Shown piece after piece: positions 1 through 64,000 of a stretch of DNA of 64,000 nucleotides. The stretch is taken from contig CM102283.1 in the NCBI GenBank assembly GCA_046563655.1, positions 1,116,001-1,180,000 on the forward strand. Direction: 5' to 3'. The notes beneath the pieces are model-generated. The model saw nothing but the letters and a program-made list of their open reading frames with translations. It searched no databases and was not told the DNA's origin. The DNA is from Yuukianura sp. NJ FZ-2021. Taxonomy: Eukaryota. How positions within the stretch are numbered: position 1 is the first letter of the stretch; the number at the start of each line of letters is the position of its first letter. A program made the position numbers and the translations under genes.

Positions 1-3000
1 CCGAATTGTTTCCGACTGGAGAAAAACGGACACCAATCAGACACGGGGATAATTTGTTCCCCGAAGGAGAATTCTACAAACGCCCAGTTGAACCGACTCC
101 AAAAGGCGAACGAGCTCCGGTCAAAAAACCTTTAGACAATTTGAAAACATCCGAGGAGGAATTCAGCCAAAGAGTGACAGAAACTTTTACAATTGGAGAA
201 AAACGAAGCCCAATCCGACATGGAGACAATCTCTTCCCGGAAGGTGAATTCTACAAACGACCAGTCGAACCCATTCCAAAAGGAGAAAGAGCTCCAGTAA
301 AGAAACCGGAAGACAATTTGAAGCCATCCGAAGAGGAATTTGAAACTAGGCCAGTCAGCAGTGTTCCAATTGGTGAGCGACGAAGCCCAATCAAACACGG
401 AGACAATCTTTTCCCGGAGGGTGAATTTTACAAACGTCCAACTGAACAAGCTCCCAAAGGCGAACGAGCACCGACCAAAATTCCAAAAGACAATTTGAAA
501 ACATCCAAGGAGGAATTCAGCCAAAGAGTGACAGAAACTTTTACAATTGGAGAAAAACGAAGCCCAATCAGACATGGAGACAATTTGTTTCCGGAGGGAG
601 AATTCTATAAGCGTCCTGTCGAATCAGCTCCGAAAGGCGAAAGAGCTCCAGTCAAAAAACCCGAAGACAATTTGAAACCTTCTGAAGAAGAATTTGAAAC
701 GAGGCCAGTCAACAGAGTTCCGGTTGGTGAAAAACGAAGTCCAATTCGGCATCCCGACAACTTAAAACCCGAACAAGGGGAGTTTACGCAGAGGCCGGTC
801 AGCGATACTCCAAAAGCAGAACGTCGGACGCCCGTAAAACAGAAAGATTCTCTGTATCCTGAAGGTAAAATATTCCTTTTTTCAAAAATTCAATTGTACG
901 TTTTCGAAATTTTGATTTTCTAAATGTATGAATTTTCATTTCCAGGAGAATTCTACAAACGACCGCCAGAAAACGTTGGGCCTGGTGAGCGACGGTCTCC
1001 GATCAAACAACCCGACAATTTGTACCAATCAGGTCCGTTCTACGCCAAACCAAAAGATGTCGCTCCGCTGAAAGGTGACCGCGCAGACGTTCTTCGGCCA
1101 ATTGACAACCTGCGACCGTCCGGAGACGTCGACTATGGACACAAACCGACTGCAGTTCCAAAGGGAGATCGCTATGATGCAAAAAAACCAAAAGACAACT
1201 TGTCTCCCGAAGGAGAATTCTACAAGCGACCGAAAGAACAATTTCCAACAGGCGAGAGAAGAACGCCAAAGAAACCGCAGGATAATTTGCATCTTCCAGA
1301 TGGATTGTTTACGCAGAAGCCAATGAAGGAAGGACCCCTTAAGGCAGAGCGAGCAGAAATTAAAATTCCGTCGGACAATTTGAAACCTGGCGGGAAATTT
1401 TATGAGAAACCAAAAGACGACGTCCCGGTTGGAGAACGACGACGTCCAATTCGTCATGAAGATACACTCAAAACTGAAGGTAAATTTTTCTTCTGACGCT
1501 AAAAAAAACAATGGTGCATCGTAGTTAAAAAATTTTAAAAAAAAAACCTCCTTATTGCTTTTTCTTCAACTGCTCTTTTAGCTCTTGAATAAAACTTCAT
1601 CACTTTTTGTCTCTTGCCATCGTATTTATGTGGTTGTGGGCTTACTTTATTAAATTGCATATTAAAATTTCAAATTCCAAAAACTAACAAATTCTTCAGC
1701 TTCTTTACTCATAATTTCACCTGTCGCGTCCATTTTGTTGAAACATTGCTCATTTTTAGGTCAATTTTACAAGAAACCGGTTGAAGCCGTACCGGTTGGT
1801 GAGAAACGATCTCCGGTAAAACATCCCGATAACTTGTTTCCTGAGGGAGACTTTTACAAGCGACCGGTTGAGGAAGTTGGTAAAGGAGAGCGGCAGAAAC
1901 CGTACAAATACAAGGACAATTTGTTCCCGGAAGGCGAATTTGCAAAAAGAGATGCCCAAAAAGTTCCTGTTGGGGAACGAGCCGAAACGAAACGCCCGGT
2001 AGATAATTTGAAAATGGAGGGAACGATGGAACGGCGTCAGAAGAGTCCAGTACCCACCAAGGGAGAACGTGCACCCGTCAAGAAACCAACAGGTTGGTAC
2101 ATACGCAATAAAACTCTAAAATTTGACTAGGGTTGCTTAAATGTAATGTAAACAGAGACAAAAAAAAACTCAAAAAAAAAAAATCAGTGAATTTTTTGAA
2201 CTAAACTTTCATACAACTAAAAAAAAGGAAAGCTTCAAAGCTCCAAAAATTGAAATCCGTGACACCTCATTTAACACAATTGGGACAAAATTATCTCGTG
2301 CAAAAATCTCTCGATAAGTTGTATGTTAACTTTTGAATTTTCGTCGAAATGTTTTGAGAGGGCTCATTTTTTCTAAAAAAAAATTTGAGGACACAAAATT
2401 TCATTCAAGATTCTTCCGCATGGACAAGAGATTCAGAATTTTTTTTTTTTTGACAAATTTTTCTTTTGGAATTTTTTTTAATAACTGCAAAATATTTTAG
2501 ATAATTTGAAGATGGAAGGATCCTTGGACGTACTGGAGTCCATGAGCCGATCTCAGCACAGATCTTCCAGAATCGACACCATGAATTCTCTGATTCAAGA
2601 GCGAAACGAAGTCAACCGTCGTACGAAACACACAAAATCGCAGATTGTTCTTGGAGAGGACGAAGGTGATGCCCGGTTCGAGCGAACTACCGTTGGAAAA
2701 CGCACGACAATTGAAAATAGAAATGTAACCAATGGTCACTTATCACAAGAGAACACAATTGCATCATCAATTCGACAGTCAGCTGAAACGAAGACCAGCG
2801 AAGATCGATCCGTTGAGCAGAAAGTATTGTCCAATACGATCTCAGCTAAATCGAGCATGAATCAAACCATTCTGCTCAACAACGTGAATCGAAGTGCACA
2901 GGAGTCGTTGACTCACTCCCAATCAACCAATCAGGTTGCACAGACGACGTCAACGTCGAAACAATTGACGCAAGACAGGATGCAGCAGCAGTTGGAAGCT

Positions 3001-4578
3001 AACAAGCGAGCGACAACTGAAGTCCAAGTGAAACGAGAGATTACGGTGACACAGAGACAAGCTGTTGCGGGAGAGACTTATGCAAATGTAAGATCCATCA
3101 CGGGGACAAGCGATGCACAAACGCAGAATCTCGTTTCTTCTACTCAGAATCAACGCAAAGAAGTTTCAAATCAGGTGAGCAAGACGCATGCGTCGTCTGT
3201 CCAGCAAAACCATGCCACGCAGGCACATCACGCATCAACTTCACATGTCTCAACTCTTCAATCTGCGACATCCCAAAACCAAATGATTTCTGCACAGCAA
3301 TCAAATATTCAGCAGATGACTTCTGCACAGCAAGCAAGTCAAAACCAAATGATGTCTGCACAGTATTCAACCCAAAGTCAAATGACTTCTGCACAACATT
3401 CCAGCAATGTAAGCCAATCACAGAAGACGGGTCAAGAAATTCAAAACCAAACGTCTTCCCGCCAAACATCTCTCCAAAATCAAACTTCATCACTTCCGGG
3501 AACACTCCAGCGTCAAAACTCTTCCGTCCAACAAAGGAATCTCACCGATTTAAATCAGCAGTCTTCCAGCATCCGCCAATCTTCCACCAATCAAAACTCT
3601 GCTTTTGGATTTACTCAACATTCCAGTCAACAGAAGTCAATGACCTCCAGTTCTGAAACAAAGCAATCCAGTCACTTTGCCACTTCTTCTTCAACCCAAA
3701 GTCAAAGTTCATCAGCGATTCAGCGATCTTCCAGTGACGCTGCTCCCATGTCATCCGTCACCCAGTCTTCAACCTTCTCCAGAATTGGAGGAGGAGGAGG
3801 ACTCCAAGAAAAGACTTCTGCGTCAACACATTCCAGAATTGTCGATGCTGGATCTGCATCAACACATTCCAGAATTGTCGATGCTGGATCTGCATCAACA
3901 CATTCCAGAATTGTCGATGCTGGATCTGCACCGGCGCAGAACTGGGGCAGCCGTAACGAAGCCACCGGGAAATCCCCGTTTGCTTCTCAGTTGAGAGAGA
4001 CGACGACTTCTACTGCAAGTGGAACTCAGTCAGCCTCGTCCACAACGAGAGGTCAATCAGGGCTTGTGATTCGTCACGCAGAGGTCATCGGAGGTCACTG
4101 CCCTCTGCACCACTCTGGACTAAGCTCTGGATCAGGATCATCGTCTGCCCACTCCAGAAGCTCCAGTCACCATAGACTAGAAACTGGGCACTTGGTGTCT
4201 GGTGGCAGAGGTCAACAGGTCATTCGGCAAGACAATTTGGGAATGTCAGGAACTTTTGATGGTCAGACGTCATCGAGAAGCTCTTATGGAGCTCATACGA
4301 TTGGATCCAGTGAGAGAGCGGTGCCTGTGAGACGTAGTGGTGGAGGTCAATCTACAATTTCATTGGGTTCGTACAATCTCCTGGAGGGGTCAAGTAGGAG
4401 CAGGTCAGAGGTCAGGAGTAGTGCTAGAAGTGGAGAGTCGAGCAGTTACAGGACGGAATTTAAGCGGCAAGAAGTGAAACCGTGCCCTGCTGCTTTGCTG
4501 GAATCTGGAAAATCCCCGTACAAGTACGAGCGGCAGTCGTCCAGTCATCGATTTTACATGCCCGCAGTTTCCAACTAA
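1..4578 (+). CDS. 3' part of a large repeat protein: many GE(K/R)RxPxx(H/P)xDNLxPEGEF repeats, a Ser/Gln/Thr-rich region and a SAXO/STOP-like C-terminus. Exons ~<1-864, 946-1479, 1760-2092, 2501-4578
   Basis: ORFs 6-923, 924-1496, 1735-2130 and 2506-4578 join through GT-AG introns in consistent phase. The C-terminus SSYRTEF...PCPAALL...YKYERQSSSHRFY resembles the SAXO (FAM154) C-terminal motif. The family call comes from motif memory only. Confidence 0.6.
3818..3930 (+). repeat. 36-bp coding tandem repeat, about 3 copies (SASTHSRIVDAG)
   Basis: Direct repeats of tcaacacattccagaattgtcgatgctggatctgca. Confidence 0.9.
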
Positions 4579-6071
4579 AACTAAAACTAACTATGAATTT
4601 AATAATATGCACAGTTATGAAAAAATATAAAAATGTGGACAGACTGCTTTAATTAACGAAACTGACATTTGAACGATGTAGTTAACCATTTTAATTTCAA
4701 TTCCTCCAAAACACCGAAATTAGAAAGTTAATAGTATTAAGTAATAATTAAGTTTCTAAAATCTTCATTAAATATTTTCTAACCAAAATTCGTAATTGTA
4801 ATTATAAGTAAATTGAAATTATGTGAATTTGGTTAAGGTTTAATGGAGTCTTCCCTAATTTTTCTTCAAAGAATTAAAAAAAAAATTAAATACTAATTTG
4901 GTGCTTCAAACTAACAAAAAATTGACTAAATTTATTGAATAAAAGCAGGGTGAAAAATTACTTTTGTTGTTTCAAACAGTTTACAAATCAGTTTAACTGA
5001 AGAATTTTTTTAAATAAATACTTAAATTTATACAATTAAATTAATAATTAAAACTAAATTGCATCTGCTTAATTAAACTTGACCTTTGCGTGTCTCTACT
5101 CCCGTAAAGGTTAATGCTTCCTGACGAAAAGTAGCAACTCGCTTGCAATCACCACACGAAAAAAAAATCTAAAAAAATTTTTAAAACATTTAAAATGCAT
5201 TTCACCTGAAGTCATTATGATAATCAGGATTTTTTTCTTAGAAACATTGGATTCAATTAAAACTTTTTTTATGCTGTATGTATGCTGGTGATACTAGTAG
5301 ATAAAAAATGAAGCCAGAGAACGTTGAAAGTCAAGTTATGAAAAGATAAATTTTTTGAACAACAACATTTTGAATATGGCTTTCTAAAACAGGTCAATTT
5401 TGTACTTTAGTAGATTTTTCAATCGCTTGTTGTGGTTTTTCCTGACAAGACGCAAGTTGTGGTGACCCAAAACATTGAAGTTTGTCCCACTTACTAAATC
5501 AATAGGTCAGTGGAGTTTGCTACAAAGCAAACCCTAGTCGTATTCCGATTTTAAAACTCCAGAATTTCAATTTCTATTTTTCAAATTCTAAATTTCAGTT
5601 TTCAAAATCAAATTATTTGGAACGTCGAACTATCAAAGTCATTACATTTCTTTACCTCCCTCTTAAAGGATAACACGACTTTAAGTCAGGATTTTGCTTA
5701 AATCCGTCCTTTTTGTTCTTCACATTAAAAAATAGCTTCGTGTTCTGCACTAACCAGGTTAGTTTCCATTTCAAAAAAATAAGCAGAAGTTGTTTTTTTT
5801 TGCTCAATTTTTAAAAGTTGTGTGAAAAGCGGTTAAGCTCACTCAGTTTGAAAACTGCGAACTTTTGACAAGGCATAAAATCATTCAAGTACAAGTATAC
5901 ATTGTTGTGCAGTGTGAAGACCTAGTGAGGAGTCAAGAAGTTATCACTTTAATACTCGTGACCTCTGTGACCTTTGTTACTGTTCATAACCTTTCTCACC
6001 ATTCAAAAATTTTCAAAGTCAATCCAGTGTGTCCTCTCAGTTTGTTTTTGTGTTCGCAGTGCAGCTATACG

Positions 6072-8006
6072 ATGTCAAAATCTGTTTCTGTAGATAGAAG
6101 TTCCACTCCAAATGGAAGTAATGAAACGTCGAATGACGCAGATTCTTCACCCGACGATTTTTACAGCGGTGGACAGTGGCGACAATATTTTGCAGCATTT
6201 GCTGTCAACTTGTCCATGATGAGTGTGGGTAGTGTTTTTTCTTGGCCCGCCACTGCTGTACCCAATATGCTTAGCACTGCGTCGATTCCACTGTCCGTCA
6301 GACAAATCGGCTTGATTACTTCCATTTCGTCGGTAAACCAAACAATATTTACACGTTTATATTAAAATGTATAAAATTTGAAAAAAAAAAGTTTTCAATT
6401 TGGCTAATTTTTTGAAAATTTTAGTTGAGTGGCGTAATTGTGTGTCCACTGATGGGCTTCATTATACAAAAATTGGGCCTGCGCAGAAGCATGCTCACGC
6501 TCACAATTCCGCTTTTACTGGGATGGATTTTGATGATTTTTGCTAAAGACTGTTGGGTGCTAGTCGCTGGCAGATTCATAACTGGTATTTTTTTAAATTT
6601 TAAAAGCCAAGCTTTCAAAATCAAAATTTTTCGAAATTTGAAAAAAAATTTTTTTTGAGATTAGGATTTTGTTCCGGTGGAATGATCATAGCCAATCCCG
6701 TATTTTTGGCCGAAACTGCCGAAAAAAGTTAGAGGGCGTTTGGGATTTTCGTTTCAGATTATGTTCGCCTTTGGGGAATTATACATGTAAGGAACTTTTT
6801 CAAAATTTAGAAAAACTATACTTTTTTTCAAAATTGCTAATACCAAATTTTGGACATAGATATACTATAGGAGCATTTGTGTCTTGGCAGTGGCAAACCA
6901 TCGCATGTGCAATCATTCCTGCAATTTTTTACGTCCTCATGATTTTTGTTCCTGAGTCACCAAAGGATCTCATCACACGCGGCAACTTCGAAGAAGCTAA
7001 AAAGAATTTGGCATGGTTCCGCTGTGCGCCTGAGCCGGATTTGGTCCAACCAGAATTCGAAAGTGTAAGGTCCCAAAAATTTATTTTGAACTTGAGGTTA
7101 AAATTTTTGTGACATTTTTCAAAATTTCAGATGGTAAAAGCCGCCAAGGTAGCAGAATGCAATCAACTCGAGTTGAAGGATTACTTTTCGGCGCCAATTG
7201 TAAAACCTACGTTGATGTGTATGATACTGGTGTTCCTGTTTCCCGTCAGTGGAAGTTCGCCTACGCTGAGTTACACTGTGCAAATATTTGAATCAACAAA
7301 CTCTGGAAACAGTTTCTTGGCAACTATTTTTGTAGGACTGGCACAGTTGGTAGGATTTAGCGCCATTTTCAAAAAATGTGATCGAAAATTTGGGAACAAA
7401 TTCTTTTACTAAAAACCGGATTTCTGTTTTTAAGATTACGACAAGTGCTACCGCATTGTTTGTGGATAAGGTTGGACGTCGCCCTCTTCTGCTTCTATCG
7501 TCAGCTGGAATGGCCATATGTATGCTCACGCTAGGAAGCTACATGTACTGGGAGGCAAATTTTTGGCGGTTTTTCCCTATTTCGGTTTTGATGGCTTACA
7601 CGATACTGTTTGCATCCGGGTTTGGTCCGGTACCGTGGTTACTCATGGGAGAAGTGATTCCACCGGCAGCTAAAGGTATGCAAAACGGGCAATAGCACAT
7701 ACTTATTGTGTCAAATTGGATGTCGCATGTGATTGTTTACCATTTGTCGTATGTCATTTAGGTTACACTTCATCAGTCATCGTTGGAACATATCGTTTCA
7801 CTGCTTTTACCATCCTTTTCATCTACCCTGACATGGTAGAATGGTTGGGGTCGGCAATATGCTTTTTCGTATTTGGCGGCGCAGGAGTCCTTGCGACGAT
7901 TTACATTTATTTTCAAGTTCCAGAGACAAAACAAAAGACGTTGGCGGAAATCCAGAAGATTTACAGTAAACCACTTCCACAGCCGACACCGCATCAATGC
8001 GTGTAG
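6072..8006 (+). CDS. MFS sugar porter (Tret1/GLUT8-like facilitated sugar transporter), about 7 exons, with one apparent frameshift in an A-run at ~6722-6727
   Basis: Motifs seen: RQYFAAFAVNL, LGLRRSM, GRFITG, AETA..VRGRLG, VPESP, VDKVGRRPLLL, GFGPVPWLLMGEVIP, VPETKQKTLAEIQ. Introns are GT-AG. Confidence 0.9.
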
Positions 8007-8389
8007 ACATAAGTAATTTAGTTAACCTTGACGTTTGACCTCAAAAAGCTTGAAGTAATAAGCTCATACTTCCATTTTTTTTATTTACCAACAAACTTGC
8101 ATTTCAGGTATGATAATAAACAATTTTCAATTGTAATTTCAATGGTGTCGCATCGTGTGTGAATCTTTGTGTCTATTTTTTCGATTTTTGTCTCCATGTT
8201 TCCAGACATTTTTGTTATTGCTTCCATTAAATCTCGTTCGAGCAGTTTGATCTTTTTGAAGATGGCTCGTTTCCAGTGTTAGGCTCAGAATCGGCAGGTC
8301 ATTTTCTTCCCTTGTTTTGTGGAATGAACGGTTGAGTCGTTTGAGACATCTTCTGGGAAGGGGGAGAACGTGAGATTGGCATCCCGGAA

Positions 8390-9721
8390 GGAGATTCAAT
8401 AGAAATGGAGCTTTTAAGCCCAAAGTCCTTAGCCCGTCAAAGTCGAGTCCCTAGACTGGCCGAAGTCCGAAATTCAATCGAAACTCGGGACTCGACTTTG
8501 GCGGGCTTACGCCAAAGTCAAGTCTAAGCCCTTTTTGAGAGTTCACCCGTTCGGATCCCGCCGCCCTGCAATTTTTTTGAGCTTTTTTTTTAATCTTTTT
8601 TTTTCATATATTAATTAATACTGCAATTATTAATTATATTATATCGTATATACATCTATTATTACACTTAACATTAGTTATATTAATTAACGTTAACAGT
8701 AACAGTTTAGTGGTGTATGCAATAACATATGATAATTACTATATGAAATGATTTTTCGGTCGGGCATACATCATGCCTTCATCATGTATGTGAAGATATG
8801 CACGGTATATCATGCATATATCAGGTATATATCATGTATATGGAGATATGGACAGTATATCATGCATATATCAGGCATATATCATGTATGTGAAGATGTG
8901 CACGATATATCATGCATATATCAGGTATATATCATGTATATGGAGATATGGACAGTATATCATGCATATATCAGGCATATATCATGCATGTGAAGATGTG
9001 CACGATATATCATGCATATATCAGGTACATATCATGTATATGGAGATATGAACTATATATCATGCATGTATCATGTATACAGATATATGTCATGGATGCA
9101 TACTTATATTATGTACATAACACACAGAATATAATGCATTATATGCATAATAACAACATGAATACTTATATTACTTGCATATATGGCTAATATCATATGC
9201 ATATATAATATAAGAAGTAATTATATCATAATATAAATATGCCTGTTTATATTATATGCATATATGCACAATATCACTATGTATACTTATTTTATATGCA
9301 TATATGCATTATAAAATATAAAGCAGCGTATATAAAGCAGCGTAAACCATAAACATTATGTCAATGTTTATGGTTTTACCCTCATGAATTTTTAGAAGTG
9401 TGAAAATATTATAATCAATGCAGGTTTTCATTTAGAAAATTAAAAAAGTAAGTACAAAATTACGAAAGAACATGCTTAGACAATGCTAGGCCTGCTCTTG
9501 AGTAAGCCTGGGAAAGTCTTAGACTCTGACCAATTAGAAAGTCTATTGAATTCACGGATTCAATTGACTTGCATTTTTCTGGACTCTGCCTTGGCTTTGT
9601 CTATGCTTTGTCTCAGTTATTGGCTAAGTCTAAGGCTTGGTCTTAGACTTTGCCTTCTATTGACCGTACTTTGGGCTTGACTTTGGAAATGACCAGACTT
9701 AGAAACTCTATTGCATCTCCC
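8390..9721. mobile_element. Non-autonomous TIR/foldback-like element containing a minisatellite
   Basis: The ends ggagattcaatag and ctattgcatctcc are inverted. Subterminal caaagtcaag / cttgactttg repeats are in inverted orientation. cccgga flanks both sides (possible TSD). Confidence 0.55.
8770..9075. repeat. Minisatellite: two alternating 50-bp units forming a 100-bp higher-order repeat
   Basis: tatatcatgcatatatcaggtatatatcatgtatatggagatatggacag alternates with tatatcatgcatatatcaggcatatatcatgtatgtgaagatgtgcacga. Confidence 0.9.
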
Positions 9722-12348
9722 CCCGGATTCCAAGAGCAGAACAATAGTGGAAGCTCTCCAGGTCTCTCTTTAGCGAGAATTCCTTAATTGGAAATTTATT
9801 TATGAGATGTTATCTTTATTGAGAGTTCCTTAATTAGAAATTGGTTTGAGGAAGAATCTCTGGATGAAGGAAAAATCGCTGGGGAATGTAATTCCCCAAT
9901 TCCCGTGATACCATCTTAAACACTTGGAGCTTAACATCGGGAAATTTTCTTAATTGACTTTAATTTCGTTCTGCCCTTGAAATTTTCCTCTTTTTTTTAA
10001 CCTAATATTTGCAATTACTAATTATTGTGCATATTGTGCAATATTGCAGTGCAATTTACTAGTAGTACCTGCAACCATATTTTTTTTTAGATTTTTGTAT
10101 TTTTGGAAGTCCAGAATTTCAACTGATAATGTTTCGTTTTAATTACTCTGGGAACTTTTTTCCCACAGAAACGGAAAGACAAACTGATAAACTCATTAAA
10201 ATTAGACTTGAAGCTAATTTTCTCAGAAACCGAAGGAACATTTATTCTGTGCTATGAATAGCAGTTCTCGTTGCAAAGTGAGATACGGTAATAGGCCTAA
10301 TAAATTCTGCTAGAAGAACTGATTGGTACTTACTGATAGCGTATATAATAATTCAGAATATATAAATTTCGAAACAGAACCTTTTGGCAGTCTACTGGCA
10401 GTGCAGTATTATTCAATATCAAAGTGGTTGGTTACTCTACTAAGTTGCGAAGAATTGCTAAACGTCAAACAGCTAAAAAGTTTACTGATCTTTGAAGTGC
10501 AACAAAATGAAAGGTGACATCAATTTATGCATTCATAAGATAGTTAATATTATTTGTTAATAAGCCACTTCACGGCAATAGCAAAACATACTAATGCCAA
10601 TTCATTTTAATTTTCCTAAAATTTATACAAAGTGACTCGTACCGATTGGGTTTTGTAAATTTAAATACTAATTTGTCATTCAGCCCAGGATGTGTAGTAG
10701 AATATTCCATTGATGATAAAATACAACTTTTGAGCAATCCTGTACTTAAGCTGCAAAAGTTCTCTATAATATCATGCATTTTTAACTTAACCAAAGCTAA
10801 TTTGGGAATGAGACTCATATTAGTGTGAAATATTTCGAAATCATTCAACACTTGATTTGTACATGTTAGGTCCGGAGAGCTGGGTGACGTTGGCTAGGTG
10901 CGACGCGGATGCATGGGCGGCGACGGTGCTAGCAAGGTCAATTCGAAGGACTCTTACGACACGGCGACTCACAATTGCTATCTCTGAAAACGTCTCGCAA
11001 CCTATGAAGTAAAATTTTTCTAGTTAATTAATTTAGTGATCTTCAATATATTTTCCAGTATGTTTAATTCATACGGAACAAAACCAGCTAAAAACCACAA
11101 AATAAATTTTAGCACTAGTACAAACCAATCTAAACGCACATATATTATTGAAATACGTGAAAATTGTATGGAGACGATACATTTAAGTGGTTGTTAAAAG
11201 TGAATAATATGCCTAAAAATTTTAACTTTTCGTAATTTTATGCACAAATACATAGATTATACAGTATAAAGTATCTGGAGGTGTAACTGAAATTACTTTT
11301 TTATAGGGTTCTGTTACAACTGGATTTTGATTCCGTCGTGAGATTTGAATCGAGCGAAATAGGAAAGACGGGAAGTGAAATTTTTTGGCTATGGAACTTG
11401 CGGAGTTGGGAAAAATGTGTCTACGTCGATCCATATTCTTTCGTAAGCATTATATTTATAAGCACACATATATACTGAAATTCTTCTTTTAGTACATTCA
11501 ACTATTACAATGCATAATTACGGTGGCATTTCAGTTTTTATTGTAACGTAGGTAAGCAAGTATTCAGATGAATTGTTTGAAATGGCAACTTTTTCGGCGG
11601 TCGTCACCCGGAACCAAACGTCAAAATTTTCGACAGATATCTTCGTCTTTACTCCAAGTGCTCGGGAATTTGACGCACTTGTGGACTTGAACAATTCTGA
11701 CGGTAAAAATTTTCGTTACTTAAAACCGTCTCGTTCCGAAGAAATTTTGAAGAAATGAGTTTTGCTTGTGACCTACGCATGGCTAACTACAGTTTGATTT
11801 AACTAAATTTAGTTGACGTTAATGCGATACTCAACACTCGCTACAAACATTTGCTTCCAAATCCGAAACATCATATTCCACCGTCATTTTCGCTGAATTT
11901 AAAAGAGCCCGGCAACAACTCAAGGTATGCTGGATTTATATTATCTTATATATTGGTACTTATTATACATAAAGATATCTTCAAAGATGTTTACATAAAT
12001 AGAGAAAATTGTATATAATAACATATCCTACAGTCTTACGGGAACGAATATCATCATTTTTGGAGACTTGTTATGGAAGAAAAGCTGGAGTAATCATGAA
12101 AACTTCTATAAATGGACAGCAACCTTTGTACATGAAGTGATTCCTCAAATCAATCAACTAAAGGTAACAAACATTATTTATAACAATTTTTTAATAAAGC
12201 GGACTATCTAAATGAAAAGCATATTTTGGGAATTGTGGCGATTGGTCAGTTAGTCCCCACTGCCCATCGCCAGGATGGAGAGTGTATGAAGTGGCCCAGT
12301 CTCACTCCCATCACACACACCAGTTCCCTTCCCTGGACAAGCCAGATT

Positions 12349-12422
12349 GAACCGGTACCTCAATTGGTAGAGAGAGCAGCTTTCCGGAAAGAAAAGGTAT
12401 TGGTTCGAGTCCCACACGGTTC
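12349..12422 (+). other. tRNA-derived sequence (pseudo-tRNA/SINE-like) inside a ~250-bp copy-1-specific insertion in PKS intron 6
   Basis: A-box-like tacctcaattggtagag, B-box ggttcgagtcc, and acceptor-like gaaccg/cggttc pairing. The anticodon arm is degenerate. Absent from the same intron of copies 2 and 3. Confidence 0.6.
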
Positions 12423-15400
12423 CTTTATTTTTTCTGGCTTGTCCTTTGTTTCCCTTTATCCCTCTCCCAACTCCTTACAGACAGACAAACCAGGCCAGCA
12501 CGTAAAGTAGCTTTCGCTACTTAAAAACTTCAAACATTTCTAGCTCAAATAAACATTTAAATCAACAGAACCAAAATCACGTAGAAACACTCCTCAAGTC
12601 GCTCCACGAAAATCAACTTCCAATTTCTAATGGTCCGGCCACTACTCAAGCACCAAATTTAGACAACTTTGGGTACTTGAAAAACTCTGTTGCGGTAGTG
12701 GGTATGAGCTGCCGATTTCCTGGTGCTAACAACGCAGATGAATTTTGGGATTTACTTGTCAGCGGGAGAGATCCAATTCGAAAGTATCCGTCCGATCGTC
12801 CTCGGCCACCCAATCACACTCTGGAGAACGAAAAGACATTTGAGGCAGGATTTTTAAAATGTCCAGTTGATGAGTTTGATGCCAAATTTTTTGGAATTAG
12901 TCCCCGAGAAGCTCCGTTTGTGGACCCACAACAACGTCTTTTGCTGGAAGTGATTTGGGAAAGTCTGGAAAATGCGAACATCAATCCACTGGGCTTGCGT
13001 AAAAGCAACACTGGAGTTTTTGTTGGAGTTTGGCAACAAGAGTATGATCGACACTTTCCAGATACAACATTGAATGCTGACGAGTATCATCATCGCTACT
13101 TGGGAAATGCGTTCAGTGCTACTGCTTCTCGAATTTCCCATTTTCTCGGACTCTATGGACCAAACTATGCCATCGAGTACAAAATTATTTTCAAAAATTC
13201 AGAAAATTTGAAACTTTAAGGAACAGATTTTTTTTGTAGAAGCGGTTGTTCAAGTAGTTCCAGTGCCGTTCATCTTGCTTGTCAGAGTCTGCGCAGAGGT
13301 GAAAGTACAGTTGCAATCGCCAGTGGCGTAAACCTTGTACTCCATTTTGTGAATCCTCTTGCTGGCGACGACTCGGATGCTTTTGTGCTTTCTGGTGATT
13401 TTAGGTGCAAGACGTTTGATGAGAGGTAACAAATCCAAACATAAATAGACATAAGTTTGGGTAGTTTTCACTAAAACTGGTGTACTAGAATGTTGATGAA
13501 TAAGTAGCGGAAGATGAACCGTAGTCCACCGTGCTGTAACGTAGTGCAATCTGCACAAACACAGCGCTGCATAGCCGTCAAGAAATAATGGTTTTCAGTA
13601 TTAAAGAGATGGTTACGAAATAATTGTGGCTGACTTTCTAGACAGACGGACAAACAGACAGAACGGCTCAACAAATAAGTAGCTTTTGCTACTTTATAAA
13701 GAACATTTCGCTACATTTTAAAGAATTCATTTCACTAAAGTGGAAATGTTTGTATTTTTTTTTTAGAGCTAATGGGTTTGTACGTGCAGAGGGTTGTGGC
13801 GCCGTCGTGCTGAAACCGTTTATGAATGCCGTACGTGATGGTGACAATATCATTGGTTTAATCCGGGGAACAGCGTTGAATAATGATGGCCCAGCTACAA
13901 GTTTCGGAACTCCAAATGCGAAAGCGCAAGAACGAGTTTTCCGAGACGCTTTGAACGATGCAGGAGTGGCACCTAACGAAGTTAGCGTCGTTGAAGCTCA
14001 CGGAACAGGAACAATTGTTGGAGGTTAAATTGAACTTTTCTCTTTCTAGTCTGAATTGTAAAAAAATGGTCAATTTAAAAAAAAATTTCAGACCCAACCG
14101 AAATGTATGCCATCGGCCAAGTTTACTCAGACGGACGCAGTGAGCCACTCTTGGTTAGCTCAGTGAAGACGAATATTGGACATACAGAAGCATGCGCAGG
14201 AATGGCTGGACTAATCAAAATTCTGCTGTGTCTTAAGCACAAACAAGTCCCACCACATCTTCATCTTCAGAATCTCAATCCCAGGATTAACTTGGAAAAC
14301 ATTCCTGCAGTAATTCCAGTGAAGGTTACTGATTGGATTGCGGAAAAAAGAATTGCAGCAGTGAGCTCATTCAGCATGAGCGGCACCAATGTGCATCTCA
14401 TTGTTCAGGAAACTCCAAACGGCATAACTTCTTACGTCAAACCCAGCGTAAAGCCGTTGGAAATTATTGGAATTTGTGCCAAATCGGAAGAAGCTCTGGA
14501 AGCACTTTGTCAAAAGCACATTGCTCACTTGGAAGCAAATCCGAACCTTAATATCAGCGACATCGCTTGTACTCTGAACACCAGCAGAGCAACAATGCCT
14601 CATCGTATTGCTCTTGTTGCCAAGGATACAGCACAACTCGTTGCGAAACTACAGAGCAGGTCGTACGTAAATGGAAAAGCTGCGACACAAAAACCAAAAG
14701 TAGTTTTTCTATTTACGGGTCAAGGGTCACAATACTTTGGCATGAGCAAAAGTTTATATGAGACTTCATCTGTATTCAGAAGTGCTTTGAACCAATGCGA
14801 CACAGTTTTCAAGGCACACTTAAACTGTTCTCTTAAGCAAGTCCTTTGGGAAAATGATGCTATGTTGCAGGAAACAATTTATTGTCAACCGGCAATATTT
14901 TCAGTAGAGTTCTCCCTTGTACAGCTTTGGAATTCGTTTGGAATTTATCCTGACTTTGTTCTTGGACACAGCGTTGGTGAGTTCTGCGCCGCAGTGTGCG
15001 CAGGTCTGCTGTCATTGGAGGACGCAATGGCACTAGTTATTGGCAGAAGCAGACTTGTGGATTCACTTGAAGGTGGTAAGATGATGGTAGTCAAAACGTC
15101 TCCAGCCGAAACATATGGCTTGATCCAAGCATTTGCTGCCCAATCGAGTAATCGTTGGATAGATGTCGCTGCTGAAAATGCAATGGAGGAAGTTGTAGTT
15201 TCAGGTACAATAGAAAACGTTGAACAATTTGCTACGTTTTGTACATCACGTGGATTCAAAACCCAAGTCATCAGCGCTTCTCATGCTTTTCATTCTCGTG
15301 AAATGGATCCCGTTTTGAATGAATTTGGGCAAACAGCTTCTCAAATCTCTCACAAAACTCTCAATTTTCGATACATTTCTGGAACTTTGGCACGAGAATT

Positions 15401-17480
15401 GAATGTAATCGATTTTGATTGTTCTTATTGGGTAAGACATCTTCGAGACACCGTGAGGTTCTATGACGCTGTGATGCACTTTAATCGATTGATTGAAGAA
15501 CCAAAAGTATTTGTTGAAATCGGAAGTCAACCGACTCTATTGAGCTTGACGATGGCCAATCTACCTAACACTTCAACTGCAACATTTTGCCCTTCACTGC
15601 GCAAAAGTGAAGATGACCTGATGTGTATTTTGAGCTCTTTGTCCAAAATGTTTGTGGCTGGCGTAGATATATCTTGGGATAAATGGTATTCAGGAGCCAC
15701 AAAAATTTCGTTACCGACTTATCCGTTTCAGCGCCAAAAATTTTGGATTCGAAATGAAGACGATGGAATTCCACTTTCTCCACTGCTGCACCCCCTACTT
15801 GGACGACACGTACCATCTCCCGTGTCTGATCAGGTTTATGCGCAAGTACTGTCACCAAAAGAGTTAAAGTACGCAAGTGATCATCGCGTAGCAGAAAAAA
15901 TTATTCTGCCTGCCGCGGCTTACCTTGAAACAATCATGGCCGCCGGTTGTCAAGTTTTGCAGGGTGGAAAAGTCCATGTTCCATTCACAGTTGAAAATCT
16001 GCAAGTCGAAGCTCCGTTGGAACTCTCTAAATCCTGCCAAGTTCAAACCATTGTGCGCAGCCTCGGCGAACAAGATGATTTTAAGTTTGAAATTGGGATC
16101 CACAAACAACTTTCCCGCGAAAATTTAGACAAATGGAAAAGATACGCTGTTGCCGTATTTGGGCCCAGCCTTGATGTTGCCACTCATTCTAATATGGAAA
16201 TTTATGCAATTCAAGAACGGATGACTCCAACAGAATCAGTTGCAGAAGCATATGAAGGAATTGCAAAAGCTGGAATCCAGTTTGGACCAAAATTTCAGTC
16301 CATTGTTCATGCATGGAAGGGTGACACGGAACTACTCACTGAGATCCAAATCCCAAACGATTCGCACTCATACATTTGCCATCCAATTGTTTTGGATGCC
16401 ATGATTCAAACATTTGCACTTCGTACGGCATTGCTTTCTACTGAAAAACCAGAACTCCAACTTCAACTTCCAGTGAGCATCAAAAAGTTTACTTGGTTTT
16501 CACGTGAACCTTCACAAAAAGTCTATGCCTATAGTACCTGGAACACCGATGCGCAAAGTCAGGGAACCGTTTGTCTTCTGTCTGAAGCTGGGGAGACTTT
16601 AGGTGTCATGGAGGGTCTCGAGTTGGTCGTTACCACGGTAGCCAACTTTCTCCGCGTGCTAAACACTGAATCCAACTTGTTACCTGGATTCATGGAAGAA
16701 GTCTGGCGTCCAACTAGCGGAATTACACGAAACAGAATTGATCCAATGAAATTTCAGCTCCGACAATCAAAACATACTGCAGCAACAATGGCATTCATTA
16801 ACTCAGAAGTAGAACCTTACTATGAACATACTATGGAAGTTTTCAACAATGTACTTGTTTGTTGTCTACTTCGCGCAATCATTGAATGTCAATGGCCTTG
16901 GCCAAGTGTAGGCGCAACAATTCAAACTGATGACTGGGCTGCCGTGTCTCCGCCAGGCCTCCGTATTGCTAAAACTCCAAAACTGATGGAAATTCTAGAA
17001 ATTCATAATTTCATGAAAAAAGTTGACAACAACACGTTTAAAATTCTTAAAGAAATACCTTCCTTGAAAGAACTGGAAGATAAAATTGAGCTTGCATTCA
17101 AATCGGATGCCAAATTGATGACAAACATTGAATTTCAGTTTGCCAAAAGAACTGAGACGAATTTTACTGCGGTTCTCTCGGGATCCATTTCCCCAGTTCA
17201 GTACATGTTTTCAGAAGATATCACTGACGTCACAGGAGCTACAGTCCATGCTGAAAGTTAGCACTAAAACATGATATGATTCAGTATTATTGATAATATT
17301 GTAGTTGATTTATTTGAACTATTTTATTTTATGTTGAAATAGCCTTTGGTGCTCGTGAGACCGCCGAACTAGCAGCTAGCCAATTGGTTGATTTTGTCAG
17401 TTCCAGCGATAGAAGTTCCGACGTGCTGAGGATTCTGGAAGTTGGTGGTGGTTCTGGAGCAACGTGCGGATTTGTGATCG

Positions 17481-18422
17481 CGTAGCAGGTGAAATGGTCA
17501 AAACAATTTGGCCAAAAGTGAAATGATCAGAGGTGAAAAGGCCAGAAGTGAAATGGCCAAAGAGTGAAAATATCAGAATTGAAATGGCCAAAAAGTGAAA
17601 AGGCCAAAATCTAAAAACGCCAAAAAGAAATTGGCCAAAAAGTGAAATGACCAAAAAGTGAAAACGCCAAAAAGTGAAAAGGCCAAAATATGAAAAGGCC
17701 AAAAAGTGAAAAAACCAGAATTAGGAAAAAATTACTTTCAGTGGGTAACTCGCATTTTCTTTATTTTTTATTTTTATTTGCGAATATGACCCCCCTGACC
17801 ATGAAAAAAAATTTTTTGGCCCGCTTTCAAAAATTTCGAATTTTCGGGAAATTATGAAAAATGCAATTTCGCTATAAGGGCACACGTTAATTTTTTCTCA
17901 AAATAGGTCTTAGCTTATATTTTGTTAGGTTAGGTTATGTTTTTAAATGCTTAAGCAATTTTGATATAGCATTTAGGTTAGGTTTGGTTAACTTTCAAAA
18001 AATGGGATTTTTTTGTTTAGAAAAAGTTAACATGGAGTATTTTCCCATTTTTTACATCTTCTAAAAATTCGAAATATTTCAAGCAGATCGCAAAAAAATA
18101 TATTTTAGTGGCAGGGGGTCATATTTGTATTAAAAAAAATGTAGAAAACCGAGTTACCCACTGAAAGTATTTTTTTTCCTAATTCTGGTCTTTTCACTTT
18201 TTGGCCTTTTCATATTTTGGCCTTTTCACTTTTTGGCGTTTTCACTTTTTGGTCATTTCACTTTTTGGCCATTTTCTTTTTGGCGTTTTTAGATTTTGGC
18301 CTTTTCACTTTTTGGCCATTTCAATTCTGATATTTTCACTTTTTGGCCATTTCACTTCTGGCCTTTTCACCTCTGATCATTTCACTTTTGGCCAAATTGT
18401 TTTGACCATTTCACATGGAATC
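17481..18422. mobile_element. Non-autonomous foldback/TIR DNA transposon with 8-bp TSD, inserted in the PKS copy 1 MT exon
   Basis: TSD tgtgatcg at 17473-17480 and 18423-18430. Long inverted arms (near-perfect for ~270 bp, then imperfect) built of ggccaaaaagtgaaa subrepeats. Absent from copies 2 and 3. Confidence 0.92.
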
Positions 18423-21233
18423 TGTGATCGATCGATTGCAACAAGAAAACATTCCATTTCAGTACACATTTACCGACATTTCACCACTCTTTCTGCATGA
18501 GGCTAGCAAAAAGTTCACTAAAGGAGTGTCTTTCGCCGTGTTCAACATTGAAAACGATCCGATTGGTCAAGGGTTTTCTCCAGAAGAGTTTGACGTCATC
18601 ATTGCAACCAACGTGATTCATGCAACGGCAGACATTAGACAAACCCTGCGAAATTTGAATCTCGTACTCCGTAACAACGGACTTCTTATCATCGCCGAAA
18701 CATTTAAAGAACCAGAATCTCTGGTGCTCACATTTGGACTTTTGGACGGATGGTGGCGTTTTACCGACGACCGGAAAAGTTCTCCACTGTGTGCTGCAGA
18801 CCGTTGGAAACTCGGGTTTGAGCAAGAAGGATTTGACGAAATTGAAACAAAAGAAATATTTGGACCATATTGCGGAACTGTAGCTGGACGTAAAGTAAAA
18901 AATGGAAAACAAGAAGAGTCGGATTCAAACTCGTGGCTTTTTGTATCAGATGAATCCGAACTAGAAAACATTTTGAAAGAAAAAATGAAACTAGCTGGAC
19001 GGAAATGTTTGGAATTTTCGGAAGATGTTCCTCAAGGCCTTGAAGGAATCATGTTTCTTTGGACTTCTCCGACAGTTTACGAAGAAAATCAATTCAAGTG
19101 TCAACAATTGCTTCATTTTTGTCAAAAATTTGTATCGGCATATCAAGATTCCAAAATTAAACCTAAATTTATTTTGGTGACACGCGGTGTTTACTACTTG
19201 GGAGATGCGGGACCCGGAAATCCAAATTCATCAACAAGTACATCTTTTGTACGAACGTGGGCACATGAACACCCAGACTTCAATATAGCTTCGGTTGATC
19301 TTGACCAAGATGAACAGAATCCAGAACGAGAAGCAACCGAATTATTTGCAACGATTTGTTCCAAAGAAAAAGAAATGTTCAAAGCCATACGAGAAGACAA
19401 AGTTTTTATGCAACGACTTGTTGCTTTGAATAACAAAAACTTGGCAATTCCTTTGCCAAACTCAAATAGATTCAAAATCGTCAACCCACCGACCAAAAGT
19501 TTAAACGATTTGCAAATATCGGTTGCCCCAAAACTTGAACCAGTTCAGGACGAAGTTGAAGTTGCAATTCGTGCAACGGCACTTAACTTTCGTGATCTTT
19601 TTGTTATCTTACGTCCGGAGGGATTTGATCTTCCAGAAAATTTGAACACGGAACCAGGTCTGGACATATCTGGAATTGTATCAGCGGTTGGACCAAAATG
19701 TTCAAAATTCCAAATCGGAGATGAAGTATTTGGATACGTTTCAGGCGGAGGGTTGGCATCGCATGTTATAACGTCTTCGCAAATGCTAATTCGGAAGCCA
19801 CTGGAAATGACTTTCGCATCCGCAGCAACAATTCCTGTAGCATTTCTAACGGTTTACTATTCCTTCCACAAGTGCGCAAAACTTTCTTCTGGAGACAGAG
19901 TTTTGATTCATGTAGCCACAGGCGGCGTGGGTCTCGCTGCAATTCAAATGGCAAATATCATTGGCGCTGAAATTTTTGCCACGGCTGGAAGTAGGAGAAA
20001 GAGAGCGTACCTAAGATCAATTGGAATCAAACATGTCTACCATTCCAGGAATACGGATTTTGGTGATGAAATTTTGAGAGACACCGATGGAACAGGAGTA
20101 AACGTTGTACTAAATTCCTTGACTGGACCAAATTTTAAAGAAGCTTCACTCAAAGCTTGTGCTCAAGGCGGCAGATTTGTGGAAATTGGGAAAATTAATA
20201 TTTTCACGAAAGATGAAGTGAACAGTATGCGCCCTGATGTCAAATATTTTATAGTAGCACTTGATAAAAGTACTATGGAAGAACGAGAAGAATCGTATCG
20301 ACTCTCTGCTGCGGTGGAACAGGAATTTGAAAAAGGAATTTACAAAGGACTTCCGCATGACACGTTTTCTCTGGACATGATTCGAGAAGCTTTTTTCTAC
20401 TTTCAAGAAGCGAAACATATTGGGAAAATTGTTGTCACAATTCCAGAACCGAAGGCTTCCTCTGACGGAAAAATTTATTTCCAAAACAATCTTTTCAATT
20501 CACAAAGTACTTATCTCATCACTGGAGGTTTGGGTGGCATCGGAATTGAAGTTGCCAAATGGATGACTAAACTGGGAGCACAAAACATTGTCCTCGTTGG
20601 ACGAAATCCACCAACCAATAGCTGTCAAGAAGTTTTGAATCAGTTGAATGCTGGTGGTTGTCGCGTATTAGCTGTACAAGCTGACATTAGTGCGTACGCG
20701 GAATGCGAAACATTGCTGCAATCAATTGTAGATTTGAATTTTCCACCACTTCGTGGCATTATGCATGCAGCAGGAGTCTTGTCAGATGGAATTGTTGTGA
20801 ACCAATCGTGGGATAGATTCGAAGCAGTTTTTGCACCCAAAGTCAGAGGAACATGGAACTTACATAAATTGACTACTGGATACGACCTTGAATTTTTCAC
20901 AATGTTTTCAAGCATGGTGGCAATTCTTGGACTTCCTGGACAAAGCAATCATGCAGCAGCAAATAGATTTTTGGACTCGTTTACACACTACAGAAATTCA
21001 ATTGGTCTTCCTGCAAACAGCATAAATTTTGGTCCTTGGTCAGACGTGAGTCAAATTAATTTTTATGTAACTAACCGTGCAGTTTTTTACTCCTAACTGC
21101 AACAGGTTCTCTGTCTCTCTTTAAAACCATTTGCTGCGAATTGGTACATTGCTCCGAAAGTCAGATTGTTCCGAAATAATATTGTTTACTAACCTAACCA
21201 ACCCAAAGCTTGTGACTTAAAGCGCAACCTAAC

Positions 21234-21746
21234 CAGGGTTTAAAAAAACATGTTCAAAAATAAAAAAAACAAAACACCGTGTTTTTTTTGTTTAAAACAT
21301 GTTTTCTTTGTTTAAAACGTTTTTTTTAATTTTGTGCTTTCACGATTGAGAATTACACGGACAAATCCAATTAAGTCGCAAAGTGCCAGTTTTATGACAC
21401 AGAATATGACTTTAAGAATGTTGCCCGACTTTACTAACTTTCTAGATGCATCGATAATGAAAATAATTCAATGTCGGAATAACGACCTAAGAACGTTAAG
21501 AAGCAGACTCGTGTCTTTTCAACACAATTTTTACCATTTTTGGTTGACACTCCAGTTGGTTAATATAAAAGCCATGCAAAATCACCACACATGCATTTTC
21601 TGTAGCTTAATTGACTTTTTTCCTGAATTTTTGGAGCATTTTCTCATTTTGTTTTAAATCAAACATTTCGCCTTGTTTTAAACAAGTGTTTTAAACATGT
21701 TTTTAACACCAATTAAAAACATTTGATTTAAAACAACTTTACCCTG
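21234..21746. mobile_element. hAT-like MITE in the last intron of PKS copy 1
   Basis: Ends CAGGGT...ACCCTG, with 8-bp direct repeat aacctaac on both sides. Absent from the equivalent introns of copies 2 and 3. Confidence 0.7.
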
Positions 21747-24164
21747 AACCTAACCTTACAATTTATAACCTTAGTACCTCGGCAATGCTATAAGCACATT
21801 ATTGTAGTTTATTCAGCTTTGGAGCTACATGTTTGTCGGAGAAATTTACCTTTCGGAGCAATTGTTTTTGTGGCAATTCATTCGGACCAATTTGGTTCTT
21901 CCACTGTAAATCTGCTTAAATCTTCTTCCTAACCTTCTTAAATTTTCTTTTTTTAACAAAATTTAAGAATAGGAAGAGAAAGTTGATTTTGATTTTGTAG
22001 ATTGGAGTTGCAGCAAATCTTAAAGCAGCGGAGAGTGGTATACTTGGCATACGCTATTTTACTCCATCACAAGGGCTCAATTCAATTGAAAGAATTCTTC
22101 GAACACAACGTCGTAACGTAATGGTGGCGGAGATCTGTGATTCTAAAAGTCTTAGACAACTTTGCCGTTTGGGAAACTATTTCGAGGAAATGAAAATGGA
22201 TGTCACTCAAAGCGAAATTGGATTGGAGGCATACAAAGCCATTATTGACGACATTAAAAATTCAAGTCCAGAAGCACGCCAAGAAAAAATTGAAAACTTT
22301 TTGGAAAAAGCCATCAAGGAAACATTGCGAATTCCTGAAAATGAGCAGTTGGATCGAGACCAAAATTTTTCCGAAATCGGAGTCGACTCACTCATGGCAA
22401 TGGAACTGCGCAATCGCCTTCAAGGAATGTTGGGAGACAAGCAGTTGACTCTAAGTGCTCTGCAGGAAAACAGAACCATAAGAACCTTATCGGCCCACAT
22501 GGCACATCTTATGAACTCCGATGAATCGGTGGTATCCGTTGCAGAATTGGTGGCTAAAGATGTGATTTTGGATCCTGAGATCCGACCCACGTCAAAACCA
22601 GCTTCAAAACCAAGTGAATTTAAAAACATTTTGTTAACTGGAGCTACAGGTCACTTGGGAGTCAATCTCATCCCAATGTTGCAAAATGAAAATCCAAATT
22701 TAGTGATTCATTGCATTGTGCGGGGCAAGAATTCAGAGGAAGTGGAAGGCCGCTTGAAGGAAACTCTTCAATTGTATTCTTTGCTTGAAAAAGTGAATTT
22801 TGAAAAAATTCGAGTTTTTGTTGGAGATTTATCCAAACCAAGTTTCAGTTTACCACTGGAGGAGTATGAAGCATTGGCAGAGAAAATCGACGCCGTCCTG
22901 CACTGTGCTGTTAAATCAAACTCATTCGGTGAAGGGAGTTCGCGCAGTAACAATGTCGGACCTACCGTCAACGTATTACATTTTGCTTGTACCGGAAATA
23001 CAAAACCTGTACTCTATGCATCATCCTTGCTAGCGGCGACTACTGTAGCCGAGAATGGCTCTTTGGCAGAAGATTTTCCAACTGTGGACGACGTTGGGAC
23101 TTCCATTAAAAATAGCTACATGCTTTCAAAATTCGTCTCCGAAGTTCTAATGTCGCAAGCAAGTGAACGTGGAATCCCAGTAACAGTCATACGCTACGCA
23201 AGTATTTTTGGAAATAGTTTAACAGGATTTGTTCCAACGGAGAAAAATCATGTGTGGGGAATACTCTCTTCTTGCATTCGAGTGAGGAAGTTTCCTAGCA
23301 TTGGTCAAAATGGAATTCCTATTATGGCGGTTGACACTGCGGCGCAAGTCACTGCGCAGATCTTCTTGCGAGATTCAATGGAGACAGGAGTATACAACTT
23401 GACAAGTTCATCAGCAATATCCGAAGAGGGCATTGCATCTGTATTTTCAAAATATGGAATCGACGGGGAATTTGTACCACTTTCGGAATGGCGGGATTTA
23501 GTTTTTGCAGAACTTGATAAAAATGAGCTTGGTCCATTTGTTAGCCTTTATGGAGACGATGAGCAGACGCAGACGCTAAGCTACCTTGGAATTCATCCTC
23601 TGGCAAACCAAATCTCTGCTCTAAAGTTTAATTCTGTAAATGACAAAGTACGACGAAACTGTCCAGATTTTGAGAAAAGTATTGTTCCAATTGACAAACT
23701 TTTAGGAAAACATCTTGAGTACTATTATGACCTGTCACGAAAGAAATAACGCGAATTCCCAATGCTTCATTTGAAAAATTTTTGCGTTCCTAGATTTAAG
23801 TTTCGGTTTCTGAGGTGTGGAACTTTACATGGATAATTTTTCTCTCGAATATCAATATTAGCCATGCTTGAGTTTTTTCTAGCCTGATCCTAAACTTCAA
23901 CCTCGTATTGTCGAATTTCATTAAAACTTATTTCCTCTTCATGCTCGATCAAACTAGGAAAATAAAAATGATACAAATAAAATTTTAATTCTTATACAGT
24001 TAATCAAATGCATTGTTAATTGCCTCAAGTGTTTTCGACCTTAAAATACAAGTCGTACATGGCTTCGCTAATCTTTTCAAGTTGCTTTGATTTCAACGAC
24101 AGATCTCAACGAAAGTGTTTTATTTTTGTTTAAAATGATTCTTTACCATTTGCCGTTCATATAT

Positions 24165-24410
24165 CTTACACTTCCGTAGTTATCGTTGAACCGTGCAACT
24201 GCTTTTACCATCCTTTTCATCTACCCGGACATGGTGGAATGGTTGGGGTCGGCAGTATGTTTTTTTTGTGTTTGGCGGCTCGGGAGTCCGTGCGACGAGA
24301 CGATTTGCATTTATTTTTTAGTTCCAAAGACAAAACAAAAGACTCTGGCGGAAATACAGGAAATTTACAGTAAACGAATTCCAGATTCGCCGCTGCATCA
24401 ATGTGTTTAG
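24165..24410 (+). pseudogene. Degenerate duplicate of the sugar transporter's last exon
   Basis: TAFTILFIYPDMVEWLGSAVC...VPKTKQKTLAEIQEIYSK matches 7762-8006. It has indels and no upstream exons. Confidence 0.85.
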
Positions 24411-25436
24411 ACTTAAGTAATCTAGTGAACCTTGACCTTTGACCTCAGCTTGAAGCAATAAGTTCAAACTTCCATTTTTGTTTATTTACTAACCTTCCAT
24501 TTCAGGTTTAATATTTTTTCTAATGAAAGACTTACTGAAATTATAAAAGTTGTAAAACCTTCAGAACTGAACTTTTATTGGAAATACTTACGAATAAAAA
24601 GAATTTGACTATACATTATTCGCAACTGAAATTTTATTAACTGTATTTTCATAGCACTGCTAAAACAAACAAATACACATAAGCTAAATAAGCATTCACA
24701 TCTTAAGTTTACATTACTTTAGTGTTAAGAACGTTAAGTGTCAAGTGTCAGTGTTAAGAAAGAAAGATGATAGAAAGTACCTGCAAGTCAGTCTTTGGCA
24801 TTCTGCTCTTTCTGTTTTCTGTGATGCTAAACGAACTTCAGTTCCGTTTTCACAAGCGTACACCGAGGTAGAGCCAAGTGAACGTTATTTTTGTAAAACT
24901 ATAAAATAAAGTTATTTACACTTTTTTTTCCTAAAAAAATTACTAGGTTGCTTCAGAAGGTGAACAATAACAATGATAGACAAGATCTAATCTTATTCTA
25001 CATATAATTTCCAAGGTTTATATTTGAGAATGTGGATGTTCATAAATTGAGAAAACACTCATAAAAAAAATATGTCGCAATAAGTCATAAGGGTCCTAAA
25101 TCGTAAGAGTATGATAAACGAAACAAACAAAACATATTCTCGTGTTGAATGTGGAATTTGCGTCTGTCTAAATTTTGTATTATGTGTATGTATGTTTATT
25201 TAACTTATCTATTGCAATTAAAACGTAGAACGATACGGTTCAGTAACGAAACGAAACAAATCGCATGTATTGCAAAATCGTCTAATGCAAGGTTAATTTT
25301 TGTGTATTTCCTGAGAACCATTTTAAACTCTTTGGCGCTTAACATTGGGAAATTTTGTCATAAAATTTTAAACGATGTTCCGGCCTTCAAGTTTCCCTCT
25401 CAATTTTGACGTATTTGTAAAAAATATTTGCGATTA

Positions 25437-26148
25437 ATGTTCATCTATTTTCATTGTAAAGGCTCGTTGATTTTTTTTATTTCGAACTTTTAAATTTTGT
25501 GGCATCGTCATGAGGCAAACAATCTGCGCCCTCTAGCAAAAAATTGTAAGTCAGAAGCCATGCCAACCAGAATAAATGTTGTTCACAAACATTGTAGCAG
25601 CTAAACTTAACTTTTGGGCGGTTGCAGCCACTAATTTTGTCCCATTTCACCAAACTTTCGAACTTTACAAACTTTGGTATTATACACCGCTGATAACCTC
25701 AAAAATATTGATTGTAGCCAAGTTATCTTAAGAATATTGTGGCCTTCAAAAAATTCTTTGCAAATTCTGATCGAAGTAGTGGTTGCAACTTGCAGCCCGT
25801 TTCTACCTTCGTCAATGAATATGTTTTTACGTTGTTTAACATTAATTTTGAAACTTTCGTCTAAAAAAGTCATGTCGTCGCGACTGACAATCAACCATTT
25901 AAATGGAAAATACACTGATAAAACAGGAAATTCCCTAATATCTAATGCTTCTGATTGGTGGTTGTATCTAAGGTTTTGGTTCGGGGAATCATTTCTATGA
26001 CCTAACGTTTGGGTCCCTACAATGACTCTGAGGAATCTCACGAGTAATGGTGGTCGCAGACTGTTAAAAATCATTGTGCCGGTATCAACGAGTTCAAAAA
26101 GTCTTAAAAACGCCATAAGCAAACCTTAAAATAAAAATAGATGAACAT
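25437..26148. mobile_element. Non-autonomous TIR element (~710 bp) upstream of PKS copy 2
   Basis: Inverted termini atgttcatctatttt / aaaatagatgaacat flanked by TA. Absent from the homologous upstream regions of copies 1 and 3. Confidence 0.65.
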
Positions 26149-26615
26149 TAGTACCCGCAATAATTATTTTCCCTAGATTTTAGGAAATCCAGGATTATTA
26201 CAGAAATTATAATTCGCTGGTTTAGTTAATTTGGGAACTTTGTTCTTACAGAAACGGAAAGGCAAAATGATACAGTCATTAAAATTTTATTTGGACGTGA
26301 CCTATTTCTTTCAGGAAAATATAAAATATTTAAGGCAACATTTATTGCATACTATGAAAAGAGGAGTTCTTTTTGTAAAGTTAGGCATAATAATGGGCAT
26401 AATAAATTCTGCTAGGGAACTCACTGAAACTATTGATAACGTACATAATAATGCACCATATATAAATTTGGAAGCAGAACTCGGGCAGTCTACTGGAAGC
26501 AGTCTGTTATTCAATATCAAAGCGTTTTGGTTATTCTACTGAATTGCGACAAATCGTTGAACGTTAAGCTGCTGAAAAGCTTATTTTGATCAACTCATCT
26601 TCGAAGTGCAGCAAA

Positions 26616-29600
26616 ATGAAAGGTAACAACGACTTACAAATATTCCTAACAGAGTTAATATTTTCCAAAATATTTTGTATTTCCGAACCTTAATTTATAA
26701 ATACTTTGATGAAAGTTAAAGACGAATTTTAATTATTTTGTTAATTTAATTATGATATTATTTATTAATAAACAAATTCAGAACAATAGGGAAACAAGAT
26801 GCCGCTTCATTTTAATTTTTCAAAATATCCACACCAACCAACTGATTTGTTCCGATCGGGCTTTGTAAATAATTTGTTAACCAGCCCCACACTGTGTATT
26901 ATTAGAATAAACAGTATTATAGTTCACAAAGGGGACAAGAATGTTAACTTTGAAAAACAAAAAAGAGGAAAACGTTTCTGCAGTGTCTAGCTTTTCATGA
27001 ACAAGCCTGAACTAAAAGCTGCAAGAAGTCTCTAGGATGTCACGCTTTTAACTTGATCAAAGAGGAATGAGAAAGATAGTTTGAAATATTTCGAAGTCTT
27101 TCAACTTTTCATTTATATGCCTTAGGTTCGGAGTGCTGGGTGACCTTGGCTAGGTGCGATGAGGATGCATGGGCAGCGACGGTACTGGCAAGGTCAATTC
27201 GAAACACGCTTACGACACGGGCACTCACAATTGCTATTTCCGAAAATGTCTCGCAACCTATGAAGTAAAATTTTTGCTATTTATATAACTCGGTATATTT
27301 TACTTGATTCGGGTTAATTTATATACAAACTAGTTAAAAAACCAAAAAATGAATTCTAGGACTAGTGCTTACAAACAAATCAAAATGGACATAAAATGTT
27401 CTTTAAATACGCATTGGTGAGAAATGATAGAGGAATTATACACTAAACTGGTGGTTACAGTGACATGTCATGCCTGTTGTTTTAACTTTTTGTAATTTTA
27501 CAATTAGTAGATGTAGTACCTACAAGTACTTTTGGAGTAATACATTGTATCTGGAGGTGTAACTTAATTAATTTTCTATAGAGCTCTGTTACAACTGGAT
27601 TTTGATTCCGTCCTGAGATTTGAATCAAGCAAAGTAGGAGAGGTGGCAAGTGAAATTTTTTGGCTCTGGAACTTGCAAAGTTGGGGAAAATGTGTCTACA
27701 TCAACCCATATTCTTTCGTAAGTGTTATATTTTTATGTAATAACTGCTTATTTTATGTTTTTAGCACAGTTATGTACTCAGGCTTACCATCTAAATAAAA
27801 AGTCATATTGTGGAATAGGACTGGTAGAAGATTCAACATTTTTCTTAGTACTTCAAATATTACAATGCATTTTAATTTCTATTCTGGCGTAGGTAAGCAA
27901 GCATTCCGATGAACTCTTTGAAATGCCAACTTTTTCGGCAGTGGTAACCGGGAACAAAGCGTCGAAATTTGTGACGGATATCTTTGTCTTCACACCAAGT
28001 ACTCGTGAATTCGACGCCTTTGTGGACATGAACAATTCTGACGGTAAAAAATGTAAAAAATTCTGAAGAAACGTATAGAGAAAAGAGTTTTACTTGAGTT
28101 AATTACCGTAAGCAGAAGCTAACCAGAGCATCATTTAACTAAATTTAGTTGATGTGATACTCAACACTCGCTACAAGCATTTGCTTTCAAATTTGAGACA
28201 TCACATTCCACCGTCATTTTCGCTGAGCTTGAAAGAGGTCTTCAACAATCCAAGGTACGATGGAATTATATTTTCTTACATGTTGGTACTTATATGTTTA
28301 AATGGTTGTATAAATAAAGAAACCTTTATAATAAAAACTATTATACAGTCTTACGGGAGCGAATGTCATCATTTTGGGCGACCTTTTACGGAAGAAATGC
28401 TGGAACAATCATGAAGTTCTTGATAAATGGAAAGCCACTTTTGTACATGAAGTGATTCCTCAAATCAAACAACTGAAGGTAACAAATAATAAAAACACTC
28501 AATTTTTTAGTATACCGAACTCACTGGAAAATGTAATTCGGGGATGTTGGTATGCTTCCACCATAATTTCTGTCAATGGACAGTCAGACAGACAAGGTCG
28601 ATACGTAAAGTAGTATTTGCTAGTTAGAAACTACAAATATTTTTTAGCCTGAATGAATATTTAATTAAATCAACAGAATCAAAGTCATGTAAAGACACTG
28701 CTCAAGTCTCTCCAGGAAAATCAACTTCCAGTTGCTATTGCTAATGGTCTGGCGTCTACTCAAACACCAAATTTAAACAGCTTTGGGTACTTGGAAAACT
28801 CAGTTGCAGTAGTCGGCATGAGCTGCCGATTTCCTGGTGCAAACAACGCAGATGAATTTTGGGATTTACTCGTCAGTGGAAGAGATCCAGTTCGAAAGTA
28901 TCCGGTAGATCGTCCTCGTCCACCCAATTACACTCTGGAAAACGAAAAGTCATTTGAGGCAGGATTTTTAAAATGTTCAGTTGATGAGTTTGATGCCAAA
29001 TTTTTTGGAATTAGTCCCAGAGAAGCTCCTTTTGTGGACCCGCAACAACGTCTTTTGTTGGAAGTTATTTGGGAAAGTCTGGAAAATGCGAACATAAATC
29101 CACTGGGCTTGCGTGAAAGCAACACTGGAGTGTTTGTTGGGGTTTGGCAACAAGAGTATGATCGACAGTTTCCAGATACAACATTCAATGCTGATGAATA
29201 TCATCATCGATACTTGGGAAACGCTTTCAGTGCTACTGCTTCTCGAATTTCACATTTTCTTGGACTCTTTGGACCAAACTACGCCATCGAGTATAAAATT
29301 AATTTCCAATAACAAAATTTGAAACTTTGTATTAACTTTGATTTTTCTTTTGTAGAAGCGGTTGTTCAAGTAGTTCTAGTGCCGTCCATCTTGCCTGCCA
29401 GAGTCTGCGCAGAGGTGAAAGCACGGTTGCAATCGCCAGTGGCGTAAACCTTGTACTCCATTTTGTCAACCCCTTGCTGGCGACGACTCGGATGCTTTTG
29501 TGCTTTCTAGTGATTTTAGGTGCAAGACGTTTGATGAGAGGTAACAAATCCAAATATAAATTAGATATAAGTTTGGATGGTTTTACCAAAACCGTTGTAC

Positions 29601-32600
29601 TGGAATGTTGATGAATAAGTAGCGAAAGATGAACCGCAGTACACCGTGCAGTAACGTAGTGCAGTTTACACAAACACAGCACTGTGTAACCGCCAAGAAA
29701 TAAAGATTTTCATTATTAAAGAGATGATTTCGAAATAATTGCCGCTGATTTTCCAGACAGACAAAACAAGCGGACCAGAAAGCCTCGAAAAAAAACAACA
29801 TTTCAAAAACTCATTTCATTAAAGTAGAAATTTTTGTATTTCTTTGTTTCAGAGCTAATGGGTTTGTACGTGCAGAGGGTTGTGGCGCCGTCGTACTGAA
29901 ACCGTTTATGAATGCCGTACGTGATGGTGACAATATCATTGGCTTAATCCGGGGAACAGCGTTGAATAATGATGGTCCAGCTACAAGTTTCGGGACTCCA
30001 AATGCGAAAGCGCAAGAACGTGTTTTCCGAGACGCTTTGAACGACGCGGGGGTAGCACCTTACGAAGTTAGCTTGGTAGAAGCTCACGGAACAGGAACAA
30101 TTGTTGGAGGTGAAATTGAACTTTTCTGAAATTTATATTGTAAATTGTAAATAAATGATCCAATTTCAAAAATATCTCAGACCCAACTGAAATGTATGCC
30201 ATCGGCCAAGTTTACGCAGAGGGCCGAAGTGAGCCCCTCTTGGTTAGCTCAGTGAAGACAAACATTGGGCACGCAGAGGCATGCGCAGGAATGGCTGGAC
30301 TAATCAAAATTCTGCTTTGCCTCAAGCACAACAAAGTGCCACCACATCTTCATCTTCAAAAATTGAATCCCAGGATTAACTTGGAAAACATTCCTGCAGT
30401 AATTCCGGTCAAGGTTACTGATTGGATTGCAGAAAAAAGAATTGCAGCAGTTAGCTCATTCAGCATGAGCGGAACCAATGTACATCTCATTGTTCAGGAA
30501 ACTCCACACGTATTTACTTACAACGCCAAAACACCTACAGAACGCAACTTAAAGCCGTTGGAGATGATTGGAATTTGTGCCAAATCGGAAGAAGCTCTGG
30601 AAGCACTTTGTCAAAAGCACATTGCCCACTTGGAAGCAAATCCGAACCTTAATATCAGCGACATCGCTTGTACTCTGAACACCAGCAGAGCAACAATGCC
30701 TCATCGTATTGCTCTTGTTGCCAAGGATACAGCACAACTCGTTGCGAAACTACAGAGCAGGTCGTACGTAAATGGAAAAGCTGCGACACAAAAACCAAAA
30801 GTAGTTTTTTTATTTACAGGTCAAGGGTCGCAATATTTTGGCATGAGCAAAAGTTTATATGAAACTTCATCTATATTCAGAAGTGCTTTGAACAAATGCG
30901 ACACAATTTTCAAATCACACTTAAACTGTTCCCTAAAAAAAGTTCTCTGGGAAAATGATGCTATGTTGCAGGAAACAATTTATTGTCAACCGGCAATATT
31001 TTCAGTAGAGTTCTCCCTTGTCCAGCTTTGGAATTCATTTGGAATTTATCCTGACTTTGTCCTTGGACACAGCGTTGGTGAGTTCTGCGCCGCAGTGTGC
31101 GCAGGTCTGCTGTCATTGGAGGACGCAATGGCACTAGTTATTGGCAGAAGCAGACTTGTGGATTCACTTGAAGGTGGCAAAATGATGGTAGTCAAAGGTT
31201 CTCCAGCCGAAACGTGTCGCCTGATTCAAGCATTTGCTGCTCAATCGAGTAACCGTTGGATAGATGTCGCTGCTGAAAATGCAATGGAGGAAGTTGTAGT
31301 TTCAGGAACAAAGGAAAACGTTGAAGAATTTGCTTCGTTCTGTACATCGCGTGGACTCAAAACACAAGTCATCAGCGCTTCACATGCCTTTCATTCTCGT
31401 GAAATGGACCCAGTTTTGAATGAATTTGGCCAAATAGCATCACAAATATCGCAGGGAAGTCTCACTTGTCGCTATATCTCTGGAACTTTGGCACGAGAAC
31501 TGAATGAAATCGACTTTGATTGCTCTTATTGGGTGAGACACCTTCGAGACACTGTGAGGTTCTACGACGCCGTGAATCACGTTAATCGATTAACTGAAGA
31601 ACCGAAAGTTTTGTTGAAATCGGAAGTCAACCGACTCTATTGAGCTTGACGATGGCCAATCTACCTAACACTTCAACTGGAACATTCTGTCCTTCACTGC
31701 GCAAAAGTGAAGAGGACCTGATGTGTATTTTGAGCTCTTTATCCAAAATGTTTGTGGCTGGCGTAGACATAACCTGGGATAAATGGTATTCAGGAGCCAG
31801 AAAACTTTCCTTGCCGACTTATCCGTTTCAGCGCCAAAAATTTTGGATTCGAAATGAAGACGACGGAATTCCACTTTCTCCTATACTTCATCCGCTTCTT
31901 GGGCGCCACGTACCATCTCCCGTATCTGATCAGGTCTATGCGCAAGTATTGTCAGCAAAAGAGTTAAAGTACGCAAGTGATCATCGCGTAGCAGAAAAAA
32001 TTATTCTGCCAGCCGCCGCTTACCTTGAAACAATCATGGCCGCCGGTTGTCAAGTTTTGCAGGGTGGAAAAGTCCATGTGCCATTCACAGTTGAAAATCT
32101 GCAAGTCGAAGCTCCGTTGGAACTCACTAAATCCTGCCAAGTTCAGACCATTGTGCGCAGCCTCGGTGAGCAAGATGACTTCAAATTTGAAATTGGGATC
32201 CACAAACAACTTTCCCGCGAAAATTTAGACAAATGGAAAAGATACGCTGTTGCCATATTTGGGCCCAGCTTGGATGTAGCCACCAATTCTATAATGGAAA
32301 TTCAAGCAATTCAAGGACGCATGACCCCGACGGAATCAGTTGCCGAAGCATATGAAGGAATTGCAAAAGCTGGAATCCAGTTTGGACCAAAATTTCAGTC
32401 AATCGTTCAAGCATGGAAGGGTGACACGGAACTACTAACTGAGATCCAACTCCCAAACGATTCGCACTCATACATTTGTCATCCAATTGTTCTGGACGCG
32501 ATGATTCAAACATTTGCACTTCGTACGGCCTTGCTTTCTACTGAAAAACCAGAACTCCAACTTCAACTTCCAGTGAGCATCAAAAAGTTTACTTGGTTTT

Positions 32601-35600
32601 CACGTGAACCTTCACAAAAAGTCTATGCCTATAGTACTTGGAACGCCGATGCGCAAACTCAGGGAACTGTTTGTCTACTGTCTGAAGCTGGGGAAACACT
32701 AGGTGTCATGGAGGGCCTCGAACTAGTTGTTACCACGGTAGCCAACTTCCTCCGTGTGTTGAACACTGAATCCAATTTATTACCCGGATTTATTGAAGAA
32801 GTTTGCCGTCCCACTAGCGGTATTACACGAAACAGACTTGGTCCATTGAAATTTCAGCTCCGCCAATCAAAACATACTGAAGCAACAATGGAATTCATTA
32901 ATTCCGAAATAGAACCACATCATGAGCAGGCTGTGGTGATTTTAAACAACGTAGGTGTTTGTGTTCTACTTCGCGCAATCATTGAATGTCATTGGCCTTG
33001 GCCAAGTGTAGGTCAAACAATTAAAACTGATGACTGGGCTTCTGTGGCTCCGCCTGGCTTGCTGATTGCCAAAACACCGAAACTGATGGAAATTCTGGAA
33101 ATCCATAATTTTATGCAAAGAGTTGACCAAAACACGTTTGAAATTCTTAAAGAAATACCTTCCTTGAAAGAACTGGAAGACAGAGTTGAGTTGGGATTCA
33201 AAACGGACTCAAAATTGCTGCAAGAAAGTGCATTCGGTTATCATTTTGCCAAAAGAATTGAACGGAATTTTACAGCCGTTCTATCGGGATCCATTTCTCC
33301 AGTCCAGTACTTGTTTTCGGAAGATACAACTGATGTCACAGGAGCTACATTTCATGCTGAAGGTTAGTAATGAAATATAATATAAAGTATGAGTTTCACA
33401 ACATTTGTAGAAAGTGCAGAATATAATAAGTCCCGCTTCTTTTTATCCCCTGCCACCCGTTTTTTACGGTTCCGGCGATTGGTTGATTTCAAATCTGTGA
33501 CGTCACCTTCCAAACTGTTTTCATTTATGAAACCAATGTTCCGTGTTTATAAATTTTGTGAATTCAAAGAGTTTGAGAAGAGACTTCATAAATTCAATAC
33601 TTTCTCTAACTTATTCAGTAACGCAGATCCTCTAATATAATTAATGTATTTAGTTTAACTATTTTATTTCTTATTGAAACAGCATTTGGAGCTCGTGAAG
33701 GGGCTGAACTAGCGGCTAGCCAGTTGGTTGATTTTGTCTCTTCTGATCAAAAGAGTTCGAGCTCAGGAGTGCTAAAGATACTGGAAGTTGGAGGCGGTTC
33801 TGGGGCAACGTGTGGATTTGTGATCGATAAATTGCAGCAAGAAAACATTCCGTTTCTGTACACGTTTACAGACATTTCACCACTATTTCTGCATGAAGCA
33901 AGCAAAAAGTTCACAAAGGGAGTGTCTTTTGCGGTTTTCAACATTGAAAACGATCCGATTGGTCAAGGATTTTGTCCAGAAGAGTTTGACGTCATCATTG
34001 CAACTAACGTGATTCATGCAACGGCCGACATTAGACAAACCCTGCGAAATTTGAATCTCGTACTCCGTAACAACGGACTTCTTATTATCGCCGAAACATT
34101 TAAAGCACCAGATTATCTGGTTCTCACATTTGGATTTTTGGATGGATGGTGGCGATTTGCCGACGACCGAAAAGATTCTCCACTGTGTACTGCAGACCGT
34201 TGGAAATTGGCATTTGAGAAAGAAGGATTTGGTGAAATAGAAACCAAACATATACTTGGTGTATATTGCGGAACTGTAATTGGACGTAAAATAGAAAACG
34301 CAAGACAAGAAGCAGCTGATTCAAACTCGTGGCTTTTTGTATCAGATGAATCCGAACTAGAAAAAATTTTAAAACAAAAAATGAAACTAGCTGGACGGAA
34401 ATGTTTAGAATTTTCGGAAGATGTTCCTCAAGGCCTTGAGGGAGTCATGTTTCTCTGGACTTCTCCGACAGTTTACGAAGAAAATCAGTTGAAATGTCAG
34501 CAACTGCTTTATTTTTGTCAAAAATTTGTATCGGCATATCAAGATTCCAAAACTAAACCCAAATTCATTTTGGTGACACGCGGTGTTTACTACTTGGGAG
34601 ATGCAGGACCCGGGAATCCAAATTCAGCAACAAGTACATCTTTTGTTCGAACATTTGCACACGAACACCAAGACTTCCATATAGCTTCAGTTGATCTTGA
34701 CCAAGATGAGAAGAATCCAGAACGAGAAGCAACCGAATTATTTGCAACGGTTTGTTCCAAGGAAAAGGAAATGTTCAAAGCCATTCGAGAAGACAAAGTT
34801 TTTATGCAACGACTTGTTGCTTTGAATAACAAAAACTTGGCACTTCCTCTGCCAAATTCAAATAGATTCAAAATCGTCAACCCAGCAACCAAAAGTTTAA
34901 ACGATTTGCAAATTTCGGTTGCCCCAAAACTTGAACCAGTGGAGGACGAAGTTGAAGTTGCAATTCGTGCAACGGCGCTTAACTTTCGTGATCTCTTTGT
35001 TATCTTGCGTCCGGAAGGATTTGATCTTCCAGAAAATATGACAACAGAACCGGGTTTGGACATAGCTGGAATTGTGTCAGCGGTTGGACCAAAATGTTCC
35101 AAATTTCAAATCGGAGACGAAGTATTTGGATATGTTTCAGGCGGAGGGTTGGCATCGCATGTTATCGCGTCTTCACAAAAGTTAATTCGGAAGCCACTGG
35201 AAATGACCTTCCCATCCGCAGCAACAATTCCTGTAGCATTTCTTACGGTTTACTATTCCTTTCATGAGTGCGCAAAACTTTCTTCTGGAGACAGAGTTCT
35301 GATTCATGTAGCCACAGGCGGAGTGGGTCTCGCTGCAATTCAAATGGCAAATTATGTTGGCGCTGAAATTTTTGCAACGGCTGGAAGTAACAGGAAAAGA
35401 GCATATCTAAGATCAATCGGAATCAAACATGTCTACCACTCCAGGAATACTGATTTTGGTGATGAAATTTTGAAAGACACCGACGGAACAGGAGTGAACG
35501 TTGTATTAAATTCTTTGACTGGACCAAATTTTAAAGAAGCTTCACTCAAAGCTTGTGCTCAAGGTGGCAGGTTTGTGGAAATTGGGAAAATTAATATTTT

Positions 35601-38600
35601 CACGGAAGAAGAAGTGAAGAGTCTGCGTCCTGATGTTAAATATTTCATAATAGAACTTGCAAATACAAATATAGAAGCACCAGAAGAAGCAAATCGAATC
35701 ACTTTAGCAATGGAAAAAGGAATTTGAAAAAGGCATGTACAAAGGACTTCCGCATGACACTTTTTCTCTGGACATGATTCGAGAAGCATTTTTCTACTTT
35801 CAAGAAGCAAAACACATTGGAAAAATTGTTGTCACAATTCCAGAACCGAAGGTTTCTCCTGACGGGAAAATTTATTTTCAAAATAATCTTTTCAATTCAC
35901 AAAGTACTTATCTCATTACTGGAGGTTTGGGTGGCATCGGAATTGAAGTTGCGAAATGGATGACCAAACTGGGAGCACAAAACATTGTTGTCGTTGGACG
36001 AAATCCACCAAGTAATAGCTCTCAAGACGTTTTGAATCAGTTGAATGGTGCTAGATGCCGTGTTTTAGCTGTACAGGCTGACATTAGTGTGTACGAGGAG
36101 TGCGAAGCGATGCTGCAAGCGATTGTGGATTTGAATTTTCCACCACTTCGTGGTATAATGCATGCAGCAGGAGTAATATCAGATGGAATTGTGATGAACC
36201 AATCGTGGGATAGGTTCGAAGCTGTTTTTGCACCAAAAGTCAGAGGCACATGGAACTTACACAAATTGACTACTGGATACGACCTTGAATTTTTTACAAT
36301 GTTTTCAAGCATGGTGGCAATTCTTGGACTTCCTGGACAAAGTAACCATGCAGCAGCAAATAGATTTTTGGACTCGTTTACACACTACAGAAATTCCATT
36401 GGACTTCCTGCAAACAGCATAAATTTTGGTCCATGGTCAGACGTGAGTGTAATTTGGTTTGTATGTAAACAGCTATGCAGTTTTTTACCCCTTATTGCAA
36501 CTGGTTCCTTGTCACCGTTCCGAATGAATTGCCGCGAATCCAATCGCTGCGAAAGGTACATGTTTACTAACCCAACGAACCCAACGTTGTGAATTATAAC
36601 TCAACCAGGTATAATCTTATCCTTCTGTCTTCCAAACCTAACCTTTCGATTTATGACCTTAGTATCTCCGTAATGCTAAGAATATTGTAGTTTATTTAGC
36701 TTTGCAGCAACTTGTTTCTCAGAGCCATTATTTTTGTGGCAATTTATTCGGAACAATTGGGTGCTTCCGTTGTAAACCTGCTTAAATTTTATTTTTTAAC
36801 GACAAGAACAGGAAAAGTAGGACTAAAAAGTTGTTTTTGATTTCGTAGATCGGAGTTGCAGCAAATCTTAAAGCAGCGGAGAGTGGTGTACTTGGTGTAC
36901 ACTACTTTACTCCATCACAAGGGCTGAATTCAATTGAAAGAATTCTTCGAACACAACGTCGTCATGTAATGGTGGCGGAAATCTGTGATTCGAACAGCCT
37001 CAGACAACTTTGCGGTTTGGGAAACTATTTTAACGAAATGAAACTGCATGTCACTCAAAGCGGAATTGGATTGGAGGCATACAAAGCCATTATTGACGAC
37101 ATTAAAAATTCAAGTCCAGAAGCACGCCAAGAAAAAATTGAAAACTTTTTGGAAAAAGCAATCAAAGAAACATTACGAATTCCGGGAAATGAACAGTTGG
37201 ATCGAGACCAAAATTTTTCTGAAATCGGAGTCGACTCACTCATGGCAATGGAATTGCGCAATCGCCTTCAAGGAATGCTGGGAGACAAGCAGTTGACTGT
37301 AAGTGCTCTGCAGGAAAACCGAACCATACGAACCTTATCGGCCCACATGGCACATCTTATGAACCACGATGCATTTGTTGTATCGGTTGAAGATTTGGTG
37401 GCGAAAGATGTAATTTTGGATCCTGAGATCCATCCCACGTCAAAACCAGCTTCAAAACCAAGTGAATTCAAAGAGATTTTGTTAACTGGAGCCACAGGTC
37501 ATTTGGGAGTCAATCTCATCCCGATGTTGCAAAATGAAAATCCAAATTTAACAGTTCATTGCATTGTGCGCGGCAAGAATTTAGAGGAAGTGGAAGGGCG
37601 CTTGAAGGAAACTCTTCAATTGTATTCTTTGCTTGAAAAAGTCAATTTTCAAAAAATTCGAGTTTTTGCTGGAGATTTATCCAAAACCAGTTTCAATTTA
37701 CCTGTAGAAGAATACAAAGAATTGGCAGAGAACATTGACGCCGTCCTACACTGTGCTGTTAAATCAAACCATTTAGAGGAGTATAACTCATTAGGTGAAG
37801 GCAGTTTGCGCAGTAACAATGTTGGGGCTACCGTCAACATTTTACGTTTTGCTTGTACAGGAAATACTAAACCTGTTCTCTATGCGTCGTCGTTGCTAGC
37901 GGCGACTAGTGTAGCGGACGACGGCTCTTTGGTAGAAGATTTTCCTACCGTTGGTGACGTTGGGTCGTCCATTAAAAATGGTTACATGCTGTCGAAATGT
38001 GTTTCCGAATCTCTGATGTCGCAAGCAAATGAACGTGGAATTCCAGTAACAGTCATACGGTACGCAAGTATTTTTGGAAATAGTTTAACCGGATTTGTTC
38101 CAACGGAGAAAAATCATGTGTGGGGAATCCTCTCTTCTTGCATTCGAGTGAGGAAGTTTCCTAGCATGGGTCAAAACGGTATTCCATTTATGGCGGTTGA
38201 CACTGCGGCGCAAGTCACTGCGCAGATCTTCTTGCGAGATTCGATGGAGACTGGAGTCTACAACTTGACAAGTTCATCAGCAATATCCGAAGAGGGTATT
38301 GCATCTGTGTTTTCAAAATATGGAATTGAAGGGGAATTTGTACCACTATCGGAATGGCGGGATTTAGTTTTTGAAGAACTTGACAAGAATGAGCTTGGTC
38401 CATTTGTTAGCCTTTATGGAGACGATGAGAAGACGCAGACGCTCAGCTACCTTGGAATTCATCCTCTGGCAAACCAAGTTTCTGCTCTAAAGTTTAATTC
38501 TGTCAGTGGCAAAGTACGCCGAAACTGTCCAGATTTTGAGAAAAGTATTGTTCCAATTGGCAAGCTTTTAGGGCAACATCTTGAGTACTATTATGACCTG

Positions 38601-38615
38601 TCACGTAAGAAATAA
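26616..38615 (+). CDS. GT8(glycogenin-like)-KS-AT-DH-cMT-ER-KR-ACP-R polyketide synthase, copy 2, with three 1-bp homopolymer indels. Exons 26616-26622, 27126-27264, 27582-27717, 27893-28043, 28149-28254, 28349-28478, 28677-29290, 29356-29540, 29853-30109, 30181-33362, 33683-36442, 36849-38615
   Basis: Same exon structure and motifs as copy 1. Frameshifts at ~29470 (C run), ~31610 (T run) and ~35715 (A run). Functional status uncertain. Confidence 0.8.
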
Positions 38616-39000
38616 CGCGAGTTCCCAATGTTTCATTTGAAAAATTACTTCGTTTCTAGATTTAAGTTTTGGTTTCTTAGGTATGGAACTTTACGTGGAT
38701 CATTTTTCGTTCGAATATCAAAATTCCCCATGCTTGAGTATTTTCTAGCCTAAACCTAAATTTCAAAATTTGTTTTAACCTCGTATTGTCGAACTTCATT
38801 AAAAATTATTTGCTCTTCATGCTCATCAAACTAGGAAAATAAAAGTGATACAAATAAAATTTGAATTCGTCTACAGTTAATCAAATCCATTGTTAATTGT
38901 CTCAAGTTTTTTCGACCTTTAAAATAACATTCGTGCATGGCTTCACTAATCTTTTACTTTTGCTTTTATCTCAACGACAAATATAGGAAAGTGCTTTATT

Positions 39001-39479
39001 AAGTATCGTCAGATACTTATAGGGATCGTATTGGCCGTCTGTCCGTCCGTCCGTCTGTAATGCTTATAACTCGATAACCACTACACTGATTTCTAAGGAG
39101 TTGTCTTTAACCAGTAACTGTTGACCTGAGGACCATAAATCAGTTTTTGGATTCACCTCAAATAACCCCCAATAGTGTCAAAGGTCAAGGTTATGCTCCC
39201 CCTAGAATACGCAGAAGGATTCCATCCTTTATGCTATTTTGATGACCTCGAGTGACCTCTAACAGGCTCAGAGCTCAAAGTCATTGTTTTCTCTACATTT
39301 TGGAAACAGGTGGACCGATTCGACATTCAGTGGTTGCGGGAATGGATCTTTCACTGAGGATTATGAGTCCGACCGTTGTTTGACCTTAACCTCTAATAAT
39401 ATCAGGTTCAACAATATCATGCGCGGTGCCTGTGTATAATTGATCTGACGATACTTATTTACATCGTCTTTGCAAGAAG
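39001..39479 (+). mobile_element. DINE-1/HINE (Helentron-associated)-like element
   Basis: Subterminal inverted repeat aagtatcgtcag / ctgacgatactt, a (GTCC)n microsatellite near the 5' end, and insertion into a T-rich site. Absent from the equivalent junction at ~24120. Confidence 0.7.
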
Positions 39480-39519
39480 TTTATTTTTGTTTAAGATGAT
39501 TCTTTACCATATGATCATT

Positions 39520-39765
39520 TAGGTTACACTTCAGCAGTTATCATACCGTCTCACTGCATTTACGACCCTTTTCATTTACCCGGAAATACATAGTGGAATG
39601 GTTGGGGTCGGCAGTATGCTTTTTCGTATTTGGCGGCTCGGGAGTCCAAGCGACGATTTGCATTTATTTTTAAGCTTCAGAGACGAAACAAAAGACTTTG
39701 GCAGAAATACAGAAACAGTAAACCAAGTTTCCATCCAGATTCGTCGTTGCATCAATGTGTTTAGA
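39520..39765 (+). pseudogene. Second degenerate duplicate of the sugar transporter's last exon
   Basis: ggttacacttcagca...gtggaatggttggggtcggcagtatgc...gcatcaatgtgtttag matches 7761-8006 with frameshifts. Confidence 0.8.
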
Positions 39766-41241
39766 CTTAAGTAATCTAATGAACCTTGACCTTTGACCTC
39801 AGCTTGAAGCAATGAGTTTATACTTCCATTTTTGTTTATTTAGTAACCTTCCATTTCAGGTTTCAGTGAAAACATTTTTTTTAATGAAAAAACTTACGGA
39901 AATTGTAAAAATTATAAATTCTTATAGAACGACTTACTAGTAATTGAAACTAAACTTTGATTGGAAACTCATAAAAATAAAAAAAATTAACAAAACAATG
40001 CTCGTAACTGAAATTTTATTAACTGTATTATCATAACACTATTCAAACAAAACGTAAACTAAAAACGTAAAAAAAATTGAAAACAAACCCTACATACAAG
40101 CTAGAAATACGGCATTTAAAGCTTAAGTGAACATTTATATTGTGACACTGTTAAGAATCATGATAGAAAGTAGGTGTATAGGAATGTTGGCATTCTGTTC
40201 TTTCCATCTCCTGGAAAATGCTAAACGCACAATGAGGGGGAGGCAAGTAAACGTTATTTTTGTAAGATTTCAAAATTAAGTTATTATACTTTTTCAAAAC
40301 AAAAGAATTACTGGAAAGATTACTGGGTTGCTTCATAAGGTGCACAATAATAATGGTAGCCAAGATATAATTTTATTCTACAAGAAATTTCAAGGTTTAT
40401 ATGTGAGAAAGCGGATGTTTTAAACTGAGAAAAATGAACGGACAAAAAATTATTTTTACAAGGAACTTAAAATTTCCCTAAATCGTAAAAGTATGATCAC
40501 GAAACGAGCAAAACAAATTCTTGTGTTGAATGTGAAATTTGTGTATATTTTATTATGTATCATGTGTAATGTATATGTTTATCTAACTGATCTAAAGCAG
40601 TTAAAACGTAGAAAGTAAGGTACGGTCGGAAACAAAACAAATCACATGTATTGCAAAACCAAGTTCTAATGTAAGGTCAATTTTCATGTAATTTCCCAAT
40701 TCCCTTGATACCATCTTAAACGCTTGGTGGCTTGGTGCTTAACATTGGGAAATTTTCTTGTAATTGACTTTACTTACGTTCCGCCCTTGAAATTTTCCTC
40801 TTTTTTTTTTACAAATGTTTTTAATTAAGACCTACAACAATATTTTTTTTAAATTTTTGGAAATCCAGAATTACAACTGAAATGTTTTGTTTTAATCAAT
40901 TTGGGAACTTTTTTCCCACACAAACGGAAAACAAAGTGATAAACTCATTAAAATTTGATTTAAAGCTAATTTTCTCAGGAATATAAGGTAACATTTATTC
41001 CATGCTATGAATAGCAGTTCTCGTTGTAAAGTTGGGTATAGTAATAGGCATCATAAATTATTCTAGAAAAACTGATAATGTGGAATATATAAATCTCGAA
41101 ACAGAACATTTTCGCAGTCTACTGGCAGTGCAGTATTACTGAATATCAAAACGCTTGGTTACTCTACTAAATTGCGACGAATTGTTAAACGTCAAACAGT
41201 TGAAAAGTTTTTGTTCTACTGATCTTTGAAGTGCGTCAAAA

Positions 41242-44200
41242 ATGAAAGGTGACAGCAATTTATACAAATATTCCTGATAATATTATTTATTAATAAAAAA
41301 AAATTCAGAGGAATAAGTTTTGTAAATAATTTGTTAAGCAACCCAGAATGAGTAAAAGATACAGTATTGTTCACAAAGAAGTAGGCTCGAATATGAATGA
41401 GATGGAAACATTTTTGGGAAGTCTACTTTTGTGTGAACAACCTTGTACATAAGCTGCAAGCTTTCTAGAATGACATACATTTTTAACTTAACCAAAGCTA
41501 ATTTGGGAGTGAGACGCAAATTAGTGTTGAATATTTCGAAATCATTCAACATTTCATTTGTACATGTTAGGTGCGGAGTGCTGGGTAACGTTGGCTAGGT
41601 GCGACGCGGATGCATGGGCGGCGACGGTGCTAGCAAGGTCAATTCGAAGGACTCTTACGACACGGGCACTCACAATTGCTATCTCTGAAAACGTCTCGCA
41701 ACCTATGAAGTAAAATTTTTCTAGTTAATTAATTTAATTTAATTATCTTTAGTGTATTTTCCAGTAAGTTCAATTCATACTGAACAAAGCCAGCTAAAAA
41801 CCACAAAATGAATTTTAGCACTAGGATATACAAACATAGAAATTTCAACTTTTCGTAATTTTATACATAAATACATAGATTATACAGTATAAAGTATCTG
41901 GAAGTTTAACTGAAATTCCTTTTCTATAGGGTTCTGTTACAACTGGATTTTGATTCCGTCATACGATTTGAATCAAGCGAAGTAGGAAAAACGGGAAGTG
42001 AAATTTTGTGGCTATGGAACTTGCGGAATTGGGGAAAATGTGTCTACATCGACCCATATTCTTTCGTAAGGATTAAATATTTTTAGGTGACAGCTAGTTT
42101 TTTGATTTTAGCACACATAGATACTCAAATTCTTCTCAGTACGTGTAAATATTACAATGCATATTTACGGAGGCTTTTCAGTTTCATATTCTAATGTAGG
42201 TAAGCAAGTATTCCGATGAATTATTTGAAATGCCAACTTTCTCGGCGGTCGTAACCCGGAACCAGACGTCAAAATATTCAACAGACATCTTCGTCTTCAC
42301 CCCGAGTACTCGGGAATTCGACGCACTTGTGGATTGGATCAATTCTGACGGTAAAAACTGTTCAATGCTTAAAACATTTCTATTCTGAAGAAATTTTACA
42401 GAAAAGAGTCTTACCCGAGTTAGTTACTGTAGGCAGGGGTTAACCGGAGTTTGATTATGCTAAATTTAGTTGATGCTAATGCGATACTCAACACTCACTA
42501 CAAACACTTGCTTCCAAATCCGAAACATCATATTCTACCGTCATATTCGCTGAGTTTGAAAGAGCCCGTCAACAACACAAGGTACAATGCGTTGTATTTT
42601 ATTTGTTGGAACTTATTATACAGGGTGTGGCACATAAACGTATACGCCTGAAATGCGTTGCTACGGGCAACTTGACCCAAACTGTTTAACATGTGGGGGA
42701 AACAAATACTCCCTAAAGTGTATCTCCCTCATTGATGGAAATTGGAAAAATTCCATAATATTGTTTTTTGCAAACACCATCACATCTTCTAACTTTCTAC
42801 AGAAGGACTTTTGGAAAAAGTCAGGATTAGGCTAACAAATTCACTAAAGTGCATTTTCCTTATTTATGGCTAATTTAAAAAATTCCAAAATATTGTTTTT
42901 GTAACACACCTAACTTGTACAGTATACTTTTGGAAAAAGCCACGACTGTGCTAAAATATTCCCTAGACTGTTTATTTGCTATAATTTCGCCGCATAATTC
43001 CTTAAATAAACAAAGAAATTATTTTCCCAGTGTCTACTTTTAAGTGCCACACCATGTATATAAAGATATCTTTAAATATGATTGTAAAAACAAAAATATT
43101 TTTATATAACAACTTATTTTACAGTCTCACGGGCACGAATGTCACCATTTTTGGCGAGTTCTTGTGGAAGAAAAGCTGGAATAATCATGAAATTTTTTAT
43201 AAATGGACAGCAACATTTGTACATGAAGTGATTCCTCAAATCAAACAACTGAAGGTAACAAACATTATTTAAACAATTTTGTAATAAAGCAAGTTCACTA
43301 GATGAAAGCATATTTCGGAAATGTTGGTAAATTTCCGTCAATGGACAGGCAGACAAAGAAGGCCGATACGTAAAGTAGCTTTCGCTACTTAGAAATTTAT
43401 ATTGTACAAGAATATTGTTAGCTCGAATGAAATTTAATTAAAATTAACAGAACCCAAGTCACGTAGAAACACTGCTCAAGTCGCTCCACGAAAATCAACT
43501 TCCTATTGCTAATGGTCCGGCCACTACTCAAACACCAAATTTAGAAAACTTTGGCTACTTGAACAACTCAGTTGCAGTAGTGGGCATGAGCTGCCGATTT
43601 CCTGGTGCTAACAGCGCAGATGAATTTTGGGATTTACTCGTCAGTGGAAGAGATCCAGTTCGAAAGTATCCGTCCGATCGTCCTCGGCCACCCAATTACA
43701 CTCTGGAGAACGAAAAGACATTTGAGGCAGGATTTTTAAAATGTCTAGTTGATGAGTTTGATGCCAAGTTTTTTGGAATCAGTCCCCGAGAAGCTCCGTT
43801 TGTGGACCCGCAACAACGTCTTTTGCTGGAAGTAATTTGGGAAAGTCTGGAAAATGCGAACATAAATCCACTGGGCTTGCGTGAAAGCAAAACGGGAGTT
43901 TTTGTTGGAGTTTGGCAGCAAGAGTATGATCTTCACTTTCCAGATACAACATTCAATGCTGATGAATATCATCATCGATACTTGGGAAATGCTTTCAGTG
44001 CAACTGCTTCTCGAATTTCACATTTTCTTGGACTCTATGGACCAAACTACGCCATCGAGTATAAAATTAATTTCCAATAGACTGAGAAAAGTTGAAACTT
44101 GTAATAACTTTGATTATTTTTTTTGTAGAAGCGGTTGTTCAAGTAGTTCCAGTGCTGTCCATCTTGCCTGTCAGAGTCTGCGCAGAGGTGAAAGCACGGT

Positions 44201-47200
44201 TGCAATCGCCAGTGGCGTAAACCTCGTACTCCATTTTGTCAACCCCTTGCTGGCGACGACGGCGACGCTGTTGTGCTTTCCAGTGATTTTAGGTGCAAGA
44301 CATTTGATGAGAGGTAACAAACCCGAACATAAATAGACATAGATTTGGATAGTTTTAAAAAAATACCGGAATGTTGATAAAGAAGTAGCAAAAGATGAAC
44401 TGCAGTGCACCGGGCCGTAACGTAGTGCAATGTACACAAACATAACGCTGTGTAGCCGTCACGAAATAAGGGTTTCCATTATTAACGAGATGATTACAAA
44501 ATAATTGCGGCTGACTTTCTAGACAGACAGACGACAAACGGACAGAAAGTCTCGACTAATATTAAGTAGCTTTCGCAACTTAATAAAGAAAAATAACATT
44601 TCATTTGAAAAAGAACTCATTTCATTAAAGTAGAAATTTTTGTATTTTTTTTAGAGCTAATGGGTTTGTACGTGCAGAGGGTTGTGGCGCGGTCGTGTTG
44701 AAACCGTTTATGAATGCCGTACGTGATGGTGACAATATCATTGGCTTAATCCGGGGAACGGCGTTGAATAATGATGGCCCAGCTACAAGTTTTGGAACAC
44801 CAAATGCGAGAGCTCAAGAACGTGTTTTCCGAGACGCTTTGAACGACGCTGGAGTAGCACCTAACGAAGTTAGCGTCGTTGAAGCTCACGGAACAGGAAC
44901 AGTTGTTGGAGGTTAAATTGAATTTTTCTCTTTCTAGTCTAAATTGTAAAAAAAAATGGTCAATTTTAAAAAAAATTCAGATCCAACCGAAATGTATGCC
45001 ATCGGCCAAGTTTACTCAGAGGGACGCAGTGAGCCACTCTTGGTTAGCTCAGTGAAGACGAACATTGGACATGCAGAGGCGTGCGCAGGAATGGCTGGAC
45101 TAATCAAAATTCTGCTGTGTCTTAAGCACAAACAAGTCCCACCACATCTTCATCTTCAGAATCTCAATCCCAGGATTAACTTGGAAAACATTCCTGCAGT
45201 AATTCCAGTGAAGGTTACTGATTGGATTGCAGAAAAAAGAATTGCAGCGGTGAGCTCATTCAGCATGAGCGGCACCAATGTGCATCTCATTGTTCAGGAA
45301 ACTCCAAACGGCATAACTTCTTACGTCAAACCCAGCGTAAAGCCGTTGGAAATTATTGGAATTTGTGCCAAATCGGAAGAAGCTCTGGAAGCACTTTGTC
45401 AAAAGCACATTGCTCACTTGGAAGCAAATCCGAACCTTAGCATCAGCGACATCGCTTGTACTTTGAACACAGGCAGAGCAACAATGTCTCATCGTATTGC
45501 TGTTGTTGCGAAGGATACAGCACAACTCGTTGCGAAACTACAGAGCAGGTCGTACGCAAACGGAAAAGCTCCAACACAAAAACCAAAAGTAGTTTTTCTA
45601 TTTACGGGTCAGGGGTCACAGTATTTTGGCATGAGCAAAAGTTTATATGAGACTTCATCTGTATTCAGAAGTGCTTTGAACCAATGCGATATAATTTTCA
45701 AGTCACACTTAAACTGCTCCCTCAAACACGTTCTTTGGGAAAATGATGCTATGTTGCAAGAAACAATTTATTGTCAACCGGCAATATTTTCTGTAGAGTT
45801 CTGTCTCGTCCAGCTTTGGAATTCATTTGGAATTTATCCTGACTTTGTCCTTGGACACAGCGTTGGTGAGTTCTGCGCCGCAGTGTGCGCAGGTCTGTTG
45901 TCATTGGAGGATGCGATGACACTAGTTATTGGCAGAAGCAGACTTGTGGATTCACTTGAAGGTGGCAAAATGATGGTAGTCAAAGGTACTCCAGCCGAAA
46001 CATGTCGCCTGATCCAAGCATTTGCTGCTCACTCAAGCAACGGTTGGATAGATGTCGCTGCTGAAAATGCAATGGAGGAAGTTGTAGTTTCAGGAACAAA
46101 GGAAAACGTTGAAGAATTTGCTTCGTTCTGTACATCGCATGGACTCAAAACACAAGTCATCAGCGCTTCACATGCCTTTCATTCTCGTGAAATGGACCCA
46201 GTTTTGAATGAATTTGGACAAATAGCATCACAAATATCACGAGGAAGTCTCACTTGTCGATACATTTCTGGAACTTTGGCGCGAGAACTGAATGAAATCG
46301 ACTTTGATGGTTCTTATTGGGTGAGACACCTTCGAGACACTGTGAGGTTCTACGACGCCGTGAATCACGTAAGTCGATTAACTGAAGAACCAAAAGTATT
46401 TGTTGAAATTGGAAGTCAGCCGGTTCTATTGAGCTTGACGATGGCCAATCTACCTAACACTTCAACTGGAACATTCTGTCCTTCACTGCGCAAAAGTGAG
46501 GACGACCTCATGTGCATTTTGAGCTCTTTGTCCAAAATGTTTGTGGCTGGCGTAGAAATATCTTGGGATAAATGGTATTCAGGAGCCATAAAAATTTCCT
46601 TGCCGACTTATCCGTTTCAGCGCCAAAAATTTTGGATTCGAAATGAAGACGACGGAATTCCACTTTCTCCACTGCTTCATCCATTACTTGGACGTCACAT
46701 GCCATCTCCCGTGTCTGATCAGGTTTATGCGCAAGTGCTTTCACCTAAAGAGTTAAAGTACGCATGCGATCATCGTGTAGCAGAAAAATTATTCTGCCAG
46801 CCGCCGCTTACCTTGAAACAATCATGGCGGCTGGTTGTCAAGTTTTGCAGGGCGGAAAAGTCCATGTGCCATTCACTGTTGAAAATCTCCAAGTAGAAGC
46901 TCCGTTGGAACTCACTAAATCCTGCCAAGTTCAAACCGTAGTGCGCAGTCTCGGGGAGCAAGGTGACTTCAAATTTGAAATTGGGATCCACAAACAACTT
47001 TCCCGCGAAAATTTAGACAAATGGAAAAGATATGCTGTTGCCGTCTTTGGGCCCAGCTTGGATGTGGCCACCCATTCTACTATGGAAATTCATGAAATTC
47101 AGGAACGCATGACCCCGACGGAGTCAGTTGCAGAAGCATATGAAGGAATTGCAAAAGCTGGAATCCAGTTTGGACCAAAATTTCAGTCAATCGTTCAAGC

Positions 47201-50200
47201 ATGGAAGGGTGGCACGGAACTACTAACTGAGATTCAAATTCCAAACGATTCGCACTCATACATTTGTCATCCAATTGTTTTGGATGCCATGATTCAAACA
47301 TTTGCACTCCGTACGGCCTTGCTTTCTACTGAAAAACCAGAGCTCCAACTTCAGCTTCCAGTACAAATCAAAAAGTTTACTTGGTTTTCACGAGAACCTT
47401 CACCAAAAGTCTATGCCTATAGTACCTGGAACGCCGATTTGCAAAGTCAGGGAACCGTTTGTCTTCTGTCTGAAGCTGGGGAGACATTAGGTGTAATGGA
47501 GGGTCTGGAACTAGTTGTTACCACGGTAGCCAACTTCCTCCGTGTGCTGAACACTGAAACCAATTTATTACCCGGATTTAACGAAGAAGTCTGGAGACCC
47601 ACTAGCGGAATTACACGTAACAGACTAGATCCAACGCAATTTCAACTCCGGTCGTCAAAACATACTGAAGCAACAATGGAATTCATTAATTCAGAAATAG
47701 AACCTGAATTAGAACAGGCTTTGGTAGTTGTCAACAACATCCTTGTTTGTTATCTACTTCGCGGAATCATTGAATGTCATTGGCCTTGGCCAAGTGTAGG
47801 CGGAACAATTAAACCTGAGGACTGGGCTGCCGTAGCTCCGCATGGCTTACTGATTGCCAAAACTCCGAAATTGATGGAACTTCTAGAAATTCATAATTTC
47901 ATGAAACGAGTTGACGACAACACGTATGAAATTCTCAAAAAAATACCTTCCTTGAAAGAACTGGAAGACAAAATTGAGTTTGAATTCAAAAAGGATGCCA
48001 AATTGATGAAAGAAGGGACCTTCGGATATCAGTTTGCCAAAAGAACTGGAAGGAATTTTACAGCGGTTTTGGCGGGATCCATTTCTCCAGTCCAGTACAT
48101 GTTCTCAGAAGATACTAATGACGTCACAGGAGCCACATTTCATGCGGAAGGTTAACACTAAAACATAATTATAATATAATTAATATAATTAGTCAAATTA
48201 TTTCATTTTATATTCAGCATTTGGAGCTCGTGAGACAGCTGAGCTAGCAGCTAGCCAACTAGTTGATTTTGTGATTTCCGACCAAAAGAGCTCAGGAGTG
48301 CTAAAGATACTGGAAGTTGGCGGTGGTTCTGGCGCAACGTGTGGATTTGTGATTGATAGATTGCAACAAGAGAACATTCCATTTCAGTACACGTTTACAG
48401 ACATTTCACCACTATTTCTGCATGAAGCAAGCAAAAAGTTCACTAAAGGAGTGTCTTTTGCGGTGTTCAACATCGAAAACGATCCGATTGGTCAAGGATT
48501 TTGTCCAGAAGAGTTTGACGTCATCATTGCAACTAACGTGATTCATGCAACGGCCGACATTAGACAAACCCTGCGAAATTTGAATCTCGTACTCCGTAAC
48601 AACGGACTTCTTATCATCGCTGAAACATTTAAAGCACCGGATTATTTGGTGCTCACCTTCGGATTTTTGGACGGATGGTGGCGTTTTGCAGACGACAGGA
48701 GAGATTCTCCACTGTGTACTGCGCAGCATTGGAAACTGGCATTTGAAAAAGAAGGATTTGGTGACATAGAAACCAAGCATATACTTGGTGTATATTGTGG
48801 AACTGTAGTTGGACGGAAAGTAAAACATGGGCCACAAGAAGCGGCTGATTCAAAGACGTGGCTTTTTGTATCAGATGAATCCGAACTAGAAAAAATTTTA
48901 AAACAAAAAATTAAACTAGCTGGACGGAAATGTTTAGAATTTTCAGAAGATGTTCCTCAAGGCCTTGAGGGAGTCATGTTTCTCTGGACTTCTCCGACAG
49001 TTTACGAAGAAAATCAGTTGAAATGTCAGCAACTGCTTTATTTTTGTCAAAACTTTGTATCGGCATATCAAGATTCCAAAACTAAACCCAAATTTATTTT
49101 GGTGACACGCGGGGTTTACTATATAGGAGATGCAGGACCCGGGAATCCAAATTCATCAACGAGTACGTCGTTTGTGCGAACGTGGGCACACGAACATCAA
49201 GATTTCAATATAGCTTCGGTTGATCTTGACCAAGATGAGGAGAATCTAGAACGAGAAGCAACCGAATTGTTTGCAACGATTTGCTCCAAAGAAAAGGAAA
49301 TGTTCAAGGCTATTCGCGAAGACAAAGTCTTTGTCCAACGACTTGTTGCTTTGAATAACAAAAACTTGGCAATTCCTTTGCCAAACTCAAATAGATTCAA
49401 AATCGTCAACCCACCGACCAAAAGTATAAACGATTTGCAAATATCGGTTGCCCCAAGAATTGAACCAGTGGAGGACGAAGTTGAAGTTGCAATTCGTGCA
49501 ACAGCACTTAACTTTCGTGATCTCTTTGTTATCCTACGTCCAGAAGGATTCGATCTTCCAGATGACATCATCTCAGATCCGGGTTTGGATATCGCTGGAA
49601 TTGTGTCAGCAGTTGGACCAAAATGTTCCAAGTTTCAAATCGGAGACGAAGTATTTGGATATGTTCCAGGCGGAGGCTTAGCATCTCATGTTGTAGCATC
49701 TTCACAAAAATTAATTCGGAAACCAAAAGAAATGACTTTCACATCCGCTGCAACAATTCCTGTAGCATTCCTTACAGTTTACTATTCATTTCACGAGTGC
49801 GCAAAACTTGCCGTTGGAGAGAGTGTTCTGATTCATGTAGCCACAGGCGGTGTGGGTCTCGCAGCAATCCAAATGGCAAATATTATTGGCGCCGAAATTT
49901 TTGCAACTGCGGGAAGTAAGAGGAAAAGAGCATATCTGAGATCAATCGGAATCAAACATGTTTATCACTCCAGGAATACGGATTTTGGCGAAGAAATTTT
50001 AAGAGACACAAACGGAGCAGGAGTAAACGTTGTGCTAAATTCCTTGACTGGACCAAATTTCAAAGAAGCTTCGCTCAAAACTTGCGCTCAGGGTGGTAGG
50101 TTTGTGGAAATAGGGAAAGTTAATACCTTCACGGCAGAAGAAGTGAAGAGTCTGCGCCCTGATGTGAAATATTTTCTAATAGAACTTTCCATAACTACTG

Positions 50201-53113
50201 CAGAAAAAAAAGAGGAATTGGATCAACTCTACTCGGCAGTGGAACAGGAATTTGAAAAAGGCATTTACAAAGGACTTCCGCATGATACGTTTTCTCTGGA
50301 TATGATTCGAGAAGCTTTTTTCTACTTTCAAGAAGCGAAACATATTGGGAAAATTGTGGTCACAATTCCAGAACCGAAGGTTTCTCCTGACGGAAAAATT
50401 TATTTCCAAAATAATCTTTTCAATTCACAAAGTACTTATCTCATTACTGGAGGTTTGGGTGGCATCGGAATTGAAGTTGCGAAATGGATGACCAAACTGG
50501 GAGCGCAAAACATTGTTGTCGTTGGACGAAATCCACCAACCAATAGCTGTCAAGAAGTTTTGAATCAGATGAATGCTGGAGGTTGTCGCGTATTAGCTGT
50601 ACAAGCTGACATTAGTGCGTACGAGGAATGCGAAACATTGCTGCAATCAATTGTAGATTTGAATTTTCCACCACTTCGTGGCATTATGCATGCTGCAGGA
50701 GTATTGTCAGATGGAATTGTGATGAACCAATCGTGGGATAAATTCGAAGCAGTTTTTGCACCAAAAGTCAGAGGAACATGGAACTTACACCAATTGACTA
50801 CTGGTTACGACCTGCAATTTTTCACAATGTTTTCAAGCATGGTGGCAATTCTTGGACTTCCTGGACAAAGTAACCATGCAGCAGCAAATAGATTTTTGGA
50901 CTCGTTTACACACTACAGAAATTCCATTGGACTTCCTGCAAACAGCATAAATTTTGGTCCCTGGTCAGACGTGAGTCATTGTAGTTTATATCTATAGGCA
51001 ATATTTTGTCAATAGCTATTTGTTGTTTACTCCTAATAATTAGGAGTAAACATTCACACTTATTGTGAATGGTTCCATGCCATTGCTCCGAATGAATTGC
51101 TACGACACATTTTGCTCCGAAAGGTAAATTACTCCGAAAGTCAGATTGTTCCGAAATAGTATTGTTTACTAACCTAACATTACCTGGTGCCTTAATCGGG
51201 GAAATTTACCTTTCGGAGCAATTATTTTTGTGGCAATTCAATCGGAGCAATTGGGTGCTTCCATTGTAAATCGGATTAAATTTTATTTTTTAACGAAATT
51301 TAAGAATAAAAACAGTTGGGCTAAAAAACTGTTTTTGATTTGGTAGATCGGAGTTGCAGCAAATCTTAAAGCAGCGGAGAGTGGTATACTTGGCATACGC
51401 TATTTTACTCCATCGCAAGGTCTAAATTCAATTGAAAGAATCCTTCGAACACAGCGGCGTCATGTAATGGTGGCGGAAATCTGTGATTCTAACAGCCTTA
51501 GACAACTTTGTCGTTTGGGAAACTATTTCAACGAAATGAAACTGCACGTCACTCAAAGCGGAATTGGATTGGAGGCATACAAAGCCATAATTGACGACAT
51601 TAAAAACTCAGCTCCGGAAACACGCCAAGAAAAAATTGAAGACTTTTTGGAAAAAGCAATCAAGGAAACATTACGAATTCCTGAAAACGAGCAGTTGGAT
51701 CGAGACCAAAATTTTTCTGAAATCGGAGTCGATTCACTCATGGCAATGGAACTGCGCAACCGCCTCCAAGGAATGTTGGGAGACAAGCAACTGACTGTAA
51801 GTGCTCTGCAGGAAAACCGAACCATACGAACCTTATCGGCCCATATGGCCCATCTTATGAACCCCGATGCATCGGTCGTTTCGGTTGAAGATTTGGTGGC
51901 GAAAGATTTAATTTTGGATCCTGAGATCCGACCCACGTCAAAACCAGCTTCAAAACCAAGCGAATTCAAAGACATTTTGTTAACTGGAGCGACGGGTCAT
52001 TTGGGGGTCAACCTTATCCCGATGCTGCAAAATGAAAATCCAAATTTAACAATTCATTGCATTGTGCGCGGCAAGAATTCAGAGGAAGTGGAAAGCCGCT
52101 TGAAGGAAACTCTTCAATTGTATTCTCTGCTTGAAAAAGTCAATTTTCAAAAAATTCGAGTTTTTGCTGGAGATTTATCCAAAACCAGTTTCAATTTACC
52201 TGCAGAAGAATACAAAGAATTGGCAGAGAAGATTGACGCCGTCCTACACTGTGCTGTTAAATCAAACCATTTAGAGGAGTACAACTCATTCGGTGAAGGG
52301 AGTTTGCGCAGTAACAATGTTGGGGCTACAGTAAACGTTTTACGTTTTGCTTGTACAGGAAATACTAAACCTGTTCTCTATGCGTCGTCGTTGCTAGCGG
52401 CGACTAGTGTAGCGGACGACGGCTCTTTGGCAGAAGATTTTCCTACCGTTGGTGACGTTGGGTCGTCCATTAAAAATGGCTACACGCTTTCAAAATTTGT
52501 TTCCGAAAATCTGATGTCGCAAGCAAGTGAACGTGGAATTCCGGTAACAGTCGTACGGTACGCAAGTATTTTTGGAAACAGTTTAACCGGATTTGTTCCA
52601 ACCGAGAAAAATCATGTGTGGGGAATCCTCTCTTCTTGCATTCGAGTGAGGAAATTTCCTACTATGGGTCAAAATGGAATTCCAATTATGGCGGTTGACA
52701 CTGCGGCGCAAGTCACTGCACAAATCTTCTTACGAGATTCGATGGAGACTGGAGTCTACAACTTGACAAGTTCATCTTCAATATCCGAAGAGGGCATTGC
52801 ATCTGTGTTTTCAAAATATGGAATTGAAGGGGAATTTGTGACGCTCTCGGAATGGCGGGATTTAGTTTTTGAAGAACTTGACAAAAATGAGCTTGGTCCA
52901 TTTGTTAGCCTTTATGGAGACGATGAGAAGACGCAGACGCTAAGCTACCTTGGAGTTCATCCTCTGGCAAACCAAATCTCTGCTCTGAAGTTTAATTCTG
53001 TCAGTGACAAATTACGACGAAACTGTCCAGATTTTGAGAAAAGTATTGTTCCAATTGACAAACTTTTAGGACAACATCTTGAGTACCATTATGAACTTAC
53101 ACGAAAGCATTAA
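41242..53113 (+). CDS. GT8(glycogenin-like)-KS-AT-DH-cMT-ER-KR-ACP-R polyketide synthase, copy 3, with two 1-bp homopolymer indels. Exons 41242-41248, 41571-41709, 41930-42065, 42200-42350, 42470-42581, 43125-43254, 43451-44058, 44129-44313, 44655-44911, 44981-48150, 48218-50970, 51347-53113
   Basis: Same structure and motifs as copies 1 and 2. Frameshifts only at ~44243 (C run) and ~46785 (A run). Confidence 0.82.
42621..43056. mobile_element. Tc1/mariner-like MITE in intron 5 of PKS copy 3
   Basis: TIRs cagggtgtggcac / gtgccacaccatg with flanking TA. Absent from copies 1 and 2. Confidence 0.8.
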
Positions 53114-53950
53114 CGGGAATTCGAAATGCTTCAGTTGAAAAATTTCAAAGTTTCTAGATCTTAGTTTTGAGTTTTGGTTTCGAGTTTTGGGACTTTTCGG
53201 GGATAATTTTTTCTTTCGCATATCAAAAATCGCCTAGCTTTTAGTTTTTCCTATCCTGAACCTAAGCTTCAAAAATTGTATCATCTTCAAATAAGTTGAC
53301 TGTTTTTCATTTTGTTTTCATGCTCATCAAACTAACAAAAATTGAAAAAAAAACTGAAATTCTGTTTTAACTTTTGTTCAACACTTTTGGGCTAAAATAA
53401 AATGACATTCACGGTTTTGCTAATTTTTGTTTGTTTGCAATTTTTTGCTAAAAAGTAGCGTTGTAGTGATGTCAACGACAGATATAAGCATTTATTTATT
53501 TTTTCTAAAGATCTAACACAGTATATTTCGAAGATTTTTCATAAACTAACGGTCGATTAAGATCTAAGAACTTCAGTTAAACTTATTCAAGCGTTTGGAA
53601 CTATCGTGAGTTGTTGTTGGTTTTTGCTGCTGTTTGTTCTAAATTCATTGTTTCTGAGATGACGCTGATTCGCGGGCGTGCATATCCGCGGACATCTCCG
53701 ATTCCCGTGGTTGTTTTGCCTTCTTTTTTGATTTGTCTTCAAAGATCGGCACAAACAATGTCTTGTCCTTTGTGTTTTTCTGAGGTAAAACAAGAAACAA
53801 ATCAGCAAATGATTGAGTCTGCTCTAAAAAAAAAGTCACCCAAAAACAACTCAAATCCCGACTTACGCGAACTCTAGCAGCGACGTAACGCTGGAAAAAA
53901 CTGGGTTAGCTAATTTTCAAGTTTTCAATTCCAAAAATCTTTTGAACCTT

Positions 53951-54547
53951 TCAAAAACGGAAATGAGAATGTGAACTGGTTACCATGCGCAAGTACTGCC
54001 AGCATGGGACACCGTTGGATCCGTCCAGATGAAATGGATCGATGATTGAGCGCCAGTGGTAGTGTCCTACTGCAACCAAGTAGATGCCAGCTCCAATGCA
54101 GAATACGAGCAGTACAAAGACAGCGTAATTGTGATCTGTAGTGACAATTTTGTGGTAGTCTCTTATGAGACGCTGGACATTTCGGAGTTGCAGGAATCGT
54201 TTTTCACAGTAGGCTCTCTCTTCTTCAGGAGTTTTGCCACCCTGGCTACTCTGACCAAGATGGAGTGGTAGACATTTGGTAATATTGGGTTTGACTGAAT
54301 TATTGTATGGAACGGCTCCTACCCAGTACGCATCGAATTCTTCGCGATCCTTTTCAACTCGATTCCACTGATACATATCTTCATAGTCGGGGTAGACGCA
54401 GATACCGAGAAATTCGTCAATGTCATCTCCATCGTAGAGGGAGATGTCCACGAGTTCAGTAATATCTCGTTGAGTATGACCTTGGACTTGGACAGGAACG
54501 GATGCCAGAACAGTCACGATCAATAATTGAACGAACGTCATGATCAA
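53951..54547 (-). CDS. Uncharacterised single-exon 198-aa protein with a putative signal peptide and one transmembrane helix
   Basis: Hydrophobic N-terminus (FVQLLIVTVLAS), TM-like segment YAVFVLLVFCIGAGIYLVAV, and more GC-rich composition than its flanks. No family recognised. Confidence 0.55.
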   Translation of the reverse strand: MIMTFVQLLIVTVLASVPVQVQGHTQRDITELVDISLYDGDDIDEFLGICVYPDYEDMYQWNRVEKDREEFDAYWVGAVPYNNSVKPNITKCLPLHLGQSSQGGKTPEEERAYCEKRFLQLRNVQRLIRDYHKIVTTDHNYAVFVLLVFCIGAGIYLVAVGHYHWRSIIDPFHLDGSNGVPCWQYLRMVTSSHSHFRF

Positions 54548-55566
54548 TGCTGGTCACTTGGATTCAGAGCAACAGTTTCAATTTTTTCACATCTCACTTC
54601 GTTCAATTCGAAGAAAAATTCAAATCTCCTGGGTGCGGGTGAAACACAAGCTTGTTTAACTGGAAATTTTGTTTATTTTTTCTTAGTTTACTTGGATAAA
54701 TGGTCGCTATAGCAACCTTGGGTGGAGAATTAAATTTTATTTATCGTTTGTCAGTTGTTGAGAAACGTCACAAAACATTTGCTTCAAAAATTTTGTTTAA
54801 AATGGTCCTCGTGTCGCATCTAGTTAATGTAAAAAAATGTCTGACAAATACAGACTTCCAAAAAATAGTTTATGATTTTTTTGTAGATTTGCATAATATT
54901 GAATATAATAAATCTTTAGGCTTTACAAGGTTTGTGTAGAATGCGTCATTTCTTCAACTTTTGTTTACAATGCTGGACGATTTGCATTTGTTAGATGGCT
55001 TAGTAGTATTTAAAATAATTAGGAGTAAGTTGGTTTACGTCTCAAAGAATGTTTTAGGCGTGTTGCAATCAGAAGTAGCAACGGGTGATGAGTAATCAGA
55101 AAATTGTTCCAACTTTTTGTGCTAATTTTATGCTACACAGCTTGGAATTTGCTTAAGAATATTACTGTAAAAAGTTTTGACATTGCCAAGGTTAATTTTA
55201 ATTGGAGATACATACACCAGTTGTGGTTTTAAATTTCAATTTTTTACTGAAAAAGACCCAAGCGTTTGGAAATAAATTCCGTCTGTCTTCAGGATTAGCA
55301 CTTAGAAAAAATTATTTTGTTGACATTGACAAGGTCAAACCTAAACTTACCCTAAAGAATTTTCAGAAACTAATTATAACCAATACCAAAAATTAAAGAA
55401 ACCAATTTTATCAAGCAGGGGTTTGGAGTTTAAAAAGTTACAGACAGAGTTTCCAGAAAATCATACCTTCACTCGACTGTGAGAGTTTCATTTGTTAGTT
55501 TGATCTTGTGACACGCAGATCTTTTTTTTTACTGAAAAAATTGAGTTATTTTGATCAGTCCTAAAA

Positions 55567-57802
55567 ATGTGCAATTTGACAAGTTTTTGGCGAGAAGTTT
55601 TGTTCCTACTGTTTGTTGCGTTAAAGTGGACAAATTCAGGAATTCTTGAAAGTTTGGGATGCTCAGAAAGTTCTGGAATATCCTGCGACCCGAATGATGT
55701 CAAGTTCTACTTATATCCAAATTCAACGTAAACTGTTTTTTAAATAGCTTTCAAAAATTTGAGAAAAATCGTTTATAGTAATTTTTTTTAAGTTTTATGT
55801 ATATTACGTTTAGGAATGTATCTGACTTCGATGAATTAATTTACGACAATTTGGAGTCAATTTCCGGCGCGAATTCTAGATTCGACCCCACTAAAAATCT
55901 GATTCTTCTTACTCACGGTTTTATACAAACGTTCCAATCTCAATTTCCTGTGAACGTCCGAGACGGTACTTTTTGAAAAATTAAAGGCTTTCAAATTTTC
56001 TCAACGACATTTTCTAAAAAGTGACATTTTCTCAATTTTTTTTACTTTTAGCCTATCTGCACAATGGATATACAGCAACGACGAATATTGTCGTCGTGGA
56101 TTGGGGGCGACTGTCTGGAGCCTTCGGTCCGACCATTGATTTGAAAATTTTGAATGACCTTGCACAGCTTCCGCAGTATGTCAAGGCTGTTGAGAACGTG
56201 AAAGTCGTAGGTCAACGTGTGGCAGACTTTCTTATTTTCCTTGCAAAGAATCACAAGATGGCGCCAAGCAAAACTCATTTGGTTGGTCAAAGCTTGGGAG
56301 CCCATGTTTCAGGGTACGCAGGTCAAGTGTTTCATCAAAACATGTCGCAGCTACTTGCTAGAATTACAGGTAAAGAAATTTATTTTTGAATTTTTGAAGG
56401 TTAGCTTTTTAAAACAAATTTTTTTGAAATGCATTTTGACAAAAAAAATTCCAAAATAGGAACGGATCCTGCAGGACCTCTTTTTTTTCCACCACCACTT
56501 TTGCCCCTGATTCGTCCCGATGTCGCTGCTTTTGTTGACATTGTGCATACAAACAGAGGAGTGTTTGGTTACCCCTTAAACCTGGGTCAAATCGACTTTA
56601 ATGTTAACGGTGGTGGTCCATTTCAACCTGGATGCAACAACATTACTGAGAGTAAAATTCAAAATTAGAATTAACATGCTCAAATCAAGCAAAGCTATGA
56701 TTCCTTTGAAAATATTCCAACTCATGTGATTAAACATTTCTTTCTACAGCATTCTGTGCACACGACAAGGCTCCTATTTACTACGCAGAATCCATCACTA
56801 GGACTGACCTGGTTGCTGAGCAAGTTTGTGTGCTCTGTTTTGCGGCAAGGTCAGAGGTCATATTTGGAGAACATTGCCCCCTGGGGTAAGCGTAGTAAAT
56901 AATATACAAATACAAGGTATGATACCCGCTTGTGAAAGCGGGGCTAGCTTTTGTGGAAGTGTATACGAACACACATAGAAAAACGTATCACTTTTGGGCA
57001 CCCGCTACCCATTTGAGATATATGCTGACCCGCTTGGACTATTTTTATGAAAATATCCTACCCTACCCTTTGCCCAGGCGGAAATCCCTGAAAACTACCC
57101 GTCCATCCAATTAATGTTTAACATGTAGAGACAGCAATTTACTGTGGAACTTGATTCTTTTTTGTGCCAAAGGTCACAGAATTAACGCGCCATACGTCAA
57201 CCGAGTCCAGTTGAACGCCAATTTCGAATGATATATCACAGGCCTATGTTTGTGTGTACTTCTCATGGGGTCACCGCCTTAGATCAAAGGTCACAGGTCA
57301 ATATCATATATCAATCGACTGCATTTGACTTTGAACCTCCCTTTTCGAACCACGTATCACATGCCTATGTTCGGCTTAATTCTATGCCAAGTCACCGCTC
57401 TGGGTCAAAGGTCAAAGGTCACAGGTCAATGTGTCATATATCAATCGACTGCATTTGACCTCTGCGTTCGAACGACAGGTCACTTGACTGTGTTTGGGAT
57501 GATTTTAGGAGGTCATCGCGACAGGTGAAGGGTCAAAGGTCACAGGTCACGATGGGAGATAGCCTATGCTCTTCGGGGTGACCTCACGAAGAAAAGGACA
57601 CCTCATTTGTCCAAATCGGTCCAGTAGTTTCGGAGGAGTAGCAGGACACACAAACAGATAAACAGGGTCTCGATTTTATATAAGTAGATAATTCATTAGC
57701 TAACCAAACCTAAAAATCCAACCGTTGGAAATCATACAAACAAATTTTGCTTTCAATCATTTCAGAAGTACTGGACTATACGAAATCAAAATAATAATTT
57801 AA
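55567..57802 (+). CDS. Pancreatic lipase/phospholipase A1-like lipase, copy A (multi-exon)
   Basis: Motifs LLTHGF, NIVVVDWG, GQSLG (catalytic Ser), RITGTDPAGP (Asp), FVDIVHTN, NGGGPFQPGC, CAHDKAPIYYAESI (His). Introns are GT-AG. Confidence 0.88.
56912..57669 (+). mobile_element. Non-autonomous Helitron-like element in the last intron of lipase A
   Basis: 5' hairpin cccgcttgtgaaagcggg. The 3' end caaatcggtccagtagtttcggagg...acaaacagataaac...tatataagtagat resembles insect Helitron termini. Absent from lipase B's intron. Confidence 0.65.
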
Positions 57803-58347
57803 ATCGACATGACATAAACACTGATGCGTAAGTCAAACTGTAAAATAATGAGATTGACGCCTAACCTGGACAGGGTTGGATTTGAAGAATTGAAAAATTC
57901 TCAAAATATTCTAATTTTTGTTAAACAATTTTTCAGATAACTTCTGAATTTTCATCTTTCAACTTTGAACTTTGTTTCTCAATAGCCGTTTCGTTTATTT
58001 CATGCACAATAAACCAAAAGCTAAAAATTACTTTAGTTAAAACTTTAAGGTAACATCAGTTAGGTTAGGTTAACCTGCGTAAGCAGATTGCTCTAAACGG
58101 TTGACATTGATTAAGTCAAAAACGTCCTAACCCTGAACGGTTTTTAGAAACAAACTATAAGCAGTAACAAAAATAGAACAATCTTATCAAAGGTTAGGTT
58201 TTTAAAAAATTTCAAGCTGACAGGTTTTCAAAGCAAGAAAATTTCACCATTGCTCGACTGTGAACAGTTTCATTTGTTTGTTTTTAACTGTGTCATACAG
58301 ACCTCCTTTTTTTAACACAAAAAATCGTTTTGAATCATAACAAAGAA

Positions 58348-59759
58348 ATGTTGACCAAATTGATGAGTTTTTGGCGGCAAGTTTTGTTTCTTGTGTTTGT
58401 TGCTGCATTAACGTGGACAAATTTAGGCAATATAAAAAATTTTGGACATTCAAAGAGTGCTGAAATATCCTGTGATCCTAACGATGTCAAGTTCTACTTG
58501 TATCCAAATTCAAGGTACAAAAAAAAATTAAAAAAAATTGGATTTCAAAATTTTGAAAGCAACTTTTGAATTTTCTTCTTTAGGAATACGTCCGATTTTG
58601 ATGAACTAATTTACGAAAATTTGGAGTCAATCTCCGGCGTGGATTCCAGATTTGATCCCACTAAGAACCTGATTCTTCTAACTCATGGTTTTACACAAAC
58701 ATTCCAATCCCAATTTCCAGTGAACGTCCGAGACGGTATTTTTTGAAAAATTGAAGGCTTTCAAATTTTCTCAACAAAATTTTCTTAATTTTTTTTTACT
58801 TTTAGCCTATTTGCACAATGGATATACAGCAACCACGAATATTGTGGTCGTTGATTGGGGGCGACTGTCTGCAGCCTTCGGTCCGACCATTGATTTCAAA
58901 ATTTTGAATGACCTTGCACAGCTTCCGCAGTATGTCAAGGCTGTTGAGAACGTAAAAATCGTTGGCCAACGTGTGGCAGACTTCCTTATTTTCCTTGCAA
59001 AGAATCACAAGATGGCGCCAAGCAAAACTCATCTGGTTGGTCAAAGTTTGGGAGCCCACGTCTCAGGCTACGCAGGTCAAGTGTTTCATCAAAACATGTC
59101 GCAGCTACTCGCTAGAATTACAGGTAAACTAAACTATTTTTGACTTTGTAAGGCAGCTTTTGAAAAGAAAAATTTTTTGAAATGCATTTTGACAAAAAAA
59201 ATCAAAATAGGGACGGATCCAGCAGGGCCTCTTTTCTTTCCACCACCACTTTTGCCCCTGATTCGTCCCGATGTCGCTGCTTTTGTTGACATTGTGCACA
59301 CAAACAGAGGAGTGTTTGGTTACCCCTTGAACCTGGGTCAAATCGACTTTAATGTTAACGGTGGTGGTCCGTTTCAACCTGGATGCAACAACATTACTGA
59401 AGGTAAAATTCAAATTCAAAATTAATATGCTAAAATCAAGCAAACCTCTGATCTTTCATTCGAAAATACTTGCAAATGACGTGGTTAATAATTTCTACCT
59501 GCAGTATTCTGCGCACATGACAAGGCTCCAATTTACTACGCCGAATCCATCACTAAGAATGACATGGTTGCTGAGCAAGTTTGTGTGCTCTGTTTTGTGG
59601 CAAGGTCAGAGGTCACATTTGGAGAACATTGCCCCCCGGGGTAAGCGTTACAAATATAACTCAGGAGCTAACCAAAAAATCCAACGGTTGGAAATCATAC
59701 AAACAAATTTTCATTCTAATCATTTCAGAAGTACTGGACTATACGACATCAACATTTAG
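58348..59759 (+). CDS. Pancreatic lipase/phospholipase A1-like lipase, copy B (tandem duplicate)
   Basis: Near-identical to copy A, with the Ser/Asp/His triad motifs intact and an N-terminal hydrophobic segment. Confidence 0.88.
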
Positions 59760-60051
59760 TTTAGATCGACGTGTGACCTAAACACTGATGCGTAAGGTAA
59801 ACTGTAAAATAATGAGAATGACGCATAACCTGGACAAGGTTAGATTTGAAGAATTGAAAAATTCTCAAACATTAAAATTTGCACCTTCAACATTGTTTCC
59901 CAATACCCGTTTGGTTTATTTCAATAAACGAAGTGTTTTTCCAACACAATAAAATTTTCACAAAAGGTAAAAGCTTTAGTTAAAACTTTAACGTAACATT
60001 AGTTTTTAACATTGCTAAAAAGGCATGTGAAAAGGCAGCTTAAAAGTTTCC

Positions 60052-61138
60052 CTACAAGCATACAGTCATGACTTGCGTGCAACTACATTGGCACTTGTTA
60101 TCCTCAAAGTATTTGAAATCAATGAAAATTAAGGCAGCAAGCAAAGTGGCCTTGACCTTTTCGTCAACATCTCCCGGCGGGAACTTGATACTGAAGAGGT
60201 CAGTGTCCGAAGTGTACTCTGTGCATACTCCAGCCCAATCTTTCGTAATTTGTCCAACTTCTCTCCCGTTTTTCGGATCCTTAATGCGAAAGACAACGTT
60301 TGCAAAGCACCCAGACGTTATCACTGGACCAGTCAAGTAGTACTGGACATCATCTAATAAACAAAACATAAACAGAGATAAATATTAACACTCAAATATA
60401 AACAAATGTAAAGATAAACATAAAATATAAAAAAAAAAGTCAATAACGATACAAATACAACCGGCATAGTCGATAACACTAAACAAACAAAAGATTACAC
60501 TAATAAAAGCTGACCATGGTGTTAAGACCCTACTAAACAAAGTTAGTGTGTAAACGTAAAGTGTAAGTAAATGTTAACATTGTTTAAGTTTAACTGTTTA
60601 TATACTTACCGTATTCATCCAAGATGCTAAACGACGGAAATAGTGGATTCCAGTTTTGTTTAACACTGCCCACATGATTACTTTTAATTGGAAGTCTCGT
60701 GTAGTCACGAACATAGACTTTGACACGGTCAAGACAACTGAAACAGCCAAGAAACGGACAACATCCGCCGTAGCAACAGGCGTTGCTACGTTTCAATTCA
60801 ATTATGGGACGGTTGAATTTGTCGTAAATAGTTATGTTGAATCCCCGATTTCCACCGCCAATACAAATTTGTTGACAGCAATCCACCTTCTCCTGGATGT
60901 GATACAATTTGTCTCCAGTGACCTTGTCATAGATAAAGTAAACATTAGGTTCTTCAATTCCACGTAAAGTTTCCAGCATATTTCGCTGTTGCCTGACAAC
61001 CACTTCCTGAACTTTGTCCAAGTAGCCTAGCAACCGTTTCTTACTGTCCCCACCCCCGTCACTGTCTACGCCTTCATCTGCTCCTGCAATGTCCAACAGT
61101 GACCCATCTTGACCTGGCTGAAGTTCAACAACCTCCAT
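60052..61138 (-). CDS. Phospholipid scramblase family protein (2 exons: 61138-60610, 60353-60052)
   Basis: Motifs VVVRQQRNMLE...EEPNVYFIYD, Cys clusters (CCQQIC, ACCYGGCCPF), VGSVKQNW, VGQITKDWAG, TDLFSIKFP, KATLLAALIFIDFKYFE. Confidence 0.88.
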
Positions 61139-61610
61139 TTAGTACATAAACTATAGTTAAGCTTTTCTTGGGATATTTAAGTAAAAAGTAATGTTGAACG
61201 GAAGAACGAAGTGTAATAAAACCTAAGTGCTGTTAAATTTTGCTTTGCTTTTATTCCACCCTTAATTTTGTTACGCAACTTTTCTCTTCTGGAAGAAACT
61301 CACATTTAAAACTTTTGACTCTCCCTCAAGTAGGAACTTTATTGTGACAAAAAATACCAAGACAAATTTCTACTCATCGATGTTTCTCTCAAAATCAGTT
61401 TTGCGGTTGCAATTTGTGAAGCATTGCATCAATTCATTTCTGATTGACCTTTTTACAAATTCCGTAGAATTGCAGTTAGTTGTAAAGACAAAAATTAATT
61501 TCTGAAGGAATTATACCGAGGTTTTTAAACTTTAATAAACGTTTTGTTACGCAAACGTTAAAAATTCTCAACGTTTTCAGGAAAACAACAGGAAAAAGAG
61601 TTTTTTTTTT

Positions 61611-61776
61611 ACAGGAAAAACAGTCTTTCTGGGAAAGAACATGGCCAGAGCAGAGTTTTTTCAGCAGTTCAAGTTGACCTTTGACCTAACATCAAAACCT
61701 GCAACTCTTGAACCACATCCGGGCATCACTCTACAACCAGCATCGCATAAACTTATTTTTACTCAAAGACCATAAC
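61611..61776 (+). pseudogene. Degenerate fragment of a cytochrome P450 3' end
   Basis: acaggaaaa...atggccagagcagag...cagttcaagttgacctttgacct...gcaactcttgaacca...cataaacttatttttac parallels 63625-63800. The heme Cys motif is lost. Confidence 0.75.
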
Positions 61777-62012
61777 TTTATCAAAAGTGAATAAAGCACG
61801 GGAGTCGTTGAATTTCAAATAGAGATATATTTGATGAAAGCAAATGATTTCACTTTATATTTTTTTGATTGTTTTCAAAATTATTCCAAGGTTTATTAAG
61901 TTGTGAGTAAATTTGGTTTTGAAAAATAAAAATTGAAATGAAATTTTACTAGCTAAGCATAAATACGAAGAAACTCATCAAAATTTTAATTCGGCGCAAA
62001 TTGAAGTTAAAA

Positions 62013-63816
62013 ATGGAAGTCATTTTAATTTTTCTTGTTCTGCTTATCATGATTTTCGGGGTGTACTTTTTTTCCAACCAAGAAAAGCTTAAAAATTATC
62101 CACCAAGTAAATGAATCACACAAATCTCTAATTCCAAAACATAAAATATTAAAAAGTTGTTATTTTTTTAGACATTTTTTTTTCAAAATAGGTCCAAAAT
62201 GGAGACAGCCTGTTCTCGGCCATATCTTGCAAATCCGACCGAGTCTCCATAAGAAACTTCTGTACTGGAAAGAGTCCATGGGTCCAATCGTATCACTTCA
62301 ACTTGGTTCGTTTCCAGCAGTTGCCATTAGTGATCCAGAATTAATCAAAGAAGCCATGGCGGACCCAAGATTTTCTGGGAGGCCTGATATACCTTTGCTC
62401 ATGGCCAGAAGTGGTGGAACACGTCGTGGTAAAGCAATCTAACCTAACTAAACGTAATTTCAAGATGAACTTAACATTTTTTTGAATTTGAACATCAGGA
62501 GTTATATTTTCGCATGGTGCTGAGTGGGTCGAACTACGCCGGTTCGTCATGCGCCACCTCAGAAACTTTGGATTTGGAAAAAAGTCAATGGAGTCAATTA
62601 TTCTAAATGAGGCAGGAATTTTGATTGGTCGACTGAGAGCGACTGCACAAACTCCGATAATCTTCAAATCTTATGCCAGCGTTGCAGTGATCAACTCAAT
62701 CTGGTCTATTGTTGCCTCGGTTAGATTTGAACATGATGACCCGAAGACGACACTAATGCTCAAATCCGTCGAAACGTAAGTTACACTTTGCATTCCTGTT
62801 CTAAAAGCAAGCTAAAAGTTAAAAACCTTAGAAAGTTTTAATTGGACAGACACATTATTTTTATAGGACGTTTCAACACAAAAGCTTGATTCGCTTATTT
62901 GTACCTTGGGTGCCCAAATATTTTTCTAAACTATCCGGTTTTCATAAGTTCGTGACGAATGTCGCTAAGCAGTACGAGTTAATTCAGAGTTTCGTAGATG
63001 CGCATGTGCCAACTCTTCAGCCAGGCCAACCACGTGACCTAATAGATGCTTTCTTAGAACAAAATCAAAATTGTACCAATCCTGAATCAGCATTTTATGG
63101 ATCCTTAGGAAGTAAGCGGCAATTTAAACTTTAAGTCTTAAGGTCAAATTAACTTAAAGTAACAACCTAAACTAACTTTTTCAGAAAAAGTAATGCTGGC
63201 AGTGTTTCGAGATTTGTTCACTGCTGGAACTGACACAACGAGCACCGCCTTGGCATTTTGTTTCATGTACTTGTCAGCATTTCCAGAAGTGCAAGAAAAA
63301 ATGTTTTTAGAAATTGACAAGGTCGTCGGGAGGTCACGCCTGCCTTCACTCAATGACAGAGGTCAAATGCTGTACACTGAAGCAGTGATGTTAGAGACAT
63401 TTCGACTTTCTTCCTTTGTTCCCCTTGGGGTACTTCATAGTACTTTGGCTGATGCTGAGCTTGGTGGTTACAGCATACCCAAGGACACAATGGTCATTAC
63501 TAACCTATTCGGGTGTCACTACGATGAAAAGTACTGGGGAGATCCAGAAAAATTTCGTCCAGAAAGATTCTTGTCAGAAGATGGACAGAAAATTGTCAAG
63601 CACGACGCCATGCTCATTTTTTCAACAGGAAAAAGAGTTTGTCTTGGTGAGACCATGGCCCGAGCAGAATTTTTTCTTTTCTCTACATCAATTTTACAGC
63701 AATTCAAGTTGACCTTTGACCCTGCAGCGAAACCGGCAACTCTTGAACCACAATTGGGAGTCATCTCGTCTACAGCTCCGCATAAACTTATTTTTACAGA
63801 AAGAAAAAAAAGTTGA
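62013..63816 (+). CDS. Cytochrome P450, CYP2 clan (multi-exon)
   Basis: N-terminal TM anchor, WVELRRF, AGTDTT (I-helix), ETFR (ExxR), FRPERF and the FSTGKRVCLG heme motif. Confidence 0.93.
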
Positions 63817-64000
63817 ATTCACACGTTTTACGTTAACATAACAAACATAAACTAACCTTAGTAAATATGTGATCTGAAAACGTATAATAAAATTCTAACA
63901 ATAATCTAATGTCATCGTTGGAATCGCATCAAAAGTCAATAGATATAAAATTCTTCTCTCGAAAATAATTTCCTCAACAATTCCGGTTTTTATGAAGTTA

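Follow-up and report, generated by a model that had tools for sequence, protein, structure and literature searches.

What do six short exons encode that precede a bacterial-type PKS gene in an animal genome, and do they belong to it? The stretch of DNA analysed here (64,000 nt of Yuukianura sp. NJ FZ-2021, contig CM102283.1; the window) carries three tandem genes on the plus strand, copy 1 (10507-23749), copy 2 (26709-38615) and copy 3 (41242-53113), and in every copy six short 5' exons are joined in phase to a PKS with the order KS-AT-DH-cMT-ER-KR-ACP-R.

Organization of the three genes

A tblastn search with the six exon translations of copy 1 disclosed exactly three colinear sets in the window, with amino acid identities to copy 1 of 81-96% for copy 3 and 74-91% for copy 2. 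An earlier note on this DNA had described the six exons as spliced through GT-AG sites, in phase, into the KS exon in all copies, and all eight peptide strings that it quoted were located in plus-strand frames of copy 1, where it had placed them. The description is accurate for copies 1 and 3, whose seven-exon models have canonical GT-AG sites at all junctions, form a single open frame from the ATG (10507 and 41242) to the KS exon and reproduce the proposed exon 6/7 junctions (12163/12569 and 43254/43451). It is accurate in part for copy 2, where the junction 28478/28677 holds but the first exon is followed after 7 nt by TT in place of the GT donor, and exon 5 begins at 28149, which shortens it by 6 nt without loss of frame.

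10507-10513, plus: copy 1 exon 1, ATG and 4 nt (M, K and the first base of G), donor GTGACA
10870-11008, plus: copy 1 exon 2, glycogenin-like residues about 3-49
11307-11442, plus: copy 1 exon 3, degenerate DxD site, VDPYSF
11552-11702, plus: copy 1 exon 4, DELF...FVFTPS block
11813-11924, plus: copy 1 exon 5, AILNT and HHIPPSFSL, colinear with glycogenin (MAFFT)
12034-12163, plus: copy 1 exon 6, closes the N-terminal domain, donor in phase 0
12569-13176, plus: copy 1 exon 7, 38-aa linker and N-terminal part of KS (PF00109, E 1.1e-44)
13240-23749, plus: remaining PKS of copy 1 (KS Cys exon, KS_C-AT-DH, cMT-ER-KR, ACP-R), from Pfam, motifs and a guide alignment to P0005
14079-17258, plus: copy 1 KS_C-AT-DH exon, inner ends approximate
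22001-23749, plus: copy 1 ACP-R exon with the stop, inner ends approximate
26709-26715, plus: copy 2 putative exon 1, ATGAAAG, donor changed to TT
27126-27264, plus: copy 2 exon 2 (tblastn, splice model)
27582-27717, plus: copy 2 exon 3, INPYSF, first Asp lost too
27893-28043, plus: copy 2 exon 4 (splice model)
28149-28254, plus: copy 2 exon 5, 6 nt shorter, in frame
28349-28478, plus: copy 2 exon 6 (tblastn, splice model)
28677-38615, plus: copy 2 linker and PKS to the stop, dN/dS 0.14-0.22, frame breaks near 29469, 31610 and 35714
41242-41248, plus: copy 3 exon 1 (splice model)
41571-41709, plus: copy 3 exon 2 (tblastn, splice model)
41930-42065, plus: copy 3 exon 3, IDPYSF
42200-42350, plus: copy 3 exon 4 (splice model)
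42470-42581, plus: copy 3 exon 5 (splice model)
43125-43254, plus: copy 3 exon 6 (splice model)
43451-53113, plus: copy 3 linker and PKS to the stop, frame breaks near 44242 and 46784

The 7-nt exon 1 (ATGAAAG in copy 1), generalized as ATGAAAN followed by GT, is common to copy 1, copy 3 and a diverged metagenome contig, L001. An alternative in-frame ATG lies directly 5' of exon 2 in copies 1 and 3 (10863 in copy 1) and could substitute for exon 1, while copy 2 has no alternative in-frame ATG and no evident start.

Relationship of the N-terminal domain to glycogenin

Profile comparison shows the spliced domain of about 225 aa to be genuinely homologous to animal glycogenin (GT8). Searched against the PDB, exon 2 of copy 1 matched glycogenin-1/2 at residues 5-48 in 19 of 19 cases (best E 0.023), and the exon 4 profile likewise gave 19 matches, all to glycogenins, at residues 108-150 (best E 0.0088); exon 3 alone had no glycogenin match in the PDB, and exons 5-6 alone (about 80 aa) had no detectable glycogenin likeness. 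A profile of exon 2 built on four sequences retrieved 140 proteins at E<=1e-3 among 1.84 billion; 22 of the 30 that were scanned reach the Pfam GT8 gathering score, and those bearing names are metazoan glycogenins. An HMM made from 19 Pfam-verified glycogenins among these matches gave 74.4, 72.8 and 70.0 bits with the spliced domains of the three copies. When residues 1-49, corresponding to the exon that had selected the sequences of the HMM, were dropped, 40.4, 39.1 and 33.8 bits remained, whereas the highest-scoring of 200 shuffled sequences reached 6.1. Homology covers about residues 2-155, and the MAFFT alignment is colinear across the full 225 aa with the last 80 aa weakly aligned.

The assignment of this region to the glycogenin-type GT8 proteins in the earlier note is borne out by the PDB matches and by the 70-74 bits against the HMM. 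The Pfam match to Glyco_transf_8 (PF01501) that it expected did not appear, either with the five single exons (none at E<=10) or with P0121 and P0203, the closest contiguous relatives of the domain. P0121, the closest of all, has 221 aa and comes from a contig of 1,051 nt, so free-standing forms of the domain may exist. It is 44% identical to the copy 1 domain, and its AF2 model (pLDDT 83.5), used as a stand-in for the window domain, has the GT-A fold and superposes on glycogenin with a TM of 0.84 (E 1.6e-21). Compared with glycogenin-1/2 (GYG1/GYG2; CAZy GT8; PDB 1ll2, 3t7m, 4ueg), to which it is homologous over the residues given above, the window domain lacks the DxD, the acceptor Tyr and the C-terminal tail, is about 14 aa shorter in the loop ahead of the TK motif, and is joined to a PKS.

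Loss of catalytic residues

According to passages of PMC5203857, the DxD motif, present in all GT8 enzymes, binds Mn2+ and UDP-sugar and is indispensable for the binding of Mn2+, and D102H abolishes autoglucosylation. The glycogenin sequence FLDAD reads VDPYS in copy 1, INPYS in copy 2 and IDPYS in copy 3. The site is D-P-Y in copies 1 and 3 and N-P-Y in copy 2, such that Tyr replaces the second Asp in all three and Asn the first in copy 2; the relatives have LDPTC (L001, D-P-T), LNSNS (P0121) and LDCNC (P0203). Among the 85 columns in which no fewer than 14 of the 15 aligned glycogenins agree (MAFFT), only 28-30 are kept by the three copies, 30 by copy 1. In the same alignment the TK Lys, NSG, DGGDQG and HF-G-KPW, which we take to be active-site blocks of glycogenin, read E, STD, DVDVNA and GD, and Tyr stands at neither position of the self-glucosylated loop. 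Glycogenin Asp159, Asp162 and Tyr194/195 are named in the titles of PDB entries.

Almost certainly the N-terminal domain no longer acts as a glycosyltransferase and is a pseudoenzyme. The inference is a strong one, though not a measurement, because GT-A enzymes independent of metal are known. An unusual enzyme, metal-independent or re-tooled and acting on the PKS product or on the synthase, would be consistent with the presumably retained GT-A fold, with several nucleotide-site blocks that are kept (the initial VTL, DELF, FVF-PS and ILN) and with the purifying selection on the domain, but it is made highly improbable by the replacement of the DxD residues, the NSG, DGGDQG and HF blocks, the TK Lys and both loop Tyr, and by the variation of these replacements among the window, L001, P0121 and Folsomia candida, unlike a new conserved active site. 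With the DxD and most glycogenin-invariant residues gone, the suggestion in the earlier note that an active GT8 glycosylates the product is not sustained, and its second idea, docking or dimerisation, appears the more likely kind of role.

The PKS

Pfam verified the order KS-AT-DH-MT-ER-KR-ACP-NAD_binding_4. The reading in the earlier note, an N-terminal domain joined in frame to a reducing PKS that ends in a reductase, three times in tandem, is upheld, and the join recurs in L001 and F. candida. The core motifs found in copy 1 comprised the KS Cys, HGTGT and N-GH, the AT GHSxG and HAFH, and the ACP Ser, to which we assign their presumed meanings. The PKS is, as judged from these data, a malonyl-specific, C-methylating and fully reducing type I enzyme of bacterial type, unlike animal FAS.

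The KS_C-AT-DH exon gave its best PDB matches with bacterial cis-AT reducing or iterative PKSs (CurL, DEBS modules, mycocerosic acid synthase), at 373 bits for CurL, about 290 for DEBS and 231 for MAS, and no animal FAS occurred among the 60 matches listed. These bacterial enzymes share with the window a domain order including cMT, ER and KR, whereas the window genes carry introns and lie in an animal genome amid animal-type neighbours, and their synthase consists of one module, begins with a glycogenin-derived domain and ends in a reductase. The animal FAS-like PKSs (AFPKs), such as sacoglossan EcPKS1/2, are also animal-encoded type I PKSs, with methyl-branched polyketide lipids as products, and no glycosyl- or glycogenin-type domain is mentioned for them in the passages of PMC10764717 that were searched. 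AFPK identity was rejected, since KS-AT ranks nearer to bacterial PKSs in the PDB (373 bits, against 142 for the mollusc EcPKS1/2).

One polypeptide or two

In none of the three copies does the KS exon contain an ATG ahead of the KS core. In copy 1 the frame is open from 12506 with no Met before the ...AVVGM of KS, and in copies 2 and 3 it opens just 12 and 3 nt 5' of the acceptor. L001 gives a seven-exon model that is in frame with GT-AG at all junctions; its N-terminal domain (225 aa) scores 90.5 bits with the glycogenin HMM, and its phase-0 exon 6/7 junction is at the identical place.

The fusion is also present, unlabelled, in public protein records of the springtail F. candida (XP_035716828.1, OXA63741.1, XP_035709867.1, OXA62037.1), in which a glycogenin-like domain precedes KS. 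As in the window, this domain lacks the DxD and stands directly before KS; it scores 39-45 bits with the HMM. Compared with the window, their PKS is only about 30-35% identical and their N-terminal domain 34-38%. In OXA62037.1 (3160 aa) KS is followed by AT-DH-ER-KR-ACP-NAD_binding_4, with no methyltransferase among the Pfam matches listed. The records are annotated as 'erythronolide synthase / PikA1-like' and leave the N-terminal domain unnamed, and two separate annotations (OXA and XP) both fuse it to KS. The architecture, which the earlier note did not recognise, was not found in the literature searched either, yet these records already hold it.

Each repeat might instead contain two genes, exons 1-6 coding for a separate glycogenin-like protein of some 240 aa (through retention of intron 6 or polyadenylation in it) and the PKS being transcribed apart, so that the in-phase junction is an artefact of the annotation. 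A stop about 16 codons past the exon 6 donor on read-through and the 221-aa P0121 of this clade, on its short contig, would fit such an arrangement. It is nevertheless very unlikely in view of the KS exons without a start and their late-opening frames, the matching phase-0 junction of L001, the two F. candida annotations and the duplication of the unit, twice, as a whole. Exons 1-6 would be spliced onto the KS exon in vivo, and each gene probably encodes one polypeptide composed of a glycogenin-derived domain, a linker and a bacterial-type reducing PKS.

Selection and integrity of the copies

Between copies, the six exons have dN/dS of 0.26-0.29 (Fisher p 2e-8 to 3e-6) while the introns among them are just 17-76% identical, so the arrangement is not due to chance. 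Values of 0.21-0.43 were found in both halves of the N-terminal domain (0.29-0.43 for exons 5-6) and of 0.13-0.22 in the PKS, for all segments and copy pairs; by this measure all parts of the genes are under purifying selection (dN/dS 0.13-0.43).

As assembled, none of the three copies reads through. The earlier note had overlooked this damage, which consists of a transposon inserted into the copy 1 cMT exon and of frame breaks in the other two copies.

17479-18427, no strand assigned: 949-bp foldback/MITE-like transposon in the copy 1 cMT exon, directly after the SAM-binding LEVGGGSG motif

The transposon is flanked by an 8-bp target duplication, TGTGATCG, has terminal inverted repeats of 246 nt that are 98% complementary, and has no second copy in the 64-kb window. 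Copies 2 and 3 are uninterrupted at this site, and copy 1 stops after ...CGFVIA. The single-base breaks number three in copy 2 (near 29469, 31610 and 35714) and two in copy 3 (near 46784, and near 44242 at a site shared with copy 2). All five lie in runs of 4-6 identical bases and one extra C at the shared break restores the copy 1 protein, so that they fit long-read assembly error and are probably that.

These lesions, together with the lost exon 1 donor of copy 2 and its want of another in-frame ATG, could indicate that the whole array consists of decaying pseudogenes and that no copy now yields a full synthase. This is unlikely, given that the PKS dN/dS remains within 0.13-0.22 throughout, including segments of copies 2 and 3 located 3' of their shared break, which are free of stops, and given the homopolymer context of the breaks. 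The insertion, for its part, is judged young because its arms are 98% alike; it is perhaps polymorphic, and an in-frame cryptic splice may exist that could excise it.

Proposed explanation

The favoured reading is of a synthase in three parts. About 225 aa at the N-terminus would form a domain of GT-A fold descended from animal glycogenin (GT8), some 38 aa of linker follow, and the remainder is a C-methylating, fully reducing type I PKS. As the last domains of the PKS are an ACP and a thioester reductase using NAD(P)H, the chain should exit as a methyl-branched fatty aldehyde or alcohol. The glycogenin-like domain may be a structural module atop the KS dimer, serving in dimerisation, scaffolding or the binding of a partner or ligand. 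It is rather doubtful that this pseudoenzyme is a PKS N-terminal domain of a new class and with its own function, whether as a re-used nucleotide-binding GT-A pocket that selects or holds the acyl-CoA starter, the growing chain or the released one, or as a tether to a cell structure.

As for the origin, a horizontally acquired bacterial PKS may have taken up exons of the host's glycogenin gene, which would also provide its start codon. Were the domain indeed of such a new class, its capture from the host's glycogenin gene would be the step by which the acquired bacterial PKS became a gene family expressed in an animal, one old enough for its members now to be only about 30% identical.

Gene models of the three synthase genes

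Copies 1, 2 and 3 lie in tandem on the plus strand (10507-23749, 26709-38615 and 41242-53113). All eight peptides quoted in the earlier note were found in plus-strand frames of copy 1, and each of the six copy-1 exon translations matched three colinear places, with 81-96% amino acid identity in copy 3 and 74-91% in copy 2. The following splice models were obtained for exons 1-6, which encode the N-terminal domain, and exon 7, which encodes a linker and the start of the KS.

10507-10513, 10870-11008, 11307-11442, 11552-11702, 11813-11924, 12034-12163, 12569-13176 (+): exons 1-7, copy 1
41242-41248, 41571-41709, 41930-42065, 42200-42350, 42470-42581, 43125-43254, 43451-44058 (+): exons 1-7, copy 3

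Canonical, in-phase splicing had been claimed for all three copies. This holds for copies 1 and 3, in which every junction is GT-AG and a single open frame starts at the ATG, spans the N-terminal domain (225 aa) and a linker of 38 aa and continues into the KS, and it breaks down at exon 1 of copy 2, where ATGAAAG is followed by TT. Copies 1 and 3 have an ATG in frame immediately before exon 2 (at 10863 for copy 1) as a possible substitute for the 7-nt exon 1; copy 2, its exon 1 donor lost, has no such ATG just 5' of exon 2. Copy 2 is otherwise like the other two, and its exon 5 (28149-28254) is 6 nt shorter with the frame kept. Despite the alternative ATG in copies 1 and 3, the 7-nt mini-exon is kept in a distant relative, the diverged metagenome contig L001. 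In none of the three copies does an ATG precede the KS core within the KS exon, which therefore requires upstream coding exons, and from these models we infer that the exons and the KS are translated as one chain.

Intron 6 of copy 1 (12164-12568) is longer, at 405 nt, than its counterparts in copy 2 (198 nt) and copy 3 (196 nt). The extra piece of about 200 nt contains a GGTTCGAGTCC-like box, a 22-mer unique within the window, which we take to be reminiscent of a tRNA-derived SINE; ARAGORN detected no tRNA in this intron. The last intron of copy 1 (21094-22000) is likewise longer, about 907 nt versus about 364 and 352 nt, probably through another insertion, and includes an open frame of 113 aa (21316-21654) that has neither a Pfam match nor a counterpart in copies 2 and 3.

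As assembled, each copy is interrupted in its PKS portion.

17479-18427 (copy 1): foldback/MITE-like element of 949 bp in the cMT (C-methyltransferase) exon, directly after the LEVGGGSG...CGFVI stretch
about 29469 (copy 2) and 44242 (copy 3): common single-base frame break in the KS exon, relative to copy 1
about 31610 and 35714: further single-base frame breaks of copy 2
about 46784: further single-base frame break of copy 3

The copy 1 element is young. Its terminal inverted repeats of 246 nt are 98% complementary to each other, short repeats lie inside it, its target is duplicated over 8 bp, and the window contains no other copy of it. A stop codon follows immediately; copies 2 and 3 read through the site. 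The frame breaks of copies 2 and 3 are probably assembly errors, because all five fall within runs of 4-6 identical bases, one added C at the shared break restores the copy 1 protein exactly, and downstream of that break the two copies show a dN/dS of 0.15-0.22 between them and no stops.

Relationship of the N-terminal domain to glycogenins

A Pfam Glyco_transf_8 match had been expected for this domain, and none of five single exons matched GT8, their length being insufficient for Pfam. Searched alone against all PDB sequences, exon 2 matched only glycogenin-1 or -2 (19 of 19 matches up to E 10, residues 5-48, best E 0.023). Exon 4, searched as a profile of four sequences, behaved in the same way (19 of 19, residues 108-150, best E 0.0088), and exon 3, as single sequence or profile, gave no glycogenin match in the PDB.

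A profile of exon 2 built from the three copies and L001 retrieved 140 of 1.84 billion representative proteins at E<=1e-3. Pfam was run on 30 of these, namely all 28 of at least 200 aa and two shorter ones: 22 passed the Glyco_transf_8 gathering score, two gave sub-threshold GT8 matches, and the remainder were two repeat proteins that look like false matches, three proteins without a family and one PKS (P0203, Folsomia candida XP_035716828.1). The named GT8 matches are metazoan glycogenins from Littorina, Paramacrobiotus, Dracunculus, Ascaris, Gryllus and Rotaria, and include F. candida glycogenin-1. A rough manual sort assigns about 23 of these 140 to a degenerate type without the Gly of the G-A-L-V-L block; the best scorers, P0121 to P0129, are among them and are for the most part short fragments from metagenomes.

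An HMM was built from the first 300 aa of 19 of the 22 GT8 passers, three short or partial ones being omitted. Against it the spliced domains scored 74.4 (copy 1), 72.8 (copy 3) and 70.0 bits (copy 2), over HMM positions 3-4 to 154-171. As the 19 sequences had been selected via exon 2, the search was repeated without residues 1-49, and scores of 40.4, 39.1 and 33.8 bits were obtained, the highest of 200 shuffles reaching 6.1. Exons 5-6 alone scored at shuffle level against this HMM. In a MAFFT alignment with 15 glycogenins the domain is colinear to its end, and the segment parallels pointed out earlier (ILN, the LP-F-YN block, the KPW block and the WW helix) are reproduced.

The closest contiguous relative, the 221-aa protein P0121, shares 44% identity with copy 1 across 199 aa. 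Its AF2 model (pLDDT 83.5) had glycogenin structures as top Foldseek matches (TM 0.84, E 1.6e-21), with LgtC far behind (E 1e-9). Homologue searches restricted to longer proteins (82-2000 aa) with exon 2 found none, and a search with the N-terminal domain of protein P0261 returned the two F. candida clusters only. Judged by these matches, the N-terminal domain belongs to the glycogenin lineage.

Of the matches to the exon 2 profile, 26 of the 111 glycogenin-type ones and 12 of the remaining 29 end exactly at the last profile column (proteins P0130-P0260). Such ends are expected from read-through of a GTAA/GTGA donor, which hints at an intron in this place, that of intron 2 here, in the true glycogenin genes of many eukaryotes.

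Loss of catalytic residues and selection

The FLDAD metal site of glycogenins is replaced in the six sequences below.

copy 1: VDPYS
copy 2: INPYS
copy 3: IDPYS
L001: LDPTC
P0121: LNSNS
F. candida P0203: LDCNC

Among 85 invariant columns, defined by the same residue in at least 14 of the 15 glycogenins, copies 1, 2 and 3 keep 30, 28 and 30, and P0121 keeps 39. Also lost are the TK-motif Lys, the blocks NSG, DGGDQG and HF and both acceptor-loop Tyr positions, and about 14 aa are deleted from the loop before TK. According to PMC5203857, the DxD motif, which every GT8 enzyme possesses, coordinates Mn2+, and autoglucosylation is lost in the D102H mutant. With the DxD and most glycogenin-invariant positions gone, the idea of an active glycosyltransferase put forward in the earlier note is not supported, and the domain is very probably no longer such an enzyme. 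As it lacks the functional hallmarks of GT8, it is termed here glycogenin-derived rather than a GT8 enzyme. With the cut-off relaxed to E<=10, Pfam still reports no match in P0121, which accounts for the missing annotation of the domain.

Glycogenin is a dimer. The putative pseudoenzyme may serve as a structural, dimerising or ligand- or partner-binding module above the KS dimer. A dimer prediction with two copies of P0203 residues 1-238, run without an alignment, scored 0.00, which is evidence neither way.

Comparison of the copies gives dN/dS values of 0.26-0.29 over exons 1-6 (Fisher p 2e-8 to 3e-6), 0.21-0.27 over exons 1-4, 0.29-0.43 over exons 5-6 (p 0.002-0.04) and 0.13-0.22 over the PKS segments; intron identity is 17-76%. 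These ratios indicate that selection maintains the N-terminal domain. The copies thus show a conserved, selected glycogenin-derived domain, to judge from its sequence devoid of the catalytic apparatus, in frame before a bacterial-type reducing PKS.

The polyketide synthase and its predicted product

Pfam confirmed all the proposed PKS domains: KS, AT, DH, methyltransferase, ER, KR, ACP and an NAD_binding_4 reductase. Copy 1 contains the Cys, HGTGT and N-GH motifs of the KS, GHSVG with HAFH in the AT, GVDSL in the ACP, and TGATGHLG and Y-x3-K in the reductase. When the KS_C-AT-DH exon was compared with the PDB, CurL ranked highest (373 bits), followed by DEBS modules (about 290) and mycocerosic acid synthase (231). 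The animal-FAS-like EcPKS1/2 of molluscs reached 142 bits, below CurL, and no animal FAS was among the 60 matches listed. A homologue search with the AT-DH exon gave mostly multimodular bacterial PKSs, the only close match being P0005, the protein that led to L001. By these comparisons the PKS portion is of bacterial type. A horizontal origin of the fused family is plausible, because most genes of the F. candida clusters, which include 30 type I PKS clusters, are called horizontally transferred in PMC5490193.

The synthase would build a malonyl-derived, C-methylated, saturated chain and then release it by reduction, and its product is predicted to be a fully reduced, methyl-branched aldehyde or alcohol. 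Such a compound is the kind of precursor expected for the unusual cuticular lipids of soil arthropods; a tie to any product is speculation.

The window is eukaryotic, with about 38% G+C and intron-bearing genes, and the genes beside the synthases are animal-type.

6642-8006: sugar transporter, animal-type
56018-56389 and 58724-59143: lipase fragments of pancreatic type, a tandem pair shortly after the PKS array
60052-61138 (-): scramblase
62053-63816: P450

The closest solved relatives of the P450 are CYP2R1, CYP1A2 and CYP2D6, so that it is CYP2-clan-like, with 2R1 closest, and not of the CYP4 type considered for aldehyde decarbonylation. Positions 3-4578 hold long plus-strand open frames with strong A-over-T skew; one of them (2485-4578, +) gives a 697-aa Ser/Gln/Thr-rich low-complexity translation that contains short tandem repeats and matches no Pfam family.

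The same fusion in other sequences

L001 is a 13-kb contig whose PKS is 48-55% identical to that of the window. Upstream of its KS, colinear matches to exons 2, 3, 4 and 6 were found (E 7e-16, 6e-13, 7e-4 and 0.004), and none to exon 5 in the same search. Reading of the sequence revealed the same ATGAAAN|GT mini-exon and equal intron phases at junctions 1, 2, 3, 4 and 6, and led to a seven-exon model in which the exon 5 and 6 boundaries were chosen by hand.

604-610, 691-826, 889-1024, 1117-1270, 1345-1443, 1585-1727, 1791 onward: exons 1-7, L001

The model is in frame into the KS, and its six introns (62-141 nt) are all GT-AG. Its N-terminal domain, once more of 225 aa, reaches 90.5 bits with the glycogenin HMM. 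In contig region 9167-13231 the PKS ends in an ACP, and the 3.4 kb downstream of it yielded no reductase. Another contig, L003, matches in the DH-to-KR portion alone, with the matches spread over several frames, and its 6.8 kb upstream yielded neither a KS nor an N-terminal domain.

In F. candida, XP_035716828.1 has an exon-2-like segment at residues 7-49 and a KS from residue 239. Its paralogues OXA63741.1, XP_035709867.1 and OXA62037.1 are on the same 28.5-Mb contig, and the N-terminal domains of these proteins score 39-45 bits against the glycogenin HMM. OXA62037.1 (3160 aa) has the order N-terminal domain, KS, AT, DH, ER, KR, ACP, NAD_binding_4. The architecture already exists, unlabelled, in public F. 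candida records, where the fusion is invisible since Pfam misses the domain. These proteins share little identity with those of the window (34-38% for the N-terminal domain, 26-35% for the large PKS exons), which indicates that the fusion is old or has arisen more than once.

Significance of the fusion

No description of a glycogenin- or GT8-PKS fusion was found in the literature searched, and a term search of the article text of PMC10764717 and PMC5490193 disclosed none. The list of the 36 F. candida clusters, in Additional file 1 of PMC5490193, might describe these genes. For PKS enzymology, a putative GT-A pseudoenzyme is an N-terminal domain type for which no earlier description was found. 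As it is conserved and under selection, the domain probably contributes to the assembly, loading or localisation of these synthases. The genes look like a clear chimera of exons of glycogenin, an animal housekeeping gene, apparently with their ancestral intron position kept, and a bacterial-type PKS in an animal genome, and this chimera makes it testable how horizontally acquired biosynthetic genes turn into working animal genes.

Follow-up and report, generated by a model that had tools for sequence, protein, structure and literature searches.

Type I PKS genes number in the dozens in springtail genomes and have been read as horizontal transfers; the accessible part of the genome paper on the springtail Folsomia candida reports 30 type I PKS clusters and flags most of their genes as horizontally transferred (PMC5490193). 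The word 'glycogenin' occurs nowhere in that text. Two PKS proteins of this animal, XP_035716828.1 and OXA63741.1, carry a degenerate glycogenin-like domain directly before KS-AT-DH, and a further Folsomia PKS protein (P0362) has such a domain at its N-terminus. The three are annotated as 'PikA1-like', 'erythronolide synthase' or 'EryA2-like', and their N-terminal domains score 42-44 bits against a glycogenin profile and have lost the DxD motif, which reads L-D-C-N-C. Literature searches, with subscription journals and supplementary files outside their reach, returned no paper describing a glycogenin-PKS fusion. Here, we analyzed a 64,000-nt stretch of Yuukianura sp. NJ FZ-2021 (contig CM102283.1, positions 1,116,001 to 1,180,000; hereafter the window) that carries three tandem genes of this kind.

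In each gene, six short exons encoding a GT8-like domain stand ahead of the PKS part (Table 1). Every boundary of these exons in copy 1 is GT..AG. The sequence-only reading had placed a 7-nt exon 1 and introns at c.146, c.282, c.433 and c.545 here, and when the boundaries were recomputed these positions proved exact to the base; its contrast in intron density, six introns in the first 225 codons against five in about 2,900 PKS codons, likewise stood (2,905 on recomputation). The splicing of the copy 1 exons is predicted from genomic DNA, and the GT8-PKS junction is deduced from the Folsomia gene models and from frames that stay open and phases that match across it. Depth of DNA contigs was raised several-fold over 12216-12669, the region of the junction intron repeat. 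No tRNA was found in a tRNA scan of the locus.

Table 1. Positions in the window of the GT8-like and PKS features of the three tandem genes.
Feature	Positions	Strand	Details
Copy 1 exon 1	10507-10513	+	7 nt, ATG AAA G then gt; followed by a phase-1 intron
Copy 1 exon 2	10870-11008	+	139 nt; cumulative c.146, phase 2; about glycogenin residues 4-48
Copy 1 exon 3	11307-11442	+	136 nt; cumulative c.282, phase 0; degraded DxD (V-D-P-Y-S-F) at its end
Copy 1 exon 4	11552-11702	+	151 nt; cumulative c.433, phase 1; about glycogenin residues 107-157/160
Copy 1 exon 5	11813-11924	+	112 nt; cumulative c.545, phase 2; strongly diverged
Copy 1 exon 6	12034-12163	+	130 nt; cumulative c.675, phase 0; closes the GT8-like domain
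Copy 1 junction intron between GT8-like and PKS parts	12164-12568	+	phase 0; contains a high-copy repeat
Copy 1 PKS part	12569-23749	+	linker-KS-AT-DH-cMT-ER-KR-ACP-R (Pfam domains); exon 7 (linker and KS) begins at 12569
Copy 1 PKS exons	12569-13176, 13240-13425, 13767-14023, 14092-17256, 17343-17480, 18431-21045, 22001-23749	+	
Copy 1 foldback transposon	17481-18430	no strand	within the cMT coding exon
Copy 2 GT8-like exons	26616-26622, 27126-27264, 27582-27717, 27893-28043, 28149-28254, 28349-28478	+	
Copy 3 GT8-like exons	41242-41248, 41571-41709, 41930-42065, 42200-42350, 42470-42581, 43125-43254	+	

The PKS part of copy 1 contains five GT-AG introns across 2,905 codons, and with the transposon set aside the full model runs over 3,130 codons with one terminal stop and GT-AG ends at all introns. 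Pfam analysis of the exons placed KS, AT, DH, cMT, ER, KR, ACP and a terminal reductase in one reading frame, and the KS Cys motif SGCSSS is visible, so that copy 1 is, judged by its domains, an iterative reducing type I PKS. No Met stands ahead of the conserved KS motif GMSCRFPG in exon 7, and the PKS start must therefore come from the upstream exons. A protein search with the large PKS exon returned mostly bacterial modular PKSs; the only close relative among the matches listed (at least 120) was P0005, which is encoded on a metagenome contig.

The gap at 17257-18430 in the cMT region is not one intron; it consists of a small intron (17257-17342), a 138-nt exon and the 950-nt foldback transposon. 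This element has terminal inverted repeats of 246 nt that are 98% complementary and is flanked by an 8-bp target duplication, TGTGATCG. We considered and rejected a spliced 'introner': the element has cg..cg ends, the frame is not restored by any GT-AG pair, and a stop at codon 1677 interrupts read-through. DNA contigs from three runs of one sample connect 17472 to 18423 with the transposon absent, indicating that an empty-site allele of copy 1 exists.

The spliced GT8-like domains of the three copies scored 67.3-70.3 bits against a profile of 119 glycogenins, and that of the metagenome contig (L001) scored 89.3 bits; the best of 1,500 shuffled control sequences reached 5.8 bits against the same profile. 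At least 120 near-full-length glycogenins, gathered by a search with the Folsomia glycogenin, supplied both profile and tree. When profiles of exon 2 and exon 4 were searched against the PDB, glycogenin chains accounted for 19 of 19 matches in both cases (best E for exon 4, 0.0098), and the two sets were collinear on glycogenin. Of the 19 full-length proteins among the blastp matches listed for the spliced domain, 17 scored 70-84 bits, and 16 of these 17 are glycogenins, either source-named or Pfam-detected. Confident alignment was limited to the first ~145 residues, the C-terminal half being left unaligned by the profile. No glycogenin was matched in the PDB by exon 3 (as single sequence or as profile), exon 5 or exon 6; Pfam had no match to any of five single GT8-like exons, and neither of the relatives P0121 and P0184 showed PF01501 at E ≤ 0.001. 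Taken together, the PDB, blastp and profile scores indicate that the N-terminal half is a true homologue of glycogenin, which supports its earlier assignment to glycogenin-type GT8.

In glycogenin, Asp102 of the manganese-binding DxD motif (Asp102-x-Asp104) is essential (PMC5203857). The equivalent residues read V-D-P-Y in copy 1, I-N-P-Y in copy 2 and I-D-P-Y in copy 3, and L-D-P-T in L001 and L-N-S-N in P0121. The second Asp was thus gone in all eight GT8-like rows, including the Folsomia ones, and the first also in copy 2, P0121 and P0183. In the MAFFT alignment, FDGGDQG, TKLHCW and HF..KPW were replaced in every GT8-like row, while the acceptor Tyr195 was replaced or unalignable; we take these four to be active-site elements of glycogenin. 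A loop of ~10 residues was also deleted relative to glycogenin. The replacements vary by lineage, as expected once selection on catalysis ended. By its motifs, the domain is no longer a glycosyltransferase. As a stand-in for the window domain we modeled P0121, which is 43% identical to copy 1. The model (pLDDT 83.6) had human GYG1 (glycogenin-1) as its best PDB match (E 1.8e-22, TMq 0.84), its input alignment consisting mostly of glycogenins, which favours a glycogenin-like outcome. A glycogenin GT-A fold is accordingly predicted on this stand-in. Prediction of a two-copy P0121 homodimer scored 0.00 and made no call either way.

Intron positions were mapped onto glycogenin with hmmalign. The codon split by intron 2 (K49) fell on glycogenin codon 48, that is c.143, and intron 3, at the end of exon 3, fell on L106, that is c.318, both with posterior '*'; intron 1 of L001 mapped to c.7. 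In human GYG1, c.143+3G>C sits at the intron 2 donor and skipping of exon 2 yields p.Asp3Glufs*4 (PMC4809457), and c.7G>C is listed with 'p.spl' (PMC7046021); these splice variants, as given in the accessible parts of the two papers, mark c.7 and c.143 as human exon ends. Among canonical glycogenin exon-2 fragments, 22 of 70 end one codon past c.143, as expected from read-through of a phase-2 GTAA/GTGA donor. Three genuine glycogenin fragments (P0149, P0177 and P0198) break directly after FLDADT[LM] plus a Val that the GT donor contributes; a phase-0 intron therefore lies at c.318 in these genes. Presumably, c.318 and c.481 are human GYG1 exon ends too; neither was found in the literature searched, whose accessible parts bracket two GYG1 exon ends within c.304-c.487 and one within c.487-c.646.

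These alignments place at least three of the six introns exactly at glycogenin positions and in the same phase, namely c.7 (phase 1), c.143 (phase 2) and c.318 (phase 0). If five introns were placed uniformly at random among 674 sites, the estimated probability of hitting three given sites is ~2e-7. The intron at c.433 mapped to c.469 by MAFFT and to c.472 by hmmalign of L001, 0-4 codons from the presumed human c.481, and this match is ambiguous since it hinges on where a 4-residue gap is placed. The introns at c.545 and c.675 could not be mapped because the region is too diverged to align. Of the three human GYG1 matches that the sequence-only reading had named, c.7 and c.143 thus agree with both the papers and the alignment, while c.481 depends on the gap and was met with an empty literature search.

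All three tandem copies retain the six GT8-like exons, 7-nt start exon included, together with the splice sites, and exon 1 is identical in each, ATGAAAG followed by gt. The PKS parts of copies 2 and 3 run on to ~38612 and ~53110, respectively. Identity among the GT8-like parts of the copies was 0.86-0.91 in exons versus 0.72-0.80 in introns, and the sole change in exon length was 6 nt, in frame. Compared among the three copies, dN/dS was 0.26-0.32 for the GT8-like exons and 0.14-0.20 for the PKS exons. The GT8-like exons are under purifying selection. As assembled, each copy bears a lesion, the transposon in copy 1, two frameshifts in the PKS exons of copy 2, and one frameshift within an A run in a PKS exon of copy 3.

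The metagenome contig L001, which encodes P0005 and is 48-64% identical to the window, carries the GT8-PKS fusion with the same six intron positions and phases. Its exon 1 is again 7 nt, ATGAAAA followed by gt, and its exon 2 is 136 nt, one codon shorter than that of copy 1, so that its first introns lie at c.7 and c.143, exactly the human spacing. Retention of the exons, splice sites and start exon in three copies and in L001 argues that the exon layout is more than chance. Four of the five PKS introns are also seen in L001, and the P0005 frame seems to run straight through the fifth, judged by an AT-rich in-frame stretch; the contig differs from the window in its short introns (59-98 nt) and in an extra phase-0 intron that splits the equivalent of exon 6. 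Another contig piece, L003, was dismissed as a further instance, a PKS piece with neither GT8-like exons nor KS upstream at the thresholds used. The GT8-like protein P0121 (221 aa) comes from a contig of 1,051 nt, on which there is no PKS part. The Folsomia proteins are 30-47% identical to the window in the PKS part and ~32% in the GT8-like part. Since the fusion is common to PKSs this distant, it is old and no recent event in this animal. By domain content and order, the window gene appears to be the same springtail-type glycogenin-like/PKS chimera as XP_035716828.1.

In the free tree, the GT8-like clade was nested within a starred group of 32 bilaterian glycogenin rows, neither beside Capsaspora or Paraphelidium nor paired with a springtail glycogenin. 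The tree rows included no fungal, plant or bacterial GT8, and within this sampling an AU test did not reject placement of the clade outside all animal glycogenins (p 0.395). The expected grouping with animal glycogenins was therefore recovered in the topology, but without statistical significance.

Taken together, we favour, at a probability of roughly 0.8, a pseudo-glycogenin that descended from a glycogenin gene with introns, most likely that of an animal, was fused to a reducing PKS and is kept by selection. The AU result would also suit an origin of the GT8-like part, or of the whole chimera, in a eukaryote other than an animal, for instance a fungus or protist, with a glycogenin gene that already had these introns; they would then be ancient opisthokont introns, uninformative about the host's own gene. 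Most Folsomia PKS-cluster genes are flagged as horizontally transferred in the accessible text of the genome paper (PMC5490193), which points the same way. The nested position of the clade, away from Capsaspora and Paraphelidium, argues against such a source. Fungal highly reducing PKSs usually have the order KS-AT-DH-cMT-ER-KR-ACP-R, as found here. However, a search with the exon-2 profile gave 114 matches, among which the sole PKS-linked protein was from Folsomia, and the source-named full-length matches were all animal, Capsaspora or aphelid glycogenins; moreover, a vertebrate is on record with introns at c.7 and c.143. We consider a non-animal source unlikely. Shared introns could in principle arise by coincidence or by parallel gain at favoured sites in a gene structure unrelated to glycogenin, as intron gain prefers proto-splice sites and the exact mapping is limited to three positions. 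Three exact matches of both site and phase, one of them at the end of a 7-nt first exon, the repetition of the human spacing of 7 + 136 nt in L001, and the same boundaries in many independent glycogenin fragments make this hardly credible.

Read-through past the exon 6 donor meets a stop after ~15 codons (ORF 11999-12208), which, with the stand-alone P0121, would fit a separate degenerate glycogenin-like gene upstream of each PKS and no fusion protein. However, exons 6 and 7 keep phase 0 and open frames in three copies and L001 despite length changes, the copy 1 PKS lacks a Met of its own ahead of the KS core, two independent Folsomia annotations (RefSeq XP_ and GenBank OXA) join the domain to KS-AT-DH, and the GT8-like and PKS pair was duplicated as a unit three times; two separate genes are thus very unlikely. 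Purifying selection and the glycogenin-like fold of the P0121 model would also be expected of a domain that still transfers sugar, for polyketide glycosylation or enzyme priming, with other catalytic residues. The loss of the second DxD Asp in every row, and of the first in three, the replacement of FDGGDQG, TKLHCW and the His-bearing HF motif, the deleted loop, and the differences in replacement across lineages speak against this reading, and we regard it as highly improbable.

Under the favoured reading of a captured pseudo-glycogenin, the first six exons of each tandem gene would encode a pseudo-glycogenin whose metal-binding and catalytic motifs are lost, and a phase-0 intron would splice it in frame to KS-AT-DH-cMT-ER-KR-ACP-R. 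A glycogenin gene was probably duplicated and the 5′ portion of one duplicate, with its 7-nt start exon and internal introns, placed upstream of an intron-poor PKS, which would thereby have gained a start codon and its first introns. Later duplications may have multiplied the chimera, which now stands at three copies here and at least two in Folsomia candida. The sequence-only reading had proposed such a joining of a host glycogenin duplicate to the PKS, and homology, three introns and the start exon agree with it; the sharing with Folsomia speaks against a recent join in this animal. The weakest step is the present role, possibly as an N-terminal module that serves the synthase structurally and not by catalysis. 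Glycogenin is a homodimer, and by this analogy it seems most plausible that the domain caps the KS dimer, as a dimerising element or a scaffold. More tentatively, and with less than even odds in our view, capture of the duplicated glycogenin 5′ end (promoter region, 7-nt start exon and five introns) may have made the springtail-type PKS family expressible, after which the domain would have lost catalysis, become indispensable as a structural N-terminal module (dimerising or regulatory) and been kept over hundreds of millions of years of PKS duplication.

Glycogenin introns in the first exons are hard evidence that these PKS genes reside in an animal genome and are not contamination, and that a gene with glycogenin introns of the animal type gave rise to at least their 5′ part. 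They also offer a testable mechanism for how such a PKS gained its start exon and introns. The domain itself is a conserved pseudo-enzyme module that annotation of animal PKSs has missed, with dimerisation, regulation and localisation as candidate roles, and it may matter when these synthases are expressed to find unusual springtail lipids and polyketides. Should the more tentative reading hold, with the PKS family made expressible by capture of host exons, such capture would stand documented as a way to domesticate a megasynthase gene that is foreign or poor in introns.

Compared with glycogenin itself (GYG1/GYG2; CAZy GT8; PDB 3qvb, 1ll2 and 4ueg), the domain is collinear over ~145 residues, whereas glycogenin has DxD and the other catalytic motifs intact and the loop present, and its C-terminal region is absent from the domain, which leads into the KS linker instead. 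At the level of gene architecture, the comparison is with oskar, a chimeric animal gene with a host-derived part and a part of foreign origin. Both would set an intron-rich, host-type N-terminus on an intron-poor part, the horizontal origin of the PKS being the view of others in the accessible text of the Folsomia paper (PMC5490193). Unlike in oskar, the host-derived part here appears to be a dead enzyme domain, and its partner is a megasynthase of 2,900 codons.

The window consists of eukaryotic DNA with spliced genes and a G+C content of 32-43%, and its plus strand carries one large gene in three tandem copies. In copy 1, six exons with GT..AG at every boundary encode a glycogenin-like (GT8-like) domain ahead of the polyketide synthase (PKS) part. 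Read from the sequence and recomputed, the seven-nucleotide start exon, the intron positions and their phases were exactly as the sequence-only reading had stated. Exon 7 encodes a linker of about 38 residues and then the KS domain, and Met is absent from it ahead of the conserved GMSCRFPG motif; therefore, the synthase needs the upstream exons for its start codon. The later exons encode, by Pfam, KS, AT, DH, methyltransferase, ER, KR, ACP and a terminal NAD-binding reductase. With a 950-nt insertion set aside, the full model of copy 1 has 3,130 codons and one terminal stop, its PKS part being interrupted by five GT-AG introns.

Coordinates of copy 1 exons, lesions and neighbouring features in the window
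Feature	Position	Strand	Remark
Repetitive open frames and 697-codon ORF	3-4575		
MFS sugar-transporter exons	6425-8003		ahead of copy 1
Copy 1 exon 1	10507-10513	+	cumulative 7 nt, phase 1
Copy 1 exon 2	10870-11008	+	cumulative 146 nt, phase 2
Copy 1 exon 3	11307-11442	+	cumulative 282 nt, phase 0
Copy 1 exon 4	11552-11702	+	cumulative 433 nt, phase 1
Copy 1 exon 5	11813-11924	+	cumulative 545 nt, phase 2
Copy 1 exon 6	12034-12163	+	cumulative 675 nt, phase 0
Repeat, intron between exons 6 and 7	12216-12669		probably SINE-like
Copy 1 exon 7	starts 12569	+	linker, KS
Small intron, copy 1	17257-17342	+	
138-nt exon, copy 1	17343-17480	+	precedes transposon
Foldback transposon site	17473-18430		in methyltransferase coding exon
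Foldback transposon insertion	17481-18430		950 nt
Transporter fragment	24134-24407		after copy 1
Copy 2 frameshifts	~31610, ~35714		
Transporter fragment	39523-39771		after copy 2
Copy 3 frameshift	~46779		A6/A5 run
Two tandem pancreatic-type lipases	56018-59455		downstream of array
Scramblase	60593-61138	-	downstream of array
Cytochrome P450	62492-63813		downstream of array

The predicted exon model rests on comparison between the copies and with L001, a metagenome contig found by scanning such contigs with P0005, the one close database relative. Copies 2 and 3 keep all six exons, the splice sites and the start exon (ATGAAAG followed by gt), and the sole exon length difference among the three is 6 nt, in frame. 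Between-copy identity is 0.86-0.91 in exons versus 0.72-0.80 in aligned intron columns. The GT8-like exons are clearly under constraint, despite a dN/dS among copies (0.26-0.32) about twice that of the KS, AT and ACP-R exons (0.14-0.20). L001 shows the same arrangement upstream of its PKS: a 7-nt start exon (ATGAAAA followed by gt), then exons of 136, 136, 154 and 106 nt with phases identical to those of the window, and a KS exon after the exon-6 equivalent. An additional phase-0 intron (L001 1603-1664) lies within that equivalent and is absent from the window, representing either a gain in the L001 lineage or a loss in the window. L001 shares four of the window's five PKS introns; the fifth, short and AT-rich there, seems by eye to be read through in P0005 as an AT-rich in-frame stretch (about residues 1050-1100), and part of this database protein is probably intron.

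Single GT8-like exons are too short for Pfam. Against PDB sequences, all matches of exon 2 alone were glycogenin chains (19/19, best E 0.038), as were those of an exon-2 profile built from the three copies and L001 (19/19, best E 5.8e-4), whose positions 3-45 align with residues 5-47 of human GYG1. The exon-4 profile likewise matched glycogenins (19/19, best E 0.0098; positions 4-46 to rabbit residues 110-152), and exons 3, 5 and 6 gave no glycogenin match among PDB sequences. A library-wide search with the exon-2 profile returned 114 matches at E <= 0.001; those with a named source comprised PKS proteins from Folsomia candida, a springtail, and glycogenins from molluscs, nematodes, insects, fishes, a rotifer, a tardigrade, Capsaspora and an aphelid. 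Against a profile of 119 glycogenins, the spliced domains scored 67.3-70.3 bits, L001 89.3 bits and the Folsomia PKS N-termini 42-44 bits, with 0 of 1,500 shuffled controls above 5.8 bits. Among 94 short hits, 24 (P0122-P0129, P0132, P0138, P0143, P0147, P0178, P0216, P0229 and others), many of them unnamed metagenome or assembly fragments, carry a degenerate exon 2 without the TND.Y..GA motif; the pseudo-glycogenin family appears to be large and to occur widely in eukaryotic DNA from the environment.

The Asp102 and Asp163 numbering of the GYG1 papers agrees with Drosophila glycogenin P0255 (W6, D102-A-D104, G161-G-D163, H212), which therefore serves as the ruler. In hmmalign, the phase-2 intron (window codon 49, L001 codon 48) falls in glycogenin codon 48, that is c.143, and the phase-0 intron that follows the degraded DxD lies directly behind L106 (c.318), both with posterior '*'. 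The phase-1 intron in codon 3 of L001 maps to c.7; window codon 3 is unalignable because exon 2 carries an additional codon near its beginning, the 7-nt exon being shared all the same. In passages of the human GYG1 literature, c.143+3G>C is placed at the intron 2 donor and exon 2 skipping gives p.Asp3Glufs*4 (PMC4809457), c.7G>C is given as 'p.spl' (PMC7046021), and c.164 and c.304 are placed in exon 3, c.487 in exon 5 and c.646 in exon 6. By these passages, c.7 and c.143 are thus documented human exon ends, with two more in the interval c.304-c.487 and one in the interval c.487-c.646.

Further boundary evidence came from exon-sized ORF fragments, which carry no organism names. Exactly one codon past the c.143 position is where 33 of the 94 short hits end (22 of 70 canonical glycogenin-like and 11 of 24 degenerate fragments), as expected from read-through of a phase-2 GTAA or GTGA donor. 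Three canonical fragments (P0149, P0177 and P0198) span exon 3 and break just after FLDADT[LM] plus Val; since this Val is a GT donor read as a codon, real glycogenin genes have a phase-0 intron at c.318. In P0217, an annotated Batillaria attramentaria glycogenin model, L106 is followed at once by ..CRFRDKIKIVHF.., with some 95 residues left out; this fits exon ends at c.318 and near residues 201-203 but may be an annotation artefact. We take c.318 and c.481 to be human GYG1 exon ends as well, the exact values not being found in literature searches. Intron 4 (phase 1) of the window falls at c.469 in the MAFFT alignment and that of L001 at c.472 by hmmalign, and c.481 is reached only after shifting a 3-4-residue gap; phase and neighbourhood are shared, identity not proven. 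Introns 5 and 6 lie in a region unaligned by the glycogenin profile. The proposal that the domain keeps glycogenin intron positions thus holds for introns 1-3 (c.7, c.143 and c.318) by hmmalign, the GYG1 passages and the fragments, but only approximately for intron 4.

A quick maximum-likelihood tree of 41 rows (8 GT8-like sequences, 31 animal glycogenins, Capsaspora and Paraphelidium) united the GT8-like sequences (SH-aLRT 84) on very long branches, nested within a starred 32-row bilaterian group. A GT8-like clade outside the united animal glycogenins was not rejected by the AU test (delta lnL 4.26, p 0.395). Given this result, and rows without fungal, plant or bacterial GT8, the tree does not decide for or against an animal donor; the argument for the origin is carried by the intron evidence.

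In the alignment, the conserved active-site motifs TKLHCW, FDGGDQG and HF..KPW are replaced in the GT8-like sequences, and a loop of about 10 residues is deleted. The DxD position reads V-D-P-Y, I-N-P-Y and I-D-P-Y in copies 1, 2 and 3, L-D-P-T in L001, L-N-S-N in P0121 (a 221-aa relative) and L-D-C-N in Folsomia. Asp102 is essential for self-glucosylation (PMC5203857). Pfam did not recognise PF01501 in P0121 or in the Folsomia protein P0184. Judged by sequence, the domain is no longer an enzyme.

No copy is clean as assembled. The methyltransferase exon of copy 1 holds a young foldback transposon with terminal inverted repeats of 246 nt (98% complementary), ~16-nt tandem units and an 8-bp target duplication (TGTGATCG); it is high-copy, with contig depth 20-100x that of its flanks. 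In DNA contigs of one sample (three runs), 17472 is joined to 18423 and the element is missing, so an intact copy 1 allele exists. The lesions of copies 2 and 3 are single-base frame changes relative to copy 1, that of copy 3 in an A run, and reflect either recent pseudogenisation or assembly error; the dN/dS of the PKS exons argues that any decay there is recent.

Over the repeat between exons 6 and 7, contig depth is several-fold higher and loose ends are numerous, and ARAGORN found no tRNA gene in it. The genes next to the array are spliced and encode a sugar transporter, lipases, a P450 and a scramblase; taken with the link to Folsomia described below, they suggest that the host is a springtail or related arthropod. 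Fragments encoding the same transporter peptide (..FTILFIYPDMVEWLGS..) are found again behind copy 1 and behind copy 2; therefore, parts of the adjacent transporter gene were included in the unit that was duplicated in tandem. An unexplained gene for a repetitive protein lies upstream of the cluster, with long open frames repeating ..GEFYKRP..P.GE..P.K.PDNL.. and then the 697-codon ORF, neither matched by Pfam.

The same glycogenin-like domain heads three Folsomia candida PKS proteins: XP_035716828.1 (P0184, 1,559 aa), the only one scanned with Pfam, which gave only KS-AT-DH and later domains; OXA63741.1 (2,388 aa); and P0362 (2,383 aa), on the same scaffold. P0362 is 30-47% identical to the window PKS, and the join is therefore older than a deep split. 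Passages of the Folsomia genome paper count 30 type I PKS clusters among 36 biosynthetic clusters and flag most PKS-cluster genes as horizontal transfers (PMC5490193); 'glycogenin' occurs 0 times in the paper. These proteins are already public, the fusion being undescribed as far as our literature searches reach.

Taken together, these results show a glycogenin-derived, catalytically degraded domain with glycogenin gene structure, placed in frame before a reducing PKS and kept by selection. The suggested joining of a glycogenin 5' part to an intron-poor PKS is supported in its core, namely an origin from glycogenin that kept the start exon and three or more ancestral introns, any exact match of the fourth and fifth introns being tentative. 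A duplicated glycogenin gene, possibly the host's own, would have contributed its 5' part, which extended from the start exon to where the catalytic domain ends, possibly came with the promoter and was linked to the PKS through a phase-0 intron; the chimera would then have multiplied. The retained, putatively non-catalytic domain would most plausibly cap the KS dimer and serve in dimerisation or as a scaffold, a candidate role for which homodimer prediction with P0121 returned 'no answer'. The AlphaFold model of P0121 (43% identical to copy 1; pLDDT 83.6), built from an alignment of mostly glycogenins, best matched human glycogenin-1 (E 1.8e-22, TMq 0.84), with matches to bacterial GT8 enzymes far weaker (for example LgtC, E 8e-10).

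Follow-up and report, generated by a model that had tools for sequence, protein, structure and literature searches.

How a gene for what looks like one module of a bacterial polyketide synthase (PKS) comes to lie, interrupted by introns, among animal genes, and what its protein might make there, is the question raised by the 64-kb stretch of DNA analyzed here (the window). The earlier note on this stretch had described one such gene, which it took to be a horizontally acquired and now iterative PKS, and had overlooked that this gene (copy 1) is the first of three tandem PKS paralogues. This analysis describes the structure and integrity of the three genes, their genomic setting, and their relation to known megasynthases. 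Taken as a whole, the data make it very probable that the window carries three tandem single-module highly reducing type I PKS genes of an invertebrate nuclear genome, which belong to a springtail-type clade and would operate by an iterative mechanism with reductive release.

Copy 1 spans 11582..23749 on the + strand in nine exons, the ends of which were derived from alignments of the three copies: 11582-11702, 11813-11924, 12034-12163, 12569-13176, 13240-13425, 13767-14023, 14092-17256, 17343-21045 (interrupted by an inserted element), and 22001-23749. Inspection of the splice sites confirmed that the gene contains spliceosomal introns, as had been proposed before: all eight are of the GT-AG type, and six of them precede the acyltransferase (AT) domain. 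The joined exons, with positions 17473-18422 omitted, form a single open reading frame of 3,026 codons that is closed by a stop. This frame starts at an ATG at 11582, about 1.1 kb 5' of position 12677 at which the earlier note had placed the start of the gene, and three more small exons lie upstream (11582..12163, + strand) that are kept, together with their splice sites, in all three copies. With the beginning of the exon that opens the ketosynthase (KS), these three exons supply some 165 amino acids ahead of that domain, and the joined sequence reads through 185 amino acids free of stops. The N-terminal exons belong to no Pfam family that we know of, and the extension they encode weakly matches that of Orchesella dallaii P0253 (E 1.8e-7) and that of P0246 (E 8.8e-7).

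The Pfam domain order of copy 1 is KS-AT-DH-cMT-ER-KR-ACP-R, with matches far beyond chance, and all motifs quoted in the earlier note were retrieved from + strand translations between 12506 and 23749, including FDAKFFGISPREAPFVDPQQRLLLE, KTNIGHTEACAGMAGLIK, PPHLHLQNLNPRI, VFLFTGQGSQY, and LPTYPFQRQKFW, as well as LTFGLLDGWWRF. The KS (12677..14267, +) is split by three short introns into four pieces (ketoacyl-synt 6e-45, Ketoacyl-synt_C), and its Cys-His-His catalytic triad is complete in the translations (SGCSSS, EAHGTGT, KTNIGH). The AT follows at 14703..15668 (+; Acyl_transf_1 1.3e-60) with GHSVGE and with HAFH, a malonyl-type AT motif that was seen in the translation as had been stated. 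The DH (15789..16637, +) matches PKS_DH_N (2e-19) and PS-DH (1e-19) and has its His in DHRVAEKIILP and its Asp in LDAMIQ. The methyltransferase (cMT; 17343..18834, +), of which the distal part matches Methyltransf_12 (6.2e-13), retains the SAM motif ExGGGxG (as LEVGGGSG) before the inserted element and the His of NVIHAT after it, in agreement with the earlier reading; its best matches among solved structures are PsoF (108 bits) and the DisA and CurJ cMT domains (105.8 bits). The ER (19546..20436, +) is recognized by ADH_N, ADH_zinc_N (2.1e-20), and ADH_zinc_N_2 and contains LIHVATGGVG, and the KR (20506..21045, +; 9.3e-61) contains TGGLGGIG. The KR also reads GQSNHAAAN, with a His where the catalytic Tyr usually stands, so that full reduction by the module is an assumption. 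The ACP (22301..22498, +; PP-binding 1.7e-12) has its Ser in GVDSL of GVDSLMAMEL, and the protein ends, as the earlier note had it, in a terminal thioester reductase (R) rather than a thioesterase (TE). The R domain (22634..23350, +; NAD_binding_4 2.2e-40) contains TGATGHLG and YMLSK, and its best solved match is MxaA of myxalamid synthase (116.6 bits, about 30% identity), with which TGxTGxxG and YxxxK align.

The three copies are 89-91% identical in DNA, introns included, and comparison of about 2,870 codons gave dN/dS values of 0.156-0.169 at a dS of 0.26-0.31. Each would encode a protein of ~3,000 amino acids. As assembled, all three are broken, copy 1 by a transposon, copy 2 by three frameshifts, and copy 3 by two. 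Copy 2 (27923..38615, +) loses its frame near 29472 (-1), 31609 (-1), and 35714-35719 (+1), and copy 3 (42230..53113, +) near 44242 (in the same C-run as copy 2) and 46783 (A6 to A5). The comparison with sequencing reads took in copies 1 and 2; it contradicted two of the five frameshifts, both in copy 2, where the reads have an additional T at 29472 (247.6 of a depth of 247.6 in run X1) and one base less at 35719 (at entire depth in X1, X3, and X4), and each of these variants repairs the frame.

In copy 1, the region between ExGGGxG (~17440) and NVIHAT (~18600), is not an intron but is occupied by a 942-bp non-autonomous transposon-like element (17481..18422) that is absent from copies 2 and 3 in the alignment. 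Its terminal inverted repeats measure about 360 bp, with arms (17489-17844 and 18414-18064) that are 91% identical, and the 8-bp target sequence TGTGATCG is duplicated on its two sides, once at 17473-17480 and again at 18423-18430. The word depth amounted to ~5,400-11,200 at 17.0-19.0 kb, in the three bins that hold the element, versus ~45-490 in the other bins of copy 1 (X1, X3). Copy 1 of the assembled haplotype is disrupted by a transposon in its cMT exon, and the reads of one sample hold an uninterrupted allele: contigs from X1, X3, and X4, which all derive from that sample, contain the empty-site joint 17472>18423 without any mismatch to copy 1, at depths of 161, 228, and 17, respectively, which fall within the range of the neighboring bins. 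The cMT domain is thereby uninterrupted in this allele, as it is in copies 2 and 3.

These observations bear on the possibility that copy 1 is decaying or already defunct and does not give a functional enzyme, which we consider doubtful, though deserving of serious attention. The element introduces an in-frame TAG just past GFVIA, two codons beyond the insertion point, and no GT-AG pair can excise it exactly, as the stretch to be skipped ends in TG..TC. Moreover, 18 bp are missing after 22918 relative to copies 2 and 3, which removes HLEEYN, six residues of a conserved R stretch that align to NFLYPY of MxaA; this deletion is crossed without gaps by read contigs of three runs (X3, X4, and X5) from two studies. 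The uninterrupted allele speaks against such decay, and so do the dN/dS values of 0.156-0.165 between copy 1 and the other copies and a frame that is free of stops over 2,871 codons.

The similarity of the encoded proteins to bacterial PKSs could in principle stem from bacterial contamination or misassembly, but this explanation is so improbable that it was rejected. Besides the eight GT-AG introns, of which exon ends recur in the metagenome contig L001 (see below), the PKS genes are flanked on both sides by animal genes within the one window, and the G+C content of the PKS stretch resembles that of its flanks. The same contig carries genes for an animal-type P450 (8.7e-67), a pancreatic-type lipase, and a scramblase, which together with the introns substantiates the earlier claim that the PKS lies in animal DNA. 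Among the 20 clusters looked up for the flanking P450 exon, 10 were named to organism, four of them springtails and six other animals (sea urchin, chiton, snail, ray, and birds), at 41-50% identity. A springtail or one of its relatives is our tentative first candidate for the host, little more probable than not. Furthermore, the transposon insertion with its target duplication is of a eukaryotic style, the stretch is present in read-derived contigs from two studies, and a pattern-based scan across prokaryote genomes revealed no close relative.

Like the window protein, animal fatty acid synthase (FAS) and the FAS-like PKSs of animals (AFPK) are animal-encoded type I megasynthases with the same general domain order, and the earlier note had judged the window protein to be more like bacterial modular PKSs than like animal FAS. 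The scores uphold that judgment. With the exon encoding the C-terminal part of KS, AT, and DH (KS-C/AT/DH exon) as query, the best solved match was cyanobacterial CurL (373 bits), and actinobacterial DEBS scored ~290-300 bits, versus 143 and 142 bits for the FAS-like EcPKS2 and EcPKS1 and less than 125 bits, below the 60th match, for FAS. For the KS N-terminal exon, FAS reached 72-74 bits against 120.6 bits for CurL. The ER domains of CurK (254 bits), CurF, and JamJ also figure among the solved matches of the window, next to the CurJ cMT. PMC10764717 characterizes the FAS/AFPK family by a pseudo-MT, a TE or no release domain, and dense introns; the window cMT, in contrast, looks intact, its protein carries an R at the end, a position taken by a TE in FAS and left without a release domain in mollusc AFPK clades 1-3, and its introns are few and mostly N-terminal, unlike the many introns found throughout FAS/AFPK genes (PMC10764717). 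An identity as animal FAS/AFPK was therefore rejected on the basis of the KS and AT, for which scores were ranked and no tree was used, and of the kept cMT motifs, the R domain, and the eight introns.

The cMT-bearing cis-AT PKS modules of cyanobacteria, which are of the curacin and jamaicamide type (CurL, CurJ, CurK, and JamJ) and include Moorena and Okeania proteins, share the order KS-AT-DH-cMT-ER-KR-ACP with the window, and have the His at the 'YAAAN' position of the KR in common with it. Their identity to the KS-C/AT/DH exon of the window is 30-32%. These modules are parts of assembly lines, whereas the window gene stands alone on an animal chromosome, contains eight spliceosomal introns, adds a terminal R and an N-terminal extension, and is split from them by a long, fully supported branch. 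An assignment as a bacterial cis-AT assembly-line module was rejected, as this is a lone intron-bearing gene among animal genes, although the domain logic is alike.

A closer counterpart is found in the genome-mined PKSs of springtails (Folsomia candida, Orchesella cincta, and O. dallaii), some of which are annotated in F. candida as 'phenolphthiocerol synthesis polyketide synthase type I Pks15/1-like', and for which no product is known to us. They have the same Pfam set in the same order as the window, KS-AT-DH-cMT-ER-KR-ACP-R, at a length of ~2,980-3,230 amino acids versus 3,026; both have multi-copy expansions and N-terminal extensions that are weakly alike, but the identity in the KS-C/AT/DH exon is only 32-38% (blastp). 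Among the 120 matches listed in a search with P0005, a protein encoded on L001 (matches of 1,109-3,530 amino acids), the animal-named ones were 21 springtail proteins and none from any other animal. These are 32-36% identical over 94-100% of P0005 and mostly have an equal Pfam set, including NAD_binding_4. The P0005 gene on L001 is 49% identical to the window PKS, its exons end at the same places as those of the window within KS and at the DH|MT and KR|ACP junctions, and its N-terminal exons correspond; intron positions are likewise common to the window PKS and unnamed eukaryotic metagenome genes of the clade.

The trees computed for the KS/AT, cMT, and R regions are unrooted and contain no animal FAS, AFPK, canonical animal PKS, or fungal or amoebozoan PKS; within that scope they set the window apart from all sampled bacteria. 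In the KS-C/linker/AT tree (FastTree, 130 rows), 37 rows were set off by a branch with support 100, namely the window, P0005, P0242, P0287, 20 springtail rows, and 13 unnamed rows, and the identical split was recovered by IQ-TREE in quick mode (59 rows, SH-aLRT 100). The R-domain tree separated 32 rows of this springtail-type clade from 101 others (support 98), and the cMT tree placed the 39 rows from outside the clade on one side (support 84), so that in each of the three trees the springtail PKSs share a side of the key branch with the window. The window is inside the springtail-type clade, yet outside its springtail-bearing subclade (99-100), to which it forms, with P0005, P0242, and P0287, a deep sister branch (93-95). 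The stem of the eukaryotic clade is long (0.31 + 0.17 substitutions per site, IQ-TREE). Judged from these sequences, the clade is one of eukaryotic PKSs, of which the named members are from springtails (Orchesella and Folsomia). Outside eukaryotes, its nearest relatives are found among the cis-AT modules with a cMT from cyanobacteria, Chloroflexi, and myxobacteria, and the closest bacterial proteins are ~31-33% identical.

An old bacterium-to-animal transfer that was followed by intron gain is, with moderate confidence, the likeliest origin of this clade. Because the trees are unrooted and lack animal FAS and canonical animal PKS, a horizontal origin is plausible rather than proven. An unlikely, though sizeable, alternative holds that no transfer occurred and that the genes were inherited vertically within an old lineage of eukaryotic or animal PKSs, such as one inside the canonical animal PKS clade or next to it as its sister, in which case their bacterial look would follow from PKS KSs generally scoring nearer to bacterial PKSs than to FAS. 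It is consistent with the unrooted trees, in which the eukaryotic rows occupy one side of a long branch with full support instead of nesting within a bacterial subgroup, and with intron positions and an N-terminal extension common to members of the clade. According to PMC10764717, PKSs occur in every examined animal phylum except sponges and ctenophores, and mollusc PKS introns are few and N-terminally concentrated, as in the window. The restriction of animal-named proteins among the 120 listed matches to springtails argues against vertical descent, as do single-module cyanobacterial proteins that match the domain order over 99-100% of P0005 at 31-32% identity, and the KR variant shared with cyanobacterial modules, with a His:Tyr ratio at that position of 44:42 in the P0005-search set versus 1:173 in another PKS match set. 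Moreover, Folsomia PKSs have been treated as horizontally acquired in print: according to PMC5490193, Folsomia has 30 type I PKS clusters and most of its biosynthetic-cluster genes were flagged as horizontal transfers too, and a Folsomia PKS is cited as horizontally acquired in PMC10764717.

With respect to function, the lone module is predicted to act iteratively, by which a starter would be extended with malonyl units, some alpha carbons would be methylated from SAM and then fully reduced, and the chain would be released by NAD(P)H-dependent reduction. R domains of the MxaA type free chains reductively as an aldehyde or alcohol. The best solved match of the window ER-KR is mycocerosic acid synthase (MAS; 335 bits), an iterative reducing synthase with one module, the products of which are methyl-branched chains. 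In MAS, methylmalonyl-CoA supplies the methyl branches, and the enzyme is not known to have a cMT or an R; the window protein, by comparison, combines an AT of the HAFH kind with a cMT. Alternatively, the enzyme might take a pre-made fatty acyl starter through just one round of extension, methylation, and reduction and then release it reductively, yielding a 2-methyl-branched alcohol or aldehyde. This is rather improbable, even though the closest solved or named prokaryotic relatives (CurL and DEBS) are single-use assembly-line modules and the N-terminal region might serve starter loading. As a rule, stand-alone single-module type I PKSs with a full reducing loop, MAS and the fungal HR-PKSs among them, work iteratively, which weighs against a single round, as does the MAS match itself, and no partner PKS or loading enzyme was seen beside the PKS genes within the 64-kb window. 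The iterative module, which we favor, would produce a methyl-branched reduced aldehyde or alcohol. The family as such is already known from springtails, and the three genes of the window are further members of it; the full KS-to-R architecture already existed in the common ancestor of the clade.

The polyketide synthase (PKS) gene flagged by the earlier note is a real, genome-resident, intron-bearing gene of bacterial type, and it is the first of three young copies under selection. Translation placed all quoted motifs in long open frames on the + strand (12.5-23.75 kb), and Pfam searches of this copy 1 detected KS in four pieces (best E 6e-45), AT (1.3e-60; motifs GHSVGE and HAFH), DH (2e-19 and 1e-19), a methyltransferase (cMT, 6.2e-13), ER (2.1e-20), KR (9.3e-61) and ACP (1.7e-12; motif GVDSL). 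The postulated terminal reductase (R domain) was recovered as well, as NAD_binding_4 (2.2e-40) with the motifs TGATGHLG and YMLSK. In contrast, the gene does not start at 12677 as had been proposed: the KS exon itself runs from 12569, and three small N-terminal exons, conserved in all three copies with splice sites on each, lie further 5' on the + strand (11582-11702, 11813-11924, and 12034-12163). The intron-bearing nature of the gene was borne out by GT-AG borders on 8 of 8 introns, and joining of nine exons with omission of 950 bp yielded one ORF of 3,026 codons. The joined N-terminal 185 aa gave a weak match to the N-terminal extension of two Orchesella dallaii proteins (E 1.8e-7 and 8.8e-7). 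The R domain of copy 1 is 18 bp shorter, the absent HLEEYN lining up with NFLYPY, a conserved stretch of MxaA (the myxalamid reductase); this deletion is real, since read-derived contigs of three sequencing runs (X3, X4, and X5) span it gap-free.

What separates the SAM motif from NVIHAT in the cMT of copy 1 is an inserted element and not an intron. This foldback/MITE-like element of 942 bp (17481-18422) has inverted arms of approximately 360 bp that are 91% identical, as well as an exact 8-bp target duplication (TGTGATCG). It is absent from copies 2 and 3 and brings in a TAG two codons past the insertion point, and copy 1 is thus disrupted by a transposon in the assembled haplotype. An uninterrupted joint, 17472>18423, was encountered in contigs of runs X1, X3, and X4, all from one sample (depths 161, 228, and 17; contigs of 242, 432, and 250 bases with 0, 0, and 1 differences from copy 1). 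Removal of the element by splicing was rejected because the exact 950-bp skip has TG..TC ends and the joint is a DNA allele: the stretch was present in five runs, none of which is recorded as RNA, and the runs also span introns and intergenic DNA, so that an uninterrupted copy 1 exists in the X1/X3/X4 sample. A cryptic GT...AG pair could, judging from the sequence, create at most an in-frame deletion of 13 residues. The insertion is polymorphic in the reads; in X5, a run from another study, the empty-site joint was not found among the contigs placed on 17000-36999. Word depth in X1 and X3 amounted to approximately 5,400-11,200 in the three element-holding bins over 17.0-19.0 kb versus approximately 45-490 in the other copy-1 bins, and since the depth of the element is some 15-70 times that of neighboring bins, it belongs to a high-copy family.

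The three copies are arranged head-to-tail on the + strand (11.6-23.7, 27.9-38.6, and 42.2-53.1 kb) with a DNA identity of 89-91% and alignable introns. As assembled, the frame is broken three times in copy 2 and twice in copy 3. Read-derived contigs of four runs were placed on 17000-36999, a stretch outside which copy 3 lies. In copy 2, an X1 contig carries an extra T at 29472 (247.6/247.6) and one A fewer is present at 35719 in all depth of X1, X3, and X4; both variants restore the frame, and at least two of the five frameshifts therefore represent assembly or haplotype differences. At 31609, also in copy 2, only loose contig ends with the letters of copy 1 were seen, which were probably cross-placed from that copy. 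Single-base differences between assembly and read contigs in short runs, leading to false or haplotype-specific frameshifts, were noted at 29472 and 35714-35719 (also 31609, 44242, and 46783), and the same error type may affect other genes of this assembly. Over approximately 2,870 codons in the copy-1 frame, no stops were present and the dN/dS ratios among the three copies were 0.165, 0.156, and 0.169, with a dS of 0.26-0.31 and an intron divergence of 0.11-0.29. These values indicate purifying selection on all three lineages through most of the time after duplication.

Copy 1 is an animal gene. Upstream of the array lies a sugar-transporter exon, and downstream two closely similar tandem genes for pancreatic-type lipases (55780-57000 and 58570-59760, + strand; Pfam Lipase 4.8e-17 on one exon), a scramblase gene and a CYP2-type P450 gene (62.0-63.8 kb) were found, with short introns throughout. 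Bacterial contamination was rejected on the basis of the other genes on both flanks, the short introns and a G+C content that is similar across the window. In an exhaustive search with the flanking P450 exon, 10 of the 20 top clusters carried organism names, all at 41-50% identity; four of these were from springtails (Orchesella cincta, O. dallaii, and Allacma fusca twice) and six from other animals (sea urchin, chiton, snail, ray, and two bird clusters). The host is thus an animal, perhaps a springtail or a member of a related group. Just 5' of the P450 gene, an isolated C-terminal P450 fragment (61539-61775, + strand) resembles the end of that gene and is probably a duplication remnant. Besides this fragment, a repeat of approximately 380 bp (82% identical) occurs 3' of PKS copy 1 (24136-24507) and near the sugar-transporter gene (7730-8109), and long open frames at 1-4578 (+ strand) contain many repeats of approximately 40 residues (GE[KR]RSPI[RK]HGDNLFPEGEFYKRP...) followed by a Ser/Thr/Gln-rich stretch, the repeat frames being devoid of any Pfam match.

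The proposal that the enzyme is nearer to bacterial modular PKSs than to animal fatty acid synthase (FAS) was borne out by the ranking of solved-structure scores, which are ranks and not a phylogeny. The large exon encoding KS-C/AT/DH (14092-17256) scored 373 bits with CurL, approximately 290-300 with DEBS and 231 with MAS, followed by fungal non-reducing PKSs (184-198), LovB (154), and the FAS-like animal PKSs (AFPKs) EcPKS2 (143) and EcPKS1 (142), while FAS was not among the 60 listed matches (<125 bits). The KS N-terminal exon displayed the same preference (CurL 120.6, GfsA 118, DEBS 100-113, FAS 72-74), as did the ER-KR part (MAS 335, other bacterial modules 285-288, FAS 211-213, EcPKS1 180).

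The first homologue set, selected for longer lengths, was dominated by multi-module bacterial PKSs with scores that sum over modules, and P0005 was its sole useful match. This protein is the closest relative, at 49% identity, and its gene on metagenome contig L001 has exon ends in common with the window gene at the three KS introns, DH|MT, and KR|ACP, as well as matching N-terminal exons. The L001 gene stops after the ACP without an R domain (L001 9167-9793), whereas a further metagenome contig, L003 (832-1995), encodes the end of a KR and then ACP-R (39.6% identity); loss or gain of the release domain has occurred within the family. A search with P0005 as query listed 120 proteins (1,109-3,530 aa), among which the only animal-named matches were 21 proteins of springtails (O. 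dallaii 15, Folsomia candida 5, O. cincta 1) with 32-36% identity and 94-100% query cover, most carrying the same Pfam domains, the reductase among them. These were followed, among the listed matches, by single modules from cyanobacteria (Moorena, Okeania, Calothrix, and others) and Chloroflexi at 31-34%, which have the order KS-AT-DH-cMT-ER-KR-ACP like the window gene. When prokaryote genomes were searched by pattern scan for the KS-C/AT/DH exon, a method sensitive to near relatives only, no close prokaryote relative came up.

Phylogenetic trees place the window gene in a clade known from springtails, on a deep, separate branch. For the KS-C/linker/AT tree, proteins were trimmed to the segment that matches residues 1-560 of the large exon, and 273 passed with a best match covering at least 480 of these residues. 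All passing P0005-query matches, P0005 itself and 23 named bacterial proteins of the first homologue set were kept (129), and 144, mostly multi-module actinobacterial proteins of that set, were left out. FastTree separated 37 rows (the window, P0005, two further relatives P0242 and P0287, 20 springtail rows, and 13 unnamed rows) from 93 bacterial or unnamed rows with a branch support of 100. The same split was obtained by a quick IQ-TREE run on 59 of these rows (SH-aLRT 100), in which the window group (support 93-95) was sister to a springtail-bearing group (100). In the R-domain tree (133 rows, i.e., 129 of 145 hits with at least 60% cover, the three window copies, and L003), 32 rows on the window and springtail side were separated from 101 others with support 98, and the cMT tree (76 rows, copy 1 omitted) had all of the 39 other rows on one side with support 84. 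The agreement of the three trees indicates that the whole architecture traces back to one ancestor in common with the springtail genes. In these unrooted trees, a long stem leads to the eukaryotic clade, and no particular donor emerges.

A horizontal origin of the family is plausible but not proven by these sequences: all trees are unrooted and lack rows for FAS, AFPKs and canonical animal PKSs, so that nesting among bacteria is not established. For the family, such an origin is already in print. In 2017, 36 biosynthetic clusters were described by antiSMASH in the Folsomia genome, 30 of them type I PKS, and the majority of the genes in these clusters had likewise been marked as horizontally transferred (PMC5490193). 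Lin et al. (2024) refer to a Folsomia PKS as gained by horizontal transfer, propose the same route for many arthropod PKSs, and characterize FAS and AFPK genes as dense in introns, in contrast to the PKS genes of molluscs (PMC10764717). The locus leaves the known picture unchanged.

The domain set and most catalytic motifs are present in copy 1. Going by what is established for PKSs, a single module that has a full reducing loop would act iteratively, and the HAFH motif of the AT, which is the motif for a malonyl extender, points to extension with malonyl units. The cMT would introduce methyl branches with SAM as donor. MxaA-type domains release chains reductively to aldehyde or alcohol, and the MxaA-like R domain is accordingly predicted to yield an aldehyde or, by a second reduction, an alcohol. 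In the KR motif GQSNHAAAN (20506-21045 in copy 1), His takes the position of the usual catalytic Tyr, and copies 2 and 3 as well as P0005 share this feature. This variant is common in related cyanobacterial modules and in many cyanobacterial or Chloroflexi relatives, with a His:Tyr ratio of 44:42 in the P0005-query set versus 1:173 in the first homologue set; it may either mark a lineage or reflect another arrangement for catalysis. A literature search on the HAAAN/YAAAN motif yielded nothing useful.

A more far-reaching reading, which we regard as rather improbable, is that the window genes together with P0005/L001, P0242, P0287, and L003 constitute a second, deeply branching lineage within the springtail PKS family, perhaps one that belongs to animals other than the springtails sampled. 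A complete cyanobacterial-type KS-AT-DH-cMT-ER-KR-ACP-R gene, acquired once in the distant past, would then have given rise to a widespread, intron-bearing and actively duplicating family of soil invertebrates, with methyl-branched aldehydes or alcohols for cuticle, signaling or defense as products of an enzyme whose KR employs His for the catalytic Tyr.

To our knowledge, few bacterial-type PKSs are encoded by animals. In literature searches, no product assigned to a springtail PKS was found, only genome-mining reports. Three young paralogues under purifying selection are available at this locus, together with a complete gene model of 3,026 codons and, at copy 1, a natural knock-out allele with a transposon in the cMT beside an intact allele. 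The locus is thereby a convenient entry to expression and metabolite work, and to dating the origin of the family via shared introns.
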